A DNA stretch of 64,000 bases. Source: Candidatus Oxydemutatoraceae bacterium (GTDB taxonomy: Bacteria; Pseudomonadota; Gammaproteobacteria; Poriferisulfidales; Oxydemutatoraceae). The notes under the pieces were generated by a model. That model was not told where the DNA came from. It worked only from the letters and a program-made list of their open reading frames with translations, and made no database searches. The position numbers and the translations under genes are program-made. This document shows positions 1-64,000 of the stretch, piece by piece (positions within the stretch are counted from its first letter, which is position 1; each line of letters opens with the position of its first letter). The stretch is from the NCBI GenBank assembly GCA_965211995.1, contig OZ243040.1, positions 1,555,363 to 1,619,362 of the forward strand. Reading direction: 5' to 3'.

Positions 1-155
1 TGCCGCGGGTTTCCGACTGGCCGACTTTCCCGCAGGTCTTCATCAACGGCAAACTGGTCGGCGGCTGCGACATCGTGATGGAATTGTTTGAAAGCGGCAA
101 ACTCAAGCAGATGGTGGAACAGGCGACGACCCATTCCGGAGCCGATTCGACCTGA
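1..155 (+). CDS. monothiol glutaredoxin (Grx4-type), C-terminal fragment; gene starts upstream of the window
   Basis: Frame-3 translation ends '...[33 protein letters not shown]', the conserved C-terminus of Grx4/GrxD; stop TGA at 153-155. Confidence 0.6.
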
Positions 156-211
156 CGGTCCGCGGGTGCCGCCCGCGATGGCCGCGCGCCAGAACTCTCG
201 GCGTAAAGACA

Positions 212-751
212 GTGCTCATTGACAAAATTCCCGCCGGCGAAAACGTGCCCGACGTGTTGAACGCGATCATCGAGATCCCGGCGCGTTCCGACCCGGTCAA
301 GTACGAAATAGAAAAAAACAGCGGCGCGGTGTTCGTTGACCGCTTTGTGAACGTGCCGATGTACTACCCGTGCAACTACGGCTTTGTTCCGCAGACCCTG
401 TCGGAAGACGGCGACCCGCTTGACATTTTGGTGGTCACCCCGGTGCCGGTGCTGACCGGCTCGGTCATCCCCTGCCGCCCGCTCGACGCCCTCGAAATGT
501 CGGACGAGGCGGGACGCGACCTCAAACTGCTCGCCACGCCGGCGCCCGGCATGAACGGCGGCTACGACGACGCGCGGTCGGCCGCGGAGTTGCCCCCCGA
601 CCTGCTCGATCAGATCGTGCATTTCTTTGAACATTACAAAGCGCTCGAACCCGGCAAGTGGGTCAAGGTCGAGGGCTGGCTCGGAGCGGCGGCGGCGAAG
701 CGCGAGATCATGAACAGCGTCGCCCGGTTTACCAAGAACGATCAGGAGTGA
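212..751 (+). CDS. ppa: inorganic pyrophosphatase
   Basis: 179 aa; 'IEIPARSDPVKYEIEKNSGAVFVDRF...YPCNYGFVPQTLSEDGDPLDILV' aligns with E. coli Ppa; GTG start. Confidence 0.9.
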   Translation: MLIDKIPAGENVPDVLNAIIEIPARSDPVKYEIEKNSGAVFVDRFVNVPMYYPCNYGFVPQTLSEDGDPLDILVVTPVPVLTGSVIPCRPLDALEMSDEAGRDLKLLATPAPGMNGGYDDARSAAELPPDLLDQIVHFFEHYKALEPGKWVKVEGWLGAAAAKREIMNSVARFTKNDQE

Positions 752-2616
752 CTCGGTTGCGGCGCCGGAATTACAACAGGATCTTTTTCAGACGCACGTG
801 GCTTGCAGTGATCGCCACCGTCGCCCTGAGCGCGGCGCTGATGCTCAACCTGGTGGCGTTGCAGATCAAGAATCAGGCGCATTACAGCACGCTCGCCGAC
901 AGCAACCGCCTGCACCTCACCGCAATCGCGCCGCCCAGAGGCATCCTTTACGAACGCAACGGCCTGACGCTGGCGGCCAACCGCACGCTCTACCGGCTTG
1001 AATTGACCCCCTCGCTGGCCGGCGACGTCGAAGCGACGCTCGCACGGCTGCAACGCGTTGTCGCGCTCGACGCACGCGACCTCGACCGTTTCAGGCAGAC
1101 CGCCGCGAAGCGCTCGCCTTTTCAAAGCGTGGTTTTGAAACCGCACCTGACGGAGACCGAGATTGCGCGGTTCGCAGTCGACCGCCACCGTTTCGACGGC
1201 GTCGAGATCGTGGGTGAAATCGGGCGCCACTACCCCTACCGCGAAACTTTCGCCCACGCGGTCGGCTACATCGGGCTGCTCGACCAGGAGGATCTGGCAT
1301 CGGTGGACCGGCGCGATTACCGCGGCACCCGCTACATCGGCAAGGTCGGGCTCGAGAAGAAGTACGAGGGACTGCTGCACGGCAAGCCGGGCGTGCGCAC
1401 GATCGAGGTCAACGCGCAGGGGCGCGTCATCAGGGAGATCGGCAAACGCAGCCCGCAACCCGGGCGCGACGTGCTGCTGACTCTCGACCGCAACCTGCAG
1501 ATCGCCGCGTACGAGGCGCTCGGCGATTACGAGGGCGCGGTGGTGGTGATGGACCCGCGCAACGGCGACGTCCTGGCGCTCGTCAGCAAACCCGCGTTCA
1601 ACCCCAATCAGTTTCTCTACGGTTTCAGCACCGACGCCTACAACCAACTGGCTTCGTCGCCCCGACGTCACTTCTTTCACCGCGCGGTGTTCGGGCAGTA
1701 CCCGCCGGGTTCAACCATCAAGCCGCTGGTCGCGCTCGCCGGCCTGCACCACAACATAACGTCACCCGACTACTATATGTTTGCGGGCCCGCATTTCTCG
1801 GTGCCGGGCAACGAGCGGCGGTTTCACGACTGGAAACCCGCGGGACACGGCTGGGTGAATCTGCGCGAATCCATCGCGCAATCGTGCGACGTGTATTTCT
1901 ATGATCTCGCTTACCGCACCGGCATAGACAATCTGCACCGGGTGCTTACAGCGTTCGGCCTGGGCGGCGTCAGCGGCATCGACATGGCCGGCGAGGCGCC
2001 CGGGCTCGTGCCTTCGCGCGAGTGGAAGCAAGCGCAACTCGAGCAGCCGTGGTTTCCGGAGGAGACGGTGATCACCGGCATCGGTCAGGGCTATCTGCTT
2101 ACGACGCCGCTGCAACTCGCCGCCGCCACCGCGACGATTGCGAACCGCGGCGCCAAAGTGACGCCGCGCCTGGTGCGGGCGGTGCGCAGCCGCAAGCGGC
2201 AAGGCTGGCAGGCGCGCCGACCGGCGTCCGCAGGCACGGTCGAGTTCGCCCCCGAGCACTGGGATCTGGTGATCAACGGCATGGTGGACGCGGTGCACCG
2301 ACCGCACGGCACCGCCTATCGCATCGGCGCGGACGCCCCCTACATCATGGCCGGCAAAACCGGCACCGCCCAGACCCACAGCATCAGCGAAGAGGAGCGC
2401 GCACAAAACATCAAGGTGACCGAAAAACACCTGATGGACCATGCGCTGTTCATCGCTTTCGCGCCGGTGGACAATCCGACGGTCGTGATCACGGTGGTGG
2501 TCGAACACGTCGGCGGCGGCGCCAAGTACGCCGCGCCGATTGCCCGCCGGGTGCTCGACACTTATTTTGAACCGCCGACGGCCGCCGCGGGCGCGCCCGG
2601 CGTCACTTCGGGCTGA
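748..2616 (+). CDS. mrdA: penicillin-binding protein 2 (peptidoglycan D,D-transpeptidase)
   Basis: N-terminal TM segment, then transpeptidase motifs STIK (SxxK) and KTGT; GTG/TTG start overlaps the ppa stop; the ORF-track start at 658 is probably too far upstream. Confidence 0.9.
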   Translation: MTRLRRRNYNRIFFRRTWLAVIATVALSAALMLNLVALQIKNQAHYSTLADSNRLHLTAIAPPRGILYERNGLTLAANRTLYRLELTPSLAGDVEATLARLQRVVALDARDLDRFRQTAAKRSPFQSVVLKPHLTETEIARFAVDRHRFDGVEIVGEIGRHYPYRETFAHAVGYIGLLDQEDLASVDRRDYRGTRYIGKVGLEKKYEGLLHGKPGVRTIEVNAQGRVIREIGKRSPQPGRDVLLTLDRNLQIAAYEALGDYEGAVVVMDPRNGDVLALVSKPAFNPNQFLYGFSTDAYNQLASSPRRHFFHRAVFGQYPPGSTIKPLVALAGLHHNITSPDYYMFAGPHFSVPGNERRFHDWKPAGHGWVNLRESIAQSCDVYFYDLAYRTGIDNLHRVLTAFGLGGVSGIDMAGEAPGLVPSREWKQAQLEQPWFPEETVITGIGQGYLLTTPLQLAAATATIANRGAKVTPRLVRAVRSRKRQGWQARRPASAGTVEFAPEHWDLVINGMVDAVHRPHGTAYRIGADAPYIMAGKTGTAQTHSISEEERAQNIKVTEKHLMDHALFIAFAPVDNPTVVITVVVEHVGGGAKYAAPIARRVLDTYFEPPTAAAGAPGVTSG

Positions 2617-2628
2617 GGCAAGCGACGC

Positions 2629-3750
2629 TTGTACAGCGACTCATTCGTCATCGGCGCAAGACTGCCGCTGCGCCGTTTTTTTGAACTCGACTACGTGTTG
2701 CTCGCGGCGCTCGCGGCGCTCGCGGTGCTGAGCGGGGTGACGCTTTACAGCGCCGGCGGCCAGGACGCCGGCCTCATCATGCGCCAGACGGCCAGGTTCG
2801 GGGTGGGGTTCGCGCTGATGTTGATGCTGGCGCAGGTGCCGGTCGCGGTGTACCGCAAATTGAGCCCGTGGCTGTACCTGCTGGGCGTGCTGTCGTTGCT
2901 GCTGGTGTTGTTCGCCGGCGACATCAGCAAGGGCGCCCAGCGCTGGCTCGACCTGTGGGTGGTCAAATTCCAGCCGTCGGAGTTGCTCAAACTTGTGGTG
3001 CCGATGGCGCTGTGCTGGCTGTTCGCGTCGGACCACCCCATTCCGAGGGCGTGGAAGTTCGTGCTGGCGCCGGTGCTGGTCGCCGTGCCGGTGCTGATCG
3101 TCGCGCTGCAGCCGGATCTCGGCACCGCGATCTTGATCGCGATGTCCGGACTGTTCGTAATCTTTCTCGCGGGGTTTCACTGGTTTTGGATCATTTTGTT
3201 CGCGGGGGCGTCGCTGGCGATCGCGCCCGTCGTATGGCACTCGCTGCTCGACTATCAGAAACAGCGCCTGCTCGCTTTTTTCAATCCCGAAAGCGACCCG
3301 CTCGGAGCGGGCTACCACATCATTCAATCGAAGATTGCAATCGGCTCCGGCGGCATCTGGGGCAAGGGCTGGCTGCAGGGCTCACAGTCGCAACTCGATT
3401 TCATCCCGGAACGGGCGACCGATTTTATCTTTGCGGTGTTTTCGGAAGAGTTCGGCTTTGTCGGCATCTGCCTGCTGGTGTCGCTGTATCTGCTGGTCGT
3501 GTTCCGCGGATTTACAATCTCGCTCAAGGCCGCGGACGAATTCGGCAGGTTGCTCGCGGGCGGCCTGGTGCTGTCTTTCTTTCTGTCTTTCTTTGTCAAC
3601 GTCGGCATGGTCAGCGGTTTGCTGCCGGTCGTCGGCGTGCCGCTGCCGCTCGTCAGTTACGGCGGCACCTCGGTCGTGACCTTGCTTGCTTCATTCGGTA
3701 TCCTGATGGCCGTCGCGAGATACCGGCCGATGATGAGGAGCGTCTTTTGA
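2629..3750 (+). CDS. mrdB: rod shape-determining protein RodA (SEDS family glycosyltransferase)
   Basis: 373 aa polytopic membrane protein immediately after mrdA with typical RodA/FtsW sequence. Confidence 0.9.
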   Translation: MYSDSFVIGARLPLRRFFELDYVLLAALAALAVLSGVTLYSAGGQDAGLIMRQTARFGVGFALMLMLAQVPVAVYRKLSPWLYLLGVLSLLLVLFAGDISKGAQRWLDLWVVKFQPSELLKLVVPMALCWLFASDHPIPRAWKFVLAPVLVAVPVLIVALQPDLGTAILIAMSGLFVIFLAGFHWFWIILFAGASLAIAPVVWHSLLDYQKQRLLAFFNPESDPLGAGYHIIQSKIAIGSGGIWGKGWLQGSQSQLDFIPERATDFIFAVFSEEFGFVGICLLVSLYLLVVFRGFTISLKAADEFGRLLAGGLVLSFFLSFFVNVGMVSGLLPVVGVPLPLVSYGGTSVVTLLASFGILMAVARYRPMMRSVF

Positions 3751-4766
3751 AAAAGTTTGCCCGGTGGGTGCGCCCGCGCGCGGCCCGCTGCGTGATGGTG
3801 CTGTGTGCGCTATGCGCGGACGCGCCCGCCGCCGATTACAGCGTGCGCCCCGAAGTGCGCGCCTATATAGACGAGTTGGTGGCGGCGCATAATTTCGAGC
3901 GCGCGCACCTGATCCGCCTGTTCAAGGACGTCAGGCGGCAGACCTCGGCGCTCAAGGCGATGGACCGGCAGGCCGAGGCAAAGCCGTGGCATGAGTACCG
4001 CAAAATCTTCGTCAACGACAAACGCATCGAAAGAGGCATTGATTTCTGGAAAGCGAACGCGAAATTACTGGCCCAGGTCGAGCGCGAATACCTGGTGCCG
4101 GCGGCGGTGGTACTCGCGATTGCCGGCGTCGAGACCTACTACGGCGACAATCTCGGGCGTTTTCCGGTGTTCGACGCGCTCGTGACCCTCGGTTTCGACT
4201 ATCCGCGCCGCGCCGCGTTTTTTCGCAAAGAACTGACCGAAATGCTGCTGCTCGGACGCGAGGAGGACTTCGACTACGAACAAGTGAGAGGCTCGTTTTC
4301 GGGCGCGGTCGGGTTCAGCCAGTTCATGCCGAGCAGTTACCGCTATTACGCGGTGGATTTTGACGGCAACGGCAAACGCGACCTGTGGCACACGCCCGAC
4401 GCGCTCGCGAGCATCGCGAATTATCTCGCGCGCCACGGCTGGAAACGCGGCGGCGCGGTCGCAAACAGGATCAAACTCGAAAAAGCCGCGGGCAACCTGC
4501 CGCTCAACAAGGACCTCAAGCCGTGGCTGTCGCAAGCGGACGCGGGCAACTACGGCCTCGGCAAGATCACGGGCATCGCCGACGGCGAGCCGCTGTTTTC
4601 GCTGCTTGCGTTTGAACTCAAGGGCGGCACGAATGAGCATTGGGCGACGTACCACAACTTTTACGTGATCAGCCGTTATAATCACAGCCGCCGCTACGCG
4701 ATGGCGGTCTATCAACTCAGCGAAATTCTGAAACAACGTTACTTGGCAAACTCCGACGATGGTTGA
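3747..4766 (+). CDS. mltB: lytic murein transglycosylase B family
   Basis: Signal peptide from a TTG at 3747 (alternative ATG at 3795) that overlaps the rodA stop; body matches MltB ('AGVETYYG...GAVGFSQFMPSSY...DFDGNGKRDLW'). The 632-aa ORF starting at 2868 is a GC-frame artefact over rodA. Confidence 0.8.
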   Translation: MKKFARWVRPRAARCVMVLCALCADAPAADYSVRPEVRAYIDELVAAHNFERAHLIRLFKDVRRQTSALKAMDRQAEAKPWHEYRKIFVNDKRIERGIDFWKANAKLLAQVEREYLVPAAVVLAIAGVETYYGDNLGRFPVFDALVTLGFDYPRRAAFFRKELTEMLLLGREEDFDYEQVRGSFSGAVGFSQFMPSSYRYYAVDFDGNGKRDLWHTPDALASIANYLARHGWKRGGAVANRIKLEKAAGNLPLNKDLKPWLSQADAGNYGLGKITGIADGEPLFSLLAFELKGGTNEHWATYHNFYVISRYNHSRRYAMAVYQLSEILKQRYLANSDDG

Positions 4767-4975
4767 CTGCGCGGTCGCAACGGCGGCACCGGCGAGGTGC
4801 CTGATCCCGGCGGCGTACGGAATCAGCCGTTATAATCACAGCCGCCGCCGCGTGATGGCGGTCTGTCCACTCAGCGAAATTCTGAAACAACGTTACTTGG
4901 CGAACCCCGACGATGGTTGATTGCGCGGTCGCAACGGCGGCACCGGCGAGGCGTCTGATCCCGGCGGCGGTTGCC
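4668..4975. repeat. tandem duplication, 2 x ~154 bp (~90% identical), spanning the mltB 3' end and the rlpA 5' end
   Basis: 'atcagccgttataatcacagccgccgc...gaaattctgaaacaacgttacttgg...gatggttga(c/t)tgcgcggtcgcaacggcggcaccggcgagg' occurs at 4668 and again at 4822. Confidence 0.85.
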
Positions 4976-5476
4976 GCGTTCGTCTGCGGCTGCGCCGGCG
5001 TGTCTGAGTTGCCCTACAAACCCGCGGACGTTTACATCGCCGTGCATACAATCCCCGGCGATTGCCGCGGCGCACATCCCTCGTACACGATCAAGGGGCG
5101 GCGCTATTGGATCGAGAACGTGCACGTCGGGCATACGGAAACCGGCACGGCTTCGTGGTACGGCAGGCAGTTTCACGGCAGAAAGACCGCGAGCGGCGAA
5201 GTCTTCGATATGCACCGGATGAGCGCGGCGCACAAAACCCTGCCGCTGTTTTCGACCGTCAAGGTGGTCAACCTTGACAACGGCAGGGAAGTGACGGTCA
5301 GGATCAACGACCGCGGCCCGTTTGCGGGCGAGCGTTTGATTGATTTGTCGTACGCGGCCGCAAAGAGGCTCGGGATGGTCAGCGTCGGCGTCGCGCCGGT
5401 GCGGGTGACCGTGACCGGGACCCCGGCCGGGCGCGAGATGCACGCCGCGCTTTCGGATCCCGTCAGGATCAACTGA
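4913..5476 (+). CDS. rlpA: septal ring lytic transglycosylase RlpA (DPBB domain lipoprotein)
   Basis: Lipobox 'FVCGCAG'; DPBB core '[21 protein letters not shown]...[10 protein letters not shown]'; the start lies in the second copy of the 154-bp duplication. Confidence 0.8.
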
Positions 5477-5478
5477 AG

Positions 5479-6636
5479 ATGACATTTCACGGCATCGGTG
5501 CACCCCGCTCACGGCTCGTCGCGGCGGCGGTGCTTTGGGCGTTCGCCTCCTGCGGTTTCGCCGCGCAGGTGATCGTGCCCGACCCCCCGGCCCTCGACGT
5601 CAACGGCTACATTCTGACGGACTTTCACAGCGGCGCCGTGATCGCGCATAAAAACGCCGACGAGCCCGCCGTACCGGCGAGCATCACCAAATTGATGACC
5701 GCTTACCTCGTGTACGAGGCGCTGGCCGAAGGCTCGCTCAGCCTCGACGAGGAAATCAAGGTCAGCGAGTACGCGTGGAAAACCGAAGGGTCGCGCATGT
5801 TCATTGAGGTCGGCTCGAAAGTGCGCGTCGAAGACCTGCTGCTGGGGATGGTCGTGCAGTCGGGCAACGACGCGAGCGTCGCGCTCGCCGAGCACGTCGC
5901 CGGCTCCGAAGCGGCGTTCGCGGGCCTGATGAACAAAAAAGCCGCGGCGCTCGGCATGACCGGCTCCAATTTCGCCAACGCCACCGGCCTGCCCATGCCG
6001 AACCACCGCATGACCGCACACGATATCGCGGTGCTGTCGCGCGCACTGATCCGGGATTTTCCGGACCATTACGCGATGTATTCGGTCAAAGAATTCACTT
6101 ATAACAACATCAAGCAACACAACCGCAACCGCCTTTTGTGGAGAGACCGCAGCGTAGATGGCCTCAAAACCGGACACACCAACGACGCCGGTTACTGTCT
6201 CGCGGCCTCGGCACAGCGCGACGACATGCGCCTGATCGCGGTGCTGCTCGGCAGCGACAGCGAAAAACGGCGCTCGACGCAGGCGTCGCAACTGCTCGAT
6301 TACGGCTTCAGGTTTTTCACGACCCACCAACTTTATCAGGCAATGCAGCCAATGTACGAAGTGCGGGTGTGGGGCGGGAAACCGAAGCAACTGCAACTCG
6401 GAGTGCGCGAAGACTTCTACGTCACCGTCCCGAGAGGAACCCGGCGCAAACTCGAGATTGAAAGCCAGGTGGTCGACGGGATAGACGCGCCGGTTTCCCG
6501 GATGCAGCCCCTCGGCGTGATCAAAGTCGGCTACGCGGACCGGTTCAGCCGCGAGGAGCCGCTGGTCGCGCTTTCAGACGTGCCGCGCGGGAACATCATG
6601 GCGCGCATGGTTGACGGATTTTTGAAACTGTTTTGA
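5479..6636 (+). CDS. dacA: D-alanyl-D-alanine carboxypeptidase (PBP5/6 family)
   Basis: Signal peptide; SITK (SxxK), SGN and KTG motifs; same rlpA-dacA order as in enterobacteria. Confidence 0.8.
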   Translation: MTFHGIGAPRSRLVAAAVLWAFASCGFAAQVIVPDPPALDVNGYILTDFHSGAVIAHKNADEPAVPASITKLMTAYLVYEALAEGSLSLDEEIKVSEYAWKTEGSRMFIEVGSKVRVEDLLLGMVVQSGNDASVALAEHVAGSEAAFAGLMNKKAAALGMTGSNFANATGLPMPNHRMTAHDIAVLSRALIRDFPDHYAMYSVKEFTYNNIKQHNRNRLLWRDRSVDGLKTGHTNDAGYCLAASAQRDDMRLIAVLLGSDSEKRRSTQASQLLDYGFRFFTTHQLYQAMQPMYEVRVWGGKPKQLQLGVREDFYVTVPRGTRRKLEIESQVVDGIDAPVSRMQPLGVIKVGYADRFSREEPLVALSDVPRGNIMARMVDGFLKLF

Positions 6637-7478
6637 ACCCGGCCTCCGCACCCGCGTATTTGAACGGCGCGTTCACGACGGTTGGGGAATGTCGCATCAG
6701 CCCCCTCGACCGCGCGTTTTTGTTCGGCGACGGCATATATGAAGTCGTCCCGGTGTACGCCGGCAGAATGTTCGAGTGGCCGGCTCACTTCAAACGGCTC
6801 GAAAGAAACCTGCACGAAACCGGGATCGCCGCGCCGCACTCGTCGGACGCATGGGAGGCGATCCTCGGCGGCTTGATCAAGCGCGCCGACGGCGCCGAAC
6901 TGTCGCTTTACCTGCAAGTCTCGCGCGGTGTCGCGCCGCGCGCCCATTGCCTTGAGAAGCCGATCGCGCCGACGGTGTTTGCGATGGCGATGCCGGCGAC
7001 GCCGCCGTCCCCGGAACTGCTCAAACAAGGCGTCAACGCCGTCACCGCCGAGGACGTCCGCTGGCACCGCTGCGACATCAAATCCACGAGCCTGATCGCG
7101 AACGTGCTGCTCAAGATGGGCGCGGTCGCCGGCGGTGCACACGACGTTATTCTGCTGCGCGACGGGCGCGTTACCGAAAGCTCCGCCGCCAACGTGTTCA
7201 TCGTCCGCGCGGGGGTGTTGGCGACGCCGCCGAAAGACCATTGGATCCTGGCCGGCATTACCCGCGACGTGCTGATTCGCCTTGCCGGCCGGCAAGGCGT
7301 CACAGTGCAGGAGCGCGTGATCCCGGTCGCCGAACTCGCGGACGCCGAGGAAATCTGGCTCAGCAGTTCGACCCGGGAGATCCTGCCGGTCACGCGCGTT
7401 GACGGACGCCCGGTCGGCGCCGGCGTGCCGGGTCCGACGTGGCGCGCCTTCAGGGATCACCTGAAGTCATCGGTTTAA
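6633..7478 (+). CDS. dat: class IV aminotransferase, probably D-amino-acid aminotransferase
   Basis: 'AYLNGAF...ISPLDRAFLFGDGIYEVVPVY' N-terminus typical of Dat/IlvE fold IV; the TTG start is uncertain. Confidence 0.7.
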   Translation: MNPASAPAYLNGAFTTVGECRISPLDRAFLFGDGIYEVVPVYAGRMFEWPAHFKRLERNLHETGIAAPHSSDAWEAILGGLIKRADGAELSLYLQVSRGVAPRAHCLEKPIAPTVFAMAMPATPPSPELLKQGVNAVTAEDVRWHRCDIKSTSLIANVLLKMGAVAGGAHDVILLRDGRVTESSAANVFIVRAGVLATPPKDHWILAGITRDVLIRLAGRQGVTVQERVIPVAELADAEEIWLSSSTREILPVTRVDGRPVGAGVPGPTWRAFRDHLKSSV

Positions 7479-7505
7479 CCCACCGGGCAATTACGAAGTG
7501 CAATT

Positions 7506-7545
7506 AAAAAAGATCAATCCGCAGATTGCGCGGATTAAGAACGAG
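7506..7545. repeat. palindromic hairpin (REP-like, ATCCGC...GCGGAT family) downstream of dat, convergent with murU; possible bidirectional terminator
   Basis: 'aaaaaagatcaatccgcagattgcgcggattaag'; related copies occur at 62037-62087 and 62250-62295. Confidence 0.4.
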
Positions 7546-7699
7546 TCTTTGCATTGAAGTTGTTTTGTGCGCGGCCGAGATTGCCGGATACGGCCATCGC
7601 CCGTCGCTGACGGCCTAAGCCCGGCCGCTTTGGGGACTCCTGTCCGCGCCCGCCCGCGCAATCCGCGGACATCAACAAGACCTGCGCGAAAATCCGGCG

Positions 7700-8371
7700 T
7701 CAGCGGTCGGAATGGCCGACCGTTTGACGCAGGGTCTCCAAACTTTCCGGCGTGCCCGCGTCCATCCAGAAATCACGGCAGTGTTCGCCGGCGACGACGC
7801 CCCGCGCAATCGCAGGCTTCAGCACCTGTGCAAGTTTGAAAGTCTCCCCGGGCATTGCCGTGAACAACGCAGGCCGGTAATAGCCGATGCCGGCGTAAGT
7901 CAGCCGGTTTTCGCCGGCCAGCCTGACCGTGCCTTGCTCCAGGCCGAAGTCCCCGCCGGGATGATGCGGCGGATTGTCCACCAGCAGCAGATACGCCTCG
8001 CGGTCGGCGGGCGGTTCCATCCGCTGCGGTTGCCAGTCGGTGTAGATGTCGGCGTTGATGATCAACCATGCACCGTCGCCGAGCAGCGGCAGGGCTTTTT
8101 TGATGCCGCCGCCGGTCTCCAATGGCGCATCGCCTTCGTCCGAGTAGGTGATCCGCACGCCGTAATTCGCACCGTCGCCGAGTGCGTCCATGATCGTTTG
8201 CTTTTTGCAGCAGACGTTGATGACGACCTCGCGAAAGCCGGCCGCCGCAAGCCGCCGCAGGTGCCGCTCGATCAGGCTTTCTTCGCCGACGCGGATCAGT
8301 GGTTTCGGCAGCCGCTCGGTCAGCGGACGCAGCCGCGTGCCCATCCCCGCCGCGAGGATCATCGCTTTCAT
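7700..8371 (-). CDS. murU: N-acetylmuramate alpha-1-phosphate uridylyltransferase (sugar-phosphate nucleotidyltransferase)
   Basis: 'MKAMILAAGMGTRLRPLTERLPKPL' nucleotidyltransferase N-terminus; 4-bp overlap with the upstream kinase gene. The ORF-track start at 8701 is a GC-frame extension. Confidence 0.7.
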   Translation of the reverse strand: MKAMILAAGMGTRLRPLTERLPKPLIRVGEESLIERHLRRLAAAGFREVVINVCCKKQTIMDALGDGANYGVRITYSDEGDAPLETGGGIKKALPLLGDGAWLIINADIYTDWQPQRMEPPADREAYLLLVDNPPHHPGGDFGLEQGTVRLAGENRLTYAGIGYYRPALFTAMPGETFKLAQVLKPAIARGVVAGEHCRDFWMDAGTPESLETLRQTVGHSDR

Positions 8372-9396
8372 CGCCGCCCCGCCCCGGAAGCCGCCCCGAC
8401 GCCGGCAAGGTGCCGGATGACTTCGGCCAGCCGGTCGCCGAGTGCGGCGAACTCGCGATAACGCGATGCACAGTCGGCAACGTAGCCGAGCGTTCTCGGA
8501 ATATCCGCGAGATAGCCGCGCTTGCCGTCGCGGTGGCACAGCCGCGCGAAGATGCCGCTCGCTTTGAAGTGGCGCTGCATTCCCATCAGGTCGAACCAGT
8601 ACTCGAAGGTTGCATCGTCGAAATCGGCGGCGGCGCCGTTGTATGCGCGGCGGCGTTCGAGAAAATAACCGCGCCAGCGTGCGACGTCGCGGCGCGGCCA
8701 TGCAACGTAGCAGTCCTTGAGCAACGACACGAGGTCGTAGCTGAGCGGCCCGGCGACCGCGTCCTGATAGTCGAGCACGCCGGGCGCGGCGCCGTCTTTC
8801 AGCACCAGCAGGTTTCTGGAATGGTAGTCGCGGTGCACGAAAGTTTGCGGCTGCGCCAGCGCGCTCTCGACGAGCCGGTGGAAAGCGTCCTCGTAGATCC
8901 GCCGCGTTTTCGCATCGGGGGCCATGCCGAGATGCCTGTCGAGCAGCCAGTCGGTGAACAGGTGCATCTCCCGCATCATCAGATCCGCATCGAACGCGGG
9001 CAGCGTGCGGCGATCGGCCTGCTGAATTTCCACCAGCGTGTCTATCGCCGCACGGTACAGCGCGTCGGCGTTGTCGCGATTGAGCCGGTTCAGGTACAAC
9101 TCATCGCCCAAGTCGTCCAGCAGCAGGAAACCGCGTGCGGGGTCGGCGTGGTGGATCCGCGGCACCCGCACGCCGCGTTGCAGCAGCCGCTTCGTGATCT
9201 CAATGAAAGGCGCGGGGTCTTCCTTGTCGGGCGACGAATCCATCAGCACCAAACTGGCGCCGCCGCCGCGCTCGACCCGGAAATAGCGGCGGAAACTCGC
9301 ATCGCCCGCCAACGGTGAATAACGGCAGACGGCGGGCGCGAGCGCCTGATCGCTCCAGTTCCGCATGATTGTTTGGCGGTCTTGCATTTCGCGCAT
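8368..9396 (-). CDS. amgK: anomeric MurNAc/GlcNAc kinase (aminoglycoside phosphotransferase fold)
   Basis: APH-fold motifs ('HRDYHSRNLLV', 'LDYQDA'); paired and translationally coupled with murU as in Pseudomonas amgK-murU; the start could instead be the Met at 9366. Confidence 0.7.
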   Translation of the reverse strand: MREMQDRQTIMRNWSDQALAPAVCRYSPLAGDASFRRYFRVERGGGASLVLMDSSPDKEDPAPFIEITKRLLQRGVRVPRIHHADPARGFLLLDDLGDELYLNRLNRDNADALYRAAIDTLVEIQQADRRTLPAFDADLMMREMHLFTDWLLDRHLGMAPDAKTRRIYEDAFHRLVESALAQPQTFVHRDYHSRNLLVLKDGAAPGVLDYQDAVAGPLSYDLVSLLKDCYVAWPRRDVARWRGYFLERRRAYNGAAADFDDATFEYWFDLMGMQRHFKASGIFARLCHRDGKRGYLADIPRTLGYVADCASRYREFAALGDRLAEVIRHLAGVGAASGAGRR

Positions 9397-9692
9397 TATA
9401 GATAGTTGACCTGCGCTTACCCGCCGTCTCCCCTCGCGTTGCCACCCCGCGGTGGAGCCATGCCGTCAATAAACGGCGCGAAGACACGGGCACAACGGCT
9501 GCCGCAATCGCTTATCGGGAAATAGATACCGCTCGTTCCCCCAAGCGTCATAACCCGGTTGACATGGTGTAAATAGACATGCTTGTTCGCTCGGGGGGCG
9601 CTTGGCGCACCTCAACGTTTAACCGGATCCCGCCCCTGGCATTCGCAAAGATGTGGCGGTGGGAGCACGTTTTTGACCAATGGAGGTCAATT

Positions 9693-10388
9693 ATGGAGAA
9701 TATGACTCAAAGTCACCCAACTGCCGCCGCGCAGAGACTCAAATTGGAACAAGCCGACTTCACACCCAATCAGGCCGATGCCCTGACTCAAGCCATCGGA
9801 CGACTGGCCACCAAAGGCGAGTTGAACGAGGCGGTGTCGAACCTTGTCACCAAAGACGAGTTCAGGGAAGCCATATCGCACATGGTCACCAAGGATGAAT
9901 TCCTGGAAGCCATATCACACATGGTCACCAAGGATGAATTCCTGGAAGCCATATCGCGCATGGTCACCAAGGATGAATTCTTGGAAGCCATATCGAATAT
10001 GGTCACCAAGGAAGAACTCGCAAGAGTCGAGGCCAGGCTGGACCATATGGCAACCAAGGAAGACCTCGCAAGAGTCGAGGCCAGGCTGGACAACACAGCA
10101 ACCAAGGAAGACCTCGCAAGAGTCGAAGCCAGGCTGGACAACACAGCAACCAAGGAAGACCTCGCAAGAGTCGAGGCCAGGCTGGACAACACAGCAACCA
10201 AGGAAGACCTCCTGAAAATCCAACTGGCAACCAAGGAAGAACTCCTGAAAGTCCAAGTCGATCTGATGAAGTATTTGGACAAGAAGATCTTCCATTTGCT
10301 CATCATGGTGCCGGTGCTCGTGGTCGCCGTGACCGGCGCGATGCTCGCCTTTGCACCGCCGCTGCTCAAACTGCTGTGGGGCGGCTGA
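9693..10388 (+). CDS. coiled-coil repeat protein with C-terminal TM anchor, tentatively DUF1640/CCDC90-like
   Basis: GGAGG 7 nt upstream of the ATG; four 13-aa repeats 'VTKDEFLEAISHM' and four 16-aa repeats 'ATKEDLARVEARLDNT', then hydrophobic tail 'IFHLLIMVPVLVVAVTGAMLAF'. Confidence 0.5.
   Translation: MENMTQSHPTAAAQRLKLEQADFTPNQADALTQAIGRLATKGELNEAVSNLVTKDEFREAISHMVTKDEFLEAISHMVTKDEFLEAISRMVTKDEFLEAISNMVTKEELARVEARLDHMATKEDLARVEARLDNTATKEDLARVEARLDNTATKEDLARVEARLDNTATKEDLLKIQLATKEELLKVQVDLMKYLDKKIFHLLIMVPVLVVAVTGAMLAFAPPLLKLLWGG
9846..10200 (+). repeat. in-frame tandem repeats inside the CDS: 4 x 39 bp followed by 4 x 48 bp
   Basis: 'gtcaccaaggatgaattcctggaagccatatc.cacatg' x4, then 'gcaaccaaggaagacctcgcaagagtcgaggccaggctggacaacaca' x4, near-perfect copies. 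Confidence 0.9.
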
Positions 10389-10581
10389 CGGGTGCTTGCT
10401 GAAACCGGCGCATCGAAAACCGCACGAGCGGCCTACCGATGATTTTGAGCGCAAGGGGTGGGTTTTGTAACCCGCCCGTTTTTTCGGGACTCTATGCCGA
10501 TGGTGTGACGGAATAACGGCCCTGCCATAACAGCCATGCTGTTGATGCGGGCGAACCACGCATCGCGCTCCACGATTTTCC

Positions 10582-12330
10582 ATGAACAAACCCCCGGACA
10601 TTGCCGACGGCGCAGTCACGACGCTGGACGGGCTGTTCCGCCTGCGGGTCGCGCAAACCCCGCAGCAGACGATTGCGTATCACCAGTTCGACGCCGCACG
10701 CGGCGCCTGGCGTGCCTGGCGTTGGGCGGAAGTCGCCGACGAGGTCGCGCGCTGGCGCCGCGCTTTTGAACGGCACGCTCTGAACCCGGGCGAGCGGGTC
10801 GCGGTGATGGCATCCAACTGCGTCGAGTGGATCATTTTCGATCAGGCGGCGCTTGCACTGGGCCTGGTGACGGTACCGCTGTTCAGTGAAGACAACGCAC
10901 GGAATTGCGCGCACATCCTGCGCGACGCCGCGGTGCGGATCACCGTGGTCGGCAATACGCGCCAACTCGCAAAGATCAAAAGCGTGCTCGATGCGCTGCC
11001 CGCGCTCGAACAGATCGTGTGCGTCGCCGACCTCGAGGACGGAGACAAAGGAGCGCGGGTCACCGATCTGCGCGGCTGGCTGTCGCCGCGCGGCAAGTCG
11101 CCGTCCCCCTCCCCGTCGGGCCACGCGGGCGATGATCTGGCGACGATTGTTTACACCTCGGGCACTACGGGCCCCCCGAAAGGCGTGATGCTGACGCACG
11201 CGAACATTCTCAAGAACACGCAGGCATCGAGCCAAGTCGTTGACATCGGGGAGGGCGACATGCTCCTTTCTTTTTTGCCGCTGTCGCATATGTTCGAGAG
11301 AACCGCCGGTTATTACCTGACGATGCTGGTCGGCGCCGAAGTCGCGTTTGCGCGGTCGGTGACGACGCTGATGGAGGACGTCGCGAGGTTCAAGCCGACG
11401 GCGCTGATCTCGGTGCCGAGGATCTACGAGCGGGTGTTCAGCAAACTCAAGGCGAAATTGCGGGGGTCGCCGTTGCGTTACGGCCTGTTCAAACTCACGG
11501 TCGCCGTCGGTCGCCGCCGCACGCGTAACGTTGTGTGCAGAATTTTGTGGCCCGTGCTCGACCGTGCGATGGCGGCACGCATCCGCGCGGTGTTCGGCGG
11601 CCGCATGCGCTATGCGATCAGCGGGGGCGCGCCGCTGCCACCGCTGATCGCGCACACCCTGATCACGCTCGGCGTGCCGGTGTGTCAGGGCTACGGCCTG
11701 ACCGAAACCAGCCCGGTGCTGTCGGTCAACCGGTCCGACGACAACATGCCGGAAAGCGTCGGCACGCCTCTGCCGGGCGTCGAAATCATGATCAGCGACG
11801 ACGACGAGTTGCTGACGCGCAGCGAGTACGTGATGCAGGGCTACTGGAACCAGCCCGATGCGACGCGGCAGGCGATAGACGACGCCGGTTGGTTCCACAC
11901 CGGCGACAAGGCGCGCATAGACGCCGCCGGCAAGGTGCACATCATCGGCAGGATCAAGGAGATTATTGTCATGGGCAACGGCGAGAAAGTGCCGCCCGCC
12001 GACGTCGAGCAGGCGCTGTCGATGGATCCACTGATTGCGCAGGTGATGGTGTGCGGCGAAGGCCGCCCGTTTCTGGTCGCGTGCGTGGTCGCCAACCCCG
12101 ATCAAATGCGCGCGCAAAAAGATCCCGCAAGCGCCGCCGCCGGTCTCAAGCGGCGTTCGGCGAAGTTATTGGAACCGTTTCCGGCGTATGCCCGGGTGAG
12201 GCGGTTCATTTTTGTCGAGGAACCGTGGAGCATTGACAACGGCACGCTCACGCCGACTTTGAAGATGAAGCGGACGGTGATCGCCGAGCGGTGCCGGGAG
12301 CAGATCGAAGAGGCTTACCGGGGGTTTTAG
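10582..12330 (+). CDS. AMP-dependent long-chain acyl-CoA synthetase/ligase
   Basis: 582 aa with AMP-binding motif 'YTSGTTGPPKGVMLTHANI' and 'GYGLTETSP'. Confidence 0.8.
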   Translation: MNKPPDIADGAVTTLDGLFRLRVAQTPQQTIAYHQFDAARGAWRAWRWAEVADEVARWRRAFERHALNPGERVAVMASNCVEWIIFDQAALALGLVTVPLFSEDNARNCAHILRDAAVRITVVGNTRQLAKIKSVLDALPALEQIVCVADLEDGDKGARVTDLRGWLSPRGKSPSPSPSGHAGDDLATIVYTSGTTGPPKGVMLTHANILKNTQASSQVVDIGEGDMLLSFLPLSHMFERTAGYYLTMLVGAEVAFARSVTTLMEDVARFKPTALISVPRIYERVFSKLKAKLRGSPLRYGLFKLTVAVGRRRTRNVVCRILWPVLDRAMAARIRAVFGGRMRYAISGGAPLPPLIAHTLITLGVPVCQGYGLTETSPVLSVNRSDDNMPESVGTPLPGVEIMISDDDELLTRSEYVMQGYWNQPDATRQAIDDAGWFHTGDKARIDAAGKVHIIGRIKEIIVMGNGEKVPPADVEQALSMDPLIAQVMVCGEGRPFLVACVVANPDQMRAQKDPASAAAGLKRRSAKLLEPFPAYARVRRFIFVEEPWSIDNGTLTPTLKMKRTVIAERCREQIEEAYRGF

Positions 12331-12566
12331 CGGGGAATCGCCCTTGTGCGCCGCCTGAAAAAGCCGCCTGGATTGATCGGACGCAGGGCAATTATAGGGA
12401 AGTTAGGCAGTTTAGGGTTTTTTGATAACTTGGCTAACTTCGGTATAAACCGGCTGTTGTGGACTCCATCAGAAACCCGTATGCGCCCGGAGCAGGGGTT
12501 GCTCCCCCGGAATTGGCTGGTCGCCGGGAAATCCTTGAAGCGATGCGAATTGCATTGGAGCGGGTT

Positions 12567-13529
12567 TTACTTCTTTGTTTCATAATTCTCTAAAACTAGT
12601 TGAGCAAAGTGCTCTCCATCAATAAGCACAATATTTTTCCCGGTCGAGTCGTAATAATCGTCAGCTTTTTTTATGGCTTCTTCTGAAATTTTCCCTGACG
12701 TAATTACCATTCCAAGTTGGGTGTCTTCGTGTTTCATGCCTCGAATTAACTGCTCTACAACTTCTGCGCCGGCTGGTGAATCAGGTTGCCAATACTTTGC
12801 TTGAACGGCGACCTTCTGCTCAAACATACCTGCAACCGTAAAGTCTGCAATCACATCAGCCCCTTTATCTTTGCAGCGGGCCACGACCTTAGATTCCTCG
12901 GCTCCCATATTTAGCAGCACCCTTTCAATAAGGCGCTCAAATTCATCAGGATTCATTCTGCCTGTTCTAATCTCTTCAAGCGTTTGCGAAATTAACTTTT
13001 GCTTAAGGTCACTTTCAAATGTGGGCTCATCTCCGGTCTTGGCAATGTTTAAGCAATCCTTAATTTGATCAATTAAGCGAGTGGCATCCGCACTGGTGCC
13101 TCGTATTTTCATCCGTGCAACCAGTGCAGATTTAGCGAATTTTCTTTCGATCGGCTTCTTTTCATTTAGCCACTTTACCGGTCTGCGGTAAGCCGAATCA
13201 TCATCTTTCTTTTCAGGCAAGTATGTTGCCGAACCTATGACTTCAGCGACATAAAACTTTGACCCGCTATGAGGAACGACGACTAAATCCCCTACACCCA
13301 TGTCACGTATAAAGCGCCACATATGTCCAGCTGCGCTGCCTGCTTTTCGAAAATCTGGGTCATCTGGATGATATTTTTTATGGATGATCTCTCTAAACTC
13401 CATCCATTTTAGACCCTTATCTAAGAGCCCTTCCGCATCAGCCCAACCGATAATTAATTGGTTTGATTCAAGCGCTTCTTGAACGCAATCTTTCCCGCTT
13501 GGAGATATTCTAAGAATGAATGCTTTCAT
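12567..13529 (-). CDS. Mrr-type PD-(D/E)xK restriction endonuclease with an N-terminal PUA/EVE-like domain (putative modification-dependent nuclease)
   Basis: Low-GC gene. C-terminal 'GADVIADF...FEQKVAVQAKYW' is the Mrr_cat D-(E/Q)xK motif; the N-terminal ~150 aa are beta-rich with 'GDLVVVPHSGSKFYVAEVIG', resembling a PUA-like reader fold. Confidence 0.6.
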   Translation of the reverse strand: MKAFILRISPSGKDCVQEALESNQLIIGWADAEGLLDKGLKWMEFREIIHKKYHPDDPDFRKAGSAAGHMWRFIRDMGVGDLVVVPHSGSKFYVAEVIGSATYLPEKKDDDSAYRRPVKWLNEKKPIERKFAKSALVARMKIRGTSADATRLIDQIKDCLNIAKTGDEPTFESDLKQKLISQTLEEIRTGRMNPDEFERLIERVLLNMGAEESKVVARCKDKGADVIADFTVAGMFEQKVAVQAKYWQPDSPAGAEVVEQLIRGMKHEDTQLGMVITSGKISEEAIKKADDYYDSTGKNIVLIDGEHFAQLVLENYETKK

Positions 13530-13556
13530 TTTCCAAGTCCCTTGGTTAAGTTGAAT

Positions 13557-14426
13557 TCAGGCGAATAGCTTTTTCAGCCATGTAAAAACGCCGGGATAAT
13601 GTTGCAAATCCAGCACGAACTCCTGACCGATTTTTGCAGAGTCCAGAAGCGTAAATTTATTGCCTTTGACTTTCTTCCAGTTCGTCATTCTTTTGTTATA
13701 ACTTAAAGCAAGTTCCTCGCTTTTTGGATAAAAACAGATCGGCAGTTCCCAAACTGATTTGTTGTTTTGGGTCATATCAGTCAGAATCTGTATCGGCTTA
13801 ACCTTATTAAAAACACCATAGCCCGCTTGATTGGAATTGATTTTAGAGGGTAAGGCTCGACTGCCCACATAAACGGTGTTTTTCTTGTTGTCTATGCCGC
13901 ACAAATGGGGATGATGTTTGAGCCATGGATATTTTTTAAGAACGTCTTTCTCTTTGCCATATATCGGGATTACTTCTTCAACGAACAGCCATCCGTATAT
14001 TGCGTGCATATTTATCGAATCCCGCTTGAACTTCCAAGTTCCCCCGTGTTTCTCTATTTCTCTGAACCAGCCGAAGTAAATAAACAGATCCCCCACCCCG
14101 ACACCGGCATTTTCCAAATGCCCTTGGGCGGCACCCACTTGTCCGAATGCCCCTTTCCAACCTTTCGGTCTATTCGCAAGGAGTCGCCGGTCTATGTCGG
14201 GATCGAGATGAACATATTTCGAAACCCCAGATTTCTTCTTTCCTGTCAGGCTTTGAACAATATCAACTATGTCATAACCTTTTACATTCAGATCATTTAA
14301 TCTCGTCGGTGAACGTGAGGCTGGAATCGGCAGAGAAACCATTCCCCCATCTGGAAGTATCGGACTTGGTATTCCCCCATTGGAAGAATCGAATCCTTTT
14401 CTGCTTAGAATGATTTTCATCTGCAC
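13557..14426 (-). CDS. hypothetical protein (289 aa) encoded immediately upstream of the Mrr-like nuclease; no recognisable family
   Basis: Low-GC ORF, co-directional with the nuclease gene 27 bp downstream; N-terminus 'MKIILSRKGFDSSNGGIPSPILPDGGMVSLPIP'; a second PUA-like-looking segment 'GDLFIYFGWF...HAIYGWLFVEEV'. Confidence 0.5.
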   Translation of the reverse strand: MQMKIILSRKGFDSSNGGIPSPILPDGGMVSLPIPASRSPTRLNDLNVKGYDIVDIVQSLTGKKKSGVSKYVHLDPDIDRRLLANRPKGWKGAFGQVGAAQGHLENAGVGVGDLFIYFGWFREIEKHGGTWKFKRDSINMHAIYGWLFVEEVIPIYGKEKDVLKKYPWLKHHPHLCGIDNKKNTVYVGSRALPSKINSNQAGYGVFNKVKPIQILTDMTQNNKSVWELPICFYPKSEELALSYNKRMTNWKKVKGNKFTLLDSAKIGQEFVLDLQHYPGVFTWLKKLFA

Positions 14427-14632
14427 TTGCCGAGCGTTTTACACTTTATGCGCGTCCCTTTAGAGGGCTGGCATCTTTCAGATGGTTTTAGACGCTCACC
14501 TCTTCTACATCTGCTGCAAACTTTAGAGGGGGGCATTTTTTAGCCCGTTTTAGAATTTCTAAAACTTCTTCATAAACCTTCTTACGTTCAGGTTGTCGTT
14601 CAAGTTGTGAGGAGGATATCTTTATACGCCGT

Positions 14633-15742
14633 TTGCCATTTCCTCCGTACATATACTCATGTAGTTTTGGGGCGATTTTTTTAACAAAATCTCCTTTCTC
14701 TACCGTTCGCTGCCTCAGAACCTTGTGCCACCTGCCGAAACATCCGAACGGCATCGCGGTCAGGGAGTTGCGCCGGAGATTGCGCAACGACAGATTCGAG
14801 ATCAGCATCCGCACCCTGCAACGCGACCTGCGCGATTTGTCCGTCGCTTTTCCCATCACCGCCGAGGAGCAGGGGCGCCGCCTGGTTTGGTGCTGGTCTC
14901 GCGACGCCACGCTTTTTTCGATCCCGTCCATGGACGCCTACACCGCGCTGACTTTTATGCTGGCCGAGTCACATCTGGCCGAGTTGTTTCCCGCAAGCAT
15001 CGGCTCGGGCCTTAAGCCGTACTTCGATGCGGCGCGGAAGGTTCTGAAGAAAAGCGGGAGAGGCCATCTGAGCGAGTGGAAAAGGAAAGTCAGAGTTATT
15101 CCGCGCAGCCAGTCGCTGATGCCGGCACGCATACGCCCGCGGGTGAACCACGCGGTACACGACGCGCTGCTGCGGGACAAGCGGCTGCACGTCCGGTACC
15201 GGGCACGCGACGCATCGCAGGACGACGAGTGGGAAATCAACCCTCTTGCGCTCGTGCATCGCCACGGGGTGAGTTACCTGGTTTGCACTTCAGAAAAAGA
15301 TCGCAACGTCAGGCAACTGGCATTGCACCGTTTTCGCACAGCCAGGGTGCTGGACAAAGCGATTGTAAAACCGATCGGAGTTGATCTGAGCGAGTTTTGG
15401 CAATCAAAGCCGTTCGATTATCCCACCGGCGGCAAAATTGATTTGGACGTGTTGTTTGACGCCGGGGTTGCGAAACACTTGCGGGAAACCCCGCTCGGCC
15501 CGGCAGCCGCCAGCCGCCAGCCGGTTGCGAAACACTTGCGGGAAACCCCGCTCGGCCCGGGGCAGAGTTTGTGCAAGCATCCCGGCGGACGAACGAGATT
15601 AAGGATCAATATCGAAAGCACTTCTCAACTGCGCTGGTGGTTGTTGGGTTTCGGCAATTACGCCGAGGTCGTCGGCCCCAGGGAACTGAGAGCCGAGTTC
15701 ACGCGGATAGCACGGGGCCTCGGCGAGATGTATTCGCTGTAA
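14633..15742 (+). CDS. WYL-domain transcriptional regulator (HTH-WYL-WCX, BrxR/CapW-like)
   Basis: HTH 'GIAVRELRRRLRNDRFEISIRTLQRDLRDL'; WYL core 'LHVRYRARDASQDDEWEINPLALVHRHGVSYLVCTSEKDRNVRQLALHRF'; divergent from the minus-strand operon; start uncertain (an alternative TTG further downstream is possible); internal 57-bp in-frame duplication at 15467-15580. Confidence 0.7.
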   Translation: MPFPPYIYSCSFGAIFLTKSPFSTVRCLRTLCHLPKHPNGIAVRELRRRLRNDRFEISIRTLQRDLRDLSVAFPITAEEQGRRLVWCWSRDATLFSIPSMDAYTALTFMLAESHLAELFPASIGSGLKPYFDAARKVLKKSGRGHLSEWKRKVRVIPRSQSLMPARIRPRVNHAVHDALLRDKRLHVRYRARDASQDDEWEINPLALVHRHGVSYLVCTSEKDRNVRQLALHRFRTARVLDKAIVKPIGVDLSEFWQSKPFDYPTGGKIDLDVLFDAGVAKHLRETPLGPAAASRQPVAKHLRETPLGPGQSLCKHPGGRTRLRINIESTSQLRWWLLGFGNYAEVVGPRELRAEFTRIARGLGEMYSL

Positions 15743-15753
15743 GCAAGGTGCTC

Positions 15754-18501
15754 TCACCCCGTCCAGCCAAGTCCCGCCGCCACGCAGTTAATTGACAACA
15801 GCAGCGCGACCAGTTTTTCCTGATGGCTGCTCTCATCGGTCACGTCCATGCCGCGCAACTCGGAGATCAAGCGCACCTGTTCAAACCCGGCTTGATCCAC
15901 CATCGGCAGGCGTCTTTCGAGGCGGCGCCCGAAGCGCGGGAATCTCTCGCACAGGTGTTTTTTGCCGGTAATGCTGAGCAGCATTTCCGCGCTCAGGCGG
16001 TACTCGTCCTTGATCAGGCCGAAGATCTTGTCGCGCACGCCGGTGTCGGGCACCATCTCCGCGTAAGCGGCGGCGATATCAAGATTGACCTGCGGCAGGT
16101 TCTTTTCGACTTCGTTGGCGATCAGGCGAAACAAAGGGCAGTCCCGCAGCATCGTGCGCAGCAACGCAAGCGCGCCTTCATGTTCCGACACCAAGGTCCG
16201 CACCGCGGAACCGAAGCCGAACCAGCCGGGCACCATCATTCGGTTCTGCGACCACGCGAACACCCAGGGGATCGCGCGCAGGTCGTCGAGCGTGCCGGCG
16301 CCAAAGCGCTGTGCCGGGCGCGACCCGATCTTCAGCAGCGCCAACTCCCCGACCGGACTCGCCGCCTGATAGAACATAAGCAGTCCTTTCTGATCAGCCA
16401 ATCGGCGGTAGGCCGCGAACGAAGCGGCGGACAAGGTTTCCATCGCCGCATCGAATTCGCTGTTGCGCGTCAGCCGCCGGTCAACGCCGGACAGCAGGCT
16501 GTGTTCAAGCGCCGACGCGCACAGCATTTCCAGTTGATGCTCGGCGGTGCCCAGGTTCGCGAACTTTGCAGACACCACTTCGCCCTGTTCGGTCACCCGC
16601 ATTCTGCCGTTGACCGTGAACGGCGGCTGCGCGGCAATTGCGTCCTCGATCGGGGCGCCGCCGCGGCTGCTCGAACCGCCGCGCCCGTGGAAAAAAGACA
16701 CCGCGACGCCGTGCTCACGGCCGACGGCGTGCAGCCGTTGCTGCGCCTTGCCGGTCTCCCAGTTCGAGCAGACGAAGCCGCCGTCCTTGTTGGAGTCCGA
16801 ATACCCGACCATGATCTCCTGCACGCCGCCGAGCGAGTCAAGCGTGCGGCGCACGGCGTCCGCCGTCAGGATTTCCGCAAGAATGTCCGGCCCCTTGCGC
16901 AGATCGTTGATGGTTTCGAGCAGCGGCACCACCGCGATGCGGCACGCGCCGGCGTTGAATAATCCGGCGAACTTCGCGAGCAGATAGACGTTCAAAACGT
17001 CCGCGCCTGAGCGCGTCATGCTCAGGATGAAACTGTTGAACGCGGATTTGTCGAGACGGCCACCGACTTCGGCGACGAGACGGAAGATCTTGAAAGTCTC
17101 GACGGTTTGCCCGGACAATTCAGTGTCCGGAGGCAGGCGCGGGCAGGGCGCGTCGAGCAGTTCCGCCACCCATTTCAGATAGTCGCCGCCGGCTTGCGGC
17201 GGGCGCAGTTCCGCCTTGGCCAAAATCTCCGTCAGGGCCTGATTGATGCGGGTCGAGTTTTCCCTGAGGTCGAGGCTTGCCGTTCTGAAACCGAAGGTCC
17301 GGGCGATGCGGATCAGGCGCAAGACGTAACGGCGGGCGAGGCCGTCGGCGGCCGCGTCGTTCAGACAGCGATACATGATTTCGAGGTCGTCCAGCAATGC
17401 TTCGGCGTCGCGGTAGCCACCGTCGCTTGCGGCGGCGGTGTTTTTGATTTTGGTGATAACGCAGCGCGCGTATTGGCGGAACAACTCTCCGGGGTTGCGC
17501 TTTTCCGTCGCGTCGCGTTCTCCGGAGGCGTCGAGCAACTCGTTCAGGCGCCGCCGAAAATAGCCGGGGACATTGATCGCATGAGCGGCAATGCTCAAAT
17601 GCCTGAGCAGCCCCCTCATTTCCGTTTCCAGGTTGGCGAGGCTGGTCGCACGGTACGTGAACAAAGCCTTGCGCGTGACGTCCGCGGTCACGAACGGGTT
17701 GCCGTCGCGGTCGCCGCCGATCCACGAACCGAAACGCAGCAGCGCCGCGGTTGTCGCGGGCGCCGCCTCGGGGTAATGGGCGGCGAGAGCATCGCAGAGT
17801 TGCTCGTGCACGGTGTTGACCGCTTCAAAGATGGATTCGTGAAAAAAATGGCAGCCCCACGCGATCTCGTCTTCGACCGACGGCTTCTCCAAGCGGATTT
17901 CCCCGGTCATCCACAGCAGGTCTATCTCGTCGCGCAGGCGCAGGATCAATTCGTTGCGCTCCCGCGGCGTCCAGCGCGCGAGTTCGAGTTCTTTCAGCCG
18001 CAGGTAGATGCGCCGGTGTATCTGCAAAACGGTGATGCGCTTGGCTTCGGTCGGATGCGCGGTGATGACCGGCTGTATCAGCGTATCGTTGAGCAGCGCT
18101 TGCACGGTGTCGGCGGTGAGTTCTTTTTCGCGCGCGGCGGCGAACAAACTCATGAACGTGCCATCGTTGCAATCGGCGCCGAGCGAAGTTTCAATCTCGC
18201 GGCGGCGGCGCACGGTCGCGTTCTGCTCGAGGATGTTCAGCAACTGAAACCAGATCCCGCGTGCCTGCAGCGTGTGCAGCAGGTCGAGGTCGCTGCGCGC
18301 GCGCATTTGCCTGCCGGTAAACAACTCTTCTATATGCGGCCGCCGGCGGCGGATAACGTCGAGCAGCAGTTCGTGAAACAGTTGCAGCGTGCGTTCAGCG
18401 TAGGCGATTGAACGCCGGCTGATCTCGGCACGGTCGCGCCCGCGGCGGGGTGCAACCGGTTCGAGGTAGCCGGGATGGTCGCAACGGCGGGTGGCTGTCA
18501 T
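15754..18501 (-). CDS. ppc: phosphoenolpyruvate carboxylase
   Basis: 'VITAHPTEAKR' PEPC signature, ~915 aa; alternative start at 18528 ('MSLRLSLKF'). Confidence 0.9.
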   Translation of the reverse strand: MTATRRCDHPGYLEPVAPRRGRDRAEISRRSIAYAERTLQLFHELLLDVIRRRRPHIEELFTGRQMRARSDLDLLHTLQARGIWFQLLNILEQNATVRRRREIETSLGADCNDGTFMSLFAAAREKELTADTVQALLNDTLIQPVITAHPTEAKRITVLQIHRRIYLRLKELELARWTPRERNELILRLRDEIDLLWMTGEIRLEKPSVEDEIAWGCHFFHESIFEAVNTVHEQLCDALAAHYPEAAPATTAALLRFGSWIGGDRDGNPFVTADVTRKALFTYRATSLANLETEMRGLLRHLSIAAHAINVPGYFRRRLNELLDASGERDATEKRNPGELFRQYARCVITKIKNTAAASDGGYRDAEALLDDLEIMYRCLNDAAADGLARRYVLRLIRIARTFGFRTASLDLRENSTRINQALTEILAKAELRPPQAGGDYLKWVAELLDAPCPRLPPDTELSGQTVETFKIFRLVAEVGGRLDKSAFNSFILSMTRSGADVLNVYLLAKFAGLFNAGACRIAVVPLLETINDLRKGPDILAEILTADAVRRTLDSLGGVQEIMVGYSDSNKDGGFVCSNWETGKAQQRLHAVGREHGVAVSFFHGRGGSSSRGGAPIEDAIAAQPPFTVNGRMRVTEQGEVVSAKFANLGTAEHQLEMLCASALEHSLLSGVDRRLTRNSEFDAAMETLSAASFAAYRRLADQKGLLMFYQAASPVGELALLKIGSRPAQRFGAGTLDDLRAIPWVFAWSQNRMMVPGWFGFGSAVRTLVSEHEGALALLRTMLRDCPLFRLIANEVEKNLPQVNLDIAAAYAEMVPDTGVRDKIFGLIKDEYRLSAEMLLSITGKKHLCERFPRFGRRLERRLPMVDQAGFEQVRLISELRGMDVTDESSHQEKLVALLLSINCVAAGLGWTG

Positions 18502-18610
18502 GAACTTGAGGCTCAACCGCAAAGACAAACCCGCCGACGCCGCGGATTCCCGACGACGACACGGGCGGGAATGACGACGCGGATGCCTGCGCGAAAGTCA
18601 AAAGACGTCA

Positions 18611-18832
18611 TCACTGCGCCCCTTCGCTCGACGTCTGCGGAGGCAACAGCAGGCGGATGATATCGAGCAGCAGTGCGTGAAACAGTTGCAGCGTGCGTTC
18701 AGCGCAGGCGATTGAACGCCGGCTGATCCCGGCACGGTCGCGCCCGCGGCGGGGTGCAACCGGTTCGAGGTAGCCGGGATGGTCGCAGCGGCGGGTGGCT
18801 GTCATGAACTGGGGACTCAATTGCAAAGACAA
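18611..18832 (-). pseudogene. truncated ppc N-terminal copy (repeat unit 2)
   Basis: Encodes 'MSLQLSPQFMTATRRCDHPGYLEPVAPRRGRDRAGISRRSIACAERTLQLFHALLLD', then runs out of frame. Confidence 0.6.
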
Positions 18833-18917
18833 ACCCGCCGACGCCGCGGATTCCCGACGACGACGGCACGGGTGGGAATGACGACGCGGACGCCTGCGCG
18901 AAAGTCAAAAGACATTA

Positions 18918-19139
18918 TCACTGCGTTCCTTTGACCGCCATCTGCGGAGGCAACAGCAGGCGGATGACATCGAGCAGCAGTGCGTGAAACAGTTGCAGCG
19001 TGCGTTCAGCACAGGCGATTGAACGCCGGCTGATCCCGGCACGGTCGCGCCCGCGGCGGGGTGCAACCGGTTCGAGGTAGCCGGGATGGTCGCAGCGGCG
19101 GGTGGCTGTCATGAACTGGGGACTCCATTGCAAAGACAA
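18918..19139 (-). pseudogene. truncated ppc N-terminal copy (repeat unit 3)
   Basis: Encodes 'MSLQWSPQFMTATRRCDHPGYLEPVAPRRGRDRAGISRRSIACAERTLQLFHALLLD', then diverges. Confidence 0.6.
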
Positions 19140-19321
19140 ACCCGCCGACGCCGCGGATTCCCGACGACGACGATGCGGGCGGGAATGACGCCACGAACGC
19201 CTGCGCGAAAGTCAAAAGACATCATCACTGCGCCCCTTTGCTCGACGTCTGCGGGCACAACAGGCGTTGCATTTCGGATTTGAATTCGCCGGATGGGCGA
19301 AGCAGAGCGGTCGCGGCTTCC

Positions 19322-20296
19322 TCAGGCGACTCGGTCTCCGGGTTTTCCGCCGGCGAGATAGGTGCGGAGATTTTCGAGAACGCGCCGGCCCATCGCGATG
19401 CGCGTTTCAGACGACGCGCTGCCGAGATGCGGCAGCAGCACCGCGTTTTCGAGCATCAGAAAACCCTGGTCGAGGGCGGGCTCGCCTTCGTACACGTCGA
19501 GGCCGGCGCCCGCGATGCGATTGCGGCTGAGCGCTTCTATCAGCGCCCGGTTATCTATGACGTCGCCGCGCGCGGTGTTGATCAGATACGCCCCCGGCTT
19601 CATCAGCGCCAGCCGCTCCCGGTTGATCAGGTGGTAAGTCTGCTTGCCGCCGGGGCAATGCAGTGAAACAAAATCGGCTTTCGGCAGCAGGTCTTCGAGC
19701 GAGTCGCAACGCTCGGCGTTGTACTTCTTCGTCACTTCGATGGGGACGTCAAACGGATCCGTGTAGATGATCTTCATGCCGAAACCGAAATGCGCCTTGT
19801 TCGAGACCGCTTGGGCGATGCGCCCGAAGCCGACCAGCCCCAGCGTTTTGCCGGTGACTTTGGTGCCGACCATATGCGTCGGGCGCCAGCCTTCCCACGC
19901 CTGCGCGCGCACGTGGCGTTCGCCTTCGCCGATGCGGCGCGCGACCGCGAGCATCAGCACCATCGCGATATCGGCGGTGCAGTCGGTCAGCACTTCGGGC
20001 GTGTTGGTGACGACCAGCCCCGCGGCTTTGGCCGCATCCAAATCTATGTGGTTGAAACCGACGCCGAAGTTGCCGAGAAACTTGCAGCGCATATCGGAGA
20101 CGCCGAGCACCTCCGCGTCAAACGCGTCGGTCACGGTCGGCAACACGCAGTCGGCGCTGTGCAGCGCGTCTTTGAGTTCGTCTTTCGACAGCGGGCGGTC
20201 GGCTTCGTTAAGCCGGACGTCGCCGCACATTTGTTGCAGTTCTTCTTCGACGACGCCCGGCCAGCGCCGCGTAACGATGACTGTTTTGTCTTTCAT
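19322..20296 (-). CDS. hprA: D-isomer-specific 2-hydroxyacid dehydrogenase, probably hydroxypyruvate reductase of the serine cycle
   Basis: NAD-binding 'GLVGFGRIAQAV'; catalytic R/E/H pattern; sits in the serine-cycle cluster; start taken at 'MKDKTVIV'. Confidence 0.75.
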   Translation of the reverse strand: MKDKTVIVTRRWPGVVEEELQQMCGDVRLNEADRPLSKDELKDALHSADCVLPTVTDAFDAEVLGVSDMRCKFLGNFGVGFNHIDLDAAKAAGLVVTNTPEVLTDCTADIAMVLMLAVARRIGEGERHVRAQAWEGWRPTHMVGTKVTGKTLGLVGFGRIAQAVSNKAHFGFGMKIIYTDPFDVPIEVTKKYNAERCDSLEDLLPKADFVSLHCPGGKQTYHLINRERLALMKPGAYLINTARGDVIDNRALIEALSRNRIAGAGLDVYEGEPALDQGFLMLENAVLLPHLGSASSETRIAMGRRVLENLRTYLAGGKPGDRVA

Positions 20297-20377
20297 TTCA
20301 AAAATCCTTGAGGGCATGGTTCCCTTATTTTAACGGCGCCGGCGGAAACCGGGTGCCATGGGCCAAAATCGCGTTAT

Positions 20378-21265
20378 TCAACACCGGCTTAGCGCTTGTT
20401 CCATGGTGGCGCCCAGTTCCGACGGACTCGGCGCGAGGATCGCACCGGCTTCCTGCAAAATCTTGACTTTCTCGGCGGCGCTTTCGCCCTTGCCCGACAC
20501 GATCGCGCCGGCGTGGCCCATGCGCCGCCCTTTCGGCGCGGTCAGCCCCGCGATGTACGCGACCACCGGCTTGCTCATCCGCTCGCGAATGTAGTCGGCG
20601 GCTTCGGCCTCCTGCGGCCCGCCGATCTCGCCGATCAACATCACCGCCTTGGTAGCGCTATCGGCCTCGAACAGTTCGAGGATGTCGCGGTGCGAACTGC
20701 CGTTGATCGGGTCGCCGCCGATGCCGACGCTGGTCGAGATGCCGATGCCGGCGGCTTTCATCTGCGACGCGGCTTCGTAGCCGAGCGTGCCTGAGCGCGC
20801 GACTACGCCGACCTCGCCGGGCATATAGATGTGTCCGGGCATGATGCCGAGCAGCGCCTTGCCCGGGGTGATCGTGCCCGCGCAGTTGGGGCCGGTCAGG
20901 ATCATCTTGTCTTTGCGCCGGTAGCGGCGCATGAAGCGCTTGACTTTCATCATGTCGAGCGTCGGGATGCCGTCGGTGATCGCAACGCAGTAACGGATGC
21001 CGGCGTCGGCGGCCTCCATGATCGAATCCGCCGCCGCCGCCGCGGGCACGAACACGATGCTGGTGTCGGCACCGGTCGCGGCGACGGCTTCCTTGACGGT
21101 GTTGAACACCGGCTTGTTGAGGTGCGCCTGCCCGCCCTTGACCGGCGTCACGCCGCCGACGACGTTGGTGCCGTATTCCATCATCTCTTTGGCGTGGAAC
21201 GAGCCGATGCGCCCGGTAAAGCCCTGGATGATGACTTCGCTGTGCTCGTCTAGCAGGATGGACAC
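20378..21265 (-). CDS. mtkB: malate thiokinase small subunit (succinyl-CoA synthetase alpha-like)
   Basis: SucD-like CoA-binding fold; the context between mcl and hprA argues for Mtk rather than SucD. Confidence 0.7.
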   Translation of the reverse strand: MSILLDEHSEVIIQGFTGRIGSFHAKEMMEYGTNVVGGVTPVKGGQAHLNKPVFNTVKEAVAATGADTSIVFVPAAAAADSIMEAADAGIRYCVAITDGIPTLDMMKVKRFMRRYRRKDKMILTGPNCAGTITPGKALLGIMPGHIYMPGEVGVVARSGTLGYEAASQMKAAGIGISTSVGIGGDPINGSSHRDILELFEADSATKAVMLIGEIGGPQEAEAADYIRERMSKPVVAYIAGLTAPKGRRMGHAGAIVSGKGESAAEKVKILQEAGAILAPSPSELGATMEQALSRC

Positions 21266-21270
21266 GGCGT

Positions 21271-22437
21271 TTAACCCCGGTTGACCGCCGCAACCGCGTG
21301 TTGCGCGGCTTCGCCGAGCGTGTCGGCGGAGATGATCGGGAAGTCGCTGTCCTCGAGCATCTGCTTGCCGAGTTCGACGTTGGTGCCCGACAAACGCACG
21401 ATCAGCGGAACGTTGACTTCGAGTTTCTTGACCGCCTTGACGATGCCCTCGGCGATCCAGTCACAGCGGTTGATGCCGGCGTAGATGTTGACCAGCAACG
21501 CCTTGACGTTGTCGTCCTCAAGCACCAGTTCAAACGCCTTCGCGACCCGTTCGGGCGACGCGCCGCCGCCGATGTCGAGGAAGTTCGCGGGCTCGCCGCC
21601 GACGTGCTTGATCATGTCCATCGTCGCCATCGCCAGCCCGGCGCCGTTGATCATGCAGCCGATGTTGCCGCCGAGGCCGACGTAGCTGAGGTCGTGGTCG
21701 GAGGCGCGGGTCTCGCGCGGGTCTTCCTGCGACTTGTCGCGCCGCTCGGTGATCTCGGGGTGGCGAAACAGCGCGTTGTCGTCGAAGTTGATCTTTGCAT
21801 CAAGCGCAATCAGGCGCTTCTGGCGCGTCACCACCAGCGGGTTGATCTCGACCATGTTCGCGTCGAGCGTGATCAGGACGTTGTAGCAGGCCATGAAAGT
21901 GGTGATCGCCTGTTTGACCACTTCCCCGGACAGGTCGAGCGAGAATGCGAGTTCGCGCGCCTGAAAGGCGGTCAGCCCGACCGCCGGGTCCACCGGCACG
22001 CGCATGATCGCCGCGGGGTTTTTGGCCGAGACTTCCTCGATCTCCACGCCGCCCTCGCTCGAAACCACCGCGACGACGCGCTCGCTCGCGCGGTCAACCA
22101 CGAACGCCGCGTAGATCTCGCGCTCGATCTCGCTCGCGGCTTCGATATAGACTTTCTCGACGATCTTGCCCTGCGGGCCGGTCTGGTGCGTCACCAGGCG
22201 CGAGCCGATCAACTTGTCGGCGGCCTTCGCGACTTCGCGGTCGCTCTCGCAGACGATGATGCCGCCGGCCTTGCCGCGCGCCCCCGAGTGCACCTGCGCC
22301 TTGAGCACGCATTTTTCGATTGCGAGCGAGCGGTAACTGACCACCGCCTGCTCCGGGCTGAAAGCGATCCTGCCGGGGGAAATTCTGACGCCGTGCTCGG
22401 CGAGCAGTTCCTTGGCCTGGTATTCGTGAATGTTCAC
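21271..22437 (-). CDS. mtkA: malate thiokinase large subunit (succinyl-CoA synthetase beta-like, ATP-grasp)
   Basis: 'MNIHEYQAKELL' SucC-like N-terminus; serine-cycle context. Confidence 0.7.
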   Translation of the reverse strand: MNIHEYQAKELLAEHGVRISPGRIAFSPEQAVVSYRSLAIEKCVLKAQVHSGARGKAGGIIVCESDREVAKAADKLIGSRLVTHQTGPQGKIVEKVYIEAASEIEREIYAAFVVDRASERVVAVVSSEGGVEIEEVSAKNPAAIMRVPVDPAVGLTAFQARELAFSLDLSGEVVKQAITTFMACYNVLITLDANMVEINPLVVTRQKRLIALDAKINFDDNALFRHPEITERRDKSQEDPRETRASDHDLSYVGLGGNIGCMINGAGLAMATMDMIKHVGGEPANFLDIGGGASPERVAKAFELVLEDDNVKALLVNIYAGINRCDWIAEGIVKAVKKLEVNVPLIVRLSGTNVELGKQMLEDSDFPIISADTLGEAAQHAVAAVNRG

Positions 22438-22462
22438 CGCCGTGGTTCGCTGAGGCGCCGGT

Positions 22463-23416
22463 TCAAACGCCCCCCTCTTTGGCGTTGATCGCGTCGGCGG
22501 TGCGCACGACGTTCTCAGCCATGCGCGCCGAGGCCGCGTCGATCATCTTGCCGTCGAGCGAGGCTGCGCCGCGTCCCTCGCGCGCGGCTTTGTCGAGTTC
22601 CGCGAGGATCTTGCGCGCTTTTTCGATCTCGGCGGGCGGCGGCGAAAACACCCGGTTCGCGAGTTCGATCTGCAAGGGGTGGATCGCCCATTTGCCTTCG
22701 ATGCCGAGCGCCGCGGCGCGCTTCGCCGCGAAAATGTAGCCGTCGGAGTCCCTGAAATCTCCGAACGGGCCGTCGATCGGGCGCAGGCCGCAGGCGCGGC
22801 AGGCGACGGTCATGCGGCTGAGCGCCGCGTGCCACTGATCGCCCGGGTAGTCGGGATTGAGGCCGCCGATGTTGACCGTGCGCGCACGGTTGCTCGCGGC
22901 GTAATCGGCGACGCCGAAGTGCATCGCCTCCAGGCGCGTGCCGCGCGCGGCGGCAATCGCCTCGACGTGGGCCATGCCGATTGCGGTTTCGATCAGCGCT
23001 TCCAGTCCGATGCGGTGCTCGATGCCCATCGCTTCCTCGATCTGGGTCACCATCATGTCCACCGCGTACAGATCCGCGGGCACGCCGACCTTCGGCACCA
23101 GGATTGTGTCCAGGTGTCGCCCGGCCTGCTCGACCACGTCCACCACGTCGCGGTACATATAGTGTGTGTCGAGACCGTTGATGCGCACCGACACGGTCTT
23201 GTCGGCGGCTTTCCAATCAAGGTCGTTGAGCGCCTGGATTGCGTTCTTGCGCGCCTGCGGCTTGTCGTCGGGCGCAACCGCGTCCTCAAGATCAAGAAAC
23301 ACGTAATCGGCGTCCGACGCGAGCGCCTTTTCGATCATGCCGGGGTTCGACGCCGGCACCGCGAGTTCGCTGCGCTGCACGCGGGCGGTCGCGGGTTCGT
23401 AACGTGTGTGGCTCAT
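22463..23416 (-). CDS. mcl: malyl-CoA lyase (HpcH/HpaI aldolase, citrate lyase beta-like)
   Basis: CitE/HpcH family sequence adjacent to mtkAB. Confidence 0.75.
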   Translation of the reverse strand: MSHTRYEPATARVQRSELAVPASNPGMIEKALASDADYVFLDLEDAVAPDDKPQARKNAIQALNDLDWKAADKTVSVRINGLDTHYMYRDVVDVVEQAGRHLDTILVPKVGVPADLYAVDMMVTQIEEAMGIEHRIGLEALIETAIGMAHVEAIAAARGTRLEAMHFGVADYAASNRARTVNIGGLNPDYPGDQWHAALSRMTVACRACGLRPIDGPFGDFRDSDGYIFAAKRAAALGIEGKWAIHPLQIELANRVFSPPPAEIEKARKILAELDKAAREGRGAASLDGKMIDAASARMAENVVRTADAINAKEGGV

Positions 23417-23437
23417 GGTCGTGTTGCGCGCCGGGGC

Positions 23438-24700
23438 TCAGCCGCGGCTCTTTGCGGTGGCTTTGGGGCGCCCCGGCTTTTTGGGCGCGGGCTTTTTGAC
23501 CGCTACCTTTTTGGCCTTGGACTTTTTCGCGCCGGGCGCGGTTTCGCGGAAGTATTCCTCGGCCGCGGCGGTGCCGCTGCCGGCGGCAATCTTGAGACCC
23601 GCGTCGCGCATCGCCATTTCGGTGCCCGCGAGCGCCGCGAGGATCGAGGTCTCGTTGTTGTCTCCGAGATGCCCGATGCGGAACACCTTGCCCGCGAGTT
23701 TGGAAAGCCCCGCGCCAAGCGAGATGTTGTAGCGGTGGTAGGCGATATCAATCACCTTGCGCGCGTCGCGGCTCGGCGGCACGACAATCGCCGTGACCGT
23801 GTCCGAATACCATTTCGGCTCTTTCGCGCAGGTCTTGAGACCCCACGCCCAAATCGCGCGGCGCACGCCTTCGGCGAGGCGGTGGTGGCGCTTGAACACG
23901 CTGTTGAGGCCCTCGTCGAGCAGCAGGTCGAGCGACTTTCTCAAGCCGTACAGCAGCGGGATCGAGGGGGTGTACGGAAAGAAACCGTCCTTGTTGGTGA
24001 CGATATGGTCTTCGATGTCGAGATAGCACCGTGCGCACTTTGCTTGCTTGCGAGATTGCAACGCCCTTTTGCTGAAGCATGCGAGCGCGAGTCCCGCCGG
24101 CAGCATGAAGCCCTTTTGCGAGCCGCTGATCGCGACGTCCACTTTCCAGTCGTCCATGCGGAAGTCCACGCTCGCGATTGAACTGACGCCGTCCACGTAG
24201 AGCATCGCCGGGTGCTTGACCCGATCGAGCACTTTGCGCACGCCGCGCACGTCGCTGGCGACGCCGGTCGCGGTTTCGTTCTGGCACACCATCACGCCCT
24301 TGATCTGGTGGCGGGTGTCGGCCTTGAGGCGCTTTTGGAGTCTGTCGAGCGGAAAACCCTGCCCCCACGGCGTCTCGAAAACCTCGACGTCGAGGCCGAC
24401 GCGCTGCGCGAGATCAATCCACAGGTGGCTGAACTGCCCGAAGCGCGCGCTCAGCACTTTGTCTCCCGGCGACCGCGTGTTCACCAGCGCGACCTCCCAG
24501 CCGGCGGTGCCTGAGCCGGGGAAGATGAACGATTGCCCCGTCTCGGTTTTGAAAACCCGGTTGAGATCCCTGAACAGCGGCTTGGTCAGTTTGTGCATGT
24601 CGGGGCGACGGTGATCCTCCTGCGGAACGCGCATCGCGTTGTCAACGGCCGCCGGCAGATTGGTCGGGCCCGGCACATATAAGAAATTACGTCCTGGCAT
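23438..24700 (-). CDS. sga: serine--glyoxylate aminotransferase (class V aminotransferase)
   Basis: 'MPGRNFLYVPGPTNLP' start, PLP-lysine region 'SGSQKG'; unusual Lys/Ala/Pro-rich C-terminal tail. Confidence 0.8.
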   Translation of the reverse strand: MPGRNFLYVPGPTNLPAAVDNAMRVPQEDHRRPDMHKLTKPLFRDLNRVFKTETGQSFIFPGSGTAGWEVALVNTRSPGDKVLSARFGQFSHLWIDLAQRVGLDVEVFETPWGQGFPLDRLQKRLKADTRHQIKGVMVCQNETATGVASDVRGVRKVLDRVKHPAMLYVDGVSSIASVDFRMDDWKVDVAISGSQKGFMLPAGLALACFSKRALQSRKQAKCARCYLDIEDHIVTNKDGFFPYTPSIPLLYGLRKSLDLLLDEGLNSVFKRHHRLAEGVRRAIWAWGLKTCAKEPKWYSDTVTAIVVPPSRDARKVIDIAYHRYNISLGAGLSKLAGKVFRIGHLGDNNETSILAALAGTEMAMRDAGLKIAAGSGTAAAEEYFRETAPGAKKSKAKKVAVKKPAPKKPGRPKATAKSRG

Positions 24701-25252
24701 GGTTGTTGTCCTGAAGTTCGGTTGAGTGGGCAATGGATTTCGCCGGGAAAAACCGGGCGAAGCCGGCAATTATGCCGCAAACAGCGGCTGTTTCTCAAGC
24801 GGGCGTAAGTCCGATGCAAGTCAGAAGCGTATGCCCTGCTCCGGGGCATGGCTCCCCGGGACGGGGATCAAGACGGCGCTTGCTGCCGCCCGCGGCAAAG
24901 GGATGCCATGACGCGGGAGGCTGGAACCGTGTTCGGCGGGGGGTTGACCGGCTAAGGCTGAGTGAGGCGGGGCAAAGTCGGGGCACCTCAGACCAACTGA
25001 AGCAACGGCTGCAACAGGGTGCGTGGGTGCCATTGACTGACACCTTTACCGGTGCGCGGCGTACCCGTTTGACCGCTAGAGGGAAATGGAGCGTTGCAAC
25101 GGGGTTAAGGGGGATTCCCTCGCGCCAAGAGGAAAGCGGTTTGTGACGTTCGGCAATGCCGGCATCGCCAAACGCTGAAACAGCGCCGTTCCATCCGTGG
25201 AGATATCAAGTCGGAATCTATGCGGACTTTTTTTTGCAAGTCGGTTTTTCTT

Positions 25253-25455
25253 CTACAGACCGAGGAGGCTAAAAGGAATTGGCTGTTGGCGCCTGGGTTT
25301 GGGGGGTTCGCGCGGGGGATTAGTGTCAATGCCGCCGGCTTCAAGTTCCGCCTGCTTTTGTTGCCACTCGTGAAATCCGCGCAAGTTCATTTGCGGGTTT
25401 TGGGCGGCAATTTCCTCCATGGTCAGTATTTTGGGAGGTGTTGGCTTGTTCATAA
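25253..25455 (-). CDS. small hypothetical protein (~66 aa)
   Basis: ORF 5 bp downstream of the membrane-protein gene; no recognisable motif. Confidence 0.25.
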
Positions 25456-25587
25456 GAGACTCCTGGTATGGACAGTGGACAGCCACTCTTGGATAAGCGA
25501 CCTGGACAATTCCGCCGCCAATTCTATCTGATGACGTGCGCTTGGGGGGTATTGATGCGGATGGACAACTGAGAACATACATACCTC

Positions 25588-26253
25588 CTACCGTCGGCGT
25601 ATGTAATAACCGCTATCACTGTCAAGGGGAATTTCATCCCCTTCCTGAGCATGATCGCTTTCCAAGTGCTTCCATGAAAGCCACAAGACCATAACAGTGG
25701 CCACTAGTATAGATCCTACTATCCACCACCTGTATGGGACACATCCAGGGTCAAAACACATCAGGCTGAAAACAAGCAACACCGACCAAATAACCGTGCT
25801 CAAAAGACTTACAGCAATACCAATTTTAGAAACAGAAAAGGGGGACGCTGAAAGAAGCGAATTTGATCCAGTATATTCGTGGATAGATGTCTTATATAAT
25901 TTGCCTGTAATTTCATCCTCTAAAAAGTCAATATTTTTCTCCCAAATCTCTTGCCAATACCGACTACCCTTATTAGCCAACCACCACCAAAAAGAAAGGA
26001 TCAGTCCAACAGAACTCAGAGCAACAGAGGCTACCCATAGGACCAAACCGTTTTGAGACTTTACCAAACCAGCATAAGCGACAAACGCAAGTGCAATAAA
26101 AACCCAAAAATAAGCCGACCTTTTCCAAAAAAGATCTATTTCAAACCGACGTATTTCATGTGCGTATTTAAGTGCTCTTGCCTGCATACGCTCTCTCTGG
26201 GGGTTATCCCCAAAAGCCTCGCGCAGGTACTTTTGTCTGGCAGTTTCATTCAT
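25588..26253 (-). CDS. hypothetical 4-TM membrane protein, coupled to the res gene
   Basis: 221 aa, two hydrophobic helix pairs; starts 15 bp after the res stop; low GC. Confidence 0.5.
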   Translation of the reverse strand: MNETARQKYLREAFGDNPQRERMQARALKYAHEIRRFEIDLFWKRSAYFWVFIALAFVAYAGLVKSQNGLVLWVASVALSSVGLILSFWWWLANKGSRYWQEIWEKNIDFLEDEITGKLYKTSIHEYTGSNSLLSASPFSVSKIGIAVSLLSTVIWSVLLVFSLMCFDPGCVPYRWWIVGSILVATVMVLWLSWKHLESDHAQEGDEIPLDSDSGYYIRRR

Positions 26254-26268
26254 GCGGTAAAGACCCGG

Positions 26269-28950
26269 TTATTTATAATTGGTGAAACCCTCCACCAACT
26301 CTTTAAATGATTGTGGATTATATTCGTAGAACCCTTTCTCATCCACATAAACAAAGTCATAAATAACTTCTGATTGTATTCGATTAATATCTTCACACCA
26401 TTGTTTCAACCTTTTCATTTTCAAATCCACGTCCATATCTTTTAGCCCTTTAGTTTCCACAATAAAAATCTCAGAGGGGGATTTTTTGACCAGGAAATCA
26501 GGGTAATAATTAGAAATATTCCCGTCGGCGTTCACGTAATCTATCTTGAAATGGGAAGTGGCATTTTTTGCATAGGAAATAATGTCCGCACATTCCTCTA
26601 AAAACCCCGCAAACTTCAACTCAAGGTGGCTATCCCCCACAATCTTATTGAAAACACTCTTTTTAGGAATCAAATACTCTTGCTGCTTAACGACACAGGG
26701 GCGTGTTTTACGCAACTTGATCGCATCCCGTATTTCCGCATTGCCCCGGTCTTGCACCGTTAATTCGTTGATCCTTTTTTTGAAAGTATCAATTAATGTC
26801 TTGCAGGCAACCAGTTCCGACAGATTACGCAAAGTGTTGGGATTCTCCAATTCGATTTCCTTGCCAAATAAATGAAACCTTATAAACTCTTTTACTTTTC
26901 CATAAAGCACATCATACCCGCTGAATAAACGCAGATCTTTCATGATTGTCTTTGTAAAATACCCAATGACACTGCTGTAATTAGGGACACCGGAAATATC
27001 CAGTTTCGTGATATGTGTAATTTCTCCTGTTGTGATGTCTTTAAAAACAATTTCCCGCTGCTGTTCCTTTACAAACTGACGATAAGGCGCTTTCTCACAA
27101 CCAAAAGTGCCAACATCAAGATCGTCAAGGTTCTTATACTCACGATAGATTCTAGCGGTCAGAACCGGGATCTCGATATCCAGTGCATCCATATCTTTGT
27201 TTTTGTTGTCATGGTCAATTTCAATAATGAGCGGCGTTTTTGCACTAGTGCCCTCTCCCATCGCTGCGCGTTCCAGTTCAACCCCCTCAGTTTGAATGGA
27301 CTCCACAAATTCCATAAAGGCGTCAGTCCCAACCACACTGACTTGTTCTTCCGCATCCTCATCCGGATACATCCTGCGCAAACCGCGGCCTAAGGTTTGT
27401 TCCGGCAAAATGTTGCTCTGAGCGGTATATGGCCTCAAGCCCACAATCGTCGTCACATTACGTACATCCCAACCTTCCTTAAGCACCAGCACTGAAACAA
27501 TAGCCTTATACGAGTTATCTGCACTATCAATAGCATTCGCTTGCTTTCTCAACTTTTCCAATTCGTCTTTGTTTCTACTGCTGTCTGCCTCAGAAATCTC
27601 CCCATTCTTTTTAGTGTGAATAACCAGTACGGCATCTTTCAGATCAGGGTAGGTGCTTTCTAGATATTCGGCAACGCTATCGCAATTCTTTGTGTCATCC
27701 GTCATTACAAACAAAATCGCTTTTTTATCTAGTTTCTTGTGTTCCTCATAAGTTTTTCTCCATTCAACCACCCCCAGATGCAAATAATCAGAATACTTTT
27801 CAGTATATTTAATGCTTTGCTTCTCTCTGAGTTTAGCCCTGCTGGCAGAATCGGGAAGCACGGGATGTTTAACCACATTTTGAGAAATTGCTTCGACCAA
27901 CGGGTAGTCTGAAACAGTTTGCACGAAAATCGCCCCATTATTGTGCTTGGGTGTCGCGGTGGTATCTACCTGCAAAGATAACTCGCTGCCTTTCTGCAGC
28001 AAATGATTGTGAATGTCTTCAATGCACTTAAACCAAGCGAGACTACTATCGTGTATGTGATGCGCCTCATCGTTCAAAACCACTAACTCATCTATGTCAC
28101 GAACGATAACCCCTAAATCTATCTTGGAATCCGTAGTCGCACCTGTCGGTTTTTTGCCTAGAAAATAGCCCCTCGTATCGTCATCGTCAGCCGATGGAAG
28201 AGCATCGTCGCCGGCATATATGCGATGGATATTAGTCAGAAAGACATTGCCAGCAGGACGAGTAACACGCACTTCATCCTGTATGTGCACGGTCAAGTTA
28301 AAGTCATCGTTCCAATTCCGGCCGCCCACTCCATCATCAGGCAATATCGGATCTTCCCTGAAAATTTTCGAGTCTACAAAATCCTTACGCAGTCTGTCCA
28401 AAACTATAATGTTGGGAGCAATCACAAGAAAGTTGCGGGCAAGTTCTGATTCATCCTCGTAAATCTTATGGAAATAACTCCAAGCCAAGACCAGGCTCAT
28501 AACTTTAGTTTTTCCCGTTCCTGTCGCCATCTTGACGACAAAGCGTTTCCAACTCTCATCGAACATGTTTGCGGAAACAGCGCCGGATTTGTCAAATCGA
28601 AGCATGTCGTACTTGTCTTTTATACGTGCCACGTCGTATAAATAAATGATCGTCTCAATGGCTTCCCTCTGGGCAAAGTAATACTGGAACTCCGTTGCCG
28701 TTCCATCATTTGTATTAGAAATTAAGTGCGGGGTGTTGAACCACCAATTCAAAAGGCTGCGGCTTGTCTCAGTAGCCCCCTTGTACCCGCTATCACGCCA
28801 CTTCTTAACTTGTCTCCTTAACTCCGGGACCAGCGGTGGCAACAACTTCTCAAAACTCGTCTCGCGTAACGTTTCATCTGCCGGGAGCCAGCGAACATCA
28901 GGCTCCAAAATTGCATGAGGAGAATCTGGAAAATCAGGATGGAGTGCCAT
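26269..28950 (-). CDS. res: type III restriction enzyme Res subunit (SF2 helicase plus C-terminal PD-(D/E)xK nuclease)
   Basis: Walker A 'ATGTGKT', 'LNDEAHH' DEAH box, C-terminal 'YYPDFLV...IVETKG' nuclease motif; 893 aa; low GC. Confidence 0.85.
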   Translation of the reverse strand: MALHPDFPDSPHAILEPDVRWLPADETLRETSFEKLLPPLVPELRRQVKKWRDSGYKGATETSRSLLNWWFNTPHLISNTNDGTATEFQYYFAQREAIETIIYLYDVARIKDKYDMLRFDKSGAVSANMFDESWKRFVVKMATGTGKTKVMSLVLAWSYFHKIYEDESELARNFLVIAPNIIVLDRLRKDFVDSKIFREDPILPDDGVGGRNWNDDFNLTVHIQDEVRVTRPAGNVFLTNIHRIYAGDDALPSADDDDTRGYFLGKKPTGATTDSKIDLGVIVRDIDELVVLNDEAHHIHDSSLAWFKCIEDIHNHLLQKGSELSLQVDTTATPKHNNGAIFVQTVSDYPLVEAISQNVVKHPVLPDSASRAKLREKQSIKYTEKYSDYLHLGVVEWRKTYEEHKKLDKKAILFVMTDDTKNCDSVAEYLESTYPDLKDAVLVIHTKKNGEISEADSSRNKDELEKLRKQANAIDSADNSYKAIVSVLVLKEGWDVRNVTTIVGLRPYTAQSNILPEQTLGRGLRRMYPDEDAEEQVSVVGTDAFMEFVESIQTEGVELERAAMGEGTSAKTPLIIEIDHDNKNKDMDALDIEIPVLTARIYREYKNLDDLDVGTFGCEKAPYRQFVKEQQREIVFKDITTGEITHITKLDISGVPNYSSVIGYFTKTIMKDLRLFSGYDVLYGKVKEFIRFHLFGKEIELENPNTLRNLSELVACKTLIDTFKKRINELTVQDRGNAEIRDAIKLRKTRPCVVKQQEYLIPKKSVFNKIVGDSHLELKFAGFLEECADIISYAKNATSHFKIDYVNADGNISNYYPDFLVKKSPSEIFIVETKGLKDMDVDLKMKRLKQWCEDINRIQSEVIYDFVYVDEKGFYEYNPQSFKELVEGFTNYK

Positions 28951-28965
28951 AATTATTGGGGGAAT

Positions 28966-30240
28966 TTATTCTTTCGGGTTTGGGTCTTTTTTGTCCGCAG
29001 TACTATTTTCTGTGACGTTATCTATAGCGCTTTTCATAAAATCCACTTCATCATGCCTTTTTCTCAGTGGATCTTGAAGGATTTGATTCAAAATCCCGCG
29101 CACGTAGTAACTTTTGTCTTTTGATTCTATCTTTTCCATAAATGCCATTAATGATTTTGCCAGCACTGCTTTATAAGAGTAGTCTTCAGCCAAGTTTTTA
29201 TTTTTGACATATCTGCCCGCACAAAACCAAGCACCCGCTATTAACAAAGGAATTAGAGTCAGCCTAAGTGCGGCAGTTACTACATCTGCCCCATCATCCG
29301 TTAAAGATCCCAAGATATAGAAACCCAACCCAACTGAAAATAATGTAAAAAGTAAAGCACCCGATAACCAACCCACAAAATTATTCCACTTTCTAGCTTG
29401 ACTGTACTTTTCTTGGTAGGCCGCGCTGATTCCTGCAGCGGTCGTGTACTCAAGAGCTATCTTAGATTGCTTTATCAGTTGACTAGCCTCTTCAAGAAGT
29501 TCTTCCTGTTGTTGCTTATACTTTTCTGCCTCTTGCTCCTGAGATTCTAGTTGAGCCCGCTTTTCTTCAATTTGTTGGGAAAATTCTTCAATCACTTTGA
29601 AATGAGTTTTTGCAGAAGATAATAATTGACTTATGTCTTTATTACTATCAGAAGACCTCTCGTGAATACCCGTTAATTCATCAGATTTCTGATTGAGACC
29701 ATTAAGTTTTTCTGAAAAAGAGGCAAAATTCTCCTCCGCTTGTTGTATTTTACTCTGTGCCTGTTCGGCATTTTCTTGGATGCTTTTGACTTTCTTAATA
29801 TCTTCTTCAAGTGCAGAACTCTTTGAGTGTAATTCATTGAGACGTTCTTCAATAGCCTTTTGAGATTCTGATGATCCTCTGATTCTATAACTTCGAATGA
29901 TAATTTTTAATTCATCCAACTGGTTGGCAACATTTGGGTAGTTTTTTTGATTTAACAAATTATTTATCCTATTTAAGCAAATCTGTATGTTAAGTCTTTC
30001 CTGATAGACAGACAGTTGTATAAACTTGTTATGCGCTTTCGTGATACCTCTCAAGTCCGTAATAATAGCTTGCAGCCCCGCTTTAAGGGACTGTGGGGTG
30101 TATTCCCCTTCCTGCCCATAAACACTTTTCCCATGCTCTCTCGGAGCAAAAGTTGAGAGATGTTTTTCCAACATGTCTAATTGACCACGTACGTTTTTTA
30201 TTGATTCTGTTTCCATGATTTCACACTGTAATTTGCACAA
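28966..30240 (-). CDS. coiled-coil protein with two C-terminal TM helices, inserted between mod and res
   Basis: ~290 aa of heptad-rich Q/E/K/L sequence, then TM helices 'WLSGALLFTLFSVGLGFYILGSL' and 'LTLIPLLIAGAWFCAG'; its start overlaps the mod stop. Confidence 0.55.
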   Translation of the reverse strand: MCKLQCEIMETESIKNVRGQLDMLEKHLSTFAPREHGKSVYGQEGEYTPQSLKAGLQAIITDLRGITKAHNKFIQLSVYQERLNIQICLNRINNLLNQKNYPNVANQLDELKIIIRSYRIRGSSESQKAIEERLNELHSKSSALEEDIKKVKSIQENAEQAQSKIQQAEENFASFSEKLNGLNQKSDELTGIHERSSDSNKDISQLLSSAKTHFKVIEEFSQQIEEKRAQLESQEQEAEKYKQQQEELLEEASQLIKQSKIALEYTTAAGISAAYQEKYSQARKWNNFVGWLSGALLFTLFSVGLGFYILGSLTDDGADVVTAALRLTLIPLLIAGAWFCAGRYVKNKNLAEDYSYKAVLAKSLMAFMEKIESKDKSYYVRGILNQILQDPLRKRHDEVDFMKSAIDNVTENSTADKKDPNPKE

Positions 30241-32458
30241 TTTTCATAGTGTCATTGCCAAATATATCCACTACTTTAACGGCTATCTTCCGTCGCCCGG
30301 GTTTACATTCCTTAAATATACTAGTGAGTTCTAATGAGCGATCTTTCTTTGTCCGAAATGATTGCCACTCGTTTTCAAAGACATAGTCGCCGGTCCAACG
30401 CTCTTCCCACTTGTCAGTATCTTCATCTTTAACCCTAATAATCTCACGCTTACTCTCAAAATCAAAATCCACCGCCCAATAATCAATCCAATCCGCCCAT
30501 TCTTTGGTCAGCACTTCACGCTTGACGATGCCGTCTTTCGCCTTACTCACTTTAATAATCTGCCCTTGCTCCACCACGATTTTATTTTTCCCTTTCTTCA
30601 AACTAACTTCAACATTTGCAATAGAGTCCTGCGAATAGAAAACAGAAAAATCAGTCAACTCTATAGCGACACTTTTATCCTTAATGTGAGGTTTAATTTC
30701 AATATACGACACGTCGTGGAACACCACCTGATTTTTCTCCACCGCCCGCTTGTCAAAGACTTCGGCGGGGATGTATTTCATTTCCAGGTTGATGCCTTTG
30801 CCTTTTGCTTCGTCCATGATTTGCGGGAATAGGCCCATTTCAAACTCAAAGGCGAGGATGTCGGCGCGGGTGATGTGATTTTTGCGGCACTCCAGGATAA
30901 TTTCTTCCACGAACAGGCGCGTAACCGGCAGGTTGATGGGGCCGATGGCGACCATGCGTCCGGCTTTTTTGCCGTGGAACACGCCGGACTGTTCCACCGG
31001 TTGCGCGGCGTAGGCTTTGAGGATCAGGTCCTGGTATTCCTTTGATTTGGCGGCGATCTGCGCTTGCTGCTGTTCAGGTCGCAGGCCGGGATTGACGCCG
31101 ATGTAGTGCTGGCGTTCGTATTTTCCGAGGTTGAGGATTTCAAAGGCGCGGTAATTTTTGCTTTCCTTTTTGAGTGCGCGCTGTACGCCGATCATGCGCT
31201 TGCGGGTGGTGTGGATGGCGAACTTGCCGAGGTCGGAGGCGATCCATTTGCGGCTGAGTTTTTCGGCGACGGCGGCGGTGGTGCCGGAACCACAGAAGAA
31301 GTCGGCGACGAGGTCACCTTCGTTAGAGGAGGCTTTGATGATGCGTTCTAAAAGAGCTTCGGGTTTTTGGGTTGGGTATTTCAGGTATTCTCCGCCTTGT
31401 GTGGCTCTAATGTCCATCCAAACATCACGACAGCGAACTCCCTTACCCATATAAAGTTTTCGCCCTGGAACTTTCCCCTCCTCAATCAGCAACTCGCCAT
31501 TTTCAATCCACAGCAACGCAGTTTTTTTGGGCATCCCATAACCCCTTGATGGTACTTTCTCGCCATATCCTAAATCATAAACATAGCCGCCTCCGCCTGG
31601 GTTATCTACGGGGCCTACTCGATAGCGGCCTCTTTCATCGGAGTAGCGATAAAGACTTTCGCTGGCTTTGCTGTATTCCTGAAAAATGTCATTCCAGATC
31701 ACTTTTCTTTTTCCCTTACGATAAAAAAACAAAGTTTCGTGGGACTTTATAAATTTTTTGTTTTTTGCCGAACTATCCCCGATAGCTCCCTGCCAGATAG
31801 ATTCGTTCACGAAATTCTCTTTCCCAAACACCTCATCCAAAGCCAACCGCATAAAACCATTCACCCGCCAATCACAATGCACATAAATACTCCCATCCTC
31901 CGCCAGTAAATCCCGCATCAACACCAGCCGCTCATAAATCATCGCAATAAACGAATCCGCGCCCTTGCCCCAGGTGTCGCGGTAGGCCAGTTCCTCCAGC
32001 ACGTTCGGCTTTTTGGTGAAGGTGTCGCCGCCGATTTCAATATCCATGGAAAAATCCGCGCCCACGTCAAACGGCGGATCAATGTAAATCAGTTTCAACC
32101 CGCCCTGCGCTTCAATCTCCTCGCGCAACGGCCCGTTCTTGAGGCCGGACAGGATCAACTTGTTGTCGCCCCAGATCAGTTTGTTGCTCCAGCCCTTGAG
32201 TTGCCGCCCACGCGCATCGGTGGTGAACAGATCCGCCTGTAGCGATGTATCCTCCGACTTCTCCGCGCGCGGTTCGTCCACCTGCTCAATCACCTGAAAC
32301 GGCAGCACCACGTTGCACACCTCGCTGGTCTTGCCGTTCCACACCAGTTCCACTTCCCGCTTGTCGTCAAACAACAGGAAGCGGTACTTGTCGGGCAGCG
32401 GCTTGCCGGACTCAATGAGTTTGACGACGTCGCGCTTTTCGTTGTCGGAGAGGTTCAT
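30221..32458 (-). CDS. mod: type III restriction-modification Mod subunit (N6-adenine DNA methyltransferase, beta class)
   Basis: 'IYIDPPFDVG' (motif IV) lies N-terminal to 'FFCGSGTTAAVAEKL' (motif I); start 'MNLSDNEKRD'; long low-GC C-terminal extension. Confidence 0.85.
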   Translation of the reverse strand: MNLSDNEKRDVVKLIESGKPLPDKYRFLLFDDKREVELVWNGKTSEVCNVVLPFQVIEQVDEPRAEKSEDTSLQADLFTTDARGRQLKGWSNKLIWGDNKLILSGLKNGPLREEIEAQGGLKLIYIDPPFDVGADFSMDIEIGGDTFTKKPNVLEELAYRDTWGKGADSFIAMIYERLVLMRDLLAEDGSIYVHCDWRVNGFMRLALDEVFGKENFVNESIWQGAIGDSSAKNKKFIKSHETLFFYRKGKRKVIWNDIFQEYSKASESLYRYSDERGRYRVGPVDNPGGGGYVYDLGYGEKVPSRGYGMPKKTALLWIENGELLIEEGKVPGRKLYMGKGVRCRDVWMDIRATQGGEYLKYPTQKPEALLERIIKASSNEGDLVADFFCGSGTTAAVAEKLSRKWIASDLGKFAIHTTRKRMIGVQRALKKESKNYRAFEILNLGKYERQHYIGVNPGLRPEQQQAQIAAKSKEYQDLILKAYAAQPVEQSGVFHGKKAGRMVAIGPINLPVTRLFVEEIILECRKNHITRADILAFEFEMGLFPQIMDEAKGKGINLEMKYIPAEVFDKRAVEKNQVVFHDVSYIEIKPHIKDKSVAIELTDFSVFYSQDSIANVEVSLKKGKNKIVVEQGQIIKVSKAKDGIVKREVLTKEWADWIDYWAVDFDFESKREIIRVKDEDTDKWEERWTGDYVFENEWQSFRTKKDRSLELTSIFKECKPGRRKIAVKVVDIFGNDTMKIVQITV

Positions 32459-33861
32459 GGGGAGAGGTCCGGTGCGGCGTGGCGGCCAGCAAGATAACAA
32501 TACACGCTGGCGGGAAAGTAGGCCATCTTTTGATTTTCCATGTCAACGTGCCCAAACTTGGTTCGTGTTGTGAAATAACAATCTTCCATCCCGGGATGTT
32601 TTTTGAAAAACGTCTGCAAAGACCCTCGCTTTTGCCGTTGTTCAATACCTCCGTCAGACCATTTAACTTCCAAACACCAGAAAGGATGCCCACGTTCGTC
32701 AAGGGCCACGATATCCACTTCGCCGCCTTGCCAGCGTGCGTAGTGAAATTCGTATTGGAAATGAAACAACTGAGCAAATACTGCGGTCTCTACCAATGCC
32801 CCGCTTGGTCCTTCATCCTCCGGCGGGCCAAAAAGGGCGTGGTGGATTGAGGGATTGGTGAGATACACCTTGAAGAAATTGGCGCGCTTGAACCGCCTGG
32901 CATTTTGGTCTATGCGGCGAACAGTTTTGATAAGAAATGCGGCCTCCAGATATTCCAGATAACGTTTGAGCGTGGGCTTGGACACACCGGATCTCTGCGA
33001 GAGTCCGTCCAGTGATACTTCCTGTGCGGTATTCCAGGCGAGAGCCACGAACAGAGAATTGAGTTCCTGGATGTCTTGTATGCCGTAGAGACTCGGCAGG
33101 TCGCGCAGCAACACCTTGTCAATGATGTCGCTACGGACATAACGACTCATGTCCTGCTGTATGGTTTCGGAAAAAATGATTTCCGGGTAGCCGCCGATTT
33201 TGATGTAACGGATGAAGTGATCGTTGAGTTCTTTGATATTAGCATCATTCCAATTCTCTGTCTCATCTTCCCGTGCAAACGGCACGTTGATTTCCTGTAA
33301 ATCCAGATACTCGTAGAAGGTCAGCGGCGGCAGGAAAAAATCGGTGAAGCGCCCGGCGCCGGATTCAATGCTCTTGAGTCGCAACGCCGCCGCCGCCGAA
33401 CCGGACACCACGCATTTTATGTTTGGATGCGAATCCACAAACACTTTCAGGTGGCGTTCCCAATCCCGCAGGTACTGGATTTCGTCGAGGAAGAGAAAAG
33501 CGGGCGTTGCTTTTTTTAATCCGCCGGCCTCGTGAACCCGGGCGGCAAGTTCTTCGATGGACAGATTGGAATAGAGGGGCTGGTCCAGCGACAGGTAGGC
33601 CACGGCCCGGGCGGGGGTGCCTTTGTCCAGAAGTTTCTGGATGATGTGTTGTAGCAACACAGTTTTGCCGACGCGGCGCGGCCCCATCAGCACCACGGCA
33701 CGGCGCACGTCTTCGGTTTCCACCAGTTCGGCAAAGGCCCGGATGCAGGCGCGGGGGCGCATTTTCCGATGCACTTCATCGGTCTGGTGCGATGCCGTGC
33801 TCCACCAGGGATTTTCAACGCGCATGCGCTCCAGGAGCTGCGCTTCGGGGATGGTGTCCAT
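32455..33861 (-). CDS. AAA-family ATPase with C-terminal DUF4143 (PD-(D/E)xK-like) domain
   Basis: Walker A 'GPRRVGKT', Walker B 'LFLDEIQ', C-terminal 'EVDIVALDERG...CLEVKW'; 4-bp overlap with the mod start. Confidence 0.8.
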   Translation of the reverse strand: MDTIPEAQLLERMRVENPWWSTASHQTDEVHRKMRPRACIRAFAELVETEDVRRAVVLMGPRRVGKTVLLQHIIQKLLDKGTPARAVAYLSLDQPLYSNLSIEELAARVHEAGGLKKATPAFLFLDEIQYLRDWERHLKVFVDSHPNIKCVVSGSAAAALRLKSIESGAGRFTDFFLPPLTFYEYLDLQEINVPFAREDETENWNDANIKELNDHFIRYIKIGGYPEIIFSETIQQDMSRYVRSDIIDKVLLRDLPSLYGIQDIQELNSLFVALAWNTAQEVSLDGLSQRSGVSKPTLKRYLEYLEAAFLIKTVRRIDQNARRFKRANFFKVYLTNPSIHHALFGPPEDEGPSGALVETAVFAQLFHFQYEFHYARWQGGEVDIVALDERGHPFWCLEVKWSDGGIEQRQKRGSLQTFFKKHPGMEDCYFTTRTKFGHVDMENQKMAYFPASVYCYLAGRHAAPDLSP

Positions 33862-34304
33862 TATGACTGTATTGTAGCGACGGCGAGGCCGAAATTCAAT
33901 ATAAGAGAAGTTGACTTATCTTATAGGGGTTTTCTGTCGTTTTAATTTATTAATCATAGATTTATATCCGTACGAAAATTGGGATGGCAGGAATCTGGAA
34001 ACATCCGGCGTTTTATCTCATGGATGCGGCTTTTGGGGTGCTTTGTCTCATATTTTCAGTTTTATGAGACAATTTAGGGGGTTTGTGTTATCTATGAGGC
34101 ATTAATCTAGGATTACGATCAACTCCGAAAAACAGCACAATGCCGTCCTGCCACCCCTTCCCGGCATTATTTTCTGAATAATTCCCCCTTTTCAAGGAGA
34201 TTCAGCAGTCGCGCCGCACTGGGACGCGGGACAACAGCCCTGTCCCGAAAATCAACGCCGGTGAACCACGGTTCGGAAAAAATGAAATTGGTAATCTGTG
34301 TGCT

Positions 34305-34531
34305 CGCATTCGTAGGCGATGTGTTGTCTGATTTTGTCAAAGATCTGGTTCATGGATTGGCGGCTAATGCCGACGATTTAAGCGACTTTGCAGGCTTCGA
34401 TATCGAGGCAAAACAGGCGCAGGATTTGGCGGAATTTCGCCCCGGAAATTCGTGAACGGATGATATACTTTTTTTCATTTATATAACAATGTGTTATGCG
34501 CATTTTAGTATACCTTAAGTTGTCTTGAACC
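34305..34531 (-). mobile_element. IS1595-family remnant (left end only: terminal inverted repeat plus ~60 codons of the transposase N-terminus)
   Basis: ~85% identical to 55540-55763, including the inverted repeat 'ttaagttgtcttgaacc' and the 'MKNKY...' start region. Confidence 0.6.
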
Positions 34532-34578
34532 TATTTAAATGTAGCACTAGTTGCTTAGGTGATGTATCATGACGATAC

Positions 34579-34860
34579 ATGGATGAGCAGGGGGGAATTC
34601 GATGTTTGCCTATCGAAAAGGCCGAAGAAATAATCCGTGCTTATGCGGCGTACAAAAATCGAGATTCTCTTGAATTGAGTTATTCAGAACACGCGTTGGA
34701 GCGCGCAAAAGAAAGAGGTATTTCTAATTCTGATGTCTTCTATATCCTTGCTCATGGCTTCATAAATGAGGAACCACAGGAATCAAGCAGACTAGGATAT
34801 TGCAAGTACAAATATGCAGTAAATCGCCTAACTCAGGCAACCGAGAAATATGTGCGGTAG
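34579..34860 (+). CDS. DUF4258-like small toxin candidate
   Basis: 'SEHALERAKERGISNSDVFYILAHG' resembles the DUF4258 core; 93 aa; followed by an HTH gene. Confidence 0.45.
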   Translation: MDEQGGIRCLPIEKAEEIIRAYAAYKNRDSLELSYSEHALERAKERGISNSDVFYILAHGFINEEPQESSRLGYCKYKYAVNRLTQATEKYVR

Positions 34861-34923
34861 TGATTCCTGATCCCCGTAAGCCAGCCATCAAAATCGTTAC
34901 ACTCATGTGGAAGGATTTATAAA

Positions 34924-35379
34924 ATGACTCCCGAAATAGTACGCCATCACTACACCGAGTGTGGGTTGCCTAATGTATGGATTCAAGGTCTGCGCATGGA
35001 AGACGACGCCGGGGAAAAAGTGATCAGAATCCCGAATATAGGAAGCCTGCATAAGTTGATCTCAAAGACGATCGTAACCTCAAAAGGCACGCTGACCGGG
35101 CCGGAGTTGCGCTACCTGCGCACCGAGATGGGATTGACTCAAACGCAACTGGGCGAGTTGGTTCATCGCGAGCGCCTGACCGTCTCGCGCTGGGAGCGCG
35201 GGGAAACCACTTTGGAGGGCGCCACCGAGGCGTATATCCGCATACTGGCGTCCAGCAAACTGGGGCTGGAACAGGTCGATCCGGCAGAACTCAGCTGCTG
35301 GTGCAGGTTGACGCCCGACAGTAAAAAACCAATCCACATAGACGCAACGGATCCTGAAAACTACCGCCTCGCCGCTTGA
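34924..35379 (+). CDS. XRE-family HTH protein (antitoxin candidate)
   Basis: 'LTGPELRYLRTEMGLTQTQLGELVHRERLTVSRWERGE' helix-turn-helix. Confidence 0.6.
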   Translation: MTPEIVRHHYTECGLPNVWIQGLRMEDDAGEKVIRIPNIGSLHKLISKTIVTSKGTLTGPELRYLRTEMGLTQTQLGELVHRERLTVSRWERGETTLEGATEAYIRILASSKLGLEQVDPAELSCWCRLTPDSKKPIHIDATDPENYRLAA

Positions 35380-35449
35380 TCGCGGCCGCTGCGGGGCGTT
35401 GGCGGCGGACTGTCCCGCCGGAATAAACCGCGGCTTCGCTATTCCCCGC

Positions 35450-35680
35450 TCAGTCGGCTTTTGCCTTAGAGAGATTCTCTTTTTCCCACTGACGGGCGAT
35501 TTTTAGAGTGGTCCGTTCACCCACCTGCACGATGTGTCCCTTGCCCCATCCCCGCTTGCTCTTATGCTCCATCTCGCGCCGGTCTATGTCATGGGTAATG
35601 CCCACGTGGACAATTCTGTTGCCTTTCTTGAAATAGTACCTATAGGCGGTTCTATACGTCGGCATCGTTCTCATCCTCAA
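35450..35680 (-). CDS. small GIY-YIG-like protein, copy 1
   Basis: 'YRYYFKKGNRIVHVGIT.DIDRREMEH' matches the GIY-(x10)-YIG...R..EH pattern. Confidence 0.5.
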   Translation of the reverse strand: MRMRTMPTYRTAYRYYFKKGNRIVHVGITHDIDRREMEHKSKRGWGKGHIVQVGERTTLKIARQWEKENLSKAKAD

Positions 35681-35827
35681 AAGAGTTAATCAATGAGCGA
35701 GTAACACTCGCCCGCTAATTTAAGACGGACACTAAAAATTATCCACTTTGCGACACAATCGCAGTTTATGCGGGACACCTGCGGCAGGTTGTTCCACCGG
35801 AATAAGCCGTAACTGTTCTAGCCCCCG

Positions 35828-36058
35828 CTAGTCGGGGTGTGCCTTAGAGAGATTCTCTTTTTTCCACTGACGAGCGATTTTTAGAGTGGTCCGTTCACCC
35901 ACCTGCACGATGTGCCCCTTGCTGCAACCTGGCTGATTCTTATGCTCATATTCGCACTGGTCTATGTCATCAGTGATGCCCACGTGGACAACCTTGTTGC
36001 CTTTCTTAAAATAGTACCTATAGGCGGTTCTATACGTTGGCATCGTTCTCATCCTCAA
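35828..36058 (-). CDS. small GIY-YIG-like protein, copy 2
   Basis: 85% identical to copy 1. Confidence 0.5.
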   Translation of the reverse strand: MRMRTMPTYRTAYRYYFKKGNKVVHVGITDDIDQCEYEHKNQPGCSKGHIVQVGERTTLKIARQWKKENLSKAHPD

Positions 36059-36584
36059 AAGAGTTAATCAAAGCATCCGCTATCCGCACAAACTCAACCA
36101 TGTCAAGATGTGCACGGGTTTTCTTACCGTCGTATTCACCCCTTATGGTCATTCTGCCATTATATGCCAACTTAATCTTTATCTTAGATTCCCGCTCTCC
36201 CGGCTTAATCTTTATCTTAGGTTTCCGCAGCGGAACCTTAAAAGGCCAAATTTCTTTAGCATGAATCGCGGTATTACAAGCCCGCCTGAATAACAGCGAT
36301 TCTTTTTCTCCGCCTGGAAAATCGGCCCAGTATTCTCCGCAGTCTTGTCTGCCGATGTCTCTTCGATCCTGCAGATCCAACAAACTGCGCGATGCCGCCG
36401 ACACCCACAGCATCAGCCTTCTTACTTCGTTTTCGTATAGAGTTTGCGTCCAATCAACCACGTTTTTTACTTTAGCCACTTCTTTATCGGCTAACAGCAG
36501 ACTCATCAAAAAGTACAAGTCCCTGCGTAAAACCAGCATGTCAACGATGGGAACATCTATTACCGTACCAGACTTATCCTGCAT
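36030..36584 (-). CDS. hypothetical protein (184 aa), low GC
   Basis: ATG at 36584; only this low-GC portion of the 357-aa ORF is plausible; the upstream extension is antisense to folD. Confidence 0.4.
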   Translation of the reverse strand: MQDKSGTVIDVPIVDMLVLRRDLYFLMSLLLADKEVAKVKNVVDWTQTLYENEVRRLMLWVSAASRSLLDLQDRRDIGRQDCGEYWADFPGGEKESLLFRRACNTAIHAKEIWPFKVPLRKPKIKIKPGERESKIKIKLAYNGRMTIRGEYDGKKTRAHLDMVEFVRIADALINSFEDENDANV

Positions 36585-36631
36585 TTTAATTATGTGAATG
36601 ACTTCCGCCCAAGCACCCCCCCCACCGCCGG

Positions 36632-37507
36632 TCAGTCTTTCACCACTCCCTGCATTCTCGCCGCCGTCAGCGTGTTTTCGAGCAGGCAGGCGACGGTGAC
36701 CGGGCCGGTGCCGCCCGGCATCGGCGTGATGCAGCCCGCGACCGCCGACACTTCCTCGAACGCCACGTCGCCGCGTATTCCCTCCGGCGTGTGCGTGACG
36801 CCGACGTCGAGCACCGCGGCGCCGGGTTTGACGCAGTCGGCGGTGATCAGCCCGGGCGCGCCGGTGGCGGCGACCAGAATATCGGCCGTGCGGCAGGTCT
36901 CGCTCAGCGCCGGCGTGCGCGAGTGGCACAGCGTAGGCGTTACATCCAACCCCTTGCGCGCCATCAACAACACCTGCGGCAGTCCGACCAGGTACGAGCG
37001 TCCGACAATGACCGCACGCCGGCCCGAGGTCGGGATCTCGTAGTGTTCGAGTATGCGCATCACGCCGAGCGGCGTGCACGGCACGAGTCCGGGTTCGCCG
37101 CACACCAGCGCGCCGAGGTTGGCGCGGGTCAGTCCGTCCACGTCTTTCGCCGTCGGCAGAAGTTCTATCGCGGCGCGGGTATCAAGCCCCTCGGGCAGCG
37201 GCAGTTGCAGCAGGATGCCCTGCACCGCCGCGTCGTTCGCAAGTTCGGTGAGTTTTTGCCCGAGTTGCGCCTGGGTGGTGCCGGCCGGCATTTCGACCAG
37301 CAGCGGGTTGAGTCCGGCGGCGGCGGCGCGCTTGAGTTTCAGGTTGACGTAGAGTTTGCCCGGCGCGTTTTCGCCGACCAGCACGGTCGCGAGCGTGATC
37401 GGCGGGCTGCCCGCCTGCTCGATCTGCGCGGCGACGCGCGCCTGGATCGCGTCGGCGACCGCCTTGCCGTCAAGGATCTGCGCGCCCTGCGAGGCCGGAG
37501 CCGTCAT
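36632..37507 (-). CDS. folD: bifunctional methylenetetrahydrofolate dehydrogenase/cyclohydrolase
   Basis: 291 aa, classic FolD sequence ('ILDGKAVA...', 'VGRS..VG.P'). Confidence 0.9.
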   Translation of the reverse strand: MTAPASQGAQILDGKAVADAIQARVAAQIEQAGSPPITLATVLVGENAPGKLYVNLKLKRAAAAGLNPLLVEMPAGTTQAQLGQKLTELANDAAVQGILLQLPLPEGLDTRAAIELLPTAKDVDGLTRANLGALVCGEPGLVPCTPLGVMRILEHYEIPTSGRRAVIVGRSYLVGLPQVLLMARKGLDVTPTLCHSRTPALSETCRTADILVAATGAPGLITADCVKPGAAVLDVGVTHTPEGIRGDVAFEEVSAVAGCITPMPGGTGPVTVACLLENTLTAARMQGVVKD

Positions 37508-37526
37508 TGTCAGTTCGGGCGGCGCC

Positions 37527-38456
37527 TTACGCGGGCGCCGGCTGCTGATCCGGATGCAGGTAGATAAAACTCTTGCCGAGGCGTCCTGCGTAGTTGCCCG
37601 CCGAGATCATCAGCAGCCCGCCGGTGTCTTTGGACGCGGCAATCGCCGCCTGCGTCGCCTCGATGATGCAGGCCATGTCGCGCCCGTTCATGATGATCTC
37701 CATCACCGATGCGACGCCGTCGGGCAGGCCGCCCTCGACGCCGGGTTCGTCCTGCAGCAACGGGCAGAATTTCTCGTAGGTGCTCGCGATCGTGAAGTCG
37801 TAGTTGCTGCCGGCTTTCGAGCCGCTGCCGGCGACGCCGCCCGGGAAAGTCGTGATCACGCCGGCAACCGGCAGAATCGCGGCGACGCCTTGTTCGGCCG
37901 CGGTCAGCGCCGCGTCGGTGTCCCTGCCGAAAAACCACAGGTTGCCGCCCATGAGTCCGTCGGCGTAACCGAGCCGGCGATCAAGAATGAACTCGCCGCC
38001 GAGGATCGGTATCCACCACATCTTGCGCCCGTAGCGCTCGATGCGTTTTTGGTAGCCGTTGCCGAAGTAGGCGACCTTGCGCCCCATCCGGAAATAGTCT
38101 TCGGAGTCAATCAGGTTGAAGCACGCCGCGGTCGGGCAGGTCAATACGTTCTGGCTGAGGCGCACGAGCGCGGCCTTTTCGAGCCGGGCGGCGCGGTCTT
38201 TCCAAAAGCGCGGCACGTGCAACTGCACCACGGCGCCGGGGCGCCCGTCGGGGGTGTTGAAGTCTTCGTCGCCGCCCGGCCCGACGTAGCGGTCGAGACC
38301 GGCCTCGCAGTCGCACAGGATCGAACTCGAGGCGTTGCCGGTGCAGGCGTTGACCGCGTGATCGAGCCACTTGCGGTCTTTCGCCGTAATCAGGAACTCG
38401 ACGTAGAGGCTTTTGAACGCTTCGGCGTAAGTGTCGTCAATGACCGCGCTCATCAA
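37527..38456 (-). CDS. formylmethanofuran--tetrahydromethanopterin formyltransferase family (Ftr/FhcD)
   Basis: 309 aa, Ftr-fold sequence; part of a C1 (H4MPT) gene context. Confidence 0.75.
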   Translation of the reverse strand: MMSAVIDDTYAEAFKSLYVEFLITAKDRKWLDHAVNACTGNASSSILCDCEAGLDRYVGPGGDEDFNTPDGRPGAVVQLHVPRFWKDRAARLEKAALVRLSQNVLTCPTAACFNLIDSEDYFRMGRKVAYFGNGYQKRIERYGRKMWWIPILGGEFILDRRLGYADGLMGGNLWFFGRDTDAALTAAEQGVAAILPVAGVITTFPGGVAGSGSKAGSNYDFTIASTYEKFCPLLQDEPGVEGGLPDGVASVMEIIMNGRDMACIIEATQAAIAASKDTGGLLMISAGNYAGRLGKSFIYLHPDQQPAPA

Positions 38457-39085
38457 TTCCTTCCCTTGCCGGTGTAAACGTCTTTTTCGGTGATGACCTT
38501 GTCCATGAAAACGTCGTGCGGCCCGACCAGGATCTCGTCGAACAGTTGCGCCTCGTAGCAGAGCGCGACCAGCGGGCAGTCGGGGCGGGCTTTCTCGAGC
38601 AGGCGGTCGTAATAACCCTGACCGTTGCCCATGCGCCCGCCGCGGCGGTCGAAGCCGACGCCGGGCACCATCACGAGATCAAGGCTTTCAGGCGCGACCT
38701 CCTTGTCCGGGTCGCCCCAGCGCGCGCGCGGCGGCTCGAGAATTTTCCACTTGCCGACCACCAGTTCGTCAAAGTTCTCAAGGTGCCACAGCCCCAGTTT
38801 GTTGTCGCCTTTCTCGTCCACCGTGCAGTAGGGGACGATGATCTTCTTGCCGGAGGCTTCGATCTCCTGCTTTAATTGCGGCTGGGTGCGGGTCTCCGAA
38901 CGGCAGTCTATGTACCACATCGCAACCCCGGCGCTTTGGTATTCGGGCAGTTGGGTGAACTTCCCGCAAATGTCCGCGCTGATCTCGTCCTTGTTCTCCT
39001 GTGCGGCGCGCGCGTCGTACGCCTGGCGGCGCATCTTGTTTTTTCTCTCCATCAACGCTTCGAGTTCTTGCGGCGTCAGTGACAT
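38453..39085 (-). CDS. 5-formyltetrahydrofolate cyclo-ligase family protein
   Basis: 210 aa; 'GVGFDRRGGRMGNGQGYYDR' is the 5-FCL signature. Confidence 0.7.
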   Translation of the reverse strand: MSLTPQELEALMERKNKMRRQAYDARAAQENKDEISADICGKFTQLPEYQSAGVAMWYIDCRSETRTQPQLKQEIEASGKKIIVPYCTVDEKGDNKLGLWHLENFDELVVGKWKILEPPRARWGDPDKEVAPESLDLVMVPGVGFDRRGGRMGNGQGYYDRLLEKARPDCPLVALCYEAQLFDEILVGPHDVFMDKVITEKDVYTGKGRN

Positions 39086-39229
39086 CGGGCAATCCTCCGG
39101 TGTGGCGGTTCGGCAACGGCAACGCCGTTGTTTAATCGGGTGGTTTGATCAGGCGCGGGAAAATGAAAGGCGCTAATCCTAACCAATCCGGCGGGACGGG
39201 GCAACGCGCCGCGCTCAATTCCGGCCGGG

Positions 39230-40906
39230 TCAGTCGGTAATTGCGCCCTCGGACGCGGGGCTGACCTGCTTGGCGTATTTCGCGAGCACGCCGCGGCGGT
39301 AGCGCGGGCGCGGCGCCTTCCAGGTCTTCAGGCGGCGGCGAAGTTCGCTTGGGGCGAGGTCGAGATTGATTTCGCGCGCGACTGCGTCAATCGTGATCGG
39401 GTCGCCGTTGCGCACGACCGCGAGCGGCCCGCCGACCGCGGCTTCGGGGGTGACGTGTCCGACGACAAACCCGTGGCTGCCGCCTGAGAAGCGTCCATCA
39501 GTGATCAACGCGACGTCCTTGCCGAGTCCCCTGCCCATCACCGCCGAGGTCGGCGCAAGCATCTCGCGCATACCCGGCCCGCCGCGCGGGCCTTCGTAGC
39601 GGATCACGATCACGTCGCCTTTTTTGACGCTGCCGCCGAGGATGCGCTTGAGCGCGTCTTCTTCGGAGGCGAACACGCGCGCCTTGCCGCTGAAGCGCAG
39701 GCCTTCCTTGCCGGTGATCTTCGCGACCGCGCCCTGCGGCGCGAGGTTGCCGTAGAGGATGACCAGATGACCGTCGCGCTTGATCGGGTCGTCGAGCGGA
39801 CGGATGACGTCCTGCCCGCGCGGGTAGGGCTTGACCGCGGCGAGGTCGTCGCCGAGCGTGCGCCCGGTGACGGTCAGGCAGCCGCCGTGCAGGAGTCCGG
39901 CGTCGAGCAGCGTTTTCATCAGTGGCCGGATGCCGCCGATCGCAACCAGTTCCGACATCATGTAACGCCCGCTCGGGCGCAGGTCGGCGAGCACCGGCAC
40001 GCGCCGCCCGACGCGGGTGAAATCGTCGAGTTTGAGCCTGACGCCGCAGGCGTGCGCCATCGCAAGCAGGTGCAGTACCGCGTTGGTCGAGCCGCCGAGC
40101 GCGGTCACCATGGTGATCGCGTTCTCAAACGCCTTCTTGGTCATAATGTCGCGCGGCAGGATGGCTTTTTTGATCAATTGCATCACCGCCGCACCCGCCG
40201 CGACGCAGTCGTTGACCTTCGCGCGCGACGTCGCGTTCTGCGCCGAACTCCCCGGCAGGCTCATGCCCATCGCCTCAATCGCCGACGCCATCGTGTTCGC
40301 GGTGTACATGCCGCCGCAAGCGCCGGGACCGGGGATCGCGCACACCTCGATTGCGTGCAGTTCGCGCTTGCTGATCTTGCGCCGCGCCGCTGCGCCGACG
40401 GCCTCGAACACCGAGACGACGTCCACCTTGCGGCGGCGGCGCACGCCGGGCAGGATCGTGCCGCCGTAAACGAACACCGCGGGGCGGTTGAGGCGCGCCA
40501 GCGCGATCAGGCAGCCCGGCATGTTCTTGTCGCAGCCGCCGATCGCGACGAGGCCGTCAAACCCCTCGCAGGCGGCGACGGTCTCGATCGAGTCGGCGAT
40601 GACCTCGCGCGATACCAGCGAGTACTTCATGCCCTCGGTGCCCATCGAGATGCCGTCGGAGATCGTGATGGTGTTGAAGATCACCGCCTTGCCGCCGGCC
40701 CCGTCGGCACCGCGCCCCGCGTGGCGCGCGAGTTTGTCAATGTGGACGTTGCACGGCGTCACTTCGCTCCAGGTCGAGGCGACGCCGACCTGCGGCTTTT
40801 TGAAATCCGCGTCCTTGAAGCCGACCGCGCGCAGCATCGAGCGGCTCGGCGCGCGCGCGGCGCCATCCACCATCGGCGATGAATACCGTCTGAGTTTGGA
40901 AGTCAC
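39230..40906 (-). CDS. ilvD: dihydroxy-acid dehydratase
   Basis: IlvD/Edd family ('CDKNMPG', '[11 protein letters not shown]'); GTG start at 40906 giving 'TSKLRRYSS...'; the upstream part of the 685-aa ORF is spurious. Confidence 0.85.
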
Positions 40907-41021
40907 TGGATTCGATGCCTCGTCATGCCCGGCAACCCTTTGCTTTTGCGGAATAGTTGCTATTCTACTGTAAGCGGCCGGGCGCACCGGGCGCGGTTTC
41001 AAACCCGGCGAGGAAAACAAC

Positions 41022-41870
41022 TTGGCAACGGCGTTATCTTCCAAAGTCGCGGCAGTCCAGATGAACAGCGGCGCCGACACCGCCGCGAACCTTGCGTGCG
41101 CGGGCGAATTGGTCGCGCGCGCCGCCGCCGCCGGTGCCGGCCTCGTCGTGCTGCCCGAAGTGTTCGCGTTCATCGGCCGCGACCTCGGCGAGCAACTCGG
41201 CGCGTGCGAAGACGACGGCGGCGGGCCAATCCAGGACTTTCTCGCGGCGTTGGCGCGCACGCACGGCGTATGGCTGGTCGGCGGCACGTTCCCGCTGCGT
41301 TCGCCGCGCCCCGACCGGGCGTACGCGGCGTGCGCGCTGTATGACCCGCACGGGCAACGCGCTGCGATCTACCGCAAGATTCACTTGTTCGACGTGCGCG
41401 TGAGTGACGCCGGCGAAGAGTATTCGGAGTCGCGCACGTTCACGCCCGGCGACGAAGTCGTGGTCGCCGACACGCCGTTCGGGCGCTGCGGTCTCGCGGT
41501 GTGCTACGACCTGCGCTTCCCCGAACTGTTCCGTGCGATGCTCGACCGCGGCGTTGACCTCGTCGCACTGCCGTCGGCGTTCACCGAGGCAACCGGACGG
41601 GCGCACTGGGAAACGCTGCTGCGCGCACGCGCGGTCGAGAACCTGGTGTACGTCGTCGCCGCCAACCAGACCGGCCGCCACGCCAACGGCCGCACAACCT
41701 GGGGGCACAGCACGGTGGTGGACCCGTGGGGACGCACGCTCGCCGCACTCGAGCGCGGCGAGGACGTCGCCGTCGCCGAACTCGACCGCACATTCCAGGC
41801 GCGCGTACGCAAAGAGTTTCCGTGCACCGACCACCGCCGGCTCTCATCGCCGCCGCGGACGCGGGAATGA
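41022..41870 (+). CDS. carbon-nitrogen hydrolase family protein (nitrilase/omega-amidase-like)
   Basis: Catalytic E-K-C pattern: 'VVLPE', 'RKIHLFD', '[12 protein letters not shown]'. Confidence 0.8.
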
Positions 41871-41931
41871 GTCAACTCGGGCGTGATACGCTAAAGCGCA
41901 CTTAAACGATCCACACGGAGTTCGAAGACGC

Positions 41932-43374
41932 ATGGGCAAGGCACTGACCATCGCCAAAGAAAAACTGCTGAGTCCGTTCGGCTTGGAGGAGGCGCATCTG
42001 GGCGAGGCGCTGTCGCAACTGATGGGGCCGAGCATTGACGACGGCGACGTGTTTATGCAGTACGCGCGCCACGAGTCGTGGGCGATCGAAGACGGGCTCG
42101 TCAAGGAAGCCGGTTTCGGCATTGATCAGGGCGTCGGCGTGCGGGCGGTTAGCGGCGAGAAGACCGGTTTTGCCTATTCCGACGAGATCGCGTTGCCGGC
42201 GTTGCTCGACGCGAGCCGTGCGGCGCGGCGCATCGCGCGTGCGGGCGACAGCGGGCAGGTGCGGGCGCGGGGCGGCGCGGCCGAGCGCGGGCTGTACGCG
42301 GTGCAGGATCCGATGGCCGACCTCGGCGACGCCGACAAGGTCGAACTGCTGCAATCAATAGACCGGATGGCGCGCGCGGCCGACGGGCGCGTGCGGCAGG
42401 TGATGGCGTCGCTCACGGGCGAGCACGAGGTGATGATGGTCGCCGCCGCCGACGGCACCCTGACCGCCGACGTGCGCCCGCTGGTGCGGCTGAACGTCAG
42501 CGTCATCGTCGAGCAGGACGGGCGGCGCGAACAGGGCGGCGCCGGCGCCGGCGGGCGTTACGGCTACGACGTGTTCGTCCGCCGCGGCACCGCGAAATCT
42601 CTGGTGGACGAGGCGGTGCGTCAGGCGCTGCTCAATCTCGAAGCGGTCGCGGCGCCGGCGGGCAACATGGTGGTGGTGCTCGGCCCCGGCTGGCCCGGGG
42701 TCTTGCTGCACGAGGCGGTCGGACACGGACTTGAGGGCGACTTCGGGCGCAAAGGCACTTCGGCTTTCAGCGGGCGCCTCGGCGAGCGCGTCGCAAGCCG
42801 GGGCGTGACGGTGGTGGACGACGGCACGCTCAAGCACCGGCGCGGCTCGCTGAACGTGGACGACGAAGGCACGCCGACGCAATGCACGACGCTGATAGAG
42901 GACGGGATCCTAAAGGGCTTCATGCAGGACAAGATGAACGCGCGGCTGATGGGGGTGCCGGTGACCGGCAACGGCCGGCGTGAATCCTATTCGCATCTGC
43001 CGATGCCGCGCATGACCAACACCTACATGCTCGCGGGCGCACACGACCCCGCCGAGATTATCGCATCGGTGAAGAAAGGCTTTTACGCGGTCAACTTCGG
43101 CGGCGGCCAGGTGGATATCACTTCGGGGCAGTTCGTGTTCTCGGCGTCGGAAGCGTATCTGATCGAGAACGGCAAGGTGACCACGCCGGTCAAGGGCGCG
43201 ACGCTGATCGGCTACGGCCCGAAGGTGCTGACGCGGGTGAGCATGATCGGCGACGATCTCCAACTCGACGACGGCATCGGCACCTGCGGCAAGCAGGGGC
43301 AGATGGTGCCGGTCGGCGTCGGTCAGCCGACCCTGCGCATTGACGGCCTCACCGTCGGGGGCGTCAACGCTTGA
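41932..43374 (+). CDS. tldD: metalloprotease TldD
   Basis: 480 aa with a typical TldD sequence. Confidence 0.9.
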
Positions 43375-44705
43375 GTGCGCCCGCGCTCGAAAGCGATCTC
43401 GCGGCAATCGCCGATACCGCGCTTAAGGAAGCCGTGCGCCGCGGCGCGGACGCCGCCGAAGCGGTGGCGAGCGCGGCGCGCGGCCTGGCGGTCACCGCGC
43501 GTCTCGGCGATGTCGAAACCCTGGAGCACAGCAACGACCGCTCGCTCGGCGTCACGGTTTATTTCGGCGCGCGCAAAGGCACGTCGAGCGTGTCCGATTT
43601 CTCGCCGCAAACGGTGTCCGAAGCGGTCGCGACCGCGTGCGGTATCGCGCGCTACACCTCCGAGGACGCTTGCGCGGGTCTCGCCGACGCCGCGCTGATG
43701 GCGACCGACTTTCCCGACCTCGATCTGGACCGGCGCTGGGACCTCGACGCCGAACGCGCGATCAACATCGCGGTCGAGTGCGAAAACGAAATGCGCGCCG
43801 CCGACAAGGTGGTCAACACCGAGGGCGCGTCGGTATCCACGCTGCGCGGCGCCCATTGCTACGCGAACACCCACGGCTTTGCGCACACCGTCGCCGCGAC
43901 CCGGCACAGCATCAGCGGTGTCGCGGTCGCCGACGCCCGCAACGGCACCGGTATGCAGCGCGACTTCTGGTACAGCGTCCACCGCCACCCCGAACGCCTT
44001 GAACCGCACCGCGAGATCGGGCGGCGCGCGGCGGCGCGCGCGGTGCGGCGTCTCGGCGCGCGCAAACTGAAGACGCGCAAAGCGCCGGTGTTGTTTGAAG
44101 CCGCGCTCGCGACCGGGCTGCTGTCGCAGTTGGCCGCTGCGATCAGCGGCGGCGCTTTGTATCGCCGCACGTCGTTTCTGCTCGACGCGCTCGGCGAACA
44201 ACTGTTTCCTTCGTTTGTGCGGATCGCGGAGCGCCCGCGCCTGCCCGGCGCACTCGGCAGCGCGTGCTTTGACGCCGAGGGCGTCGCCACCCGCGAACAC
44301 GCGATCATAGACAACGGCGCGCTCGCCAGTTACGTGCTCGACAGTTATTCGGCGCGCAAACTCGGCGCACAGACCACCGCCAACGCCGGCGGCATCCACA
44401 ACTGGGTGTTCGAGGGCGAAACCCGCCCGCCGGACGCGCTGTTCGAGGAAATGGGAGACGGATTTTTCGTCACCGAATTGATGGGGCACGGCGTCAACAT
44501 GGTCACCGGCGACTACTCCCGCGGCGCCGCCGGGTTTTGGGTCGAGGGCGGCAAGATCGCCTACCCGGTTGCGGAAGTGACAATCGCCGCGAACCTGCGC
44601 GACGTGTTCAAAAATATCATTGCCGTCGGCGACGACGTGGATTGGCGCGGCAACGTTTTATGCGGCTCAATCCTCGTCGGCGACATGACCGTCGCGGGCG
44701 ATTAA
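43371..44705 (+). CDS. pmbA: metalloprotease PmbA (TldE)
   Basis: 444 aa; TTG start overlaps the tldD stop. Confidence 0.85.
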
Positions 44706-44905
44706 AGACTCCGGCAACCCTCGTTTTCACGCCGCCGGCGCCGGCATAGTCATCGGCGACTACTCCCGCGGCGGCGGGTTTTGGATCGAGGGCGGCAAGA
44801 TCGCCTACCCGGTTGCGGAAGTGACAATCGCCGCAAACCTGCGCGACGTGTTCAAAAACATTATCGCCGTCGGCGACGACGTGGATTGGCGGGGAGCCGG
44901 GCGGG
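44509..44905. repeat. duplication of the pmbA 3' end (~150 bp copied ~246 bp downstream)
   Basis: 'gactactcccgcggcg...ggttttgg.tcgagggcggcaagatcgcctacccggttgcggaagtgacaatcgccgc.aacctgcgcgacgtgttcaaaaa' at 44509 and again at 44757. Confidence 0.85.
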
Positions 44906-45035
44906 CGCAGCCCGGTCGGTGGGGGGAAATACACAAGACGCCCGCGGGCGGGCACAAAACAATAACGGGCAAACACCGCACTTCAGACTTGAATCCGGCC
45001 TCCCGCCCGCGGGGGCGACCTGCCAACGGCTTCGC

Positions 45036-46253
45036 CTACACCGCGTCCAGCCTGCGCCACCTGTTTGGCAGCAGGTGCAAGTCGGCCATGCCGGCGACCA
45101 GCGCCTTGCCGAAAGTCGCTTGGTCTTCATAGACGAGGCGGTAGTACTCGACTTTCATCGTCAGTGCCGCGCCCAGCACGATGAACGCGAAAGTGACGAA
45201 CGAGCCCAGCGCGAGCGTGGAGGCGCCGGTGATCGCCTGTCCGAAAGTGCAGCCGAGCGAGAGCACGCCGCCGACCCCCATCAGCAGGCCGCCGCCGAGA
45301 TGGCGCGCGAAGTCCGCAAACGACGAGAACCATTCGACCCGGAACTTGCGGAACGCAACGGAGTAGATGAACGAGCCGAGCATCACGCCGGCGGCGGCGA
45401 CCAGCGCGAAAGTGACAACGTTCAGCGCGAAGCCTTCCTGAATGAGGTAGTAGAAATGCGCGGTCGGCTTGACGAAGGTCAGCGACTGCGCGCCGACGTC
45501 GTAGGGGCGTTCGTCGAGGAACTCGATCTCCTCAAGCAGCGTCCGCCCGAGCGGCCCGGCGGTAACAAACCACGCGGCGACGACCGCGATGCCGACGACG
45601 AGGCCGCCGAGCACGTTGTCGAACTTATCGCGCAGGTCGTCGGACTTGAACGCCCAGGTCAGCAGCAAAGCACCGAGCACAATGCCGACGATCAGGCGCA
45701 GGTCGGCGTCTTCCAACCCGAGCGCGCCCGCGAGCAGGGCCGCGACGTTCTGGCTGTCGATGCCGTAGTTGGCGAAATTGACCGCCAGCGGCTGCATCCA
45801 GCGCAAAAACAAGTTGTAACTGAAGTCGGTGTAGATCATCACGTAGGCGGCGGCGCCCATCGCGAGGAACACCACCACGGATTTAACGTTGCCGCCGCCG
45901 ATGCGCACCATGGTCTTGTTGCCGCAGCCGGAACCGAGCGTCATGCCGATCCCGAACAACAAGCCGCCGAGCACGTAGCGCAACCATACGAATTGCGGCG
46001 CGGCGTAGGGCGGCTTGCCGGTGTCGCCGCTGTTGACCAGCGTCATATCCACCGCCGCAACGCTGTCGAGCAGCGCGATGCCGACGATGGCGACGGCGAT
46101 TGCGAGCACCCACGCGCGCATACGCCCGGTGTCGCCGATGTTGATCCAGTCCGACACCGCGCCCATCGTGCAGAAGTGGGTCTTGCTGACGACCGCGCCC
46201 ATAACCAGCGCGATCACCAGTCCCCACAGCAGTATTTGATGCGTCAATTCCAT
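45036..46253 (-). CDS. YeeE/YedE family sulfur-compound transporter (two-domain form)
   Basis: 405 aa polytopic membrane protein with duplicated 'GSGCG'/'LGCTFG' motifs. Confidence 0.7.
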   Translation of the reverse strand: MELTHQILLWGLVIALVMGAVVSKTHFCTMGAVSDWINIGDTGRMRAWVLAIAVAIVGIALLDSVAAVDMTLVNSGDTGKPPYAAPQFVWLRYVLGGLLFGIGMTLGSGCGNKTMVRIGGGNVKSVVVFLAMGAAAYVMIYTDFSYNLFLRWMQPLAVNFANYGIDSQNVAALLAGALGLEDADLRLIVGIVLGALLLTWAFKSDDLRDKFDNVLGGLVVGIAVVAAWFVTAGPLGRTLLEEIEFLDERPYDVGAQSLTFVKPTAHFYYLIQEGFALNVVTFALVAAAGVMLGSFIYSVAFRKFRVEWFSSFADFARHLGGGLLMGVGGVLSLGCTFGQAITGASTLALGSFVTFAFIVLGAALTMKVEYYRLVYEDQATFGKALVAGMADLHLLPNRWRRLDAV

Positions 46254-46286
46254 GCGTTGCAGCGTGCGTTGCGCGTGCGGAAATGA

Positions 46287-47048
46287 TTATACATAAGGCG
46301 TCGGGTCGGGAACGCCGGCGTCGCTGAAGCCGCGTGCGCGGAAACGGCAGGAGTCGCAACGCCCGCACGCACGGCCCGCGGCGTCGGCGCGGTAGCACGA
46401 CACGGTCAACGAGTAATCCACGCCGATGGCGGCGCCGCGGCGGATGATGCCGGCCTTGCTGAGCTTCACCAGCGGCGCGTGGACGCGGATGCGTTCGCCG
46501 GCGACACCGGCGCGGGTCGCGAGGTTGGCGACGGTCTCGAACGCGGCCAGGAACTCGGGGCGGCAATCGGGATAACCCGGGTAGTCCACCGCGTTTGCGC
46601 CGATAAAGAGATCGCGCGCGCCGAGCGCCTCGGCCCAGGCGAGCGCCAGCGACAGGAACACCGTGTTGCGCGCGGGGACGTAAGTGACCGGGATGCCGGA
46701 GTGCGGCTTCGCGCTCTCAACCGCGCCTTGACCGTCGTCGTTATGCAAATGCTGCGACCGTGCGGGTTCAGGCGCCGGCGAACCGGGATGCTCCGGCGGA
46801 CTGACCGGCACTGCAATCGCGGCGTCGGTCAGCGCCGAGCCGCCGAACAACTCCGATGACAACGAATAGACGCGGTGTTCCTCGGCGCCGAGGTGTTTTG
46901 CAACGCGCGCCGCCGCGTCGAGTTCGGCACCGTGACGCTGGCCGTAGGCGAAACTCAAGGCGTGGCAGACAAACCCCTGTTCACGCGCGAGCGCGAGCGT
47001 GGTCGCGGAATCGAGTCCCCCGGACAGTAAAACCACCGCGCGCCTCAT
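46287..47048 (-). CDS. queC: 7-cyano-7-deazaguanine synthase
   Basis: '[10 protein letters not shown]' PP-loop and C-terminal Cys cluster; contains a ~40-aa Pro/Ala-rich insertion. Confidence 0.85.
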
Positions 47049-47089
47049 AGCGTTGACTCCCAATAAAGCGCAAACACCGCGCACCGCAA

Positions 47090-47825
47090 GGACCGCGTCA
47101 CCCGCCCGGCACGTCGCCCCACGGAAGTTTGTGCAACTGCCATTACAGGTGCATGGGCAGGCGCACGGGCAGGCGGTCGGCGAGAATCCAGTCGGCGAAC
47201 GCGGCGGCGTCCCGGCGCTGCCACGCCGGAGAAAACAGTACTTCGCAACGCGCCGCGAGCAGGGGCCGCTTGACTTGACGCTGCGCCCATTCGTAGTCGT
47301 CGCGGTCGCAAATCACGAACTTAACCTGGTCGCCGGCACGCAACGGGCGCGTCACCTGCCCGGCACGTCGCCCCACAGAAGTTTGTGCAACTGCCATTAC
47401 AGGCGCATGGGCAGGCCGGTCGGCGAGCGCGGCGGCGTCCTGACGCTGCCACGCCGGAGAAAACAGCACTTCGCAACGCGCCGCGAGCAGGTGTCGCTTA
47501 ACTTGACGCTTCGCCCATTCGTAGTCGTCGCGGTCGCAAATCACGAACTTAACCTGGTCGCCGGCACGCAACGGGCGCGTCACCTGCCCGGCACGTCGCC
47601 CCACAGAAGTTTGTGCAACTGCAATTGCAGACGCACGGGCAGGTGGTCGGCGAGAATCCAGTCGGCGAGCGCGGCGGCGTCCTGGCGCTGCCACGCCGGA
47701 GAAAACAGCACTTCGCAACGCGCCGCGAGCAGGTGCCGCTTAACTTGACGCTTCGCCCATTCGTAGTCGTCGCGGTCGCAAATCACGAACTTAACCTGGT
47801 CGCCGGCACGCAGGTGCTCGACGTT
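47090..47825. repeat. tandem triplication (~230-255 bp unit) of the queE 3' end, filling the queE-queC intergenic space
   Basis: Marker 'gcgtcacc.gcccggcacgtcgccccac.gaagtttgtgcaactgc' at 47092, 47349 and 47577. Confidence 0.85.
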
Positions 47826-48266
47826 TGAATAAAGGTTGCGCTCACATTCGCCCGATGCGGGGGTTTTTAAATCCATGACCCGCTCGACGCGCGCATCTAC
47901 TGCCGAAATATCGTGCGCGCCGCCGGTTTCGAGCGAAACCGCATAGCCCGCGTCGCACAGGCGGGTCAACAAGTCGAGGCTGCGCGGCTGCGCGAGCGGC
48001 TCGCCGCCGGTGACGGTCACGCGCCGCGGCGCGTACGCCGCAACCTGCGACAAGATCTCGGCGAGGCTCATCCCGCGCCCGCCGCTAAAGGCGTATGCAG
48101 TGTCGCAATAGTCGCAGCGCAGCGGGCAACCGGTCAGGCGCACGAATACGGTGGGGAGGCCCGCGTGCGTGGATTCGCCCTGCAGCGAATAAAAAATCTC
48201 GGTGATCTTGACTTGTATTTCTCGCACAGGGGACGCGATGACCGCGCCGTCGGCCACGGCGCTCAT
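47580..48266 (-). CDS. queE: 7-carboxy-7-deazaguanine synthase (radical SAM)
   Basis: 'CPLRCDYCDT' radical-SAM cluster, 'IFYSLQGE' start region. Confidence 0.85.
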   Translation of the reverse strand: MSAVADGAVIASPVREIQVKITEIFYSLQGESTHAGLPTVFVRLTGCPLRCDYCDTAYAFSGGRGMSLAEILSQVAAYAPRRVTVTGGEPLAQPRSLDLLTRLCDAGYAVSLETGGAHDISAVDARVERVMDLKTPASGECERNLYSNVEHLRAGDQVKFVICDRDDYEWAKRQVKRHLLAARCEVLFSPAWQRQDAAALADWILADHLPVRLQLQLHKLLWGDVPGR

Positions 48267-49432
48267 CGGCGCGGCTTTTGATCAATGAGATCAAGCCTGC
48301 GCGCCGCCAACTCGCGGACGCGCTCGTTGCGCGAGTCGGCCAACTCTTCGAGCAGGCGCCGCGCCGCCGTCAGATCGTCGCGCCCGTGATAGATATAGGC
48401 GAGTTTGAGCCGCGCGTCGTCGGCACGGTCCACGTTGGGGAAACGCTTGACGTATTGCTCGAAATAGCGTGCGGCCTGTTTAAACCGCTTCTCGGTGTAA
48501 TAGGACTCGGCGATCCAGTAGCGCGCTTTCGGCTCGTAGGTGCTGTCGGGGTAGGCATCGAGAAACCGCTGCAACGCCGCACGCAGACCGTCGTACTGGC
48601 TTTCGTCGAGATACGCGAGTGCGTCGAGATACGCCTCGCGCTCCTCGGCGCTGCCGCGCGCACGGCGACCGGCCAGTGCAAAACGCGGCTCTTCAGGCGG
48701 CGGTGTGCGTGCACGCGGCGCCTCGACGGTCTCCGCCTCTTGCTCCCCGGCGCCCGGCTGTGCCTCGGCGGTCGGCGTCCCGGCCGCTACCTGCGCTTCG
48801 CCGGACGATGCCTCGGCCAGCCCTTGCCCTTCGACGGGCGGTGCTTCGGCAGTTCCCCTTGCTTGCTCCCCGGCGGTTGGCTGTGCCCCAGCGGACGGCG
48901 TCCCGGCCGCTACCCGCGCTTCGCCGGACGGTGCCTCGGCCAGCCCTTGCCCTTCGCCGGGCGGTGCTTCGGCAGTCCCCCTTGCTTGCTCCCCGGCGGT
49001 TGGCTGTGCCCCAGCGGACGGCGTCCCGGTCGCTACCCGCGCTTCGCCGGACGATGCCTCGGCCAGCCCTTGCCCTTCGCCGGGCGGTGCTTCGGCAGTC
49101 CCCCTTGCTTGCTCCCCGGCGCCCGGCTGTGCCTCGGCGGTCGGCGTCCCGGCCGCTACCTGCGCTTCGCCGGACAATGCCTCGGCCGGCCCCCGCCCCT
49201 TAACGGACGACGGCGTAGAAAGCACGGCGGCGGCCGTGCGCACGCGCGGCTCTTTGCTGTCGATGCCGAGTTGGTCGAGCAGCGCTTCGAGGCGGTGGCG
49301 CAGGATCTCGTTTTCGTTTCTGATGCTGCTGACTTCGACGCGCAGTTTCCGCACCTGCTCAAGCAACTCGACGATCAGCGCGCCGTCGCCTTCCTGCGCC
49401 GCGGCGGGCGCAAGCAGCGCGCACAGCAACAT
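48263..49432 (-). CDS. cpoB: Tol-Pal system protein CpoB/YbgF (coiled coil plus TPR), with a long repetitive linker
   Basis: Signal peptide, N-terminal coiled coil, 4 x ~40-aa Ala/Gly/Glu-rich repeats, C-terminal TPR 'YEPKARYWIAESYY'. Confidence 0.75.
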   Translation of the reverse strand: MLLCALLAPAAAQEGDGALIVELLEQVRKLRVEVSSIRNENEILRHRLEALLDQLGIDSKEPRVRTAAAVLSTPSSVKGRGPAEALSGEAQVAAGTPTAEAQPGAGEQARGTAEAPPGEGQGLAEASSGEARVATGTPSAGAQPTAGEQARGTAEAPPGEGQGLAEAPSGEARVAAGTPSAGAQPTAGEQARGTAEAPPVEGQGLAEASSGEAQVAAGTPTAEAQPGAGEQEAETVEAPRARTPPPEEPRFALAGRRARGSAEEREAYLDALAYLDESQYDGLRAALQRFLDAYPDSTYEPKARYWIAESYYTEKRFKQAARYFEQYVKRFPNVDRADDARLKLAYIYHGRDDLTAARRLLEELADSRNERVRELAARRLDLIDQKPRR

Positions 49433-49455
49433 CGCGGCGGTCGTATGCCGGCGTC

Positions 49456-50775
49456 TCACCAGGTAAAAGGCGACCACGCAGCGCCGCGCACGTCCGACGC
49501 GGACAACGGAATCAGTTTGCCGAAGACGCCGTCGGTAGTCATCAACCCGAACGCGCTCTTGCCGCCGCGATCGGTGATGTAGCCGAGCAACTGACCGTTG
49601 GCGGTGAAACGCGGGCCTTCGGCGCCGGGGTTGAACACCAACTCCGACTCGTCGCCGTCCTTGCCGGTGAAGTCCTTGATCACGATCACGAAGCCCTTGC
49701 TGCGCCGGCTCAGAAAAGCGATCTGGTCGCCGCGCGGGGAAATGCTGGCGTCGGAGTTGTAAGTGCCGCGGAAAGTGATGCGGCGCGGCGCGGCGCCGTC
49801 GCTGTCAACCCGGTACAACTGCGGGCTGCCGCTGCGGTCGGAGGTGAAGACCAGCGTGCCGTCGGGCGCCCAGGTCGGCTCGGTGTCTATAAAAACGTTG
49901 TCGGTTACGCGCAGAATACGCTTGGACGCGAGTTCGATGACGTAAACGTCGGGGCTGCCGCCCGCCGAACTGACGTAGGCGAGGCGCTCGCCGTCGCCCG
50001 ACCAACTCGGCAAACTCGCCGGCGCGGTGCCCCCGCCGAGCATCTCACGCGCGCCGGTCGCAACCGTTTGCACCACGATCTCGGGCTGGCCGTTTTCATA
50101 CGACACGTAGGCGATCCGCTTGCGGTCGGGCGACCACGTCGGCGACATCAATTGGTGCGGAGAACTGTGAATCGCGTGGGCGTTGCGGCCGTCGGCGTCG
50201 CTGACGTACAAAGTGCTCCTGTGGCGGCGCCAACTGTAATGCTCGGCGCTGATGAACGCGATGCGGGTGCTGAAAATACCGGGGATGTCGGTGAGTTCCT
50301 TGTAGATCAGGTCGCTGATCTGATGCGCGACGCGATCCACCGTGCCGCCGGAGTCAATGACGAATTCCTTCAGGCGCTTGCCGCGCACCGCGTCGTGCAA
50401 TTCAAAGTGGACCTGCCCGTCTTGCGCGATCGCGCCGATGATGACTTTTTCAACGCCGTGGATGAGCCACACGCCGTAGTCGAGATCGCTGCCGAGCAGC
50501 GGCGACTCCGATACGCCGGCGTCAATGAGCAAGAACAGGCCGCTGTAGGCGAGATCGTCGGCGACGATGCGGTGGTAGTTGCGGTCGAGCCCCTCGGGTT
50601 CACCGCGAAACGGCGACACCGCGATGGGCACGCCGCCTTCGACGCCTTCGGTGACCTCGATTTTGAGTTCGGCGGGCGCCGGCAACGCCGACACCAGCCC
50701 GTATAACAAGGCACACGGCAGAACGCATCGCCGCGCGGCTTCAGTACTCCTGGCGAAAAGTAATTTCAACTTCAT
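49456..50775 (-). CDS. tolB: Tol-Pal system beta-propeller protein TolB
   Basis: 439 aa with a typical TolB sequence. Confidence 0.9.
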   Translation of the reverse strand: MKLKLLFARSTEAARRCVLPCALLYGLVSALPAPAELKIEVTEGVEGGVPIAVSPFRGEPEGLDRNYHRIVADDLAYSGLFLLIDAGVSESPLLGSDLDYGVWLIHGVEKVIIGAIAQDGQVHFELHDAVRGKRLKEFVIDSGGTVDRVAHQISDLIYKELTDIPGIFSTRIAFISAEHYSWRRHRSTLYVSDADGRNAHAIHSSPHQLMSPTWSPDRKRIAYVSYENGQPEIVVQTVATGAREMLGGGTAPASLPSWSGDGERLAYVSSAGGSPDVYVIELASKRILRVTDNVFIDTEPTWAPDGTLVFTSDRSGSPQLYRVDSDGAAPRRITFRGTYNSDASISPRGDQIAFLSRRSKGFVIVIKDFTGKDGDESELVFNPGAEGPRFTANGQLLGYITDRGGKSAFGLMTTDGVFGKLIPLSASDVRGAAWSPFTW

Positions 50776-51943
50776 GGTCGAACACGTCCCACGAGGGCGG
50801 AGACGGTAACGGGTTTGATTTCCATACTGCGTCTTCCACCGAGAGCATGTAAAAACGATCCCCCTTGCAACTGATCACTTGTACGCTCTCAATGTTACCA
50901 CTGCGATCCTGCCGCAACTTAACGACGCAATCGCCGCCTTTGACGCTCGCGGGCGGGCGCGTCCAGTGGGTTTCGATGCTGCGGCGAATACTCTGAGCGT
51001 ATTCTTTGGTCAAGGCCGTGATCTTCGCGCGCCTGATGCGTGCCTGTTCTTCGGCCTCGGCCTGGCGCCGCGCTTCCTCGGCCAGGCGCTTTTGCTCCTC
51101 CTCCAACTTGCGCTGCGCTTCCTCGGCCAGGCGTTGCTTCTCCTCCTCGGCCTGGCGCCGCGCTTCCTCGGCGAGACGCTGCTTCTCCTCCTCCAACTTG
51201 CGCTGCGCTTCCTCGGCCAGGCGCTTTTGCTCCTCCTCCAACTTGTGCTGCGCTTCCTCGGCGAGGCGCTGCTTCTCCTCCTCCAACTTGCGCTGCGCTT
51301 CCTCGGCCAGGCGTTGCTGTTCTTCCCCCAACTTGTGCTGCGCTTCCTCGGTGAAACGCTTTTGTTCTTCCTCGGCCTTGCGCCGCGCTTCTTCGGCCAG
51401 GCGCTTTTGTTCTCCCTCAAGTTTGTGCTGCGCTTCCTCGGCGAGACGCTTTTGTTCTCCCTCGAGTTTGTGCTGCGCTTCCTCGGCGAGGCGCTTTTGT
51501 TCTCCCTCGAGTTTACGCTGCGCTTCCTCGGCTAAACGCTTTTGCTCCTCCTCGGCCTCGGTGCGCGCCTGCCTGGACTGCGCTTCCTGTTCGAGCCGGG
51601 CTTGTTCAAGGCGCTTTTGCTCTCCTTCGGCTTTGAGCCGCGCCTGTTCGAGACGCTTTTTCTCCTCTTCGGCCGCGCGCCGCGCTTCCTCCTGCGCACG
51701 CCGCCGCGCCTCATCCGCTTCACGCTGCCTGCGCTCCCTGTCGCGCTTTTGCTGCAACATTTGCTCGATTTCCTGGGGGCTTACCGCGGTCGCCTCGATG
51801 ACCGGGCGCGGGGCGGACACGGGTTTCGACACCGATACCAGCGACGGGCCGATACTGAATGCCGCGAGAGCGACCAGAGCGAGATGGATCAGAATCGAAG
51901 CGATCAGCGACTTTTGCTGCCGCCGGCGGCCACGCTTTTTCAT
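50741..51943 (-). CDS. tolA: TolA
   Basis: N-terminal TM helix, long 'EEAQRKLEEEQKRLAEEA' helical repeats, C-terminal TolA domain. Confidence 0.8.
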   Translation of the reverse strand: MKKRGRRRQQKSLIASILIHLALVALAAFSIGPSLVSVSKPVSAPRPVIEATAVSPQEIEQMLQQKRDRERRQREADEARRRAQEEARRAAEEEKKRLEQARLKAEGEQKRLEQARLEQEAQSRQARTEAEEEQKRLAEEAQRKLEGEQKRLAEEAQHKLEGEQKRLAEEAQHKLEGEQKRLAEEARRKAEEEQKRFTEEAQHKLGEEQQRLAEEAQRKLEEEKQRLAEEAQHKLEEEQKRLAEEAQRKLEEEKQRLAEEARRQAEEEKQRLAEEAQRKLEEEQKRLAEEARRQAEAEEQARIRRAKITALTKEYAQSIRRSIETHWTRPPASVKGGDCVVKLRQDRSGNIESVQVISCKGDRFYMLSVEDAVWKSNPLPSPPSWDVFDHEVEITFRQEY

Positions 51944-52374
51944 TGCGGCGCCGCGTCCTCCGGCGGTTCGGTGATCAAACCGATGTTTTCAGCGCCGGCG
52001 GTTTGCAGAAGCACCATTGCGGCGACGACGTTGCCGTACGACGTGCCGCGGTCGCCGCGCACGTAGGCGACGCCGCTCTGGTCGGGCAGCAGCACGTACA
52101 ACTGGCGCAGCACGAAGTCGGGCGACAGCGGCTGGTTGGCGGCTTCGCCCTTGTTGAGCAGGATCTGGCCGCGGCGGTTGACCGTGACGATCAGCGGGTC
52201 GGGCGCTTCGCTGCCTTCGAGCGGGCGCGCCTGCGCCTGCGGCAACTCGATCTTGATCCCCTGCTGGATCAGCGGCACCGTCACCATGAAGATCACCAAC
52301 AGCACCAGCATCACGTCTATATAAGGCACGATGTTGATCTCGGCCATAAGTTTGCGGTCGCGGTAAACCGACAT
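51940..52374 (-). CDS. tolR: TolR (ExbD family)
   Basis: 144 aa; 'NIVPYIDVMLVLLVIFMV'. Confidence 0.9.
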   Translation of the reverse strand: MSVYRDRKLMAEINIVPYIDVMLVLLVIFMVTVPLIQQGIKIELPQAQARPLEGSEAPDPLIVTVNRRGQILLNKGEAANQPLSPDFVLRQLYVLLPDQSGVAYVRGDRGTSYGNVVAAMVLLQTAGAENIGLITEPPEDAAPQ

Positions 52375-52384
52375 CAGCCGACCT

Positions 52385-53080
52385 TTACTCCACGCTCGCG
52401 GCGGCGCGCCCCGGCACCTGCTTGCTGAGGAGGGTGGTGAATTCCTCGAGGAAATTGTCGTAGCGCGAGACCAGCCGCTCGACGCGGTCGCGGAAGCGGT
52501 TGTAGGCGATGACCGCGGGGATCGCCGCGAACAGCCCCATCGCAGTCGCGATCAACGCCTCGGCGATGCCGGGCGCGACCAGCGACAGCGTCGCGTACTG
52601 CACGTCCCGCAACGCGAGGAACGCGTCCATAATGCCCCACACCGTGCCGAACAAGCCGACGTAGGGCGCGGTCGAACCGACCGTCGCGAGAAAGTTCAAC
52701 TGGCTTTCCATGTCTTCTATCTCGCGCGACAACGCGACCTTCATCACCTTCACCGAAGTCAAGGAAAGCATCTCCATGGATACCGTGCGCTCCTTGTGCA
52801 GGCGCATGTATTCCTTGAACCCCTCGCAAAAGATCGCCGCCATGCCCGAGTCGCGCCCTTCCTTTTGCACCTCGCCGTACAACTGCGACAGATCCGACCC
52901 CGACCAGAAGCGCTCCTCGAAACCGTCCGCGGCCACTTTCATGCTTTTCAGTTCGCGCCATTTATTCAAAATGAAAGACCAACTGATCACCGAGGCCAGC
53001 ACCAGGATGAGCATAACCAGTTGCACCACGAAAGTGGCGTCAAGAATCAGGCTCAAAAAATCTAGATCCGCTTGTATCAA
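52385..53080 (-). CDS. tolQ: TolQ (MotA/ExbB family)
   Basis: 231 aa with a typical TolQ sequence. Confidence 0.9.
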   Translation of the reverse strand: MIQADLDFLSLILDATFVVQLVMLILVLASVISWSFILNKWRELKSMKVAADGFEERFWSGSDLSQLYGEVQKEGRDSGMAAIFCEGFKEYMRLHKERTVSMEMLSLTSVKVMKVALSREIEDMESQLNFLATVGSTAPYVGLFGTVWGIMDAFLALRDVQYATLSLVAPGIAEALIATAMGLFAAIPAVIAYNRFRDRVERLVSRYDNFLEEFTTLLSKQVPGRAAASVE

Positions 53081-54112
53081 ACTCTCAACGTCTCCTGGGT
53101 GAGCGGCCGCTGCGCCGCAAAAGTGCTGCTGCTATAACGGCCCATTTTCCTACAAACCGCAGCGCAGGTCATCCCCGCGTAATCAAAGAAGCGCCGTCTC
53201 CGCAAAAAGTGCGATATCCCGCATGACGCTGCGGCGGCTTTCAGTCCGAAACTGCCTCAATTCAAAAGCATGAGGCACTTCTCCGAATCGGAGGAGACAC
53301 CTTGCAAACCCGCCGCATTCGGCCACCGCCTCAGGGGATTTTACCGCGTTGGCACCTTCCGGCTCGAAGTGCGGCAAAAATAAGGGAGACAAGTGCCCTG
53401 TTTGTCCCCCCGCCTGTTACCAACCGGAGGACTGAATCGGCGCCTGCAGGCACCAATCCTTTCCGCACCGTACCACGGTTCAAGTGTTGCTCGACGCCGG
53501 GTATTCCCAGGCCTGCATCGCCAATCCATCAACTGCCGCCGCTCCCCCCCGCTCCGGGAGATCAAGCGCAACCGCACCGCCGCCGCCATAAGTTCGGAAA
53601 CGGGCCGAAGCCGGAACATCGCGCCGGTCGCGTGGCGCGCAAAGAGCGGTTATGCGGACGGCGCCCTCCACGGTCGCCCCGCGATCGTGGGCCAACGGTC
53701 GCCTCTCGGCGACCGGGAAATAAAAGGATGCGATTTTGTGGGAGAACCTCCGGCCCTGTGGCTGGATTGACCGTCCAAAACATACAAAATCACGCCCTGT
53801 GCAAGTTGCCGCGGTGAACCACTGCTGTTGTGCATCAAATGGGTGAAATGGCGGGACGGGCAGCGCGAATCAGGCATACCCTAACTGTTAGAAGTTAACT
53901 GGTTGTTAGTAATGATTCCCATGCACCATGGTATCTGGAAGATTTAATTTACTAACAGCACAAACATCGAAAAACCCAACAACCTCATTTGGCTTAATTG
54001 CTACTCCACCAAAGCCATCATATCCCCCGCCACCACACCACCACCCGCTCTCCGACCACCGCGGGGACTAGAGGTGGTTTAGGCCCTGCTGAAGTCGGGC
54101 AACCCCTGACGG

Positions 54113-54937
54113 TCATTGCTTTTCCATGACCGCAACCGAGTAAAAATTAAGCACCGCCATAGGCTCCTCCGCTCCGGGGGAGTATTCTTCACGAAGATTT
54201 TTCATCAGCCGGTCTTCGACCACTTTCAGCGGGGTTTTTTGTTCCAGCACCTTCAGGTCGTCAAAGCCGGTGACCCAGGTGGCGGACATTTTATCGAAGA
54301 ATTCGGCGGCTTTTGTTATTGAATCAAAGCCGCTGGTGCGCATGACCATGCACTTGTCCAGGTAGTCAAAGGTGACCGCGAAGCGGGCGAGGTTGTCGCA
54401 GAAATCATTCAGCAGGCGAACGACTGTTTCTTCGGGGAGATACATCGTGTTGCCCTCCCAGGTAATCAGCGTCGGCGCGTCCGGGTCAAGGCCCTGCGCG
54501 GCCAGTTTGGCGAACAAATCTTCGTCCGCGTAGTTGCACGGCACGAAGTTTGCGCGGTAAGGGATGTTGTTTTTCTCTATGACCTGCTGTTTGAAGGCCA
54601 GCACCGCGCTTTGATCGACGTCAAAGAAAACCACGTCGTCGTCTTGATAACCACCGGCGCGCATGTCAAAGCCGCTGCCCAGCATGATTACCTGGCGAAC
54701 GCCGCCGGTGACCGCATCGGCGGTTTTGTCGCCGAAGAATTTTATCCGGTAGCGAATCATTTCACGCCCTTCCGGCAGCACCTTTTCGAAGTCGAGCGCT
54801 TTTTGTATCACCTGTTCATTGACAAAAAACTCCGAATACCCGTCCTCAAAGAGCGGTGCATCCGCGTCCTTTTCCAGCGCACGGTAGGCGGCGATGATGA
54901 ATGCGGTCGCACCGATTTCGTTGATAATGTCTTTCAT
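54113..54937 (-). CDS. class I SAM-dependent methyltransferase (leucine carboxyl/TcmP-like O-methyltransferase family)
   Basis: 'VIMLGSGFDMRA' and 'WEGNTMYL' are LCM-family motifs; intermediate GC; next to the IS element. Confidence 0.65.
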   Translation of the reverse strand: MKDIINEIGATAFIIAAYRALEKDADAPLFEDGYSEFFVNEQVIQKALDFEKVLPEGREMIRYRIKFFGDKTADAVTGGVRQVIMLGSGFDMRAGGYQDDDVVFFDVDQSAVLAFKQQVIEKNNIPYRANFVPCNYADEDLFAKLAAQGLDPDAPTLITWEGNTMYLPEETVVRLLNDFCDNLARFAVTFDYLDKCMVMRTSGFDSITKAAEFFDKMSATWVTGFDDLKVLEQKTPLKVVEDRLMKNLREEYSPGAEEPMAVLNFYSVAVMEKQ

Positions 54938-55029
54938 GTGGTTACCTCTTGTTTATTTGGCAACGTTGCCGCTCAAATACTCCAAAGTCTCTTTCACTCT
55001 GTTCACCGCTATGCCGAACAATTTGATCT

Positions 55030-55763
55030 GGGTTCAAGATACTTTAAGCGGTCTATTTCGTATAGATTTCAGCAGGTATTGATACATATTTTCGTGGCGC
55101 ATATTGAAGCGAAACTCACACTCTTTCAAGTGGCAATAAAACCTCTGTATGTGAATACCCCGAAAGCGGGCAAGGCGCACCTTGCAAAGCCCCCGGAAGT
55201 TCCCGATGCCGTTGATATGGCGGCTACCTTGCGCGAACTCGTTGTGGCTGTGTCTGATGCGGTAATGTTGCTTATAGCCGAGGTCGGCGAGACCGTCTCA
55301 GGTTCTAAATCCATCGCTATAAACCGCCATCTGCTTACTGGCCTTGCCCTTGTTAATCGGCAGGATTTCAGCCATAGAGCAGTTTTTAACCACTTGGCCT
55401 TGCCGCCACGCTTGAACATGCCGAACACCGGCGTTTTTCCGGCAGCACCGCGCCCGCGCCTGCCGCGTACCCGGCGGGGCCCGAAGTATCTTTCATCCAA
55501 CTCAACCGCCCCCTCGCCAAAGGGGCTGGCGCGCTCGCATTCATGGGCGATGTGTTGTCTGATATGGTGGAACAAGCGGTTTGCCTCAGGGTGGTTGATG
55601 CCTGCGATTTGGGCGACTTTGCAGGCCTCGATATCCAGGCAAAACAGGCGCAAAGTCTGCCGGAATTTAGCCGCGGAAATTCGTGAACGAAGGATATACT
55701 TGTTTTTCATTTATGGGACAATAAGTTACATTCATTTTAGTATATCTTAAAGTGTCTTGAACC
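55030..55763 (-). mobile_element. IS1595-family element, internally deleted (~734 bp), with 17-bp terminal inverted repeats
   Basis: Inverted repeats 'ggttcaagatactttaa' at 55030 and 'ttaaagtgtcttgaacc' at 55747; encodes only the transposase N-terminus. Confidence 0.7.
55126..55710 (-). pseudogene. IS1595-family transposase, truncated or frameshifted
   Basis: 'MKNKYILRSRISAAKFRQTLRLFCLDIEACKVAQIAGINHPEANRLFHHIRQHIAHEC' matches the IS1595 (ISXO2-like) transposase N-terminus; the remainder of the ORF is out of frame. Confidence 0.65.
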
Positions 55764-55832
55764 TAAATTAATTCATAGGCAGAAATAAAATTCACTAGTA
55801 TCATTGCAATTATTATCAAACGAGTAACCAAA

Positions 55833-57842
55833 ATGCCAGCACTAGGATTGGGCCGCGAGAGACCCGCGGACTACATAAATATCAGCAAGACAATCGCGGA
55901 TACATATCCGTCAGGGTTGGCGCATGGACTCCAAAAAGATGCTATTCAGAACTCTGTGGATGCAAGGAGTAGTAAATCGTTGCCGATAAAAGTTGAATTT
56001 AATGTTGTGCGGAACGCTAATGGCGTGTTTTTGACAATAACTGATTCAAACACGACCGGGCTCACTGGTGATGTCATACACGATATTGAAGATTATCGGC
56101 ATTTACAACGAGATGATCATTGGGCGCGGTTTGAGTCTTTTGCTTTCACGAAAGTAGATGCTGATGCCCTTGGGGCTAGAGGGCAGGGTAAATTCATCTT
56201 TCTTTATGCATCCCAAAATCACAAAATGTTTTACGACACCCTAAGGAAAGACAGTATCTATAGACTCGGCGCAACACAAGCTACCGATATAGGATGTCCA
56301 ATTTTCCCCGGCAGTGAAGAAAAACCGTGGGAAAGTCATATTGCCCGGGAAAGATTAAGCGAACACTGCGGCCTGGTGCCTCTACGAGAGATTGGGACAA
56401 GAGTTATCATTTGTGCTCCTAAGCAAGAGGTTTTGGACGCAATTGACAGTGGGGAAATGGAGAGAGCCATCCAGGAAACATGGTTTCGATTAATACAAAA
56501 GAAACAATTGGAGGTAACTTTACATACAAAGGGGCAGATCAAAACAATAGAGTTACCAAATATCTATACGCTTCCCCAAAATGACTCAAGCACTCATAAA
56601 GTTTGGATTTACGGTCAAGATTTTAACGAAAGGGAAATCAAACTCCTTTCCGGCGAAAATTACAAAATCAAGAACTTTCACGTCGTATACCTAAAAAAAG
56701 AAACGGTGCCGGAAGATTTGCAGGGAATAACTTTGGTGCAAAACGGCATGAAAATCACGTCTCTGCCTATGGCAATGGCCCCGACAGATATCAAGGAGAA
56801 AATTACCGGCTACATAGAATTTGGCCGTGACCTTGACAGAGAATTGCGAAAGGGAAAAAACCAACTCCCGAATCACTATGATTTGAAGTGGAGATCAGCT
56901 CTTCCTCGTAGCATTAAAGCATTTATAACAAACCAACTAGATGCTTTTGGAACATCTAAGCTTGGTTTAGGTGAAGATCCTCGTCAGCGAAAAAATCGAC
57001 GGAGAAACGATGCCGAAGATTGGGCAATGCGACAATTACAACAATACGCAAGGGACTTGAATTTACTTGGCCCCCACAAACCCAGACCGGGGTCGGACCC
57101 GCCGCGTCCCCCTATTCCACCGCCACATAAAGATAGAGGTTTGTCTTTCAAGGATTTTTTGATTCCTAACGAGGGGTTCCGCGTTAATTGGGGGCAACAA
57201 GTTACGTTTTCCCTATGGGGCTTCAACAAAACCTCAGAGGCTGTAGAATATAAAATATCGTTGAGGGTGCTCCATGCCGACTCGGAAATTGTCAAATTGC
57301 TTGATAGTGAATCCCTTACACTTGATGCCAATTCAAGAAAACAAATCAGCGATTCTTCTTTCACCCTTGCCATTGAAAAGCCTCAATATGAAAACGTCGG
57401 CGAGTATAGAGTTAAGGCTACCTTGATCAATGCCGAGACGGGTGAAGAGGTGGATACGCTCACGCGAAAATTCTGGGTGGAAAGCAATCCGCCCATGCGT
57501 CAGCCTTTTGAGTTGAAAGCATCCCTATTTCCACCGGATTTAACGCTTGCTTGGTCAGCAGATGTTAATAATATGATGTTACTCTACAATACCAATCATC
57601 CGGAATATCGTTCTGCGGAAAAAAACGAGGACACACAAACGGATTATTTGCTAAAAATTTGCTTGGAAGGCGCCCTACATTTTGTGTTGGCGAAAACGTT
57701 CGAGGATGCCCCGGATTATGCTCCGTTGGACACAAACACCATTATGCAGAGTGACAAAGACATAATTCCGGAAAAGACTTACGCTGAGGTTATGGCATAC
57801 ATATCCAAAATACGCTGGAAAATTTACGAAGATGGGAGCTAA
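55833..57842 (+). CDS. GHKL-superfamily ATPase (MutL/MORC/Hsp90-like Bergerat fold) with a ~480-aa C-terminal region of unknown function
   Basis: N-box 'LQKDAIQNSVDA', G1 'ITDSNTTGLTGD', G2 'LGARGQGKFIFL'; low GC; 669 aa. Confidence 0.7.
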   Translation: MPALGLGRERPADYINISKTIADTYPSGLAHGLQKDAIQNSVDARSSKSLPIKVEFNVVRNANGVFLTITDSNTTGLTGDVIHDIEDYRHLQRDDHWARFESFAFTKVDADALGARGQGKFIFLYASQNHKMFYDTLRKDSIYRLGATQATDIGCPIFPGSEEKPWESHIARERLSEHCGLVPLREIGTRVIICAPKQEVLDAIDSGEMERAIQETWFRLIQKKQLEVTLHTKGQIKTIELPNIYTLPQNDSSTHKVWIYGQDFNEREIKLLSGENYKIKNFHVVYLKKETVPEDLQGITLVQNGMKITSLPMAMAPTDIKEKITGYIEFGRDLDRELRKGKNQLPNHYDLKWRSALPRSIKAFITNQLDAFGTSKLGLGEDPRQRKNRRRNDAEDWAMRQLQQYARDLNLLGPHKPRPGSDPPRPPIPPPHKDRGLSFKDFLIPNEGFRVNWGQQVTFSLWGFNKTSEAVEYKISLRVLHADSEIVKLLDSESLTLDANSRKQISDSSFTLAIEKPQYENVGEYRVKATLINAETGEEVDTLTRKFWVESNPPMRQPFELKASLFPPDLTLAWSADVNNMMLLYNTNHPEYRSAEKNEDTQTDYLLKICLEGALHFVLAKTFEDAPDYAPLDTNTIMQSDKDIIPEKTYAEVMAYISKIRWKIYEDGS

Positions 57843-57844
57843 TC

Positions 57845-58537
57845 ATGGCAGTTATACTCCGTGAACAAGTCGCATTGAGGGGCAAAACGAGTGAAATTAA
57901 AACATTTCACCCTTCCGGGGCATTGTCCAAAACTGACCGGGAGCGTGCAGAAAATCTGGACGCTTTTCTTGAAAGGGAAATACCCAAAGTAGTCGAACGC
58001 ATCATAAATCAGGTGACTTTGGCCAAAAACGACACGTCTTTGTTTAGATGGTATCTCTTCGGGAAGGAATTGAGAAAAATTACCGACAATGAACTGGTTT
58101 TATCACTGGATGTGAAAAGTGGAATTATCTGGGAAGCCGTATGGCAACATTTGCCGAATTCTTTTAAACCGCATGGTACCAGAACGGAAAAGAATCTGTT
58201 TTCAAAAAAACGGGTCCAAGGTAGGGACCATCTCTCTATATGCTACACGCTAGGCCAGTACGACGAGAAAGATATCCTGTGGATTCGTCGCTGGGATGAT
58301 TGGTGTCAAATCTATTACAGAACGGGAATTCTTGAAGACAAACGAGTATTTGAATCCCTTAGGGAAGAAATCCAGAAACTGAACGAGTATCCGAAAAAGG
58401 ATATTTTCAGGGGAATTGTTTCTAATATTTCCCAATGCTTTCCGCAGAAGGCTGGCAAAAAAGTACACACCAGCGTTCTGGCCAAGACAGTGATTAGAAA
58501 GCGCGTTCACGATAGTGCAATGCAAGCCTATAAATAA
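57845..58537 (+). CDS. hypothetical protein (230 aa), translationally coupled to the GHKL ATPase gene
   Basis: ATG 3 nt after the upstream stop; low GC; no recognisable motif. Confidence 0.5.
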   Translation: MAVILREQVALRGKTSEIKTFHPSGALSKTDRERAENLDAFLEREIPKVVERIINQVTLAKNDTSLFRWYLFGKELRKITDNELVLSLDVKSGIIWEAVWQHLPNSFKPHGTRTEKNLFSKKRVQGRDHLSICYTLGQYDEKDILWIRRWDDWCQIYYRTGILEDKRVFESLREEIQKLNEYPKKDIFRGIVSNISQCFPQKAGKKVHTSVLAKTVIRKRVHDSAMQAYK

Positions 58538-58578
58538 ATCCTGCAAATTCGAGATATTAATATTGGCCTGCCAGGCTC

Positions 58579-58782
58579 GGTTCAAGATACTTTAAGCAGT
58601 CTATTTCGTATAGATTTCAGCAGGTATTGATACATATTTTCGTGACGCATATTGAAGCAAAACTCACATTCTTTCAAGTGGCAATAAAACCTCTGTATGT
58701 GAATACCCCGAAAGCGGGCAAGGCGCACCTTGCAAAGCCCCCGGAAGTTCCCGAGGCCGTTGATATGGCGGCTGCCTTGGAT
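58579..58782 (-). mobile_element. IS1595-family remnant (right end only)
   Basis: ~93% identical to 55030-55235, including the inverted repeat 'ggttcaagatactttaa'. Confidence 0.65.
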
Positions 58783-58825
58783 GCAAAACTCAGCGCTTGC
58801 TCAGGGAGCACGACTCCCCCGACGG

Positions 58826-59581
58826 TTAATTGCTCAAGGTTCTGCCGCCGTCCACCGCGATGATCTGCCCGGTGATGTAGCCTGCGTCGCGCACCAGAAA
58901 CAACACCGCCGCCGCCGCGTCCTGCGGCGAGCCTTCGCGCTTGAGCGCGGTGCGGGCGATGATCTCCTTGTGCTGTTGCTCGTAATGCTCGTCCTGCGGC
59001 CACAGCAAGGCGCCGGGCGCGACCGCGTTGCAACGCACTTCGGGCGCGAGTTCGCGCGCGAGCGACTTCGTCAGCGCATGTACGCCGGCTTTGGCGATGG
59101 AATAGAGCATGTAGCCCTTGAGCGGGCGCCCGGCGTGAATATCGCCGACGTTGACGATGCAGCCCCGGCGCCGGCGCAACTCGGACGACAGGTGCGTGGA
59201 CAGGAACAAAGCACCCTTGAGATTGGCGCCGACGATTTCGTCCCACTGCGCCTCTTTCAATGCGCCGGGCGGCGTCGGATAAAACGTTGACGCGTTGTTC
59301 ACCAAAGCGTCGAGCCGCTCCCAGCGCGCCGCCGCCTGAGCCGCGAGCGACTCGACCTGCGCGAGTTGCAACAGGTCGGCCTGCACGACGCAGGCGGAGT
59401 CGGGACGCACGCGATTCAACGTCTGCGCAAGCCGTTCGGCCTCGTCGCGGGAGCGGCGACAATGCACCACGACGTTCATGCCCGCAGCGTGCAGGGTTGC
59501 GGCGATTGCCGCGCCGATGCGCCGGGCGGCGCCCGTCACCAGCGCGACCTTGCCCTCGAGATCGGTCGAAGTCTGCGTCAT
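58826..59581 (-). CDS. folM: SDR-family pteridine/dihydromonapterin reductase
   Basis: 'KVALVTGAARRIGAAIA' Rossmann motif, catalytic 'YSIAK', PTR1/FolM-like. Confidence 0.7.
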   Translation of the reverse strand: MTQTSTDLEGKVALVTGAARRIGAAIAATLHAAGMNVVVHCRRSRDEAERLAQTLNRVRPDSACVVQADLLQLAQVESLAAQAAARWERLDALVNNASTFYPTPPGALKEAQWDEIVGANLKGALFLSTHLSSELRRRRGCIVNVGDIHAGRPLKGYMLYSIAKAGVHALTKSLARELAPEVRCNAVAPGALLWPQDEHYEQQHKEIIARTALKREGSPQDAAAAVLFLVRDAGYITGQIIAVDGGRTLSN

Positions 59582-59695
59582 TTGAACGTGGTCTCGCGTA
59601 TACTCCCGCGTGGTTGGCTCAATCGGCGCCGCTCAATCGGCGCCGTTATTAAATCACACCGCGCGCAACGACCCGCGCGCAGCGACAATCTCACG

Positions 59696-60502
59696 ATGGA
59701 CGCCTCTCAAGCGATCTCTCTGGCGCTGGTGCAGGGCATCACCGAGTTCCTGCCGGTGTCGAGTTCGGCGCACCTGATCCTGCTGCCGAAGTTGATGGAC
59801 TGGAGCGATCAAGGAATCGCTTTCGACGTCGCGGTGCATCTCGGCACCTTATCCGCCGTGGTTTTTCACTACCGCGCCCCGCTCGCGGATATGCTGAACG
59901 GCCTGCGCCGGCGGCCGCACGGCGACGCCGCGGCGGCCAACACGGCGATGCTGCTCGCGGTCGCGAGCGTGCCGGTGCTCGCCGCCGGCTACACGTTGGA
60001 AAGCGCGATCGAGCAGCACCTGCGCGCGCCGTCGGTGATCGCCGCGACCACCGTCGGCTTCGGTCTGCTGCTGTGGGCCGCCGTGTGGCGCCGGTCAAAG
60101 ACCGCGGCGGCACCGGCGGCGCTGAGCCTTAAAGCGGCATTGATCATCGGTCTCGCGCAGACGCTCGCACTGATCCCCGGCACGTCGCGCGCGGGAATCA
60201 CGATCACCGCCGGGCTTTTTCTCGGCTTATCGCGCGAGCAGTCCATCAACTTCTCGTTCCTGCTCGCGATTCCAGTGATCCTGATCGCGGCACTGTACAA
60301 AGCCGCAAAAATCGGCGTACAAACCGGCGCCGGCGCATGGCCCGACGTATGGCCGATGCTCGCGCTCGGTTTCGCGGTGTCGGCAATATTCGCTTTACTG
60401 ACGATCCGGCTGTTCCTGACGCTGACGGAAAAAATCGGCCTGACGCCGTTCATCGTCTATCGTCTGGCGCTCGGTGCGTTGCTAGTTGCCCTGCTCCTGT
60501 GA
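59696..60502 (+). CDS. uppP: undecaprenyl-diphosphate phosphatase
   Basis: 'ITEFLPVSSSAHL' and 'PGTSRAGITI' are BacA/UppP motifs; start taken at the Met at 59696. Confidence 0.85.
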   Translation: MDASQAISLALVQGITEFLPVSSSAHLILLPKLMDWSDQGIAFDVAVHLGTLSAVVFHYRAPLADMLNGLRRRPHGDAAAANTAMLLAVASVPVLAAGYTLESAIEQHLRAPSVIAATTVGFGLLLWAAVWRRSKTAAAPAALSLKAALIIGLAQTLALIPGTSRAGITITAGLFLGLSREQSINFSFLLAIPVILIAALYKAAKIGVQTGAGAWPDVWPMLALGFAVSAIFALLTIRLFLTLTEKIGLTPFIVYRLALGALLVALLL

Positions 60503-60903
60503 CAAAGCCCCCAGCCGCGCCTTGCGCACGGCTTCACCGACGTCGCCGCCGCAACTTGCGACCACCCTTTTGAGATCGAGCCGGCTCACCGTGTCGAACG
60601 CCGCGCGGATCCGCGACAGACACCGCGCCTTGTCATCCCCGGCAAACGGAAAATCGCAAACCTGCTCCTGTGACGGCTACGGCTTTCGTAAGCATCGAGA
60701 CAGTGCTCGCCCGGCGCGCTGCTAGTTGCCCTGCTCCTGTGACAAAACCCCCAGCCGCGCCTTGCGCACGGCTTCACCGACGTCGCCGCCGCAACTTGCG
60801 ACCACCCTTTTGAGATCGAGCCGGCTCACCGTGTCGAACGCCGCGCGGATCCGCGACAGGCACCGCGCCTTGTCATCCCCGGCAAACGGAAAATCGCAAA
60901 AGC
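60480..60903. repeat. tandem duplication (~240 bp unit) of the overlapping convergent 3' ends of uppP and cca
   Basis: 'tgctagttgccctgctcctgtgacaaa.cccccagccgcgccttgcgcacggcttcaccgacg...' at 60480 and again at 60720. Confidence 0.85.
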
Positions 60904-61864
60904 GCCAGGCGTCGAGCAGCGCCGTCAGTTGTGCGGTGTTCCGAAACGCGTCGGTGCGCTCGAACAGATCGAGCAGCACTTGTGCGTCGAGGCGCCGGGC
61001 CTGTTCCAGACGCCGCCGACAAAACGCCGCGGCTTTCACGAACCTCGAATAAACCGACGGCACGCGCAAGCGCTTGCACGCGGGCGCCAGGTCAACCTCG
61101 TGCGCCGCGGCCTGAAGCACGAGCGCGGCAAACACGGTGAACGGGGGTTGCGCTGCACTCGCGCAGTCGTCGAGCGCCCGCATCACCGCCGCCGCCGCGT
61201 CCGGCGATTGCAGCAACCGCTCCAGCCCGGGCGCCGCGGCGGGCGCGACCGACGCGAGTGCGCCGATCTCCATGAGCACCGCGAAAAAACGCGAAGGCGC
61301 GGGCTCGGACAGCGCGGTTTCAAATTCTTTCCAGACGCGCTCGGCCACCAGCGCTGCGATCTCGCCGCGGTTCACCATCTCACGCATCAGCGCGACGGTC
61401 TCGGCGGCGACACGGAACCCGAGCGGATGAAACCGTGCGGCAAAGCGCGCCACCCGCAGCACCCGCACCGGATCTTCGACGAACGCAGGGGAGACGTGAC
61501 GCAGCAGTTTGTGTTCGAGGTCGCGGCGGCCGTGGTACGGGTCGATCAGGCTGCCGTCGCCGTCGCGTGCGATCGCGTTGATCGTCAGGTCGCGGCGGCG
61601 CAGATCGTCCTCGAGCGACACGTCGGGGCCGGTGTGGAATTCAAACCCGTGATACCCCGGCCCGGTTTTGCGTTCGGTGCGCGCAAGCGCGTATTCCTCT
61701 TTGGTGTCGGGGTGCAGGAACACCGGAAAATGGCGTCCGACCGGCTGAAACCCCCGTGCGCCCATTTCCTCGGGGGTCATGCCGATCACGACCCAGTCGC
61801 GCTCGCCGACCGCAAGGCCGAGCAACTCGTCGCGTACCGCGCCGCCTACGAGATAAACCTGCAT
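60722..61864 (-). CDS. cca: CCA tRNA nucleotidyltransferase (class II, short form)
   Basis: '[16 protein letters not shown]', 'RRDLTINA', 380 aa. Confidence 0.85.
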
Positions 61865-61974
61865 CTGACAAAATACATTTCAAATAGCCGGGCGCGTATA
61901 GTATCTGAAAACGATTTGCGCAGGCCCCGCAAGCAACCGGCCATTTCCAGTCCGGTGTGCGACACAAGAAAGAT

Positions 61975-62378
61975 GCCCGGCGCTGCGCGGCACCGCCTGA
62001 GGCTCGAACGAGACCGCCCTGACCGGCGAAAGCCCGCGTCATCCGCGGATCCAAAAAGATAAATCCGCAGACGACGCGGATGGACACAAGAAAATGACGG
62101 GCACAGGCCGCACCTCAGACTCGCATCCGGCCCCGGTCAGATTGGCGGCGTCGGGAAAAGCGGCAACAGCAGATTAAGGAAAAGGGCCGGCGCTGCGCGG
62201 CACCGCCTGAGGCTCGAACGAGACCGCCCTGACCGGCGAAAGTCCGCGTCATCCGCGGATCCAAAAAGATAAACCCGCAGACGACGCGGATGGGCACAAG
62301 AAAATGACGGGCACAGGCCGCACCTCAGACTCGCATCCGGCCCCGGTCAGATTGGCGGCGTGGGAAAAGCGGCAAGAA
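61975..62378. repeat. intergenic tandem duplication, 2 x ~211 bp, each unit containing ATCCGCGGAT-type palindromes
   Basis: 'gcccggcgctgcgcggcaccgcctgaggctcgaacgagaccgccctgaccggcgaaag.ccgcgtcatccgcggatccaaaaagataaa.ccgcagacgacgcggatgg' at 61975 and again at 62186. Confidence 0.8.
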
Positions 62379-62433
62379 TGACGTGGGGGCTCAGCGCCGC
62401 GGCCGTGTCGGCTCAGGCGACAAAAGCCGAAAG

Positions 62434-62553
62434 GCTTCGCGGGTCATTTTAAGTGCTCCGGCCATATCAACTGCAAGAGACGAAACCGGGGTGCCTTGCG
62501 GGTCATTTAAGTGCTCCGGTCATGTCAACCGCAGATGGCGGAACCGGGGGCTT
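62434..62553. repeat. intergenic tandem duplication, 2 x 60 bp
   Basis: 'ct..gcgggtcattt.aagtgctccgg.cat.tcaac.gcaga' twice. Confidence 0.7.
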
Positions 62554-62606
62554 TGCGGATTTATGGGTTAATATAAACGCCGCGCAGCCACGCGAACCCG
62601 CAGATC

Positions 62607-63494
62607 GTGAAACCATTCCCGTTTTTCAAGCCCGTGCCGGGCGTGCTATCCGGCGTCCTGCTCGCCGCGGCGTTGTCCGCGGCGGCGGCGGACAGGGCGC
62701 TCGACGACCCCGGGTTCAAGCGCGCGGTCGCGGCCTATTCCGAAGGCCGGCTCGACGAGGCGCAACTCGCGTTCGAGCAACTCGCGCAGCGTTTCCCCGA
62801 CGATCCGAACGTACTGAACAACCTCGCGGTGATCGCGGCGAAGCAGAACGACACCGGCCGCGCGATCGGGCTGTTCAAACGCGCGATCGAGACCGACGCG
62901 GCGATCAACGTCGGCTACCAAAACCTGTCCGCGATCTACGCGCATCTCGCATCGCTGTCCTACCGCGACGCGTTGTCGCTCGAGTCCGCCGAGCCGCAAC
63001 CGCTGCAACTGAGACTGATCAAGGCGCCCCCGCCAAGCGCGCAGCCCGGCGCGCAGCCCGACGCTGCGGAGATAGACGGGGCGGCGGCGCAGGCGGCGCG
63101 CACGAAAGAAGTCGGCGAGCCTTTGGTGCGCGACCCCGAAGCGCCGGTATTGTCCGACCGCGACCGCGACGTCGTGTCCGCGGTCAGACGTTGGGCGCAA
63201 GCGTGGTCGCGCCAGGACCCGGACGCTTATTTCGCAAGTTACGTCGGCGATTACACGCCGCCGGGCGATTCGCACCGGGACTGGAAAAGGCAGCGCCGCG
63301 AGCGCGTGACGGCGCCGCGGCACATCGAAGTCAAACTCTCCGACGTGCGCGTGCGGATGCGCGGCGAAACCGATGCACGGGTGACGTTCCTGCAGAAATA
63401 CCGCTCGAACCTGCTGTCGAGTTCGGTGATCAAACGGCTGCAAATAAAAAAGGTCGGCGATGAATGGAAGATCACGTCAGAGCAAGTGCTGTAG
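62607..63494 (+). CDS. secreted TPR-repeat protein with a C-terminal NTF2/SnoaL-like domain
   Basis: Signal peptide; TPR 'AFEQLAQRFPDDPNVLNNLAVIAAKQ'; C-terminal 'VRRWAQAWSRQDPDAYFASY'. Confidence 0.5.
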   Translation: MKPFPFFKPVPGVLSGVLLAAALSAAAADRALDDPGFKRAVAAYSEGRLDEAQLAFEQLAQRFPDDPNVLNNLAVIAAKQNDTGRAIGLFKRAIETDAAINVGYQNLSAIYAHLASLSYRDALSLESAEPQPLQLRLIKAPPPSAQPGAQPDAAEIDGAAAQAARTKEVGEPLVRDPEAPVLSDRDRDVVSAVRRWAQAWSRQDPDAYFASYVGDYTPPGDSHRDWKRQRRERVTAPRHIEVKLSDVRVRMRGETDARVTFLQKYRSNLLSSSVIKRLQIKKVGDEWKITSEQVL

Positions 63495-64000
63495 GCGCGC
63501 GGCGGCGCTTGCGGCGGCTTTGCTCGCGGTCGCGGCTTCAGCCGCCACGGCCGATGAAGCCGCGGTCGAGAAGACGCTGCGCCAGGGGCTCGGCGCACTG
63601 CTCGACGGCGACGACGCGCTGTCTTTGAAACACGTGCGGGCACTGCTCGAACAGCAGCCCGACTTCCGGCTCGGACGGTTGATCTACGCCGACCTGCTCG
63701 CCGCGCGCGCCCATCAGGACACGCTGATGGCGATACCCGAAGCTTTGGGCAAAACCCGCATCAAGGGCTTGGTCGAAGAGGCGCAAGCGCGGGTGCATTA
63801 CCGCAGCCCGCCGCGTGGCTACCTGCCCGACGCGGTGATGCAATTGTCGCGGCTGCACCAATACGCATTCGTCCTCGACGCCGCGCGCGCGCGCCTTTAC
63901 GTGCTGGCAAACAAACAGGGCGTACCCGAACCGGTCGCCGACCATTACATCTCGACCGGCAACGGCGGCATCGGCAAAGCCGACGAAGGCGACGAGAAAA
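63460..64000 (+). CDS. L,D-transpeptidase family protein (YafK-like), N-terminal part; runs off the window end
   Basis: ATG at 63460 overlaps the previous gene by 35 nt; signal peptide 'RRAAALAAALLAVAASAATA'; 'ARLYVLANKQG...HYISTGNGGIGKADEGDEK' resembles the YafK/ErfK N-terminal region. Confidence 0.55.
   Translation, partial: MNGRSRQSKCCRRAAALAAALLAVAASAATADEAAVEKTLRQGLGALLDGDDALSLKHVRALLEQQPDFRLGRLIYADLLAARAHQDTLMAIPEALGKTRIKGLVEEAQARVHYRSPPRGYLPDAVMQLSRLHQYAFVLDAARARLYVLANKQGVPEPVADHYISTGNGGIGKADEGDEK

Follow-up and report, generated by a model that had tools for sequence, protein, structure and literature searches.

A type III restriction-modification operon of a Candidatus Oxydemutatoraceae bacterium with an ATPase and two membrane proteins as possible exchangeable defence cargo

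Accessory genes of restriction-modification (RM) operons are a classic route to 'guardian' immunity, as exemplified by PrrC, a soluble ABC-ATPase anticodon nuclease. To our knowledge, few families of such accessory genes have been characterised. The prrC gene lies within the type IC locus EcoprrI; its product is a latent suicide effector that is activated upon inhibition of restriction (PMC12707154). RM systems that are linked to accessory genes for presumed toxins are discussed in the same publication, which also describes PARIS as an RM guardian (PMC12707154).

The locus compared here with these systems lies in a window of 64,000 nucleotides from a Candidatus Oxydemutatoraceae bacterium (assembly GCA_965211995.1, contig OZ243040.1, positions 1,555,363 to 1,619,362). 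It is part of a low-GC island (GC 0.37-0.55, as against about 0.65 in the flanks) that is bordered by an aminotransferase gene (23438-24769) on one side and by folD (36632-37507) on the other. We read it as a horizontally acquired, foreign defence island; neither a tRNA gene nor flanking direct repeats were found at its borders. Those of its proteins that were looked up each stand alone when clustered at 90% identity. The island further contains a toxin-antitoxin pair and a transposase-like remnant.

Five genes form a block on the minus strand (25588-33861). These encode, in order, an AAA_14/DUF4143 ATPase (33861..32455; 468 aa), a type III Mod (32458..30221; 745 aa, the form given by the recorded gene call), a coiled-coil protein with two transmembrane (TM) segments, termed CC here (30216..28966; 416 aa), a type III Res (28950..26269; 893 aa), and a protein with four TM segments (26253..25588; 221 aa). 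An earlier note on this DNA had described the five as tightly packed in this order, and the ORF coordinates bear this out. Its description of a type III mod-res pair with three extra genes in one same-strand block also agrees with the domain and motif matches reported below. Conserved homologues of all five occur in other loci, and we regard them as real genes and not chance ORFs; the accessory genes encode conserved proteins and are not pseudogene remnants, a possibility that the note had named for the coiled-coil ORF.

The junctions within this block are short. The stop codon of the ATPase gene overlaps the start of mod by 4 bp (ATGA), and 15 nt separate CC from res, both as the note had it. 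The 20-bp overlap it gave for mod and CC is valid only for an upstream TTG at 30240, however, whereas with the ATG at 30216, which is backed by the N-termini of homologues and by the recorded gene call, the two genes are separated by a gap of 4 nt. The gap between res and the four-TM gene, absent from the note's list of junctions, is 15 nt. A small ORF was also said to follow the four-TM gene at 5 bp, but the recorded 66-aa gene (25453..25253, minus strand, at the island edge and with an AGGAG upstream) begins 134 nt past the four-TM stop. This ORF is doubtful: it has no homologue among 90 related loci and no family match in Pfam, PADLOC, NCBIfam and PHROGs searches, and it probably lies outside the operon unit. 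Upstream of the ATPase gene, an AT-rich candidate promoter region on the minus strand (33862..34200) contains promoter-like hexamers (33899-33871 and 34195-34166); a promoter/terminator consensus scan yielded site counts, in this region too, no higher than in shuffled sequence.

The core of the operon resembles the canonical type III systems EcoP15I and EcoP1I, with a β-class N6-adenine Mod first, followed by an SF2 helicase Res with a C-terminal PD-(D/E)xK nuclease. Systems of this type are characterised by ATP-dependent cleavage that requires two unmethylated sites in inverse orientation, and by hemimethylation through Mod. Mod matches Pfam N6_N4_Mtase (E 5.4e-42) and PADLOC MTase_III (E 6.6e-116), and its motif order is that of the β class, with DPPF (residue 127) ahead of FCGSG (388). 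Res matches Pfam ResIII (1.4e-14) and RE_endonuc (1.8e-4), as well as PADLOC REase_III (2.8e-22), and contains the SF2 helicase motifs GTGKT (144) and DEAH (294) and a C-terminal nuclease motif PD...ExK (817). Judged by these catalytic motifs, Mod and Res constitute an apparently intact type III RM pair. The top NCBIfam model for Res is the BPTD_3080 restriction endonuclease (2e-80; 271 bits, under the 800-bit cutoff), which suggests a BPTD_3080-related lineage. The order and strand of mod and res are retained as well; the departures from the canonical systems are the modest REase_III scores and the 1.25-kb gene, encoding the 416-aa membrane protein, that splits mod from res.

The first gene of the block encodes an ATPase that matches Pfam AAA_14 (E 1.5e-30; 106 bits against a cutoff of 27) and DUF4143 (E 3.8e-25; 89 bits against a cutoff of 28), with a Walker A motif GPRRVGKT (residue 60) and a Walker B motif FLFLDE (122). 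DUF4143 has been counted among the PD-(D/E)XK-superfamily domains (PMC3424549). Most of this COG1373-type protein is covered by a strong match to the PADLOC candidate PDC-S01 (model PDLC04787, E 2.5e-58). PDC-S01 is a single-gene candidate, whereas the gene in the window overlaps the start of mod, a pairing seen again in sister locus L014, where a 76%-identical homologue lies directly upstream of a 71%-identical Mod. The PADLOC check proposed by the earlier note, carried out as a model search, thus returned MTase_III, REase_III and PDC-S01, but no model for CC.

CC is composed of an N-terminal helical bundle (residues 1-108), a long variable helix (116-274), a TM hairpin (hydrophobic segments 281-306 and 311-334), and a conserved C-terminal segment with the motif GAWFCAxQYVKxKNxxEDYxYKxVLAKS...DPLRKRHD (structure model pLDDT 79). 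In an alignment of homologues the stalk differs in length, and conservation is highest across the TM hairpin and the adjoining C-terminal segment rather than in the N-terminal domain. The protein belongs to no Pfam, NCBIfam, PADLOC or PHROGs family, its matches there being coiled-coil noise, and has no specific relative among PDB structures. No SLATT model occurs in the reported Pfam matches, which comprise every match of the window proteins and, for each alignment, the 25 families that recur most often. Holin and other effector profiles gave nothing but sub-threshold, holin-like noise, and there was no match to an ATPase or nuclease family, such as the domains of PrrC and RloC. Like prrC in EcoprrI, CC is a non-RM gene inside an RM operon beside modification or specificity genes (mod-CC-res in the window); however, it bears no sequence or domain relationship to PrrC or RloC, being a coiled-coil membrane protein that lacks an enzymatic domain, and its host is a type III and not a type IC system.

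The first search for relatives of CC yielded 51 clusters, and 298 representatives (about 300 clusters) were retrieved at E<=1e-30. Across bacteria, this family sits preferentially just 3' of methylase or specificity genes. An RM-labelled gene is immediately upstream in 23 of 76 loci, immediately downstream in 3 of 74, and found in only 7 of 403 positions at least six genes away. Among the 76 upstream neighbours, Pfam identified Methylase_S in 12, N6_N4_Mtase in five, ResIII in four (two of these with Type_ISP_C), MmeI in two and Mrr_cat_2 in two, while the 74 downstream neighbours include no recurrent partner. The family is not type III-specific, as it follows HsdS, MmeI-type and Type ISP genes too, so that type I, III, IIL and ISP systems are all represented. 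Furthermore, about 60% of the loci have no RM gene within three genes by local profiles, and the family may therefore also work without an RM partner. A distant relative adjoins a filamentous-prophage region with Zot and DUF2523 genes.

The type I loci offer a positional parallel. In these, the slot between hsdS and hsdR is known to hold cargo such as Fic/DOC, YhcG/DUF1016 and Schlafen/AlbA_2; the CC family directly follows hsdS in 12-13 loci, often with Fic, YhcG/DUF1016 or Schlafen/AlbA_2 cargo in the same locus. The mod-X-res arrangement of the window is the type III equivalent of this slot. It differs in that its occupant is without a model in any searched library, and in that the operon has two further, flanking accessory genes.

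The last of these genes, the four-TM gene, encodes a member of Pfam PF24838 (8xMP; 5.1e-34, 117.4 bits against a cutoff of 30, profile positions 2-135 of 136), a model matched by all 52 of its aligned relatives. Its hydrophobic segments span residues 46-66, 68-92, 141-169 and 174-195, and the monomer model (pLDDT 81, pTM 0.76) has no PDB relative by sequence or by fold. Relatives fall into more than 915 clusters, some of which are named 'RipA family octameric membrane protein' by NCBI/UniRef. With PF24838 and PDC-S01 assigned, the idea of a wholly undescribed operon is unsupported; the earlier note had not recognised the system as a described one. A defining paper on 8xMP/RipA function was not found in the searchable literature, where the results were RIPA-buffer noise, mycobacterial RipA and S. 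pneumoniae RipA. The last of these, a Rosmer toxin acting on DnaN, was not equated with 8xMP, as the word 'membrane' is absent from the text of the paper. A link of 8xMP to restriction genes (Res, Mrr-like) was seen in four contexts and is not an established property of the family; the closest homologues, in L007 and L008, adjoin the same RM lineage, and the homologue in L009 follows an Mrr-like gene. Other relatives occur after BstA_C genes and in plasmid accessory regions. One 8xMP gene was seen near pifC on an IncF plasmid. An hhalign comparison of the C-terminal module of CC with 8xMP gave 37.2 (probability 43%), as against 25.3 for the reversed profile and at most 34.5 for 20 block-shuffled profiles, a small margin. 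For the ATPase, CC and the four-TM protein alike, PHROGs contains no phage homologues.

Gene order in sister loci of the same Mod/Res lineage (52-80% identity) bears on whether the five genes constitute one integrated system, in which the ATPase and the two membrane proteins would be dedicated subunits or regulators of the window's RM enzyme. Mod is 58-71% identical to its counterparts in L012, L014, L004 and L007, and Res 52-80% identical to those of L001, L012, L014 and L007. In a comparison of gene order of the kind proposed by the earlier note, the link of the accessory genes to mod-res recurs elsewhere, and some of this conservation speaks for integration. The Mod-CC-Res order is kept in L012 (70%, 39% and 69% identity, respectively), the Mod-CC pair with a 4-bp overlap is present in L012 and L004, and L001 retains CC-Res; the ATPase-Mod adjacency of L014 and the position of the nearest 8xMP homologues beside this lineage point the same way, as do the junctions in the window, which resemble translational coupling. 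In L014, however, where the ATPase, Mod, CC and Res are all present, their order is different and CC lies nearby but outside the mod-res pair, and the 8xMP genes of L007 and L008 lie in the opposite orientation. No other examined locus holds all three accessory genes together. Within the same loci, CC is 39-40% identical and Mod and Res 64-71%, suggesting either separate histories or much faster evolution of CC, and members of the CC family accompany type I, IIL and ISP systems as well, or have no RM neighbour.

The slot cargo is, moreover, interchangeable. In L012, Res is followed by an AAA_15 ATPase and a 139-aa protein, and in L007 this same pair (49% and 45% identity) sits between Mod and Res. 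In L014 that position is taken by HepT and an AriAB-like ATPase (E 1e-35), and the DUF4143 ATPase precedes Mod. In L008, an NsnB/AriA-like ATPase followed by Multi_ubiq, E2 and ThiF genes is located 3' of Mod, and a Res-like ORF beyond them is cut by the contig end. Relatives of the PARIS (AriA/AriB), Menshen (NsnB) or AbiL-type ABC ATPase modules are thus found between Mod and Res (L007, L014), 3' of Mod (L008) and after Res (L012), whereas the accessory proteins of the window match none of those models. Hence, the single composite system suggested by the earlier note is unsupported, given that the trio is not found together elsewhere, that the slot cargo varies and that CC is not type III-specific, and we consider an integrated five-gene system improbable.

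We favour, with modest confidence, a different reading, namely that the RM operon is a carrier of exchangeable second-line defence modules, comparable to prrC in EcoprrI, and not one fixed five-gene machine. The RM lineage would repeatedly have taken up unrelated defence modules, whether upstream of mod, in the mod-res interval or downstream of res; those of the window would be the AAA_14-DUF4143 ATPase, CC and the 8xMP/RipA four-TM protein, separable modules that share one putative transcription unit. Elsewhere, each accessory gene turns up singly next to other defence genes, and we regard each as separable. Mod and Res would provide first-line, methylation-based restriction, and the two membrane proteins may act as back-up effectors, by analogy with prrC. 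The cytoplasmic N-terminal bundle and stalk of CC would keep the protein inactive while the RM recognition module works; were restriction to be blocked or overrun, the TM hairpin, together with the conserved C-terminal segment, would disrupt the membrane, aborting the infection. It is reasonable to infer such a membrane-effector or abortive-infection role, which the earlier note had raised as an example. Against the carrier reading, the tight coupling in the window and the 4-bp Mod-CC overlap in L004 and L012 are equally compatible with true functional partners.

The carrier reading can be taken further, into a proposal that we regard as speculative and rather unlikely to hold. The CC family, possibly sharing its TM-hairpin and 'EDx...YK' core with 8xMP, would represent new and widespread membrane-acting guardians of restriction. 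These would sense the state of the DNA-recognition or methylase module in enzymes of types I, III, IIL and ISP and, once a phage had disabled restriction, cause the membrane to collapse. The window operon would then carry two such guardians.

CC, and perhaps 8xMP too, could instead be a non-lethal tether, its long stalk holding the RM recognition module at the inner membrane to meet phage DNA at injection. Since a membrane-bound nuclease is known to cleave phage DNA as it is being injected (PMC13190303), membrane-sited action is a workable defence strategy. Both large domains of CC are predicted to be cytoplasmic and to flank the TM hairpin, and the variable stalk length and the position of the gene directly after a TRD-bearing one (HsdS, Mod, MmeI or Type ISP) are consistent with such a role. 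We nevertheless doubt it: no shared interaction domain is detectable across such varied RM partners, many members of the family lack neighbouring RM genes, and conservation peaks at the TM hairpin and C-terminal segment and not at the N-terminal domain that would bind a partner, which fits an effector better than an adaptor.

Least probable of all, in our judgement, is that the membrane proteins are not immune effectors but serve stabilising or addiction functions or superinfection exclusion, or are unrelated hitch-hikers in mobile RM islands. Members of both families are indeed found by themselves in accessory regions of plasmids and prophages, and the window's island also contains a toxin-antitoxin pair and a transposase-like remnant. 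However, the strong bias of CC towards the position after RM recognition genes (23/76 against 7/403) is hard to square with hitch-hiking, and known defence ATPases fill the corresponding position in sister loci.

Should the membrane proteins prove to be inert passengers, the finding would shrink to an ordinary defence island. The analysis defines an unnamed family of membrane proteins, of about 300 clusters, whose genes are sharply tied in position to recognition genes from four types of RM system. It also shows that the cargo slot of one type III lineage is reusable; depending on the genome, it holds PARIS-, Menshen- or AbiL-like ATPases, HepT, a ubiquitin-like module or CC. Inspection of the mod-res and hsdS-hsdR slots is a cheap route to new defence genes, and the set of loci assembled here is concrete, testable material on the question of how second-line defences are connected with restriction.

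The low-GC island at 25.2-36.6 kb (GC 0.37-0.55, against ~0.65 in its flanks) has an aminotransferase-like gene (23438-24769) on one side and folD (36632-37507) on the other, and five closely packed genes, all on the minus strand, occupy 33861-25588. These encode, in order, an ATPase that combines AAA_14 with DUF4143, the methylase Mod (745 aa; N6_N4_Mtase; PADLOC MTase_III, E 6.6e-116), a coiled-coil protein of 416 aa that has two hydrophobic segments (CC), Res (893 aa; ResIII and RE_endonuc), and a 221-aa protein with four such segments (4-TM). The ORF coordinates, domains and motifs bear out, with small corrections, the five-gene block described in the earlier note. The ATPase and Mod genes overlap at ATGA, while 15 nt separate both CC from Res (read from sequence and coordinates) and Res from the 4-TM gene (coordinates). 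A 20-bp overlap of Mod and CC, also proposed there, holds only if CC starts at an upstream TTG; the start at ATG 30216, favoured both by the N-termini of homologues and by the gene call on record, instead leaves a 4-nt gap. For the sixth "small ORF", the most plausible candidate is a 66-aa minus-strand gene at 25453-25253 with AGGAG in front; it begins 134 nt past the 4-TM stop and returned no match in a homologue search of related loci or in family searches, and is not counted as part of the restriction-modification (RM) unit. Mod carries DPPF at residue 127 followed by FCGSG at 388, and Res carries GTGKT at 144, DEAH at 294 and PD...ExK at 817; judged by these motifs, both enzymes look functional. 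What is shown is an RM pair of type III, apparently intact, that shares one tightly packed block with three separable accessory genes inside a foreign island.

Searches of CC against Pfam, NCBIfam, PADLOC and PHROGs returned no family, only coiled-coil noise. Despite this absence of models, CC belongs to a real protein family: a word-indexed search gave 51 clusters of relatives, and a profile search run over 1.84 billion representatives gave 298 at E<=1e-30. The ORF is therefore not the pseudogene remnant that the earlier note had considered, but belongs to a conserved family of many clusters. The predicted model (pLDDT 79) and the alignment agree on its layout: a conserved N-terminal helical bundle (residues 1-108), a long helix that varies in both length and sequence (residues 116-274), and a TM hairpin (residues 281-306 and 311-334). 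The best-conserved part is the juxtamembrane C-terminal segment, GAWFCAxQYVKxKNxxEDYxYKxVLAKS...DPLRKRHD. The absence of a signal peptide, together with the hairpin, predicts a cytoplasmic location for both large parts. On the Vibrio plasmid NZ_CP046164.1 (locus L093, 6281-7669), a distantly related protein resembles the C-terminal half (28% identity over CC residues 247-385); it adjoins a filamentous-prophage region that has Zot and DUF2523 genes, and a DarT gene lies ~3 kb off.

A scan of species-representative genomes yielded 80 CC loci, chiefly from Bacteroidota and Gammaproteobacteria, with some from Nitrospirales, Gracilibacteria and sponge-symbiont MAGs. By Pfam, the gene directly upstream (76 loci) was Methylase_S (HsdS) in 12, N6_N4_Mtase in five, ResIII in four, and Type_ISP_C, MmeI and Mrr_cat_2 in two each; HsdM, YhcG/DUF1016 and Fic were found two genes upstream, and no recurrent Pfam partner directly downstream. 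Counted with our own local profiles, RM genes stood directly upstream of CC in 23 of 76 loci, directly downstream in 3 of 74, and within three genes in 30 of 81, against 7 of 403 at six or more genes away. The typical layout is hsdM-hsdS-CC-(Schlafen/YhcG/Fic)-hsdR. The CC family is, hence, a general tenant of RM operons, right after the TRD-bearing gene, and is not specific to type III systems. It also occurs away from any RM genes that we could recognise, for example in an ICE (L005) and after GmrSD (L003).

The other two accessory proteins belong to catalogued families. The ATPase matches the single-gene PADLOC candidate PDC-S01 (E 2.5e-58), and the 4-TM protein clearly belongs to Pfam PF24838, "8xMP" (117 bits, where the cutoff is 30), a family of more than 915 clusters. 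Some members carry the NCBI/UniRef name "RipA family octameric membrane protein", for which a literature search found no source paper, and no solved structure resembled the 4-TM protein by sequence or by fold. Relatives elsewhere follow Mrr-like or BstA_C genes, or stand alone within plasmid accessory regions. A profile-profile alignment placed the stretch of the CC family that spans TM1, TM2 and the post-TM helix (AWFCAxQYVKxKNxxEDYxYK) against 8xMP (SFxWxLxNRGSKYWQENWExHVDLLEDExxGPLYK) with a score of 37.2 and a probability of 43%, compared to 25.3 for a reversed profile and at most 34.5 for 20 block-shuffled profiles; by this measure, the signal is marginal, and relatedness of the two is taken as unproven.

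The gene order is partly kept in other loci of the same Mod/Res lineage, and therefore the window is not a one-off; the three accessory genes, however, shift position and were together in no other locus examined. Mod-CC-Res recurs in a gammaproteobacterial MAG (L012; 70%, 39% and 69% identity, respectively), with Mod and CC overlapping by 4 bp. L004 retains Mod-CC, Res having been lost beside IS elements, and L001 retains CC-Res (58% and 80% identity) with IS fragments in place of Mod. In L014, the DUF4143 ATPase directly precedes Mod (76% and 71% identity), Res is downstream, and CC lies a few genes upstream, outside the Mod-Res interval. The nearest 8xMP homologues, in L007 and L008, adjoin the same RM lineage on the opposite strand. 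On two metagenome contigs (L001 and L007), an RM island of this lineage directly precedes tuf-secE-nusG-rplK, suggesting a favoured site of chromosomal insertion in that group of hosts.

The positions held by the accessory genes are filled differently in sister loci. In L007, the genes between Mod and Res encode an AAA_15 ATPase and a protein of 141 aa (13490-15246), and L012 has the homologous pair (49% identity for the ATPase, 45% for the small protein of ~140 aa, which matched no family) after Res (14179-15939). This shift is direct evidence of cargo mobility around the RM lineage. In L014, a 517-aa ATPase and a HepT ribonuclease are encoded in the Mod-Res interval. In L008 (1-8322, minus strand), the Mod is of a related RM type and is followed downstream by genes for an NsnB/AriA-like ATPase, for a 176-aa protein and for a module of ubiquitin-like conjugation (Multi_ubiq, the E2 Prok-E2_E and ThiF), beyond which a Res-like ORF is cut by the contig end. 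The slot ATPases match PADLOC models for NsnB (Menshen), PDC-M55A, HEC-03B and AriA, that of L014 matching AriAB (PARIS) at 1e-35; the slot therefore holds recognised or candidate abortive-type modules.

Further features lie in the island upstream of the block. A 93-aa DUF4258-family protein and a 151-aa MqsA-like HTH protein (NCBIfam TIGR03830, 6e-13, under the family cutoff) are encoded at 34579-35379 on the plus strand, divergent from the RM block, and are probably a toxin-antitoxin pair. A minus-strand frame of ~60 codons at 34290-34480 with an in-frame stop (NEKKYIIRSRISGAKFRQILRLFCLDIEACKVA, stop, IVGISRQSMNQIFDKIRQHIAYECE) seems to resemble the N-terminal HTH of ISXO2-like (IS1595-family) transposases and may be what is left of an IS close upstream of the operon; a tblastn query with the IS1595 transposase of L001 gave no match to it. 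A 242-nt direct repeat (35452-35693 and 35830-36071; 88% identical, 378 nt apart) holds in each copy a 76-aa minus-strand ORF without a match in a family search. At the right island edge, directly downstream of folD, an orphan 186-aa minus-strand gene (36030-36590) matched nothing in Pfam, PADLOC or PHROGs; its 25-nt near-tandem repeat (36171-36228) encodes a KIKIK-rich stretch. Elsewhere in the window, low-GC stretches at 12000-15000 and 53000-59000 (GC down to 0.42) are probably other acquired islands, and a single 1-kb bin (51001-52000) shows an AT skew of -0.50, far off the rest.

We propose that the accessory genes would be second-line defence modules with the RM operon as their carrier, probably under the same regulation. 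The prrC gene, which lies within EcoprrI, a type IC locus, is a precedent for such carriage. For CC, a guardian or abortive role is favoured, in which the cytoplasmic N-terminal bundle and stalk would relay the state of the recognition or methylase module, and the conserved TM hairpin and C-terminal segment would act on the membrane. In the main rival reading, CC would be a non-lethal tether placing restriction at the membrane where DNA enters, and a membrane-bound nuclease active during injection has been reported (PMC13190303). The single composite machine of the earlier note is less likely because its parts shuffle between loci, although the recurrent coupling to Mod keeps it in play.

A recent review (PMC12707154) discusses RM systems to which accessory genes, presumed to be toxins, are coupled. 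The present arrangement represents, for type III, a phenomenon already known, namely defence genes nested in RM operons. The anatomy holds, but the proposal of an undescribed composite system is upheld only in part; two of the three extras are of catalogued families. What is new is a coiled-coil, two-TM family with a striking position after RM recognition genes, together with evidence for a reusable cargo slot in this type III lineage.

What the first reader, a model, noticed from the sequence alone, without database searches (positions are those of the whole stretch)
28966..30240. Coiled-coil plus two-TM protein embedded between mod and res
About 290 residues of uninterrupted heptad-like Q/E/K/L-rich sequence are followed by two strongly hydrophobic helices and a short polar tail. 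There is no enzymatic motif. Its position inside an R-M operon is atypical. The architecture is reminiscent of membrane-disrupting effectors or sensor proteins of abortive-infection systems.
Basis: inference. Interest (0 to 1): 0.6.

Follow-up and report, generated by a model that had tools for sequence, protein, structure and literature searches.

The report
Unnamed membrane-stalk protein inside restriction operon
A gene wedged between the two genes of a DNA-restriction system encodes a member of an undescribed protein family (a head on a long coiled-coil stalk, anchored in the membrane by two helices); it is an optional passenger that sits where related operons carry known anti-virus genes, so it is probably a new anti-virus gene itself, though its function has never been tested.

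Summary
The gene is real: window 28966-30216 on the minus strand, 416 aa, starting at the ATG at 30216 rather than the TTG at 30240. It lies 4 nt after a type III mod gene and 15 nt before res.

- a roughly 110-aa helical head;
- about 160 aa of phase-coherent heptad coiled coil, not 290;
- two transmembrane helices;
- an 80-aa C-terminal region that is the most conserved part of the family, not a short polar tail.

No Pfam, NCBIfam or PADLOC model matches it, and no solved structure resembles it. The family comprises 211 clusters at E<=1e-30, all unnamed.

In 79 genomes, homologues are often the gene directly downstream of methylase or specificity genes of type I, III and IIL restriction systems (21 of 74 upstream neighbours, all on the same strand). 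About 60% of loci show no restriction gene nearby.

In 80 close relatives of this same type III operon the gene is never present. About 43 have mod and res overlapping. Another 27 carry other cargo in that slot, mostly known or candidate defence genes.

Verdict: this is an accessory cargo gene, and most likely a self-contained, membrane-acting antiphage module. The mechanism is inferred, not shown. Interest is moderate.

The parts
28966..30216 (-). Gene T: a 416-aa protein of an undescribed family. ATG at 30216, TAA stop at 28968-28966. The ORF-finder's TTG at 30240 is probably not the start.
   Evidence: ORF list. Sequence. All homologues start at this Met, and the identical database protein is 416 aa. 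211 family clusters at E<=1e-30.
29887..30216 (-). N-terminal helical head, residues 1-110. Conserved motifs are EYT..SLKAG, ER and LDxLKxxxR. Predicted cytoplasmic.
   Evidence: AF2 helices 4-22, 41-60, 62-68, 71-89 and 93-108 at pLDDT about 90. Nearly invariant E38, Y39, E73, R74, K104, R108. 30% mean pairwise identity.
29395..29871 (-). Coiled-coil stalk, residues 116-274: one continuous heptad register with no proline.
   Evidence: AF2 single helix 116-274. 3.5-residue periodicity power 137 against 16.6 +/- 10.8 in shuffles, 0 of 2000 reaching it. The two commonest length classes in the family are 153 and 160 aa.
29299..29388 (-). Transmembrane helix 1, residues 277-306. The hydrophobic core is about 279-302. 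W283 is invariant and G298 nearly so.
   Evidence: Kyte-Doolittle peak at 289-297. Family-mean hydropathy peak at 286-299. AF2 helix. Alignment.
29212..29283 (-). Transmembrane helix 2, residues 312-335, with nearly invariant R318 and the motif AWFCAxQY (F331 invariant). It follows a short, acidic, unconserved outer loop (303-311).
   Evidence: Kyte-Doolittle peak at 318-325. Conservation 47% for TM2 and 12% for the loop. K/R-rich flanks on both cytoplasmic sides imply N-in/C-in topology (positive-inside rule).
29047..29211 (-). Conserved cytoplasmic juxtamembrane module, residues 336-390 (KNxxEDYxYKxVLAKSxxAF ... DPLRKRHD). This is the most conserved part of the family. Together with the pre-TM1 helix (ALxYTTAxGISAAF, residues 246-275) it defines the family signature.
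   Evidence: 58% and 52% mean pairwise identity respectively. Invariant columns. AF2 model of the isolated module: pLDDT 80, pTM 0.62.
30221..32458 (-). Type III mod (N6_N4 DNA methyltransferase), directly upstream. Its stop codon lies 4 nt before the ATG of T.
   Evidence: Pfam N6_N4_Mtase 5e-42 and PADLOC MTase_III 7e-116. Homologues align from residue 15-17, which implies an ATG start at 32458.
26269..28950 (-). Type III res (ResIII helicase plus C-terminal endonuclease), 15 nt downstream of T.
   Evidence: Pfam ResIII 1e-14 and RE_endonuc; PADLOC REase_III 3e-22. 80 metagenomic homologues at 61-75% identity.
32455..33861 (-). AAA_14/DUF4143 ATPase (PADLOC candidate PDC-S01). It is the first gene of the same tightly packed gene string, and its stop overlaps the mod start (ATGA).
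   Evidence: The same ATPase-mod pairing is seen in L170 and L171.
25253..26253 (-). 8xMP-family membrane protein (25588-26253) and a 109-aa ORF (25253-25582), trailing res by 15 nt and 5 nt. These are separate cargo, not a partner of T.
   Evidence: Pfam PF24838 5e-34. No homologue in the 79 T loci or the 80 related R-M loci. No profile similarity to the T C-terminal module.

Best explanation
Gene T is not a subunit of the type III enzyme. It is a horizontally moving accessory cargo gene that has landed in the mod-res junction, a slot that this R-M family uses for defence cargo.

It encodes an inner-membrane protein with both ends in the cytoplasm:
- a roughly 110-aa helical head;
- a roughly 160-residue, single-register coiled-coil stalk, presumably a parallel homo-oligomer about 23 nm long, that runs straight into TM1;
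- a tight two-helix membrane hairpin;
- a highly conserved juxtamembrane helical module.

The most likely function is a self-contained, single-gene antiphage module of the abortive-infection type. In this model the fast-evolving head and stalk detect an infection cue in the cytoplasm. The change is passed down the stalk, and the conserved 2-TM/juxtamembrane module re-packs or oligomerises to leak ions and collapse membrane potential. Co-transcription with the methylase half of R-M systems would give a second layer behind restriction.

Shown here: gene reality, architecture, family, accessory status, and defence-slot context. Inferred: defence function, the trigger, and membrane permeabilisation.
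For: **Accessory status.** None of 80 loci with the same Res (61-75% identity) has T. About 43 have mod and res overlapping, and 27 hold other inserts of 0.3-3.8 kb.

**The slot holds defence cargo.** The inserts match PDC-S22/KilA-N (6), PDC-M19A/DUF488 (3), RmrA/CapP-like M78+DUF4411 (3), IetA/IetS (2), MNT-HEPN, AlbA_2, AAA_15/21 and nSTAND3. In L171, T heads a stack of five cargo modules between mod and res.

**T is compositionally foreign within the operon.** GC3 is 34% for T, against 61% for mod, 47% for res and 81-86% for the host.

**T diverges faster than its neighbours.** Window versus L002: Mod is 70% identical, Res 69%, T 39%.

**Family context in 79 genomes.**
- R-M genes occupy 21 of 74 -1 positions, 9 of 72 at -2 and 10 of 66 at -3, but only 1-2 at each downstream position. 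All but one of them are on the same strand, and most -1 gaps are -4 to +24 nt.
- By Pfam, the -1 neighbours include Methylase_S (12), N6_N4_Mtase (3), ResIII (3), MmeI (2), Type ISP, Mrr, GmrSD and ThsA.
- The R-M type switches repeatedly across the family tree.

**Autonomy.** There is no conserved partner gene. 51 of 79 loci have no labelled R-M gene within +/-6 genes. Other contexts include an ICE and a site next to Cas13a and an AAA_15/21 pair.

**Two-module design.** The C-terminal module is conserved (47-58% identity) while head and stalk are variable (23-30%). P0005 and P0007 are 96% and 83% identical in head and stalk but only 55% in the C-module, which points to module shuffling.

**Conserved polar or helix-shaping residues in and at the hairpin** (W283, G298, R318, F331, Y336) argue against a passive anchor.

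**Precedents.** Genes embedded in R-M, BREX or DISARM systems are mostly defence genes and 96.7% are co-oriented (10.1101/2024.01.29.577857). TgvAB sits inside a type I operon (PMC11411939).
Against: - There is no functional data of any kind.
- There is no homology to any known effector. The PADLOC, Pfam and NCBIfam hits are coiled-coil noise. The best PDB fold matches have E>=0.24.
- The only hints of a pore or holin-like module are sub-threshold. Phage_holin_3_6 scores 17.5 bits against a 28.4-bit cut-off, in 2 of 30 members. SLATT-annotated viral models match at Foldseek E 0.1-0.7.
- A 23-nm rigid stalk is not a feature of known 2-TM suicide effectors and would also suit a scaffold.
- Guilt by embedding is probabilistic: Payne et al. 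leave more than half of embedded genes unassigned.
- My neighbour calls rest on a crude ORF caller and on HMMs seeded from 12 proteins. Pfam counts for neighbours were obtained only in aggregate.
Confidence: 0.45

Rival explanations
1. R-M guard (anti-anti-restriction). T is held inactive by the methylase/specificity half of the adjacent R-M complex, or it watches for the DNA-mimic proteins that phages use against type I and III enzymes. When restriction is blocked it kills or arrests the cell through its membrane module. This would work like PrrC with EcoprrI, or RonA with HsdMS in Ronin.
For: - T lies immediately 3' of hsdS, mod or MmeI-type methylase genes, co-oriented and usually within 25 nt. 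PrrC and RonA hold the same kind of position.
- RonA is likewise a membrane-helix protein, toxic alone and silenced by HsdMS. [quoted passage not shown]
- The partner systems (type I, III, IIL) are N6-adenine methylase-based enzymes, the kind targeted by DNA mimics.
- The head and stalk evolve fast.
Against: - About 60% of loci have no R-M gene within six genes.
- Partner types are structurally unrelated at the subunit level (HsdS, Mod, MmeI, Type ISP, and even Mrr, GmrSD and ThsA), so a specific protein-protein hold is hard to picture.
- T stays intact where mod is reduced to a remnant or cut by an IS (L001, L081).
- There is no sequence or size similarity to PrrC or RonA.
Confidence: 0.2
2. 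A non-lethal membrane scaffold or gatekeeper. The stalk and head tether restriction enzymes or incoming DNA at the inner membrane where phage DNA enters, or block injection as in superinfection exclusion. The 2-TM hairpin would be an anchor rather than a pore.
For: - The architecture (2-TM hairpin plus a long cytoplasmic coiled coil with a distal head) resembles that of anchors and scaffolds. Weak fold matches include IncA, Vipp1/PspA and chemoreceptor bundles.
- Stalk length is tightly constrained to discrete classes; the two commonest, 153 and 160 aa, differ by one heptad. That suits a spacer or ruler.
- Zorya's ZorA is a precedent (from my own knowledge, not tested here) for a membrane complex whose long cytoplasmic coiled-coil tail acts with DNA-targeting effectors.
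- A SieB-family gene is a +1 neighbour in one locus.
Against: - The strongest conservation is in TM2 and the juxtamembrane helices, not in the head. A mere anchor would not need that.
- The outer loop is 5-20 aa and unconserved, so it cannot engage phage parts in the periplasm.
- There is no fixed partner to tether.
- The R-M family works without T in 80 of 80 relatives.
Confidence: 0.15
3. A passenger with no role in defence, for example a mobile-element maintenance, stress or envelope protein that simply rides in a recombination hot spot.
For: - Many loci are flanked by housekeeping genes.
- Some copies lie on an ICE, beside an inovirus-like prophage on a Vibrio plasmid, or on viral contigs.
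- Several copies are split or truncated (L034, L048, L056, L060, L064, L066, L074).
- Payne et al. could not assign more than half of embedded genes.
Against: - R-M genes peak sharply at -1 on the same strand.
- The co-cargo in the same slot is overwhelmingly defence-related.
- No transposase or integrase is consistently linked to it.
- It is very rare in sequenced phages (1 of 50,697 records) and plasmids (3 of 72,556).
Confidence: 0.15

Closest known systems
Defence genes 'embedded' in R-M/BREX/DISARM/Hma operons (Payne et al. 2024, HEC and PDC candidates; TgvAB in the Vibrio cholerae type I operon)
   Same: - T is co-oriented, tightly spaced and nested between the modification and restriction genes.
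- It is optional: absent from close relatives of the same operon.
- It shares the slot with recognised embedded cargo (PDC-S22, PDC-M19A, IetAS, MNT-HEPN).
   Different: - T matches none of the PADLOC v2 PDC or HEC models.
- Payne's survey covered type I, BREX, DISARM and Hma systems, not type III.
- T has not been tested experimentally.
Ronin (RonA with HsdMS) and PrrC/EcoprrI: R-M-linked cell-death effectors released when restriction is inhibited
   Same: - T is linked to the methylase/specificity genes of an R-M system.
- RonA is a membrane-helix protein thought to disrupt the inner membrane.
- The layered logic is the same: restriction first, suicide second.
   Different: [quoted passage not shown]
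- PrrC is a soluble ATPase-anticodon nuclease.
- T is 416 aa with a head, stalk and 2-TM module, shows no sequence similarity to either, and occurs often without any R-M neighbour.
Two-TM suicide effector modules of conflict systems (SLATT domains, CBASS/Pycsar TM effectors, class II holins)
   Same: - An N-in/C-in helical hairpin with a short outer loop and conserved juxtamembrane helices.
- A variable N-terminal sensor part fused to a conserved membrane part.
- Weak Foldseek matches to three SLATT-annotated viral proteins (E 0.1-0.7).
   Different: - No SLATT or holin Pfam model is matched at or above threshold.
- There is no nucleotide-sensing domain and no partner cyclase.
- The 160-residue coiled-coil stalk has no counterpart in those families.
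Zorya ZorA (membrane complex with a long cytoplasmic coiled-coil tail)
   Same: A membrane-embedded part continuous with a very long cytoplasmic coiled coil, in a DNA-targeting defence context. This is an architectural analogy drawn from my own knowledge.
   Different: - There is no MotA-like 4-TM core and no ZorB partner.
- No PADLOC Zorya hit.
- In T the stalk is N-terminal to the membrane part.

Membership tests
Integral subunit of this type III R-M enzyme family | Present in the operon wherever the Mod/Res pair of this family is present | tested here: not met
   0 of 80 loci with Res at 61-75% identity encode T. About 43 have the mod stop overlapping the res start.
Embedded defence candidate (guilt-by-embedding criteria of Payne et al. 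2024) | Nested inside a multi-gene defence system, on the same strand, and not a mobilome or housekeeping gene | tested here: met
   T lies between mod and res with gaps of 4 and 15 nt. Homologues are co-oriented with the -1 R-M gene in 21 of 21 cases. No transposase, integrase or metabolic domain.
Embedded defence candidate (guilt-by-embedding criteria of Payne et al. 2024) | Match to an existing PADLOC PDC/HEC model | tested here: not met
   Only coiled-coil noise: JetC and LmuB at E>=2e-8 over the stalk, and PDC-M09A at E=0.025.
Embedded defence candidate (guilt-by-embedding criteria of Payne et al. 2024) | Demonstrated protection against phage | not testable with these tools
   Needs plaque assays.
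SLATT (SMODS and SLOG-associating 2TM effector) domains | Significant match to a Pfam SLATT model | tested here: not met
   No SLATT family appears among the hits listed at E<=0.1 for T. None is among the 25 most-matched of the 38 families hit at E<=0.01 by 49 homologues, nor among the 25 most-matched of 46 hit at E<=10 by 30 isolated C-modules.
SLATT (SMODS and SLOG-associating 2TM effector) domains | Same fold as SLATT proteins | tested here: inconclusive
   Three SLATT-annotated BFVD models match at E 0.1-0.7; one has rmsd 3.9 A over 132 columns. No solved SLATT structure was returned by the PDB searches.
Holins (Phage_holin_3_6 / Holin-X) | Pfam match above the gathering score | tested here: not met
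   17.5 bits against a 28.4-bit cut-off, in only 2 of 30 family members.
PrrC/RloC anticodon nucleases | ABC-type ATPase domain plus a C-terminal nuclease domain | tested here: not met
   No NTPase or nuclease domain in T. Only the genomic position is shared.
Ronin RonA | [quoted passage not shown] | tested here: not met
   T is 416 aa with two transmembrane helices. It is linked to several R-M types or to none. The RonA description comes from 10.1101/2023.04.06.535777. The RonA sequence itself was not available for comparison.
Zorya ZorA | MotA-like TM core with a ZorB partner; match to PADLOC Zor models | tested here: not met
   No Zor hit in PADLOC. No conserved neighbour.

The most novel reading that the evidence does not exclude
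T defines a new class of general R-M guard: a membrane-anchored stalk protein that monitors the methylase/specificity half of unrelated R-M types (I, III, IIL), or the anti-restriction proteins aimed at them. It would convert failure of restriction into membrane depolarisation, and would be the first such guard known to work across R-M classes.
Probability: 0.15. Interest if true: 0.75.

Novelty: new variant of a known kind. Interest (0 to 1): 0.5.

Why it matters
If T is a defence gene, it adds an unrecognised family to the prokaryotic immune repertoire. The family has 211 clusters at 50% identity at E<=1e-30. It spans Gammaproteobacteria, Bacteroidota, a Leptonemataceae spirochaete, Nitrospirales, Gracilibacteria, Campylobacteraceae and a cyanobacterium (Calothrix). 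Its architecture (head, 23-nm stalk, 2-TM module) is not seen in known effectors.

The analysis also shows that the mod-res junction of one type III R-M family is a cargo slot, holding up to five stacked defence modules. This extends 'guilt by embedding' from type I, BREX and DISARM to type III systems and provides a ready list of further candidates.

It is not a surprise in kind. Hundreds of embedded candidates already exist, and the function here is untested.

Tried and rejected

- Exact look-up of P0001's contig: not on record.
- Cluster look-up for names: none.
- Literature searches for '8xMP' and 'octameric membrane protein' found nothing relevant.
- A search for type III R-M plus transmembrane plus coiled-coil found no description of this family.

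**Searches that gave nothing usable**
- PDB fold searches with the whole model and with the isolated C-module: nothing below E 0.24, only generic helical bundles.
- PDB sequence profile search: nothing.
- Promoter and terminator scans of the operon were at shuffle background and say nothing.
- No tRNA in the window to mark an integration site.

**Ideas rejected**
- 8xMP as a partner or paralogue of T: it is absent from all T loci and all related R-M loci, and hhalign gives probability 1.5%.
- A conserved small downstream ORF as an immunity partner: the +1 ORFs do not cluster.
- T as type III-specific.

**Search that returned only fragments**
- A word-indexed search with the C-module alone returned only fragments and 'hypothetical' entries, with no alternative domain architectures.
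Full report
**1. What is at the coordinates**

The window comes from a genome of about 65% G+C. Serine-cycle-type genes flank a low-GC island at about 25.2-36.6 kb: class-V aminotransferase, HpcH/HpaI-type lyase and FolD.

On the minus strand the island carries a tightly packed string of genes:
- AAA_14/DUF4143 ATPase (32455-33861; PADLOC PDC-S01);
- type III mod (30221-32458);
- the finding, here called T (28966-30216);
- type III res (26269-28950);
- an 8xMP-family membrane protein (25588-26253);
- a 109-aa ORF (25253-25582).

The ATPase stop overlaps the mod start (ATGA). T starts 4 nt after the mod stop, res starts 15 nt after the T stop, and the last two genes follow at 15 and 5 nt (for the T junctions; the rest follows from the ORF coordinates).

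All homologues and the identical database protein begin at the ATG at 30216, giving 416 aa.

**2. Architecture**

The AlphaFold2 model, built from a 49-sequence alignment, has mean pLDDT 79. It shows:
- a multi-helix head (residues 1-108, pLDDT about 90);
- one continuous helix at 116-274;
- helix 277-306 (TM1);
- helix 312-360 (TM2 plus a cytoplasmic extension);
- helix 365-380;
- a disordered tail (387-416).

Residues 116-274 contain no proline. They show a single sharp hydrophobic periodicity at exactly 3.5 residues, with power 137 against 16.6 +/- 10.8 in shuffles and 0 of 2000 shuffles reaching it. This is a canonical, uninterrupted heptad register about 23 nm long if extended.

Kyte-Doolittle peaks above 1.6 lie at 289-297 and 318-325, and both persist in the family-averaged profile. 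Basic residues flank both cytoplasmic ends. The loop is short and acidic (TDDGAD), which implies N-in/C-in topology by the positive-inside rule (an inference).

The rod is about 160 aa. The 55 residues after TM2 are the best-conserved part of the protein.

**3. The family**

No true hit appears in Pfam, NCBIfam or PADLOC for T, for 49 homologues or for 30 isolated C-modules. The hits are only coiled-coil and transmembrane noise.

A word-indexed search found 51 clusters at 28-58% identity; none has a name other than 'hypothetical protein'. An exhaustive HMM search with the C-terminal module against 1.84 billion representatives gave 211 proteins at E<=1e-30, 342 at E<=1e-10 and 1701 at E<=1e-3. 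Most of the top 150 share the 410-460-aa architecture, with the module at about 250-415; the rest are shorter, probably truncated, sequences.

A scan of one genome per species found 79 loci. These lie in Gammaproteobacteria, Bacteroidota, a Leptonemataceae spirochaete, Nitrospirales, Gracilibacteria, Campylobacteraceae and a cyanobacterium (Calothrix).

Mean pairwise identity by region:

| Region | Identity |
|---|---|
| Post-TM module | 58% |
| Pre-TM helix | 52% |
| TM2 | 47% |
| TM1 | 32% |
| Head | 30% |
| Stalk | 23% |
| Tail | 17% |
| Outer loop | 12% |

Other family features:
- Stalk lengths fall into discrete classes, and the two commonest (153 and 160 aa) differ by one heptad.
- Some pairs are mosaics. 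P0005 and P0007 are 96% and 83% identical in head and stalk but 55% in the C-module. The two halves therefore behave as separable modules.
- Fold searches found nothing significant in the PDB, with best E 0.24 for both the whole model and the isolated module.
- In the viral model library, one 415-aa unnamed protein matched at E 5e-5. Three SLATT-annotated proteins matched weakly at E 0.1-0.7.

**4. Genomic context of the family**

I called ORFs heuristically in the 79 loci, clustered neighbours and labelled R-M subunits with iterated HMMs.

R-M-labelled genes by position relative to T:

| Position | R-M genes / genes present |
|---|---|
| -1 | 21 of 74 |
| -2 | 9 of 72 |
| -3 | 10 of 66 |
| each downstream position | 1-2 |

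All but one of these are on the same strand as T. Most of the 21 -1 cases have gaps of -4 to +24 nt.

An aggregated Pfam scan of the -1 neighbours found Methylase_S (12), N6_N4_Mtase (3), ResIII (3), MmeI (2), and Type ISP, Mrr, GmrSD and ThsA (1 each). The +1 neighbours are heterogeneous: ResIII, AlbA_2, Abi_2, RhuM, SieB, a Pycsar-type TIR and others. No partner gene is conserved.

A neighbour-joining tree shows the associated R-M type switching several times.

Fifty-one loci have no labelled R-M gene within six genes. Their neighbours mix housekeeping genes with Fic, AbiEii-type ATPases, HNH nucleases and integrases.

Pfam-annotated contigs for individual homologues agree with this picture. 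In L171 the order is mod, T, an AAA_15/21/23 ATPase, AlbA_2, MNT-HEPN, M78+DUF4411, res. Other copies sit beside Cas13a or on an ICE.

The family is very rare in sequenced phages (1 record) and plasmids (3 Vibrio megaplasmids, next to an inovirus-like prophage and DarT).

**5. Is T part of the enzyme?**

I fetched 80 metagenomic loci encoding Res at 61-75% identity. None encodes T. In about 43 the mod stop overlaps the res start (TGATG or TAATG). In 27 the junction holds 0.3-3.8 kb of other genes, nearly all co-oriented.

Those inserts match PDC-S22/KilA-N (6), PDC-M19A/DUF488 (3), RmrA/CapP-like M78 with DUF4411 (3), IetA/IetS (2), MNT-HEPN, AlbA_2, AAA_15/21, trypsin-like proteases and nSTAND3.

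T is thus one rare occupant of a defence-cargo slot. Two further points support separate acquisition:
- T has the lowest GC in the operon. GC3 is 34% for T, against 61% for mod, 47% for res and 81-86% for host genes.
- Between the window and L002, Mod and Res are about 70% identical while T is 39%.

**6. Interpretation**

Shown:
- T is a real, conserved and previously undescribed membrane protein family.
- It is an accessory gene rather than an R-M subunit.
- It has a strong, position-specific, multi-type association with the methylase side of R-M operons, and with defence cargo generally.

Inferred:
- *Defence function.* This follows the guilt-by-embedding logic validated by Payne et al. (10.1101/2024.01.29.577857) and by TgvAB (PMC11411939).
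- *Action through the membrane.* The conserved TM2/juxtamembrane module contrasts with the variable cytoplasmic head and stalk. This suggests a sensor-stalk-effector design, with the effector acting at the membrane as in other 2-TM abortive-infection modules.

Rivals:
- *A Ronin/PrrC-style guard of R-M* (10.1101/2023.04.06.535777). This is attractive because of T's position. It is weakened by the diversity of partners and by the many orphan loci.
- *A non-lethal tether or gatekeeper.* The rigid, length-constrained stalk favours this. The conservation pattern and the lack of a fixed partner count against it.
- *A non-defence passenger.* This cannot be excluded.

**7. Limits**

- The ORF caller is crude. 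It uses the longest ORFs under table 11 and so splits genes in Gracilibacteria.
- R-M labels come from HMMs seeded with a dozen proteins.
- Pfam and PADLOC neighbour counts are aggregates and cannot be mapped to individual loci.
- The genome scan depended on the motif N-x-x-E-D-Y-x-Y-K.
- No random-gene control could be run. Enrichment is argued from the sharp positional asymmetry rather than from a background rate.
- AlphaFold gives a monomer only, so the oligomeric state is unknown.

**8. Verdict**

T is a new variant of a known kind (defence cargo embedded in R-M operons, with a predicted membrane-acting module). It is not categorically new. Interest is moderate at 0.5: a clean, testable candidate, with the useful by-product that the mod-res junction of a type III family acts as a cargo slot.

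Noticed in passing
window 25253-26253 (-): An 8xMP-family membrane protein (PF24838, E 5e-34) and a 109-aa ORF trail res by 15 and 5 nt on the same strand. Neither occurs in the 80 related type III loci or the 79 T loci, and there are no PADLOC or PDB hits. This looks like a second, independent cargo at the 3' end of the operon.
   Followed up: partly
window 32455-33861 (-); L170 11652-13067; L171 2928-4337: An AAA_14/DUF4143 ATPase (PADLOC candidate PDC-S01) is translationally coupled to mod through an ATGA overlap. The same ATPase-mod pairing recurs in two related genomes.
   Followed up: partly
L090-L169, the mod-res junction: In this type III R-M family the mod-res junction is a cargo slot. 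It is empty in about 43 loci, with overlapping stop and start codons. It is occupied in 27 loci by KilA-N/PDC-S22, DUF488/PDC-M19A, M78+DUF4411, IetAS, MNT-HEPN, AlbA_2 and AAA_15/21 ATPases. L171 stacks five cargo modules there.
   Followed up: yes
P0005 vs P0007 (family members); alignment A1: The head and stalk are 96% and 83% identical but the C-terminal membrane module only 55%. This reverses the family trend and suggests recombination between the two halves.
   Followed up: partly
window 28966-33861: The operon is a compositional mosaic. GC3 is 34% for T, 47% for res, 61% for mod and 63% for the ATPase, against 81-86% for flanking host genes.
   Followed up: yes
window 34579-36058: A DUF4258 + HTH (toxin-antitoxin-like) pair lies at 34579-35379. 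Two highly similar 76-aa ORFs with no Pfam match lie at 35450-35680 and 35828-36058, at the other end of the island.
   Followed up: partly
window 12567-14931 (-): A second low-GC islet (42-52% GC) encodes an Mrr_cat restriction endonuclease, an Nmad3 (nucleotide-modification-associated) protein and a 147-aa ORF with no family.
   Followed up: partly
window 54113-58537: A third low-GC islet holds an LCM-type methyltransferase, an IS1595 transposase fragment, and a co-oriented pair of 669 and 230 aa with no Pfam match.
   Followed up: partly
L082 9411-9482; L001 9787-9993; L081 7835-7993: Fragments of the mod 3' end flank T in some relatives. A 24-codon copy lies downstream of T in L082. Only the last 53-69 mod codons remain upstream of T in L001 and L081. 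This may mark how the cassette moves or how mod decays.
   Followed up: no
L088 7281-8669 (Vibrio plasmid NZ_CP046164.1); L089 5287-6537 (Microcystis phage Mwe-JY31): Distant relatives of the C-terminal module (28-35% identity) are annotated 'hypothetical'. One sits next to an inovirus-like prophage and a DarT gene on a megaplasmid. The other is in a record deposited as a 22-kb phage genome.
   Followed up: partly
window 21271-24769 and 36632-38456: The defence island interrupts a cluster of one-carbon/serine-cycle-type genes: succinyl-CoA/malate thiokinase-like, HpcH/HpaI lyase, class-V aminotransferase and FolD. No tRNA, integrase or flanking repeat was found to explain the insertion.
   Followed up: no

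Follow-up and report, generated by a model that had tools for sequence, protein, structure and literature searches.

Dead remnants of IS1016-subgroup insertion sequences, two of them flanking a foreign GHKL two-gene cassette

The 64-kb window (the whole stretch of DNA analysed here) carries three dead remnants of insertion sequences (ISs) of the IS1016 subgroup of the IS1595 family, hereafter copies A, B and C, two of which (B and C) bound a foreign cassette encoding a predicted GHKL ATPase and a small partner protein. We see about an even chance that the B-cargo-C block derives from a pseudo-compound transposon or a translocatable-unit insertion, similar to ISApl4/Tn7560, of which it would be a relic, now immobile and with C cut by a later rearrangement. 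The remnants themselves are an ordinary kind of mobile-element fossil and involve no new mechanism.

A pattern search recovered exactly four IS termini GGTTCAAGAYAMYTTAAG in the window, at 34514-34531(-), 55031-55048(+), 55746-55763(-) and 58579-58596(+), where 0.13 are expected by chance and four were reached in 0/100 shuffles. They correspond to three elements on the same strand, as the initial annotation had it and at essentially the coordinates it gave; the transposase lies on the minus strand, so that 'left' and 'right' denote IRL and IRR as the element itself is read. No further IS fragment was found in the window by tblastn and blastn, and none of the three copies encodes an intact transposase. 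In its intact form this IS is ~740 bp long, with 18-bp terminal inverted repeats GGTTCAAGAYACTTTAAG, one 227-aa DDE transposase and 8-bp AT-rich target duplications. Membership in the IS1595 family, proposed from the outset, is well grounded: the repaired ORF of B scored 126.6 bits on the NCBIfam IS1595 model NF033547 (cut-off 75, model positions 1-215/215) and was 80% and 78% identical, at 100% coverage, to intact 227-aa PF12762 proteins, and even the unrepaired N-terminal ORF gave 58 bits on NF033547 and 28.4 bits on PF12762. A and C also matched intact transposases by tblastn (E=5e-24 and E=1e-30, respectively).

The similarity among the copies had been read as ~85-93%, which proved wrong. 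B and C are 97.0% identical over 201 bp (blastn, E=2e-94) with six differences, and A and B 79.4% identical over 233 bp (E=4e-52), a distance equal to that separating B from the IS of another organism (L001, 78%). At this level of identity, B and C are recent paralogues of one IS, and A, being only ~79% identical to B, represents another IS within the subgroup; the kinship suggested for the three copies holds for the subgroup, and not for A as the same IS as B and C.

Copy B (55031..55763, minus strand) is almost complete: it measures 733 bp, where the intact L001 element has 740 bp, with IRR at 55031-55048, IRL at 55746-55763 and a transposase pseudogene running from 55710 to 55034 that aligns colinearly with 227-aa transposases along their entire (100%) length. 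Its inverted repeats (GGTTCAAGATACTTTAAG and GGTTCAAGACACTTTAAG) match at 17/18 positions, and the same termini bound L001. Both repeats are present as first described, and the 'internal deletion' reported with them is merely a 7-bp one, not a large one. This deletion relative to L001 (55396..55399, ~55397) causes a frameshift and takes out part of the 'VYTQ' codons. Two further inactivating lesions affect the same minus-strand gene: a TGA nonsense codon (TAC>TGA, 55298..55300) in place of a Tyr (Y138, TAC) found in all 119 intact homologues, and E170G (codon GGG, 55202..55204), which replaces the DDE glutamate of the HINGIENF..K motif, a Glu in 119/119 of them. The signature blocks ELDERYFG, VYSD, HINGIGNFRGLCK and KECEFRFN are all present and colinear in B, with D72, D133 and K177 conserved, and correspond to the signature of the IS1016 subgroup, E-DESYFG(n)VY(T/S)D(n)HINGIENFW..K(n)KECEFRFN (DDE-K) (PMC12561309). 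C carries the same E170G lesion (GGG, 58750..58752, minus strand), so that a catalytic-signature Glu that is 100% conserved among the intact homologues is Gly in both copies. Judged by this signature, the B/C lineage falls in the IS1016 subgroup, and these copies appear to have lost the catalytic residue.

No 8-bp target duplication (TSD) was found at B, where the flanks TTGATCTG and TAAATTAA agree at 3/8 positions; the flank on the IRL side, TAAATTAA, is a typical target of this IS. Perfect 8-bp AT-rich TSDs border 12/14 two-ended relatives of this IS, and that of the intact 740-bp L001 element is TAGATCAA. The missing TSD of B therefore points to a secondary event and does not exclude family membership.

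Copy C (58579..58782, minus strand) is a 201-bp stump that retains the IRR terminus (58579-58596) and the last ~65 transposase codons, 97% identical to positions 55031-55231 of B; its outer IRL end is missing, and its homology stops at 58779 +/- 3 bp (58779-58782). Its inner flank, CCAGGCTC, is GC-rich, which is unusual whichever insertion model is assumed. To the right of C, the first core gene that is conserved encodes a pteridine reductase (PTR, 58826..59581, minus strand), which anchored a comparison of the right side of the block with three related genomes. These relatives (L122, L124 and L127) share the order YkuD-TPR-PolyA_pol-BacA-PTR-folK-folB-L28-L33 (rpmB-rpmG). The window retains it from YkuD through PTR and then enters C, and folK, folB and rpmBG were not found anywhere in its 64 kb. 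Synteny with the three relatives thus breaks exactly at the truncated end of C, which bears out the initial suggestion that the fragments mark a past rearrangement.

Copy A (34305..34531, minus strand) comprises the IRL terminus (34514-34531) and the first ~59 transposase codons, is truncated at ~34305, and shows a 1-bp deletion right after the ATG together with an in-frame CAA>TAA stop. Within the subgroup it is distinct from B and C and older, and lies in a separate low-GC defence island, where its flank TATTTAAA is a typical target. The description of the three elements as decaying holds.

The cargo region between B and C (55764-58578) contains two genes on the plus strand. Gene 1 (55833..57842, 669 aa) encodes an N-terminal GHKL ATPase with a transducer-like module, followed by an Ig-like beta-sandwich and a C-terminal helical domain; gene 2 (57845..58537, 230 aa) has no family match and is always paired with gene 1 in other genomes. 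Gene 1 belongs to no Pfam or NCBIfam family and has a distant match to PADLOC PDC-M33A, a profile matched weakly by 20/36 of its homologues. Its AF2 model (pLDDT 86.7) retrieved Topo VI-B, TRAP1/Hsp90 and the SMCHD1 ATPase as top Foldseek matches in the PDB (E=1e-9 to 1e-8, probability 1.0). Among the 36 homologues, Q39/N40 are invariant, and D36, D71..T74.G76L77.G79 and G114..G117.G119K120 nearly so. From the model and these motifs, the protein is predicted to be a GHKL ATPase with a Bergerat fold, an N-box and glycine-rich ATP-lid motifs. The cassette has a GC content of 0.43, against 0.63-0.66 in core DNA; because 43% departs so far from the ~65% of the host, the cargo is foreign, in agreement with the initial view of it as foreign and GHKL-type. 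The pair is widespread (>250 homologues, a GHKL ATPase with a 225-230-aa partner) and hops between housekeeping loci. Five other genomic contexts contain it, and in none of them does an IS1595 element lie within 6 kb of the cassette; its neighbours in other genomes include HsdM and GmrSD. Given these IS-free contexts and the AT-rich target preference of the IS, the horizontal delivery by the IS that had been proposed stands as to the foreign cargo, and as to the carrier is plausible, no more.

B and C, as copies of the same IS, are directly oriented and sit close to the cassette, with gaps of 69 bp upstream (from B) and 41 bp downstream (to C). On the left, the neighbour of the block is a gene for an LCM/TIGR00027-type SAM methyltransferase (54113..54937, minus strand, 54% GC), whose start is 93 bp from the IRR tip of B; the tol operon also lies on this side. 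The bounding ISs do not both retain usable outer termini, C having no outer IRL, and TTGATCTG is not found again on the right side of C. No part of the block can transpose now, because C has no outer end and B carries its three lesions. The label 'composite-transposon-like' is consequently sound as to the direct orientation of two copies and otherwise describes a structural resemblance only; for directly oriented copies, 'pseudo-compound' is the better name.

In the ISfinder grouping, elements of the IS1016 subgroup are ~700-745 bp long. Its member ISApl4 measures 712 bp and encodes a 217-aa transposase (PMC12561309). The elements described here resemble it in size class (733-740 bp), in a single DDE transposase (~217-227 aa, within the ~200-230 aa of the subgroup and likewise without an N-terminal zinc-finger extension), in the colinear blocks of the catalytic signature, in short terminal inverted repeats and, in the relatives of the window's elements, in 8-bp AT-rich duplications. 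They differ from IS1016/ISApl4 in their termini, GGTTCAAGAYACTTTAAG (18 bp) rather than GGGGCTGTACTAGA, in a transposase ~10 aa longer, in that all three window copies are defective, the catalytic Glu being replaced by Gly in B and C, and in their hosts, which are uncultured sponge-symbiont-like Gammaproteobacteria rather than Pasteurellaceae or Neisseria. The closest structural parallel is Tn7560, a very recently described pseudo-compound transposon in which two directly oriented ISApl4 copies, without direct repeats of their own, surround sul2-strAB-tet(Y) (PMC12561309). Both arrangements consist of two directly oriented IS1016-type copies around a short foreign cargo, with no individual 8-bp duplications. 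In Tn7560, however, the two ISs are identical, intact and expressed, and transfer was shown (PMC12561309), whereas here a 201-bp stump and a triple-hit pseudogene flank a GHKL two-gene cassette instead of resistance genes, and the block can no longer move. The directly oriented IS-cargo-IS layout also recalls the pseudo-compound transposons and translocatable units of the IS26 family, in which a circular IS-plus-cargo unit can insert beside or into a resident copy without a duplication at each IS. IS26 (IS6/IS26) nevertheless belongs to a different family from IS1595, and the documented replicative/conservative mechanism is its own, not being known from IS1595 elements.

Under the history that we consider most likely, an IS-cargo-IS pseudo-compound transposon or a translocatable-unit insertion, the direct orientation of the copies and the lack of a target duplication at B would both be accounted for. 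The common ancestor of B and C may already have been catalytically dead, or the copies may have been homogenised later. With E170G common to both, the second copy would not have arisen by autonomous transposition, and the dead residue in both bracketing copies points to trans-mobilisation or recombination over self-transposition. It could have been mobilised in trans by a related transposase, or an IS-plus-cargo circle could have recombined homologously into a resident copy. For the former route, a candidate to act in trans on the inverted repeats of B and C is P0001, an intact related 227-aa transposase whose gene seems to lie at another place on the 1.94-Mb contig of the window (1,943,614 bp), to which proteins matching the cargo (P0121, 100%) and PTR (P0261, 100%) were also assigned. 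A later illegitimate chromosomal rearrangement would then have broken C at IS position ~534, and the cut end would have come to lie 43 bp downstream of the pteridine-reductase gene, in place of the ancestral neighbours folK-folB-rpmB-rpmG. Several observations count against this explanation: the outer end of C, where the target duplication that defines such an insertion would lie, is gone, joint movement of IS and cargo is unsupported in the five other cassette contexts, AT-rich target preference alone could place IS copies beside a low-GC cassette, and the inner flank of C is GC-rich. The fuller scenario, in which the block is a fossil IS1016-type pseudo-compound transposon or translocatable unit that shuttled a GHKL two-gene immunity cassette among sponge-symbiont genomes, with an intact paralogue elsewhere in the chromosome acting in trans to mobilise its dead IS copies, is speculative and, in our estimate, improbable.

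We regard it as possible, if doubtful, that the IS was not the carrier, and that copies separately entered the AT-rich flanks of a low-GC cassette already resident, the AT-rich 8-mers that the IS prefers being rare in a 65% GC chromosome, with later recombination or deletion erasing the target duplication of B and truncating C. All 12/12 observed TSDs are indeed AT-rich, the flanks of B (IRL side) and A are typical targets, A likewise sits in a low-GC island, and the cassette occurs five times elsewhere without the IS. Two autonomous insertions of an element already dead by E170G are impossible without help in trans, however, and such insertions also fit poorly with the missing TSD of B, the GC-rich inner flank of C and the two precise hits needed for both copies to land in one orientation, 69 bp and 41 bp away from the cassette.

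A single IS beside the cassette could also have been duplicated together with it, in tandem or by unequal recombination, a deletion then leaving C. This would dispense with a second transposition and with transposase activity altogether, and agrees with the direct orientation and with the 97% identity and common E170G of B and C, but we find it unlikely: at least two extra events are needed, the second cargo copy has left no trace in the window, the six B-C differences imply some age, and neither the missing TSD of B nor the synteny break is explained. That the mismatched B flanks, the break in synteny at C, or both are chimeric joins made at a repeated IS during metagenome assembly seems very improbable to us. 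The 1.94-Mb source contig does appear metagenome-derived, and a crossover inside the repeat would yield an IS with flanks from two loci; yet a misjoin mediated by a repeat does not create a truncation at a non-repeat junction such as that of C, long reads (a long-read assembly is suggested by the contig names of sister assemblies) span 733-bp repeats, and B and C are distinct loci, since six positions differ.

With these assignments, three otherwise unassignable stretches can be annotated as IS fragments, and they mark a real breakpoint, beyond which gene order differs from that of the related genomes. As an arrangement, the block adds a second IS1016-type pseudo-compound case, which is decayed and phylogenetically far from the first; under the fuller scenario above, it would be the second such structure in the IS1595 family and the first with a candidate defence system in place of resistance genes. 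The cargo is the more useful lead: since it hops between housekeeping loci and has restriction-modification and GmrSD genes nearby, a role in phage defence is a reasonable one to propose for it. Its gene 1 product shares the GHKL fold, the N-box QNxxDA and the G-rich boxes with GHKL defence proteins (paraMORC / GHKL-Shedu VcSduA; PADLOC candidate PDC-M33). It differs from these in having no DUF4263 or other nuclease domain, its C-terminal half being an Ig-like sandwich plus helices, and in being obligately paired with its 225-230-aa partner.

With up to three mismatches tolerated, a pattern search of the 64-kb window for the terminal motif GGTTCAAGAYAMYTTAAG returned exactly four sites, at 34514-34531 (minus strand), 55031-55048 (plus), 55746-55763 (minus) and 58579-58596 (plus). 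The chance expectation in shuffled sequence was 0.13, and four sites were reached in none of 100 shuffles; the IS fragments are real and well beyond chance. All three copies have their transposase frame on the minus strand: copy A (34305-34531) keeps the left inverted repeat (IRL) and the N-terminus, copy B (55031-55763) keeps both the IRL and the right inverted repeat (IRR), and copy C (58579 to about 58779) keeps the IRR and the C-terminus. The initial annotation had the coordinates and common orientation of the copies right. Its identities of 85-93% were wrong both ways, with B and C 97% identical over 201-204 bp (repeat finder and blastn, E=2e-94) and A only 79% identical to B over 233 bp (blastn, E=4e-52), a distance that also contradicts the implied equivalence of A with the other two. 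Sensitive blastn and tblastn with intact relatives as queries revealed no fourth IS fragment in the window, and a protein match extending C to 58824, obtained with two distant queries, was discarded as without support at the DNA level.

The longest ORF of B matches the IS1595 profiles (NF033547, 58 bits; PF12762, 28 bits) over their first half only, and the remainder of the transposase runs on in a different frame. After conceptual repair, the 225-aa ORF covered the whole NF033547 model with 126.6 bits (cut-off 75 bits) and was 80% and 78% identical to intact 227-aa PF12762 proteins over 100% of their length. B also has, in order, all blocks (ELDERYFG, VYSD, HINGIGNFRGLCK and KECEFRFN) of the IS1016-subgroup catalytic signature, E-DESYFG(53)VYTD----Y(24)HINGIENFWSQAK(14)LFIKECEFRFN, described with ISApl4 (PMC12561309). 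When GTDB genomes were scanned for this motif, the matches listed included more than 116 loci, many of them in long-read MAGs such as those of Candidatus Spongiihabitans, Poriferihabitaceae and Bdellovibrionales; of the 14 two-ended elements in these loci, 12 had perfect 8-bp duplications, all AT-rich. Their size, the single short DDE transposase, the signature, the short inverted repeats and the AT-rich 8-bp duplications put A, B and C in the IS1016 subgroup, a refinement of the correct earlier assignment to the IS1595 family. Their terminal sequence is unlike that of IS1016 and ISApl4. They are a known type of element and not a new mechanism. B had no blastn match among the PLSDB plasmids.

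Alignment to L001, an intact related IS of 740 bp on an ENA metagenome contig, with a perfect 8-bp duplication (TAGATCAA) on either side, indicated that B, at 733 bp, is missing just 7 bp; the internal deletion previously proposed for B therefore exists, but is as small as a 7-bp frameshift. Two further lesions affect residues that are invariant in 119 intact homologues, namely TAC>TGA at a tyrosine and GAG>GGG at the 100% conserved glutamate of HINGIENF..K. Because B matches the IS1016 signature block by block, the lost residue corresponds to the DDE glutamate. The lesions of A are a 1-bp deletion after the ATG and a CAA>TAA stop. The distance between A and B equals that between B and L001 (78%), which comes from another organism, and A is therefore a different IS of the subgroup and not a copy of the B/C element.

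The IRR end of B (positions 635-733, window 55031-55129, comprising the last ~30 codons and the IRR) is 90-95% identical to most Ca. Spongiihabitans copies (loci L004-L099 of NZ_OZ252047.1), and the IRL-proximal 232 bp only ~75%, which suggests a strong cis or protein constraint on the conserved end, or recombination. In the same genome, elements with the same termini and perfect 8-bp duplications (L006, L009, L011, L041, L054, L055, L060, L078 and L099) span 618 to 1071 bp, a spread implying that mobilisation extends, or formerly extended, both to deletion derivatives and to variants enlarged by additional internal DNA.

In the B-cargo-C block, the plus-strand order is IRR of B, transposase pseudogene, IRL of B, a 69-bp gap, the 669-aa gene (55833-57842), the 230-aa gene (57845-58537), a 41-bp gap, and C, which consists of its IRR plus 201 bp before non-IS DNA begins. 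The cargo has a GC content of 43%, versus 63-66% for core genes. The 8-bp flanks of B, TTGATCTG and TAAATTAA, agree at 3/8 positions, so that B has no target duplication. The Glu>Gly codon is common to B (55202-55204) and C (58750-58752), and as these differ at only 6 positions in 201 bp, it is a lesion of common ancestry. Either the ancestor of B and C had already lost catalysis when it gave rise to a second copy, or the two were homogenised later. The dead glutamate speaks for trans-mobilisation or recombination rather than for autonomous transposition. The intact 227-aa database transposase P0001, 80% identical to repaired B, is a candidate helper. Its contig is given as 1,943,614 bp long, the length also given for the 100% matches to the cargo protein (P0121) and to the pteridine reductase (PTR) beside C (P0261), which would place all three on one contig. 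A single passenger-carrying transporter IS, comparable to ISNwi1+ or ISNha5, was rejected because the cargo lies outside the termini of both elements, between the IRR tip of C and the IRL tip of B. Rfam and tRNA scans of the window gave no matches, and hence no tRNA-type integration site in it, and a promoter and terminator scan of the block performed no better than on shuffles.

Neither cargo protein matched a Pfam or NCBIfam family. The AlphaFold2 model of the 669-aa protein (mean pLDDT 86.7, 36 homologues) had topoisomerase VI-B, TRAP1/Hsp90 and the SMCHD1 ATPase module as its best PDB matches (E=1e-9 to 1e-8), and in the alignment of the 36 homologues Q39-N40 are invariant, D36 is nearly so, and glycine-rich boxes are present, so that the GHKL label already given to this gene holds at the fold level. 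A GHKL and transducer-like module is followed by an Ig-like sandwich and then a helical tail. The cassette is a conserved two-gene unit (669 aa + 225-230 aa) with more than 250 homologues. The PADLOC candidate PDC-M33A was weakly matched by 20 of the 36 homologues (best E 6e-14); the 230-aa partner had no match. Neighbours of the cassette in other genomes include HsdM, IS66 and GmrSD, and VcSduA (PMC12137116) is one of the proven defence proteins with a GHKL domain. That the pair serves in defence is a reasonable guess, and we regard the cassette as a candidate for a defence system not yet characterised, with PDC-M33A as a distant relative. This family-less cassette and the dead catalytic residue common to B and C are the two points worth pursuing.

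Homologues of the PTR gene to the right of C lie on three large contigs (82%, 82% and 76% identity), all of which share the order YkuD-TPR-PolyA_pol-BacA-PTR-folK-folB-rpmB-rpmG. The window keeps YkuD through PTR (63999 down to 58829), and folK, folB, rpmB and rpmG are absent from all of its 64 kb. The truncated internal end of C begins 43 bp past the PTR stop codon, just beyond a small hairpin, and it is there that synteny with the three relatives ends. As core genes also lie left of the block (tolQRAB at 49456-53080 and an LCM-type methyltransferase), this arrangement argues for a chromosomal rearrangement with its breakpoint at the truncation point of C, and not for a simple island insertion; the past rearrangement suggested earlier is in this respect borne out for C. 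The junction lies at IS position ~534, away from a terminus, and is therefore an illegitimate join, neither a transposition product nor the result of IS-IS homologous recombination. On the left side, a metagenome scan with the LCM methyltransferase as query yielded only a 34% relative for the synteny comparison. The gene-less stretch of about 1 kb at 53081-54112, upstream of tolQ at the expected place of ybgC, has a mixed GC content of 49-65% and gave no Pfam match in six-frame scans; it may consist of pseudogene remains close to the rearrangement.

How B, the cargo and C came together can be compared with Tn7560, a pseudo-compound transposon formed by two same-orientation copies of ISApl4, also of the IS1016 subgroup (PMC12561309). 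Its directly oriented pair is a close precedent for B and C, and the missing duplication of B fits as well, since in that genome every ISApl4 copy has its own 8-bp repeats except those belonging to Tn7560 and to one inversion (PMC12561309). The composite transposon of the initial annotation is thus sound as a structural analogy, better termed pseudo-compound; current mobility does not follow, because C has lost its outer IRL end, which leaves the unit immobile now and puts any outer duplication beyond examination. A relic of a pseudo-compound transposon or translocatable unit is the best single account, to which we give an even chance.

Independent insertions of IS beside a resident cassette rank second, as a possible though rather doubtful explanation. 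Five other genomic contexts carry the gene pair (~670 aa + 225-230 aa) with unrelated housekeeping genes on either side (L118, L119, L121, L125 and L126; L120, a second contig from the sample of L119 with the same neighbourhood, is taken together with L119), and the flanks fetched around it there gave no IS1595 DNA or protein signal. An AT-rich target preference would anyway draw IS to low-GC islands of a 65% GC genome, and A also lies in one. Segmental duplication is improbable, and an assembly artefact more improbable still. The window alone can neither prove nor refute the composite-transposon idea. An origin of A and C as halves of one split IS was rejected, since the IRL half (A) lies left and the IRR half (C) right, opposite to the order produced by insertion into one IS; moreover, the halves do not abut (IS positions 1-229 versus 534-740) and their identities to B are unequal (79% versus 97%).

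The low-GC defence island holding A lies at 25-36 kb. Its stretch at 25588-35379 encodes an 8xMP membrane protein, type III R-M res (26269-28950) and mod (30221-32500), separated by a 424-aa coiled-coil ORF, an AAA_14/DUF4143 ATPase (32455-33861, PADLOC PDC-S01) and a DUF4258/MqsA-like toxin-antitoxin pair (34579-35379), 47 bp upstream of which lies the IRL tip of A. The sequence TTCCGAACC to the left of A resembles a degenerate IRR too weakly to be called as one. At 35450-36071, immediately to the right of the toxin-antitoxin genes, two 242-bp direct repeats (88%), each holding a 76-aa minus-strand ORF, look like a tandemly duplicated small gene. A second low-GC islet (12567-14931, 42-50% GC) encodes an Mrr-type restriction endonuclease (12567-13529) and an Nmad3 nucleotide-modification-associated protein (13557-14426).

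Repeats also occur elsewhere in the window. A 193-bp direct repeat (97%) at 60468-60900 lies inside or beside the poly(A) polymerase/CCA-adding enzyme gene, and tblastn found a segment of this protein duplicated (60485-60658 and 60725-61864), which suggests a partial internal duplication of the gene. In the TolA-like gene (50955-51730), a 45-nt (15-aa) unit is repeated in tandem at least 11 times, with strong AT skew, forming a long, charged, repetitive linker. Further long tandem repeats, in high-GC regions at 18247-19263, 47085-47885, 48715-49206, 9790-10244 and 61966-62368 (units of 300, 228, 123, 48/39 and 210 nt, respectively), probably encode repetitive proteins.

Follow-up and report, generated by a model that had tools for sequence, protein, structure and literature searches.

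A two-gene cassette lies in a 64-kb stretch of DNA from a Candidatus Oxydemutatoraceae bacterium (the window, meaning the whole stretch analysed), and it raises the question of what a predicted GHKL ATPase and its small partner do there, and whether they belong to a known kind of defence system. The first-pass annotation had described a low-GC cassette between IS1595 remnants, in which the ATPase gene is translationally coupled to a partner gene, and had proposed the pair as a candidate novel defence system. Both open reading frames, here named A and B, and their IS-flanked, low-GC setting were confirmed: the pair has a GC content of 0.437 compared with 0.66 in the flanks, and a decayed IS1595 element, present in two copies of the same orientation that have kept inverted repeats, brackets it. 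The features of the cassette and its surroundings are the following:

55031-55763, minus strand: left IS1595-family element, internally deleted, 733 bp, with both terminal inverted repeats present
55126-55710, minus strand: truncated IS1595 transposase open reading frame, 194 aa, with NCBIfam and Pfam matches
55776-55804, plus strand: weak sigma-70-like promoter match 5' of gene A (TAGGCA-17-TATCAT, 9/12 positions)
55833-57842, plus strand: gene A, open reading frame of 669 aa
57845-58537, plus strand: gene B, open reading frame of 230 aa
58576-58779, minus strand: second IS1595 copy, 3' tail only, 204 nt, 97% identical to 55028-55231
58826-59581, minus strand: host SDR gene, right-hand neighbour of the second IS1595 copy

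The TAA stop codon of A is separated by 2 nt from the ATG of B, and a GGGAG Shine-Dalgarno-like site lies within the 3' end of gene A. Sigma-70-like sites, such as the one in front of A, were no commoner in the region than in shuffled sequence. The 19-nt terminal inverted repeats of the left IS1595 copy are located at 55031-55049 and 55745-55763, and that of the right copy, which has the same orientation, at 58579-58597; the repeat pattern GGTTCAAGAyACTTTAAGm was matched three times against zero expected. The transposase frame matched NCBIfam transpos_IS1595 with E=9.6e-16 at profile positions 1-107 of 215 only, its score being under the curated cut-off because the frame is truncated, and matched Pfam DDE_Tnp_IS1595 above the Pfam cut-off (E=1.9e-6). 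The flanking elements have both the DDE transposase and the terminal inverted repeats by which the IS1595 family is recognized. The right remnant stops about 46 nt short of the stop codon of the SDR gene. The remaining low-GC islands of the window are defence loci too.

A is assigned to the GHKL ATPases by its predicted fold together with invariant motifs. Profile searches with A against Pfam, NCBIfam, PHROGs and PADLOC gave nothing significant except a 37-residue match described below, and neither did a profile search of PDB sequences; none of the Pfam HATPase_c families was matched at E up to 1, nor at E up to 0.01 by 10 distant relatives of A. The 3D model contains both a Bergerat fold and an S5 transducer domain, and it divides A as follows:

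55833-56498, plus strand: residues 1-222, GHKL (Bergerat-fold) ATP-binding domain, from the predicted fold and invariant motifs
56499-56882, plus strand: residues 223-350, predicted S5-fold transducer domain, which holds Q303, K307 and QxxxH (Q344, H348)
56883-57047, plus strand: residues 351-405, hairpin of two long helices (AlphaFold2 helices 356-377 and 383-405)
57048-57134, plus strand: residues 406-434, proline-rich flexible linker PRPGSDPPRPPIPPPHKDR, pLDDT 56-61
57135-57482, plus strand: residues 435-550, Ig-like beta-sandwich domain of the model (Pfam Mannosidase_ig sub-threshold, E=0.0028)
57483-57842, plus strand: residues 551-669 and the stop codon, small beta-sheet and helical C-terminal domain, from model secondary structure

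The Pro-rich linker noticed earlier was confirmed near residues 406-434; it is the sole low-confidence part of the AlphaFold2 model (pLDDT below 50 at residues 416-419). However, the approximately 480 residues that had been taken for featureless contain the S5 transducer, the helical hairpin, the Ig-like beta-sandwich and the helical C-terminal domain. The Ig-like domain appears to be duplicated in relatives of 770-890 aa, judging from two separate matching segments and consensus motifs that recur. For residues 551-669 no structural match was reported; F559, N586, H589 and Y605 of this domain are conserved superfamily-wide.

The N-box of A, on helix 28-43, reads D36-AIQ-N40-SV-D43-A, so that it is of the form DxxxNxxDA and not ExxxNxxDA as first read. 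Among 77 homologues, position 36 is Asp in 76 and the usual Glu in 1, and N40 is invariant. Motif II (D71...G76-L-x-G79) is a longer form of DxGxG, motif III is G114-x-x-G117-x-G119-K120, and motif IV is G188-T189-R190, where position 189 is Thr in 69/77 sequences and Ser in 6. Residues D71, G76, G79, G114, G117, G119, K120 and G188 are invariant or nearly so in the 77 homologues, and motifs II-IV are also kept in 99 distant relatives. In the S5 region, the clade to which the window protein belongs has invariant K307, Q344 (77/77) and H348 (77/77). The other superfamily members have Arg at position 303 in 99/99 sequences and Glu at position 344 in 98/99, where the window clade has His or Gln and Gln, respectively; H348 is common to both, being present in 99/99 relatives outside the clade. 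The window A deviates at 4 of 139 highly conserved columns and the window B at 7 of 60. The window A carries D331G, where 76/77 homologues have an acidic residue.

Contrary to the earlier reading of B as an orphan, 39 homologues were found when counted as 90% clusters, and many more distant ones exist. Its model (pLDDT 86.9) shows an N-terminal beta-hairpin followed by a helical bundle, which as modelled corresponds to no known fold. No family match was obtained in Pfam, NCBIfam, PADLOC or PHROG, and PDB profile searches with B and with a wide B alignment gave nothing significant. Conserved residues of B are A35, D39, G73, R127, H129, C133, W150, W153, R167 and R189.

The coupling of A to a partner without a recognizable domain held across loci. 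In the first set, each of the 29 loci with a complete A has B directly 3' of it, a count that takes in the window and duplicate loci. The same gene order recurs in archaea and in different phyla of bacteria. Among distant loci, the first profile found B in 62 of 71, and a wider B profile recovered two further ones (E=4e-48 and 2.5e-41). A B-like frame was not detectable in the last seven, in most of them because the contig stops just past A. The identities of A and B to the window proteins co-vary (Spearman 0.72, n=68); the two proteins co-diverge. No A-B fusion was found among the longer relatives of A, and P0243, which combines the N-terminus of A with the C-terminal end of B, has the appearance of a deletion or of an assembly artefact.

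The superfamily comprises at least 512 clusters at 50% identity from bacteria and archaea. The pair has a patchy occurrence: Gammaproteobacteria, Spirochaetia, Planctomycetota, Chloroflexi, Actinobacteria, Elusimicrobia, Omnitrophota, Verrucomicrobia and Bathyarchaeota. The pair is poorer in GC than the surrounding DNA in 22 of 23 loci. Neither A nor its relatives with E344 had a match among sequenced plasmids, phages or IMG/VR contigs. In one locus (L003), IS66 adjoins the pair.

What accompanies the pair differs between the two groups of loci. Of 52 non-redundant loci of relatives, 38 have a C5 cytosine methylase (PF00145, E=2.6e-47), 28 have an HhH-GPD/EndoIII glycosylase and 7 have Vsr; an HMM count that took in all 80 loci gave 51, 43 and 8, respectively. 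The methylase-linked loci usually also have a T:G-repair enzyme, either the HhH-GPD glycosylase or Vsr. When loci were divided by the residue at position 344, 50 of 72 with Glu (E-type) were methylase-linked, but none of 30 with Gln (Q-type), most of which have about 10 kb of flank per side. The Q-type clade, which is that of the window, is monophyletic, and the correlation represents a single evolutionary event in one clade and not independent replication. In the window clade, no glycosylase or Vsr was found nearby, and no third conserved gene. An HMM search of the 64-kb window detected neither a C5 methylase nor Vsr; the only DNA methylase found there (30221-32500) is part of another island, which is type III-like and lies 23 kb from the pair. 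In neither clade did a helicase recur among the neighbours. Searches for a nuclease fold or family were negative for A, for B and for N3, a recurrent upstream protein, and no nuclease or other effector domain was recognized in any other conserved neighbour. By its sequence N3 looks like an RHH plus winged-helix protein, as hinted by RHH-like and wHTH-like matches in a PDB profile search that gave nothing significant.

The expectation that homologues would lie in defence islands was borne out in part. Several lie among restriction-modification (R-M), toxin-antitoxin, Abi, SIR2 or GmrSD genes: neighbours include MvaI/BcnI R-M, type I R-M, Fic/MazE, HEPN_AbiU2, ParE/Phd, HicB, SIR2, Mrr_N (in locus L007), DndB and a GmrSD-like gene (near the pair in locus L011). 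On the other hand, about one third of the annotated Q-type loci have housekeeping neighbours and no defence genes close by. A defence function of the pair is likely.

The closest precedent is the MORC/paraMORC group of GHKL ATPases, which Iyer, Abhiman and Aravind (2008, PMC2292703) predict to act in R-M systems beside cytosine methylases and Vsr. The MORC chromatin regulators of eukaryotes are predicted to have arisen from the prokaryotic members. The majority of the superfamily of A occurs in just such clusters of a C5 methylase with Vsr or a T:G glycosylase, so that the novelty first proposed for the pair is not supported as it was put. What is new here is the pairing of A with B, B itself with no known fold, and a methylase-less clade with a changed signature motif. 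Judged by published motif and context, A would be most like paraMORC2: both have a GHKL and S5 module with intact ATP motifs and a sporadic occurrence in bacteria and archaea, and the relatives of A are linked to cytosine DNA methylases and Vsr. The ExxxH motif given there for paraMORC2 is found in these relatives (E344 in 98/99, H348 in 99/99), whereas the window clade has Q344 in 77/77 and, unlike paraMORC2, no methylase/Vsr neighbourhood (0/30 for the methylase). Further differences from MORC/paraMORC proteins are that neither a superfamily II helicase nor an RE-fold nuclease accompanies A and B, that A is constantly paired with B, which is small, has no known fold and does not figure in the parts of that account consulted, and that A has an Ig-like domain and a helical C-terminus and matches no HATPase_c model. 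The MORC S5 motif quoted there, GhXhhpXXRhl, was not matched by A. Its sequence here is G298-ITLVQNGM-K307-I, in which position nine is not Arg and the Lys is shifted by one residue. At the same site its relatives have G-h-x-h-h-R-x-x-M-K.

The ATPase modules of eukaryotic MORC3, MORC2 and SMCHD1 share only about 13% identity with A, which lacks their CW, PHD and hinge domains and has another partner and other C-terminal domains. In the literature, experiments on prokaryotic MORCs are very scarce. The paraMORC3 protein VcSduA (Shedu type I-D; PMC12137116) has been validated as a defence protein that depends on its GHKL ATPase, and like A it is bacterial and horizontally mobile; its anti-phage role requires the ATPase residues (PMC12137116). 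VcSduA is, however, a single protein with a fused DUF4263 PD-(D/E)xK nuclease (PMC12137116), while A and B are encoded by two genes, and no such nuclease was found at the C-terminus of A. A comparison with PADLOC models gave a weak, partial match of A to PDC-M33A (E=7.3e-7, 26 bits, best match at residues 24-60, 37 residues). The A family has weak collinear matches to the same profile (24-60 on profile positions 25-61, 64-165 on 90-183, 305-383 on 329-405), which suggests that PDC-M33A is a distantly related GHKL and S5 protein of similar length. B and six other B-family proteins matched none of the PADLOC models. The pair is not a member of PDC-M33, an untested putative defence candidate of PADLOC on which we found no paper, at any usable threshold.

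The first-pass annotation had also considered that A might be a housekeeping mismatch-repair paralogue with a MutL C-terminal domain. Neither was found: A lacks the dimerisation/endonuclease domain of MutL and is not a housekeeping protein. In an hhalign comparison with E. coli MutL, QKDAIQNSVDA was placed on VKELVENSLDA and motifs I and II were aligned, but not significantly (E=0.12), and the S5 region gave nothing. H348 of A resembles K307 of MutL in its sequence surroundings (NQLPNHYDLKW versus NVHPAKHEVRF) and may correspond to it. We rejected the MutL paralogue reading for want of a MutL_C domain and in view of the mobile context: no MutL_C match was obtained, the C-terminal structural matches were to Ig-like folds only, the context is variable and the pair is low in GC.

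The pair does not correspond to a classical R-M system either, as no cognate methyltransferase is linked to it and no nuclease is identifiable. We consider it rather probable (about 0.6) that A and B descend from the restriction half of an R-M system of the MORC/paraMORC type and now form a module of two genes that is self-contained, horizontally mobile and probably serves in methylase-independent defence. That last point follows from the lack of a linked methylase and from the replacement of R303 and E344 in the window clade. By analogy with the ATPase modules of MORC, MutL and topoisomerases, the N-terminal domains of A, as a MORC-like GHKL and S5 ATPase, would dimerise on ATP binding and clamp or loop DNA. 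B would be made in fixed proportion from the coupled frame, and bind A as a DNA-recognition, regulatory or effector subunit. In the relatives, the C5 cytosine methylase would mark self DNA, and the T:G-mismatch repair enzyme would offset the deamination of 5-methylcytosine. The window clade may discriminate foreign DNA otherwise, e.g., by modification or structure, or may have lost the activity that required self-protection. The pair would have reached this genome as a low-GC cassette associated with the IS1595 copies, which have since decayed. The superfamily has no Pfam model and only weak partial PADLOC matches, and the system is a compact one of two proteins with no recognizable nuclease. 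It offers a natural comparison between a methylase-linked form (R303, ExxxH) and a methylase-free form (H/Q303, QxxxH), and the roles of B and of ExxxH could reveal how GHKL clamps couple to self/non-self discrimination on DNA and could bring defence-system catalogues a new entry.

A more specific version is speculative and in our estimate rather improbable: the Q-type pair would be a nuclease-free, methylation-independent immune or silencing module, in which a MORC-like clamp and a partner of new fold entrap or compact foreign DNA in an ATP-dependent manner with no cleavage, having arisen from an R-M system via the ExxxH change and the loss of the methylase. If so, it would parallel in prokaryotes the MORC-mediated silencing of eukaryotes, and would illustrate a route from an R-M enzyme to a chromatin-type repressor. 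About equally doubtful is another sub-case of the defence reading, namely that the Q-type pair has lost its methylase and, like a type IV system, attacks DNA with foreign modification and not unmodified DNA. None of the 30 Q-type loci is methylase-linked in spite of flanks of about 10 kb per side in most, the pair descends from a methylation-aware system, other type IV elements (the GmrSD-like gene in L011, Mrr_N in L007) adjoin some loci, and the MORC proteins of eukaryotes are responsive to epigenetic marks (Iyer 2008, PMC2292703). Still, no modified-base reader domain (SRA, YTH, EVE or similar) and no nuclease was found, and the sequence does not separate this mode from other methylase-independent ones.

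Two functions outside restriction are still less probable. A could be a MutL-like accessory of very-short-patch repair that helps Vsr or the T:G glycosylase to correct deaminated 5-methylcytosine, as E. coli MutL acts with Vsr in this repair (PMC2292703); the conserved neighbours of the E-type genes are exactly the C5 methylase and Vsr or the HhH-GPD glycosylase, and no nuclease was found in A or B. Yet the window clade, under strong purifying selection, has none of these genes nearby, and the pair, low in GC, IS-flanked and patchy across domains of life, behaves like mobile defence genes and not like repair genes. Moreover, a methylase with Vsr or a glycosylase is normal in 5mC R-M systems, and in the clusters of the relatives A and B would be the sole candidate restriction partner. 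To a similarly low degree we would credit an addiction, maintenance or anti-defence module that serves its carrier element and gives the host no phage protection. IS elements flank the pair here and IS66 adjoins it in L003, toxin-antitoxin genes are common neighbours, and the translationally coupled two-gene layout resembles toxin-antitoxin operons; however, no sequenced plasmid, phage or IMG/VR contig was found to carry the pair, proteins of 669 and 230 aa with an ATPase are atypical of toxin-antitoxin pairs, and the relatives lie in R-M-like clusters. Least credible of all is an inactive relic: the restriction half would have been orphaned, would have lost its activity through E344Q and R303Q, and would be on its way to loss by drift. 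A change from Glu to Gln is a classic inactivating one and coincides here with the lack of a linked methylase, the window copy carries D331G, and the flanking IS copies are decayed. Against this, the Q-type clade is large and old, with 40-66% identity over many phyla, and both open reading frames are intact in every completely sequenced locus. About 140 columns of A are at least 90% conserved and Q344 is invariant, which indicates selection for a function.

Gene A, encoding a MORC-like GHKL ATPase, and gene B, encoding its partner, lie between two pieces of IS1595 in the window, in the following order:

55031-55763, IS1595-family element of 733 bp, left of A, with a 19-nt inverted repeat at each terminus and a transposase ORF that is truncated
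55833-57842, plus strand, gene A, 669-aa ORF
57845-58537, plus strand, gene B, 230-aa ORF
58576-58779, second IS1595 piece of 204 nt, right of B, with 97% identity to the 3' end of the left element

The ATG of B is separated by 2 nt from the stop codon of A and is preceded, 6 nt upstream, by GGGAG, an arrangement compatible with translational coupling. The right IS1595 piece is oriented as the left copy and ends just short of a host SDR gene. As two copies of the same orientation stand on either side of the pair, A and B form a cassette between direct, now defective insertion sequences. The GC content of the pair is 43.7% versus 66% in the surrounding genome, and this, with the two defective IS1595 copies, bears out its description in the first-pass annotation as low-GC and IS1595-bracketed. 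The gene directly left of the IS1595 remnant (54113-54937, minus strand, GC 0.52-0.56) was rejected as a DNA methylase gene, as it encodes an LCM/TIGR00027-type SAM-dependent O-methyltransferase; it has no counterpart among the recurrent neighbour families of other A+B loci, and may be part of the same acquired island. The preceding ~1 kb, from a TolQ/ExbB-like gene to the methyltransferase gene (53100-54100), is of intermediate GC, contains only overlapping implausible ORFs, and yielded neither an Rfam match nor a tRNA; this stretch may be a remnant, now decayed, at the edge of the island.

Sequence searches of Pfam, NCBIfam and PDB did not recognise the GHKL domain of A. The comparison values for its GHKL+S5 region were 22.5 for MORC3, 21.7 for SMCHD1, 19.7 for MORC2, 17.5 for MutL, and ~16 each for TRAP1 and Topo VI-B; the N-terminal region of A comprises a GHKL ATP-binding domain and, after it, an S5 transducer domain. 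In 77 homologues, the residues of the nucleotide-binding motifs (D36, N40, D71, G76, G79, G114, G117, G119, K120, G188 and K307) are essentially invariant, and position 189 is Thr in 69 of them. Most GHKL enzymes have Glu in the place of D36. Motifs I and II aligned as expected with those of E. coli MutL in hhalign, in a match that was not significant (E=0.12). Clearly, A is MORC-like, with the GHKL+S5 architecture and a nucleotide site that is conserved, and its earlier assignment as a MORC/MutL-like GHKL ATPase holds at the level of fold. The claim that ~480 aa of A contain no recognisable domain does not, given the domains found after the ATPase module, where the protein continues as follows:

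residues 356-405, two long helices
residues 406-434, proline-rich linker, low confidence
residues 551-669, small sheet and helical domain without a reported match

Residue 331 (window 56823-56825), in the conserved segment IEF-D-xxLDRELRKG just past the S5 domain, is Gly in the window's copy, Asp in 71/77 and Glu in 5/77 aligned sequences; this D331G change could be neutral or weakening.

B was previously taken for an orphan; when sequences are clustered at 90%, it has 39 relatives, and numerous others are more distant. Conservation over 69-93 diverse members singles out A35, D39, G73, R127, H129, C133, W150, W153, R167 and R189, an Arg- and Trp-rich set without the look of a standard metal-dependent nuclease site. 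A B-like ORF was present immediately 3' of A in all 29 first-set loci with complete A (window and duplicate loci included), extending to members from Verrucomicrobia and Bathyarchaeota with A identity of only ~30%. Of the distant metagenomic loci, 71 contain all of A; in 62 of these B was detected by the first profile, and a wider profile added two (E=4e-48 and 2.5e-41); no B-like ORF was detected in the other seven, in most of which the contig stops just after A. Identity to the window's A and identity to the window's B rise together (Spearman 0.72, n=68). An exhaustive profile search returned 512 clusters (50% identity) at E up to 0.001, and 272 at E up to 1e-30. Thus, A and B are an obligate unit, in which B is the constant, co-evolving, co-transcribed partner of A. 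One 343-aa protein from the representative search (P0243) consists of residues ~6-189 from an A homologue followed by residues ~74-220 from a B homologue, and is probably a deletion derivative or assembly artefact, not a natural A-B fusion.

The clustering of neighbours in 52 non-redundant loci of distant relatives revealed three recurrent families: a C5 cytosine DNA methylase (PF00145, E=2.6e-47; 38/52), a HhH-GPD/EndoIII-type iron-sulphur glycosylase (28/52) or alternatively Vsr (7/52), and N3, an upstream protein of ~345 aa (20/52). N3 has no Pfam match, and is weakly similar to RHH-like proteins at its N-terminus and to winged-helix proteins at its C-terminus. Across all 80 loci, HMMs found the methylase in 51, the glycosylase in 43, N3 in 30 and Vsr in eight. 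A methylase together with a T:G-mismatch repair enzyme is a hallmark of 5-methylcytosine R-M systems, with Mig.MthI and Vsr as precedents. In relatives, A+B thus has genes for a C5 methylase and a T:G repair enzyme as linked neighbours. Some methylase-less relatives of the E-type defined below (L093 2891-10327; also L097, L098, L087 and L060) have a different same-strand operon in the order N3, DUF2130-like protein (~390 aa), A, B, followed in L093 and L098 by an 819-aa protein with no Pfam match and a non-significant MID51-like PDB match, which suggests that the accessory modules around the A+B core are interchangeable.

The window's A belongs to a clade (Q-type) that has Q at position 344 in 77/77 sequences, versus E in 98/99 of the remaining relatives (E-type); position 303 is H or Q in the former and R in 99/99 of the latter, all of which have H348. 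A linked C5 methylase was found in 0/30 Q-type versus 50/72 E-type loci (Fisher's test, p=5e-12), with ~10 kb of flank compared on each side in most Q-type loci and many E-type contigs being short. In a neighbour-joining tree, the Q-type sequences formed a single clade with no E-type sequence inside, so the correlation between methylase and position 344 goes back to a single evolutionary event and does not count as replicated evidence. The nearest E-type relatives have the same length and a single Ig domain, and several have the methylase and glycosylase. No recurrent third gene was found across Q-type loci, just two of which have N3 upstream of A. Thus, the Q-type clade has no methylase/T:G repair linkage and has two altered signature residues. 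The E344xxxH348 motif of the E-type relatives is common to paraMORC2, by which the superfamily can be called paraMORC2-like, a likeness drawn to the published description rather than to sequences of named members. In Iyer et al. 2008 (PMC2292703), exactly this methylase/T:G-repair neighbourhood is assigned to prokaryotic MORC and paraMORC ATPases.

Upon ATP binding, A would dimerise and clamp or loop DNA, by analogy with the ATPase modules of MORC, MutL and topoisomerases, and B would bind it, with a subunit role in recognition, regulation or effector action. Ancestrally, the complex may have supplied the restriction half of an R-M-like system, and the Q-type clade would operate without self-methylation: either its target recognition was altered, e.g., towards DNA that is modified, or an activity dangerous to self DNA was abolished when E changed to Q. 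We favour defence as the overall function, with a probability of about 0.6; a type IV-like action, as a sub-case of defence, seems unlikely, and a role as a repair accessory more so. About 139 columns of Q-type A are conserved at 90% or above, the window's copy departing at four, D331G among them; the clade is under purifying selection, and an inactive relic is very improbable.

In favour of defence, A+B has a scattered distribution that takes in at least nine lineages of bacteria and archaea, all of them MAGs, and the GC of the pair is below that of its flanks in 22/23 loci. Annotated loci adjoin an MvaI/BcnI R-M system and Fic, DndB, or a GmrSD-like gene; L003 has IS66, a type I R-M system and an NTase/substrate-binding pair. 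Further loci have HicB, SIR2 and a Schlafen/AlbA_2 protein, and another set Fic/MazE, HEPN_AbiU2, ParE/Phd and Mrr_N. Defence or toxin-antitoxin genes were thus present at several loci; against defence, housekeeping genes flank the pair at others. Searches of sequenced plasmids, phages and IMG/VR contigs turned up no family member, which likewise counts against defence. We give a selfish or maintenance module little chance, as little as a repair accessory. In all, the cassette seen in the first-pass annotation was confirmed, and its interpretation as a candidate novel defence pair is partly supported. MORC/paraMORC ATPases in R-M/defence contexts have been known as a general kind from comparative genomics since 2008, and VcSduA is a validated member of a different family (PMC12137116). 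What is new is this particular A+B family outside all Pfam models, for which PADLOC gave no full match, only weak, collinear, partial ones to PDC-M33A, a further point against defence (PDCs are unvalidated candidates; PMC12988326); a B protein without any known fold; the lack of a recognisable nuclease, none being found in A, B or N3; and a monophyletic methylase-free clade with QxxxH.

In a Spirochaetia MAG (L030 9358-13436), A, B and a 107-aa ORF lie between fragments of glyoxalase/Ble-like genes, two of them upstream (132 aa and 80 aa) and one downstream (140 aa), as if the cassette had been inserted into a glyoxalase gene cluster. The remaining two low-GC islands of the window both hold defence loci, a further point in favour of defence for A+B:

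12567-15742, low-GC island (GC 0.47-0.55), probably a separate defence locus
12567-13529, minus strand, Mrr_cat restriction endonuclease
13557-14426, minus strand, Nmad3 'nucleotide modification associated' protein
14633-15742, plus strand, WYL/WCX regulator
25588-35379, large low-GC island (GC 0.41-0.53) with a type III-like Res/Mod set; on the minus strand, 8xMP membrane protein, ResIII helicase (893 aa), 424-aa protein without assigned function, 759-aa N6_N4 DNA methylase (type III R-M-like) and AAA_14/DUF4143 ATPase
34924-35379, HTH_31 protein, in the same island

Beside A+B of a 'Candidatus Porisulfidus' MAG (L005/L025 13532-17525), a SIR2_2 protein (423 aa) and an overlapping 910-aa protein possibly constitute another two-gene defence system.
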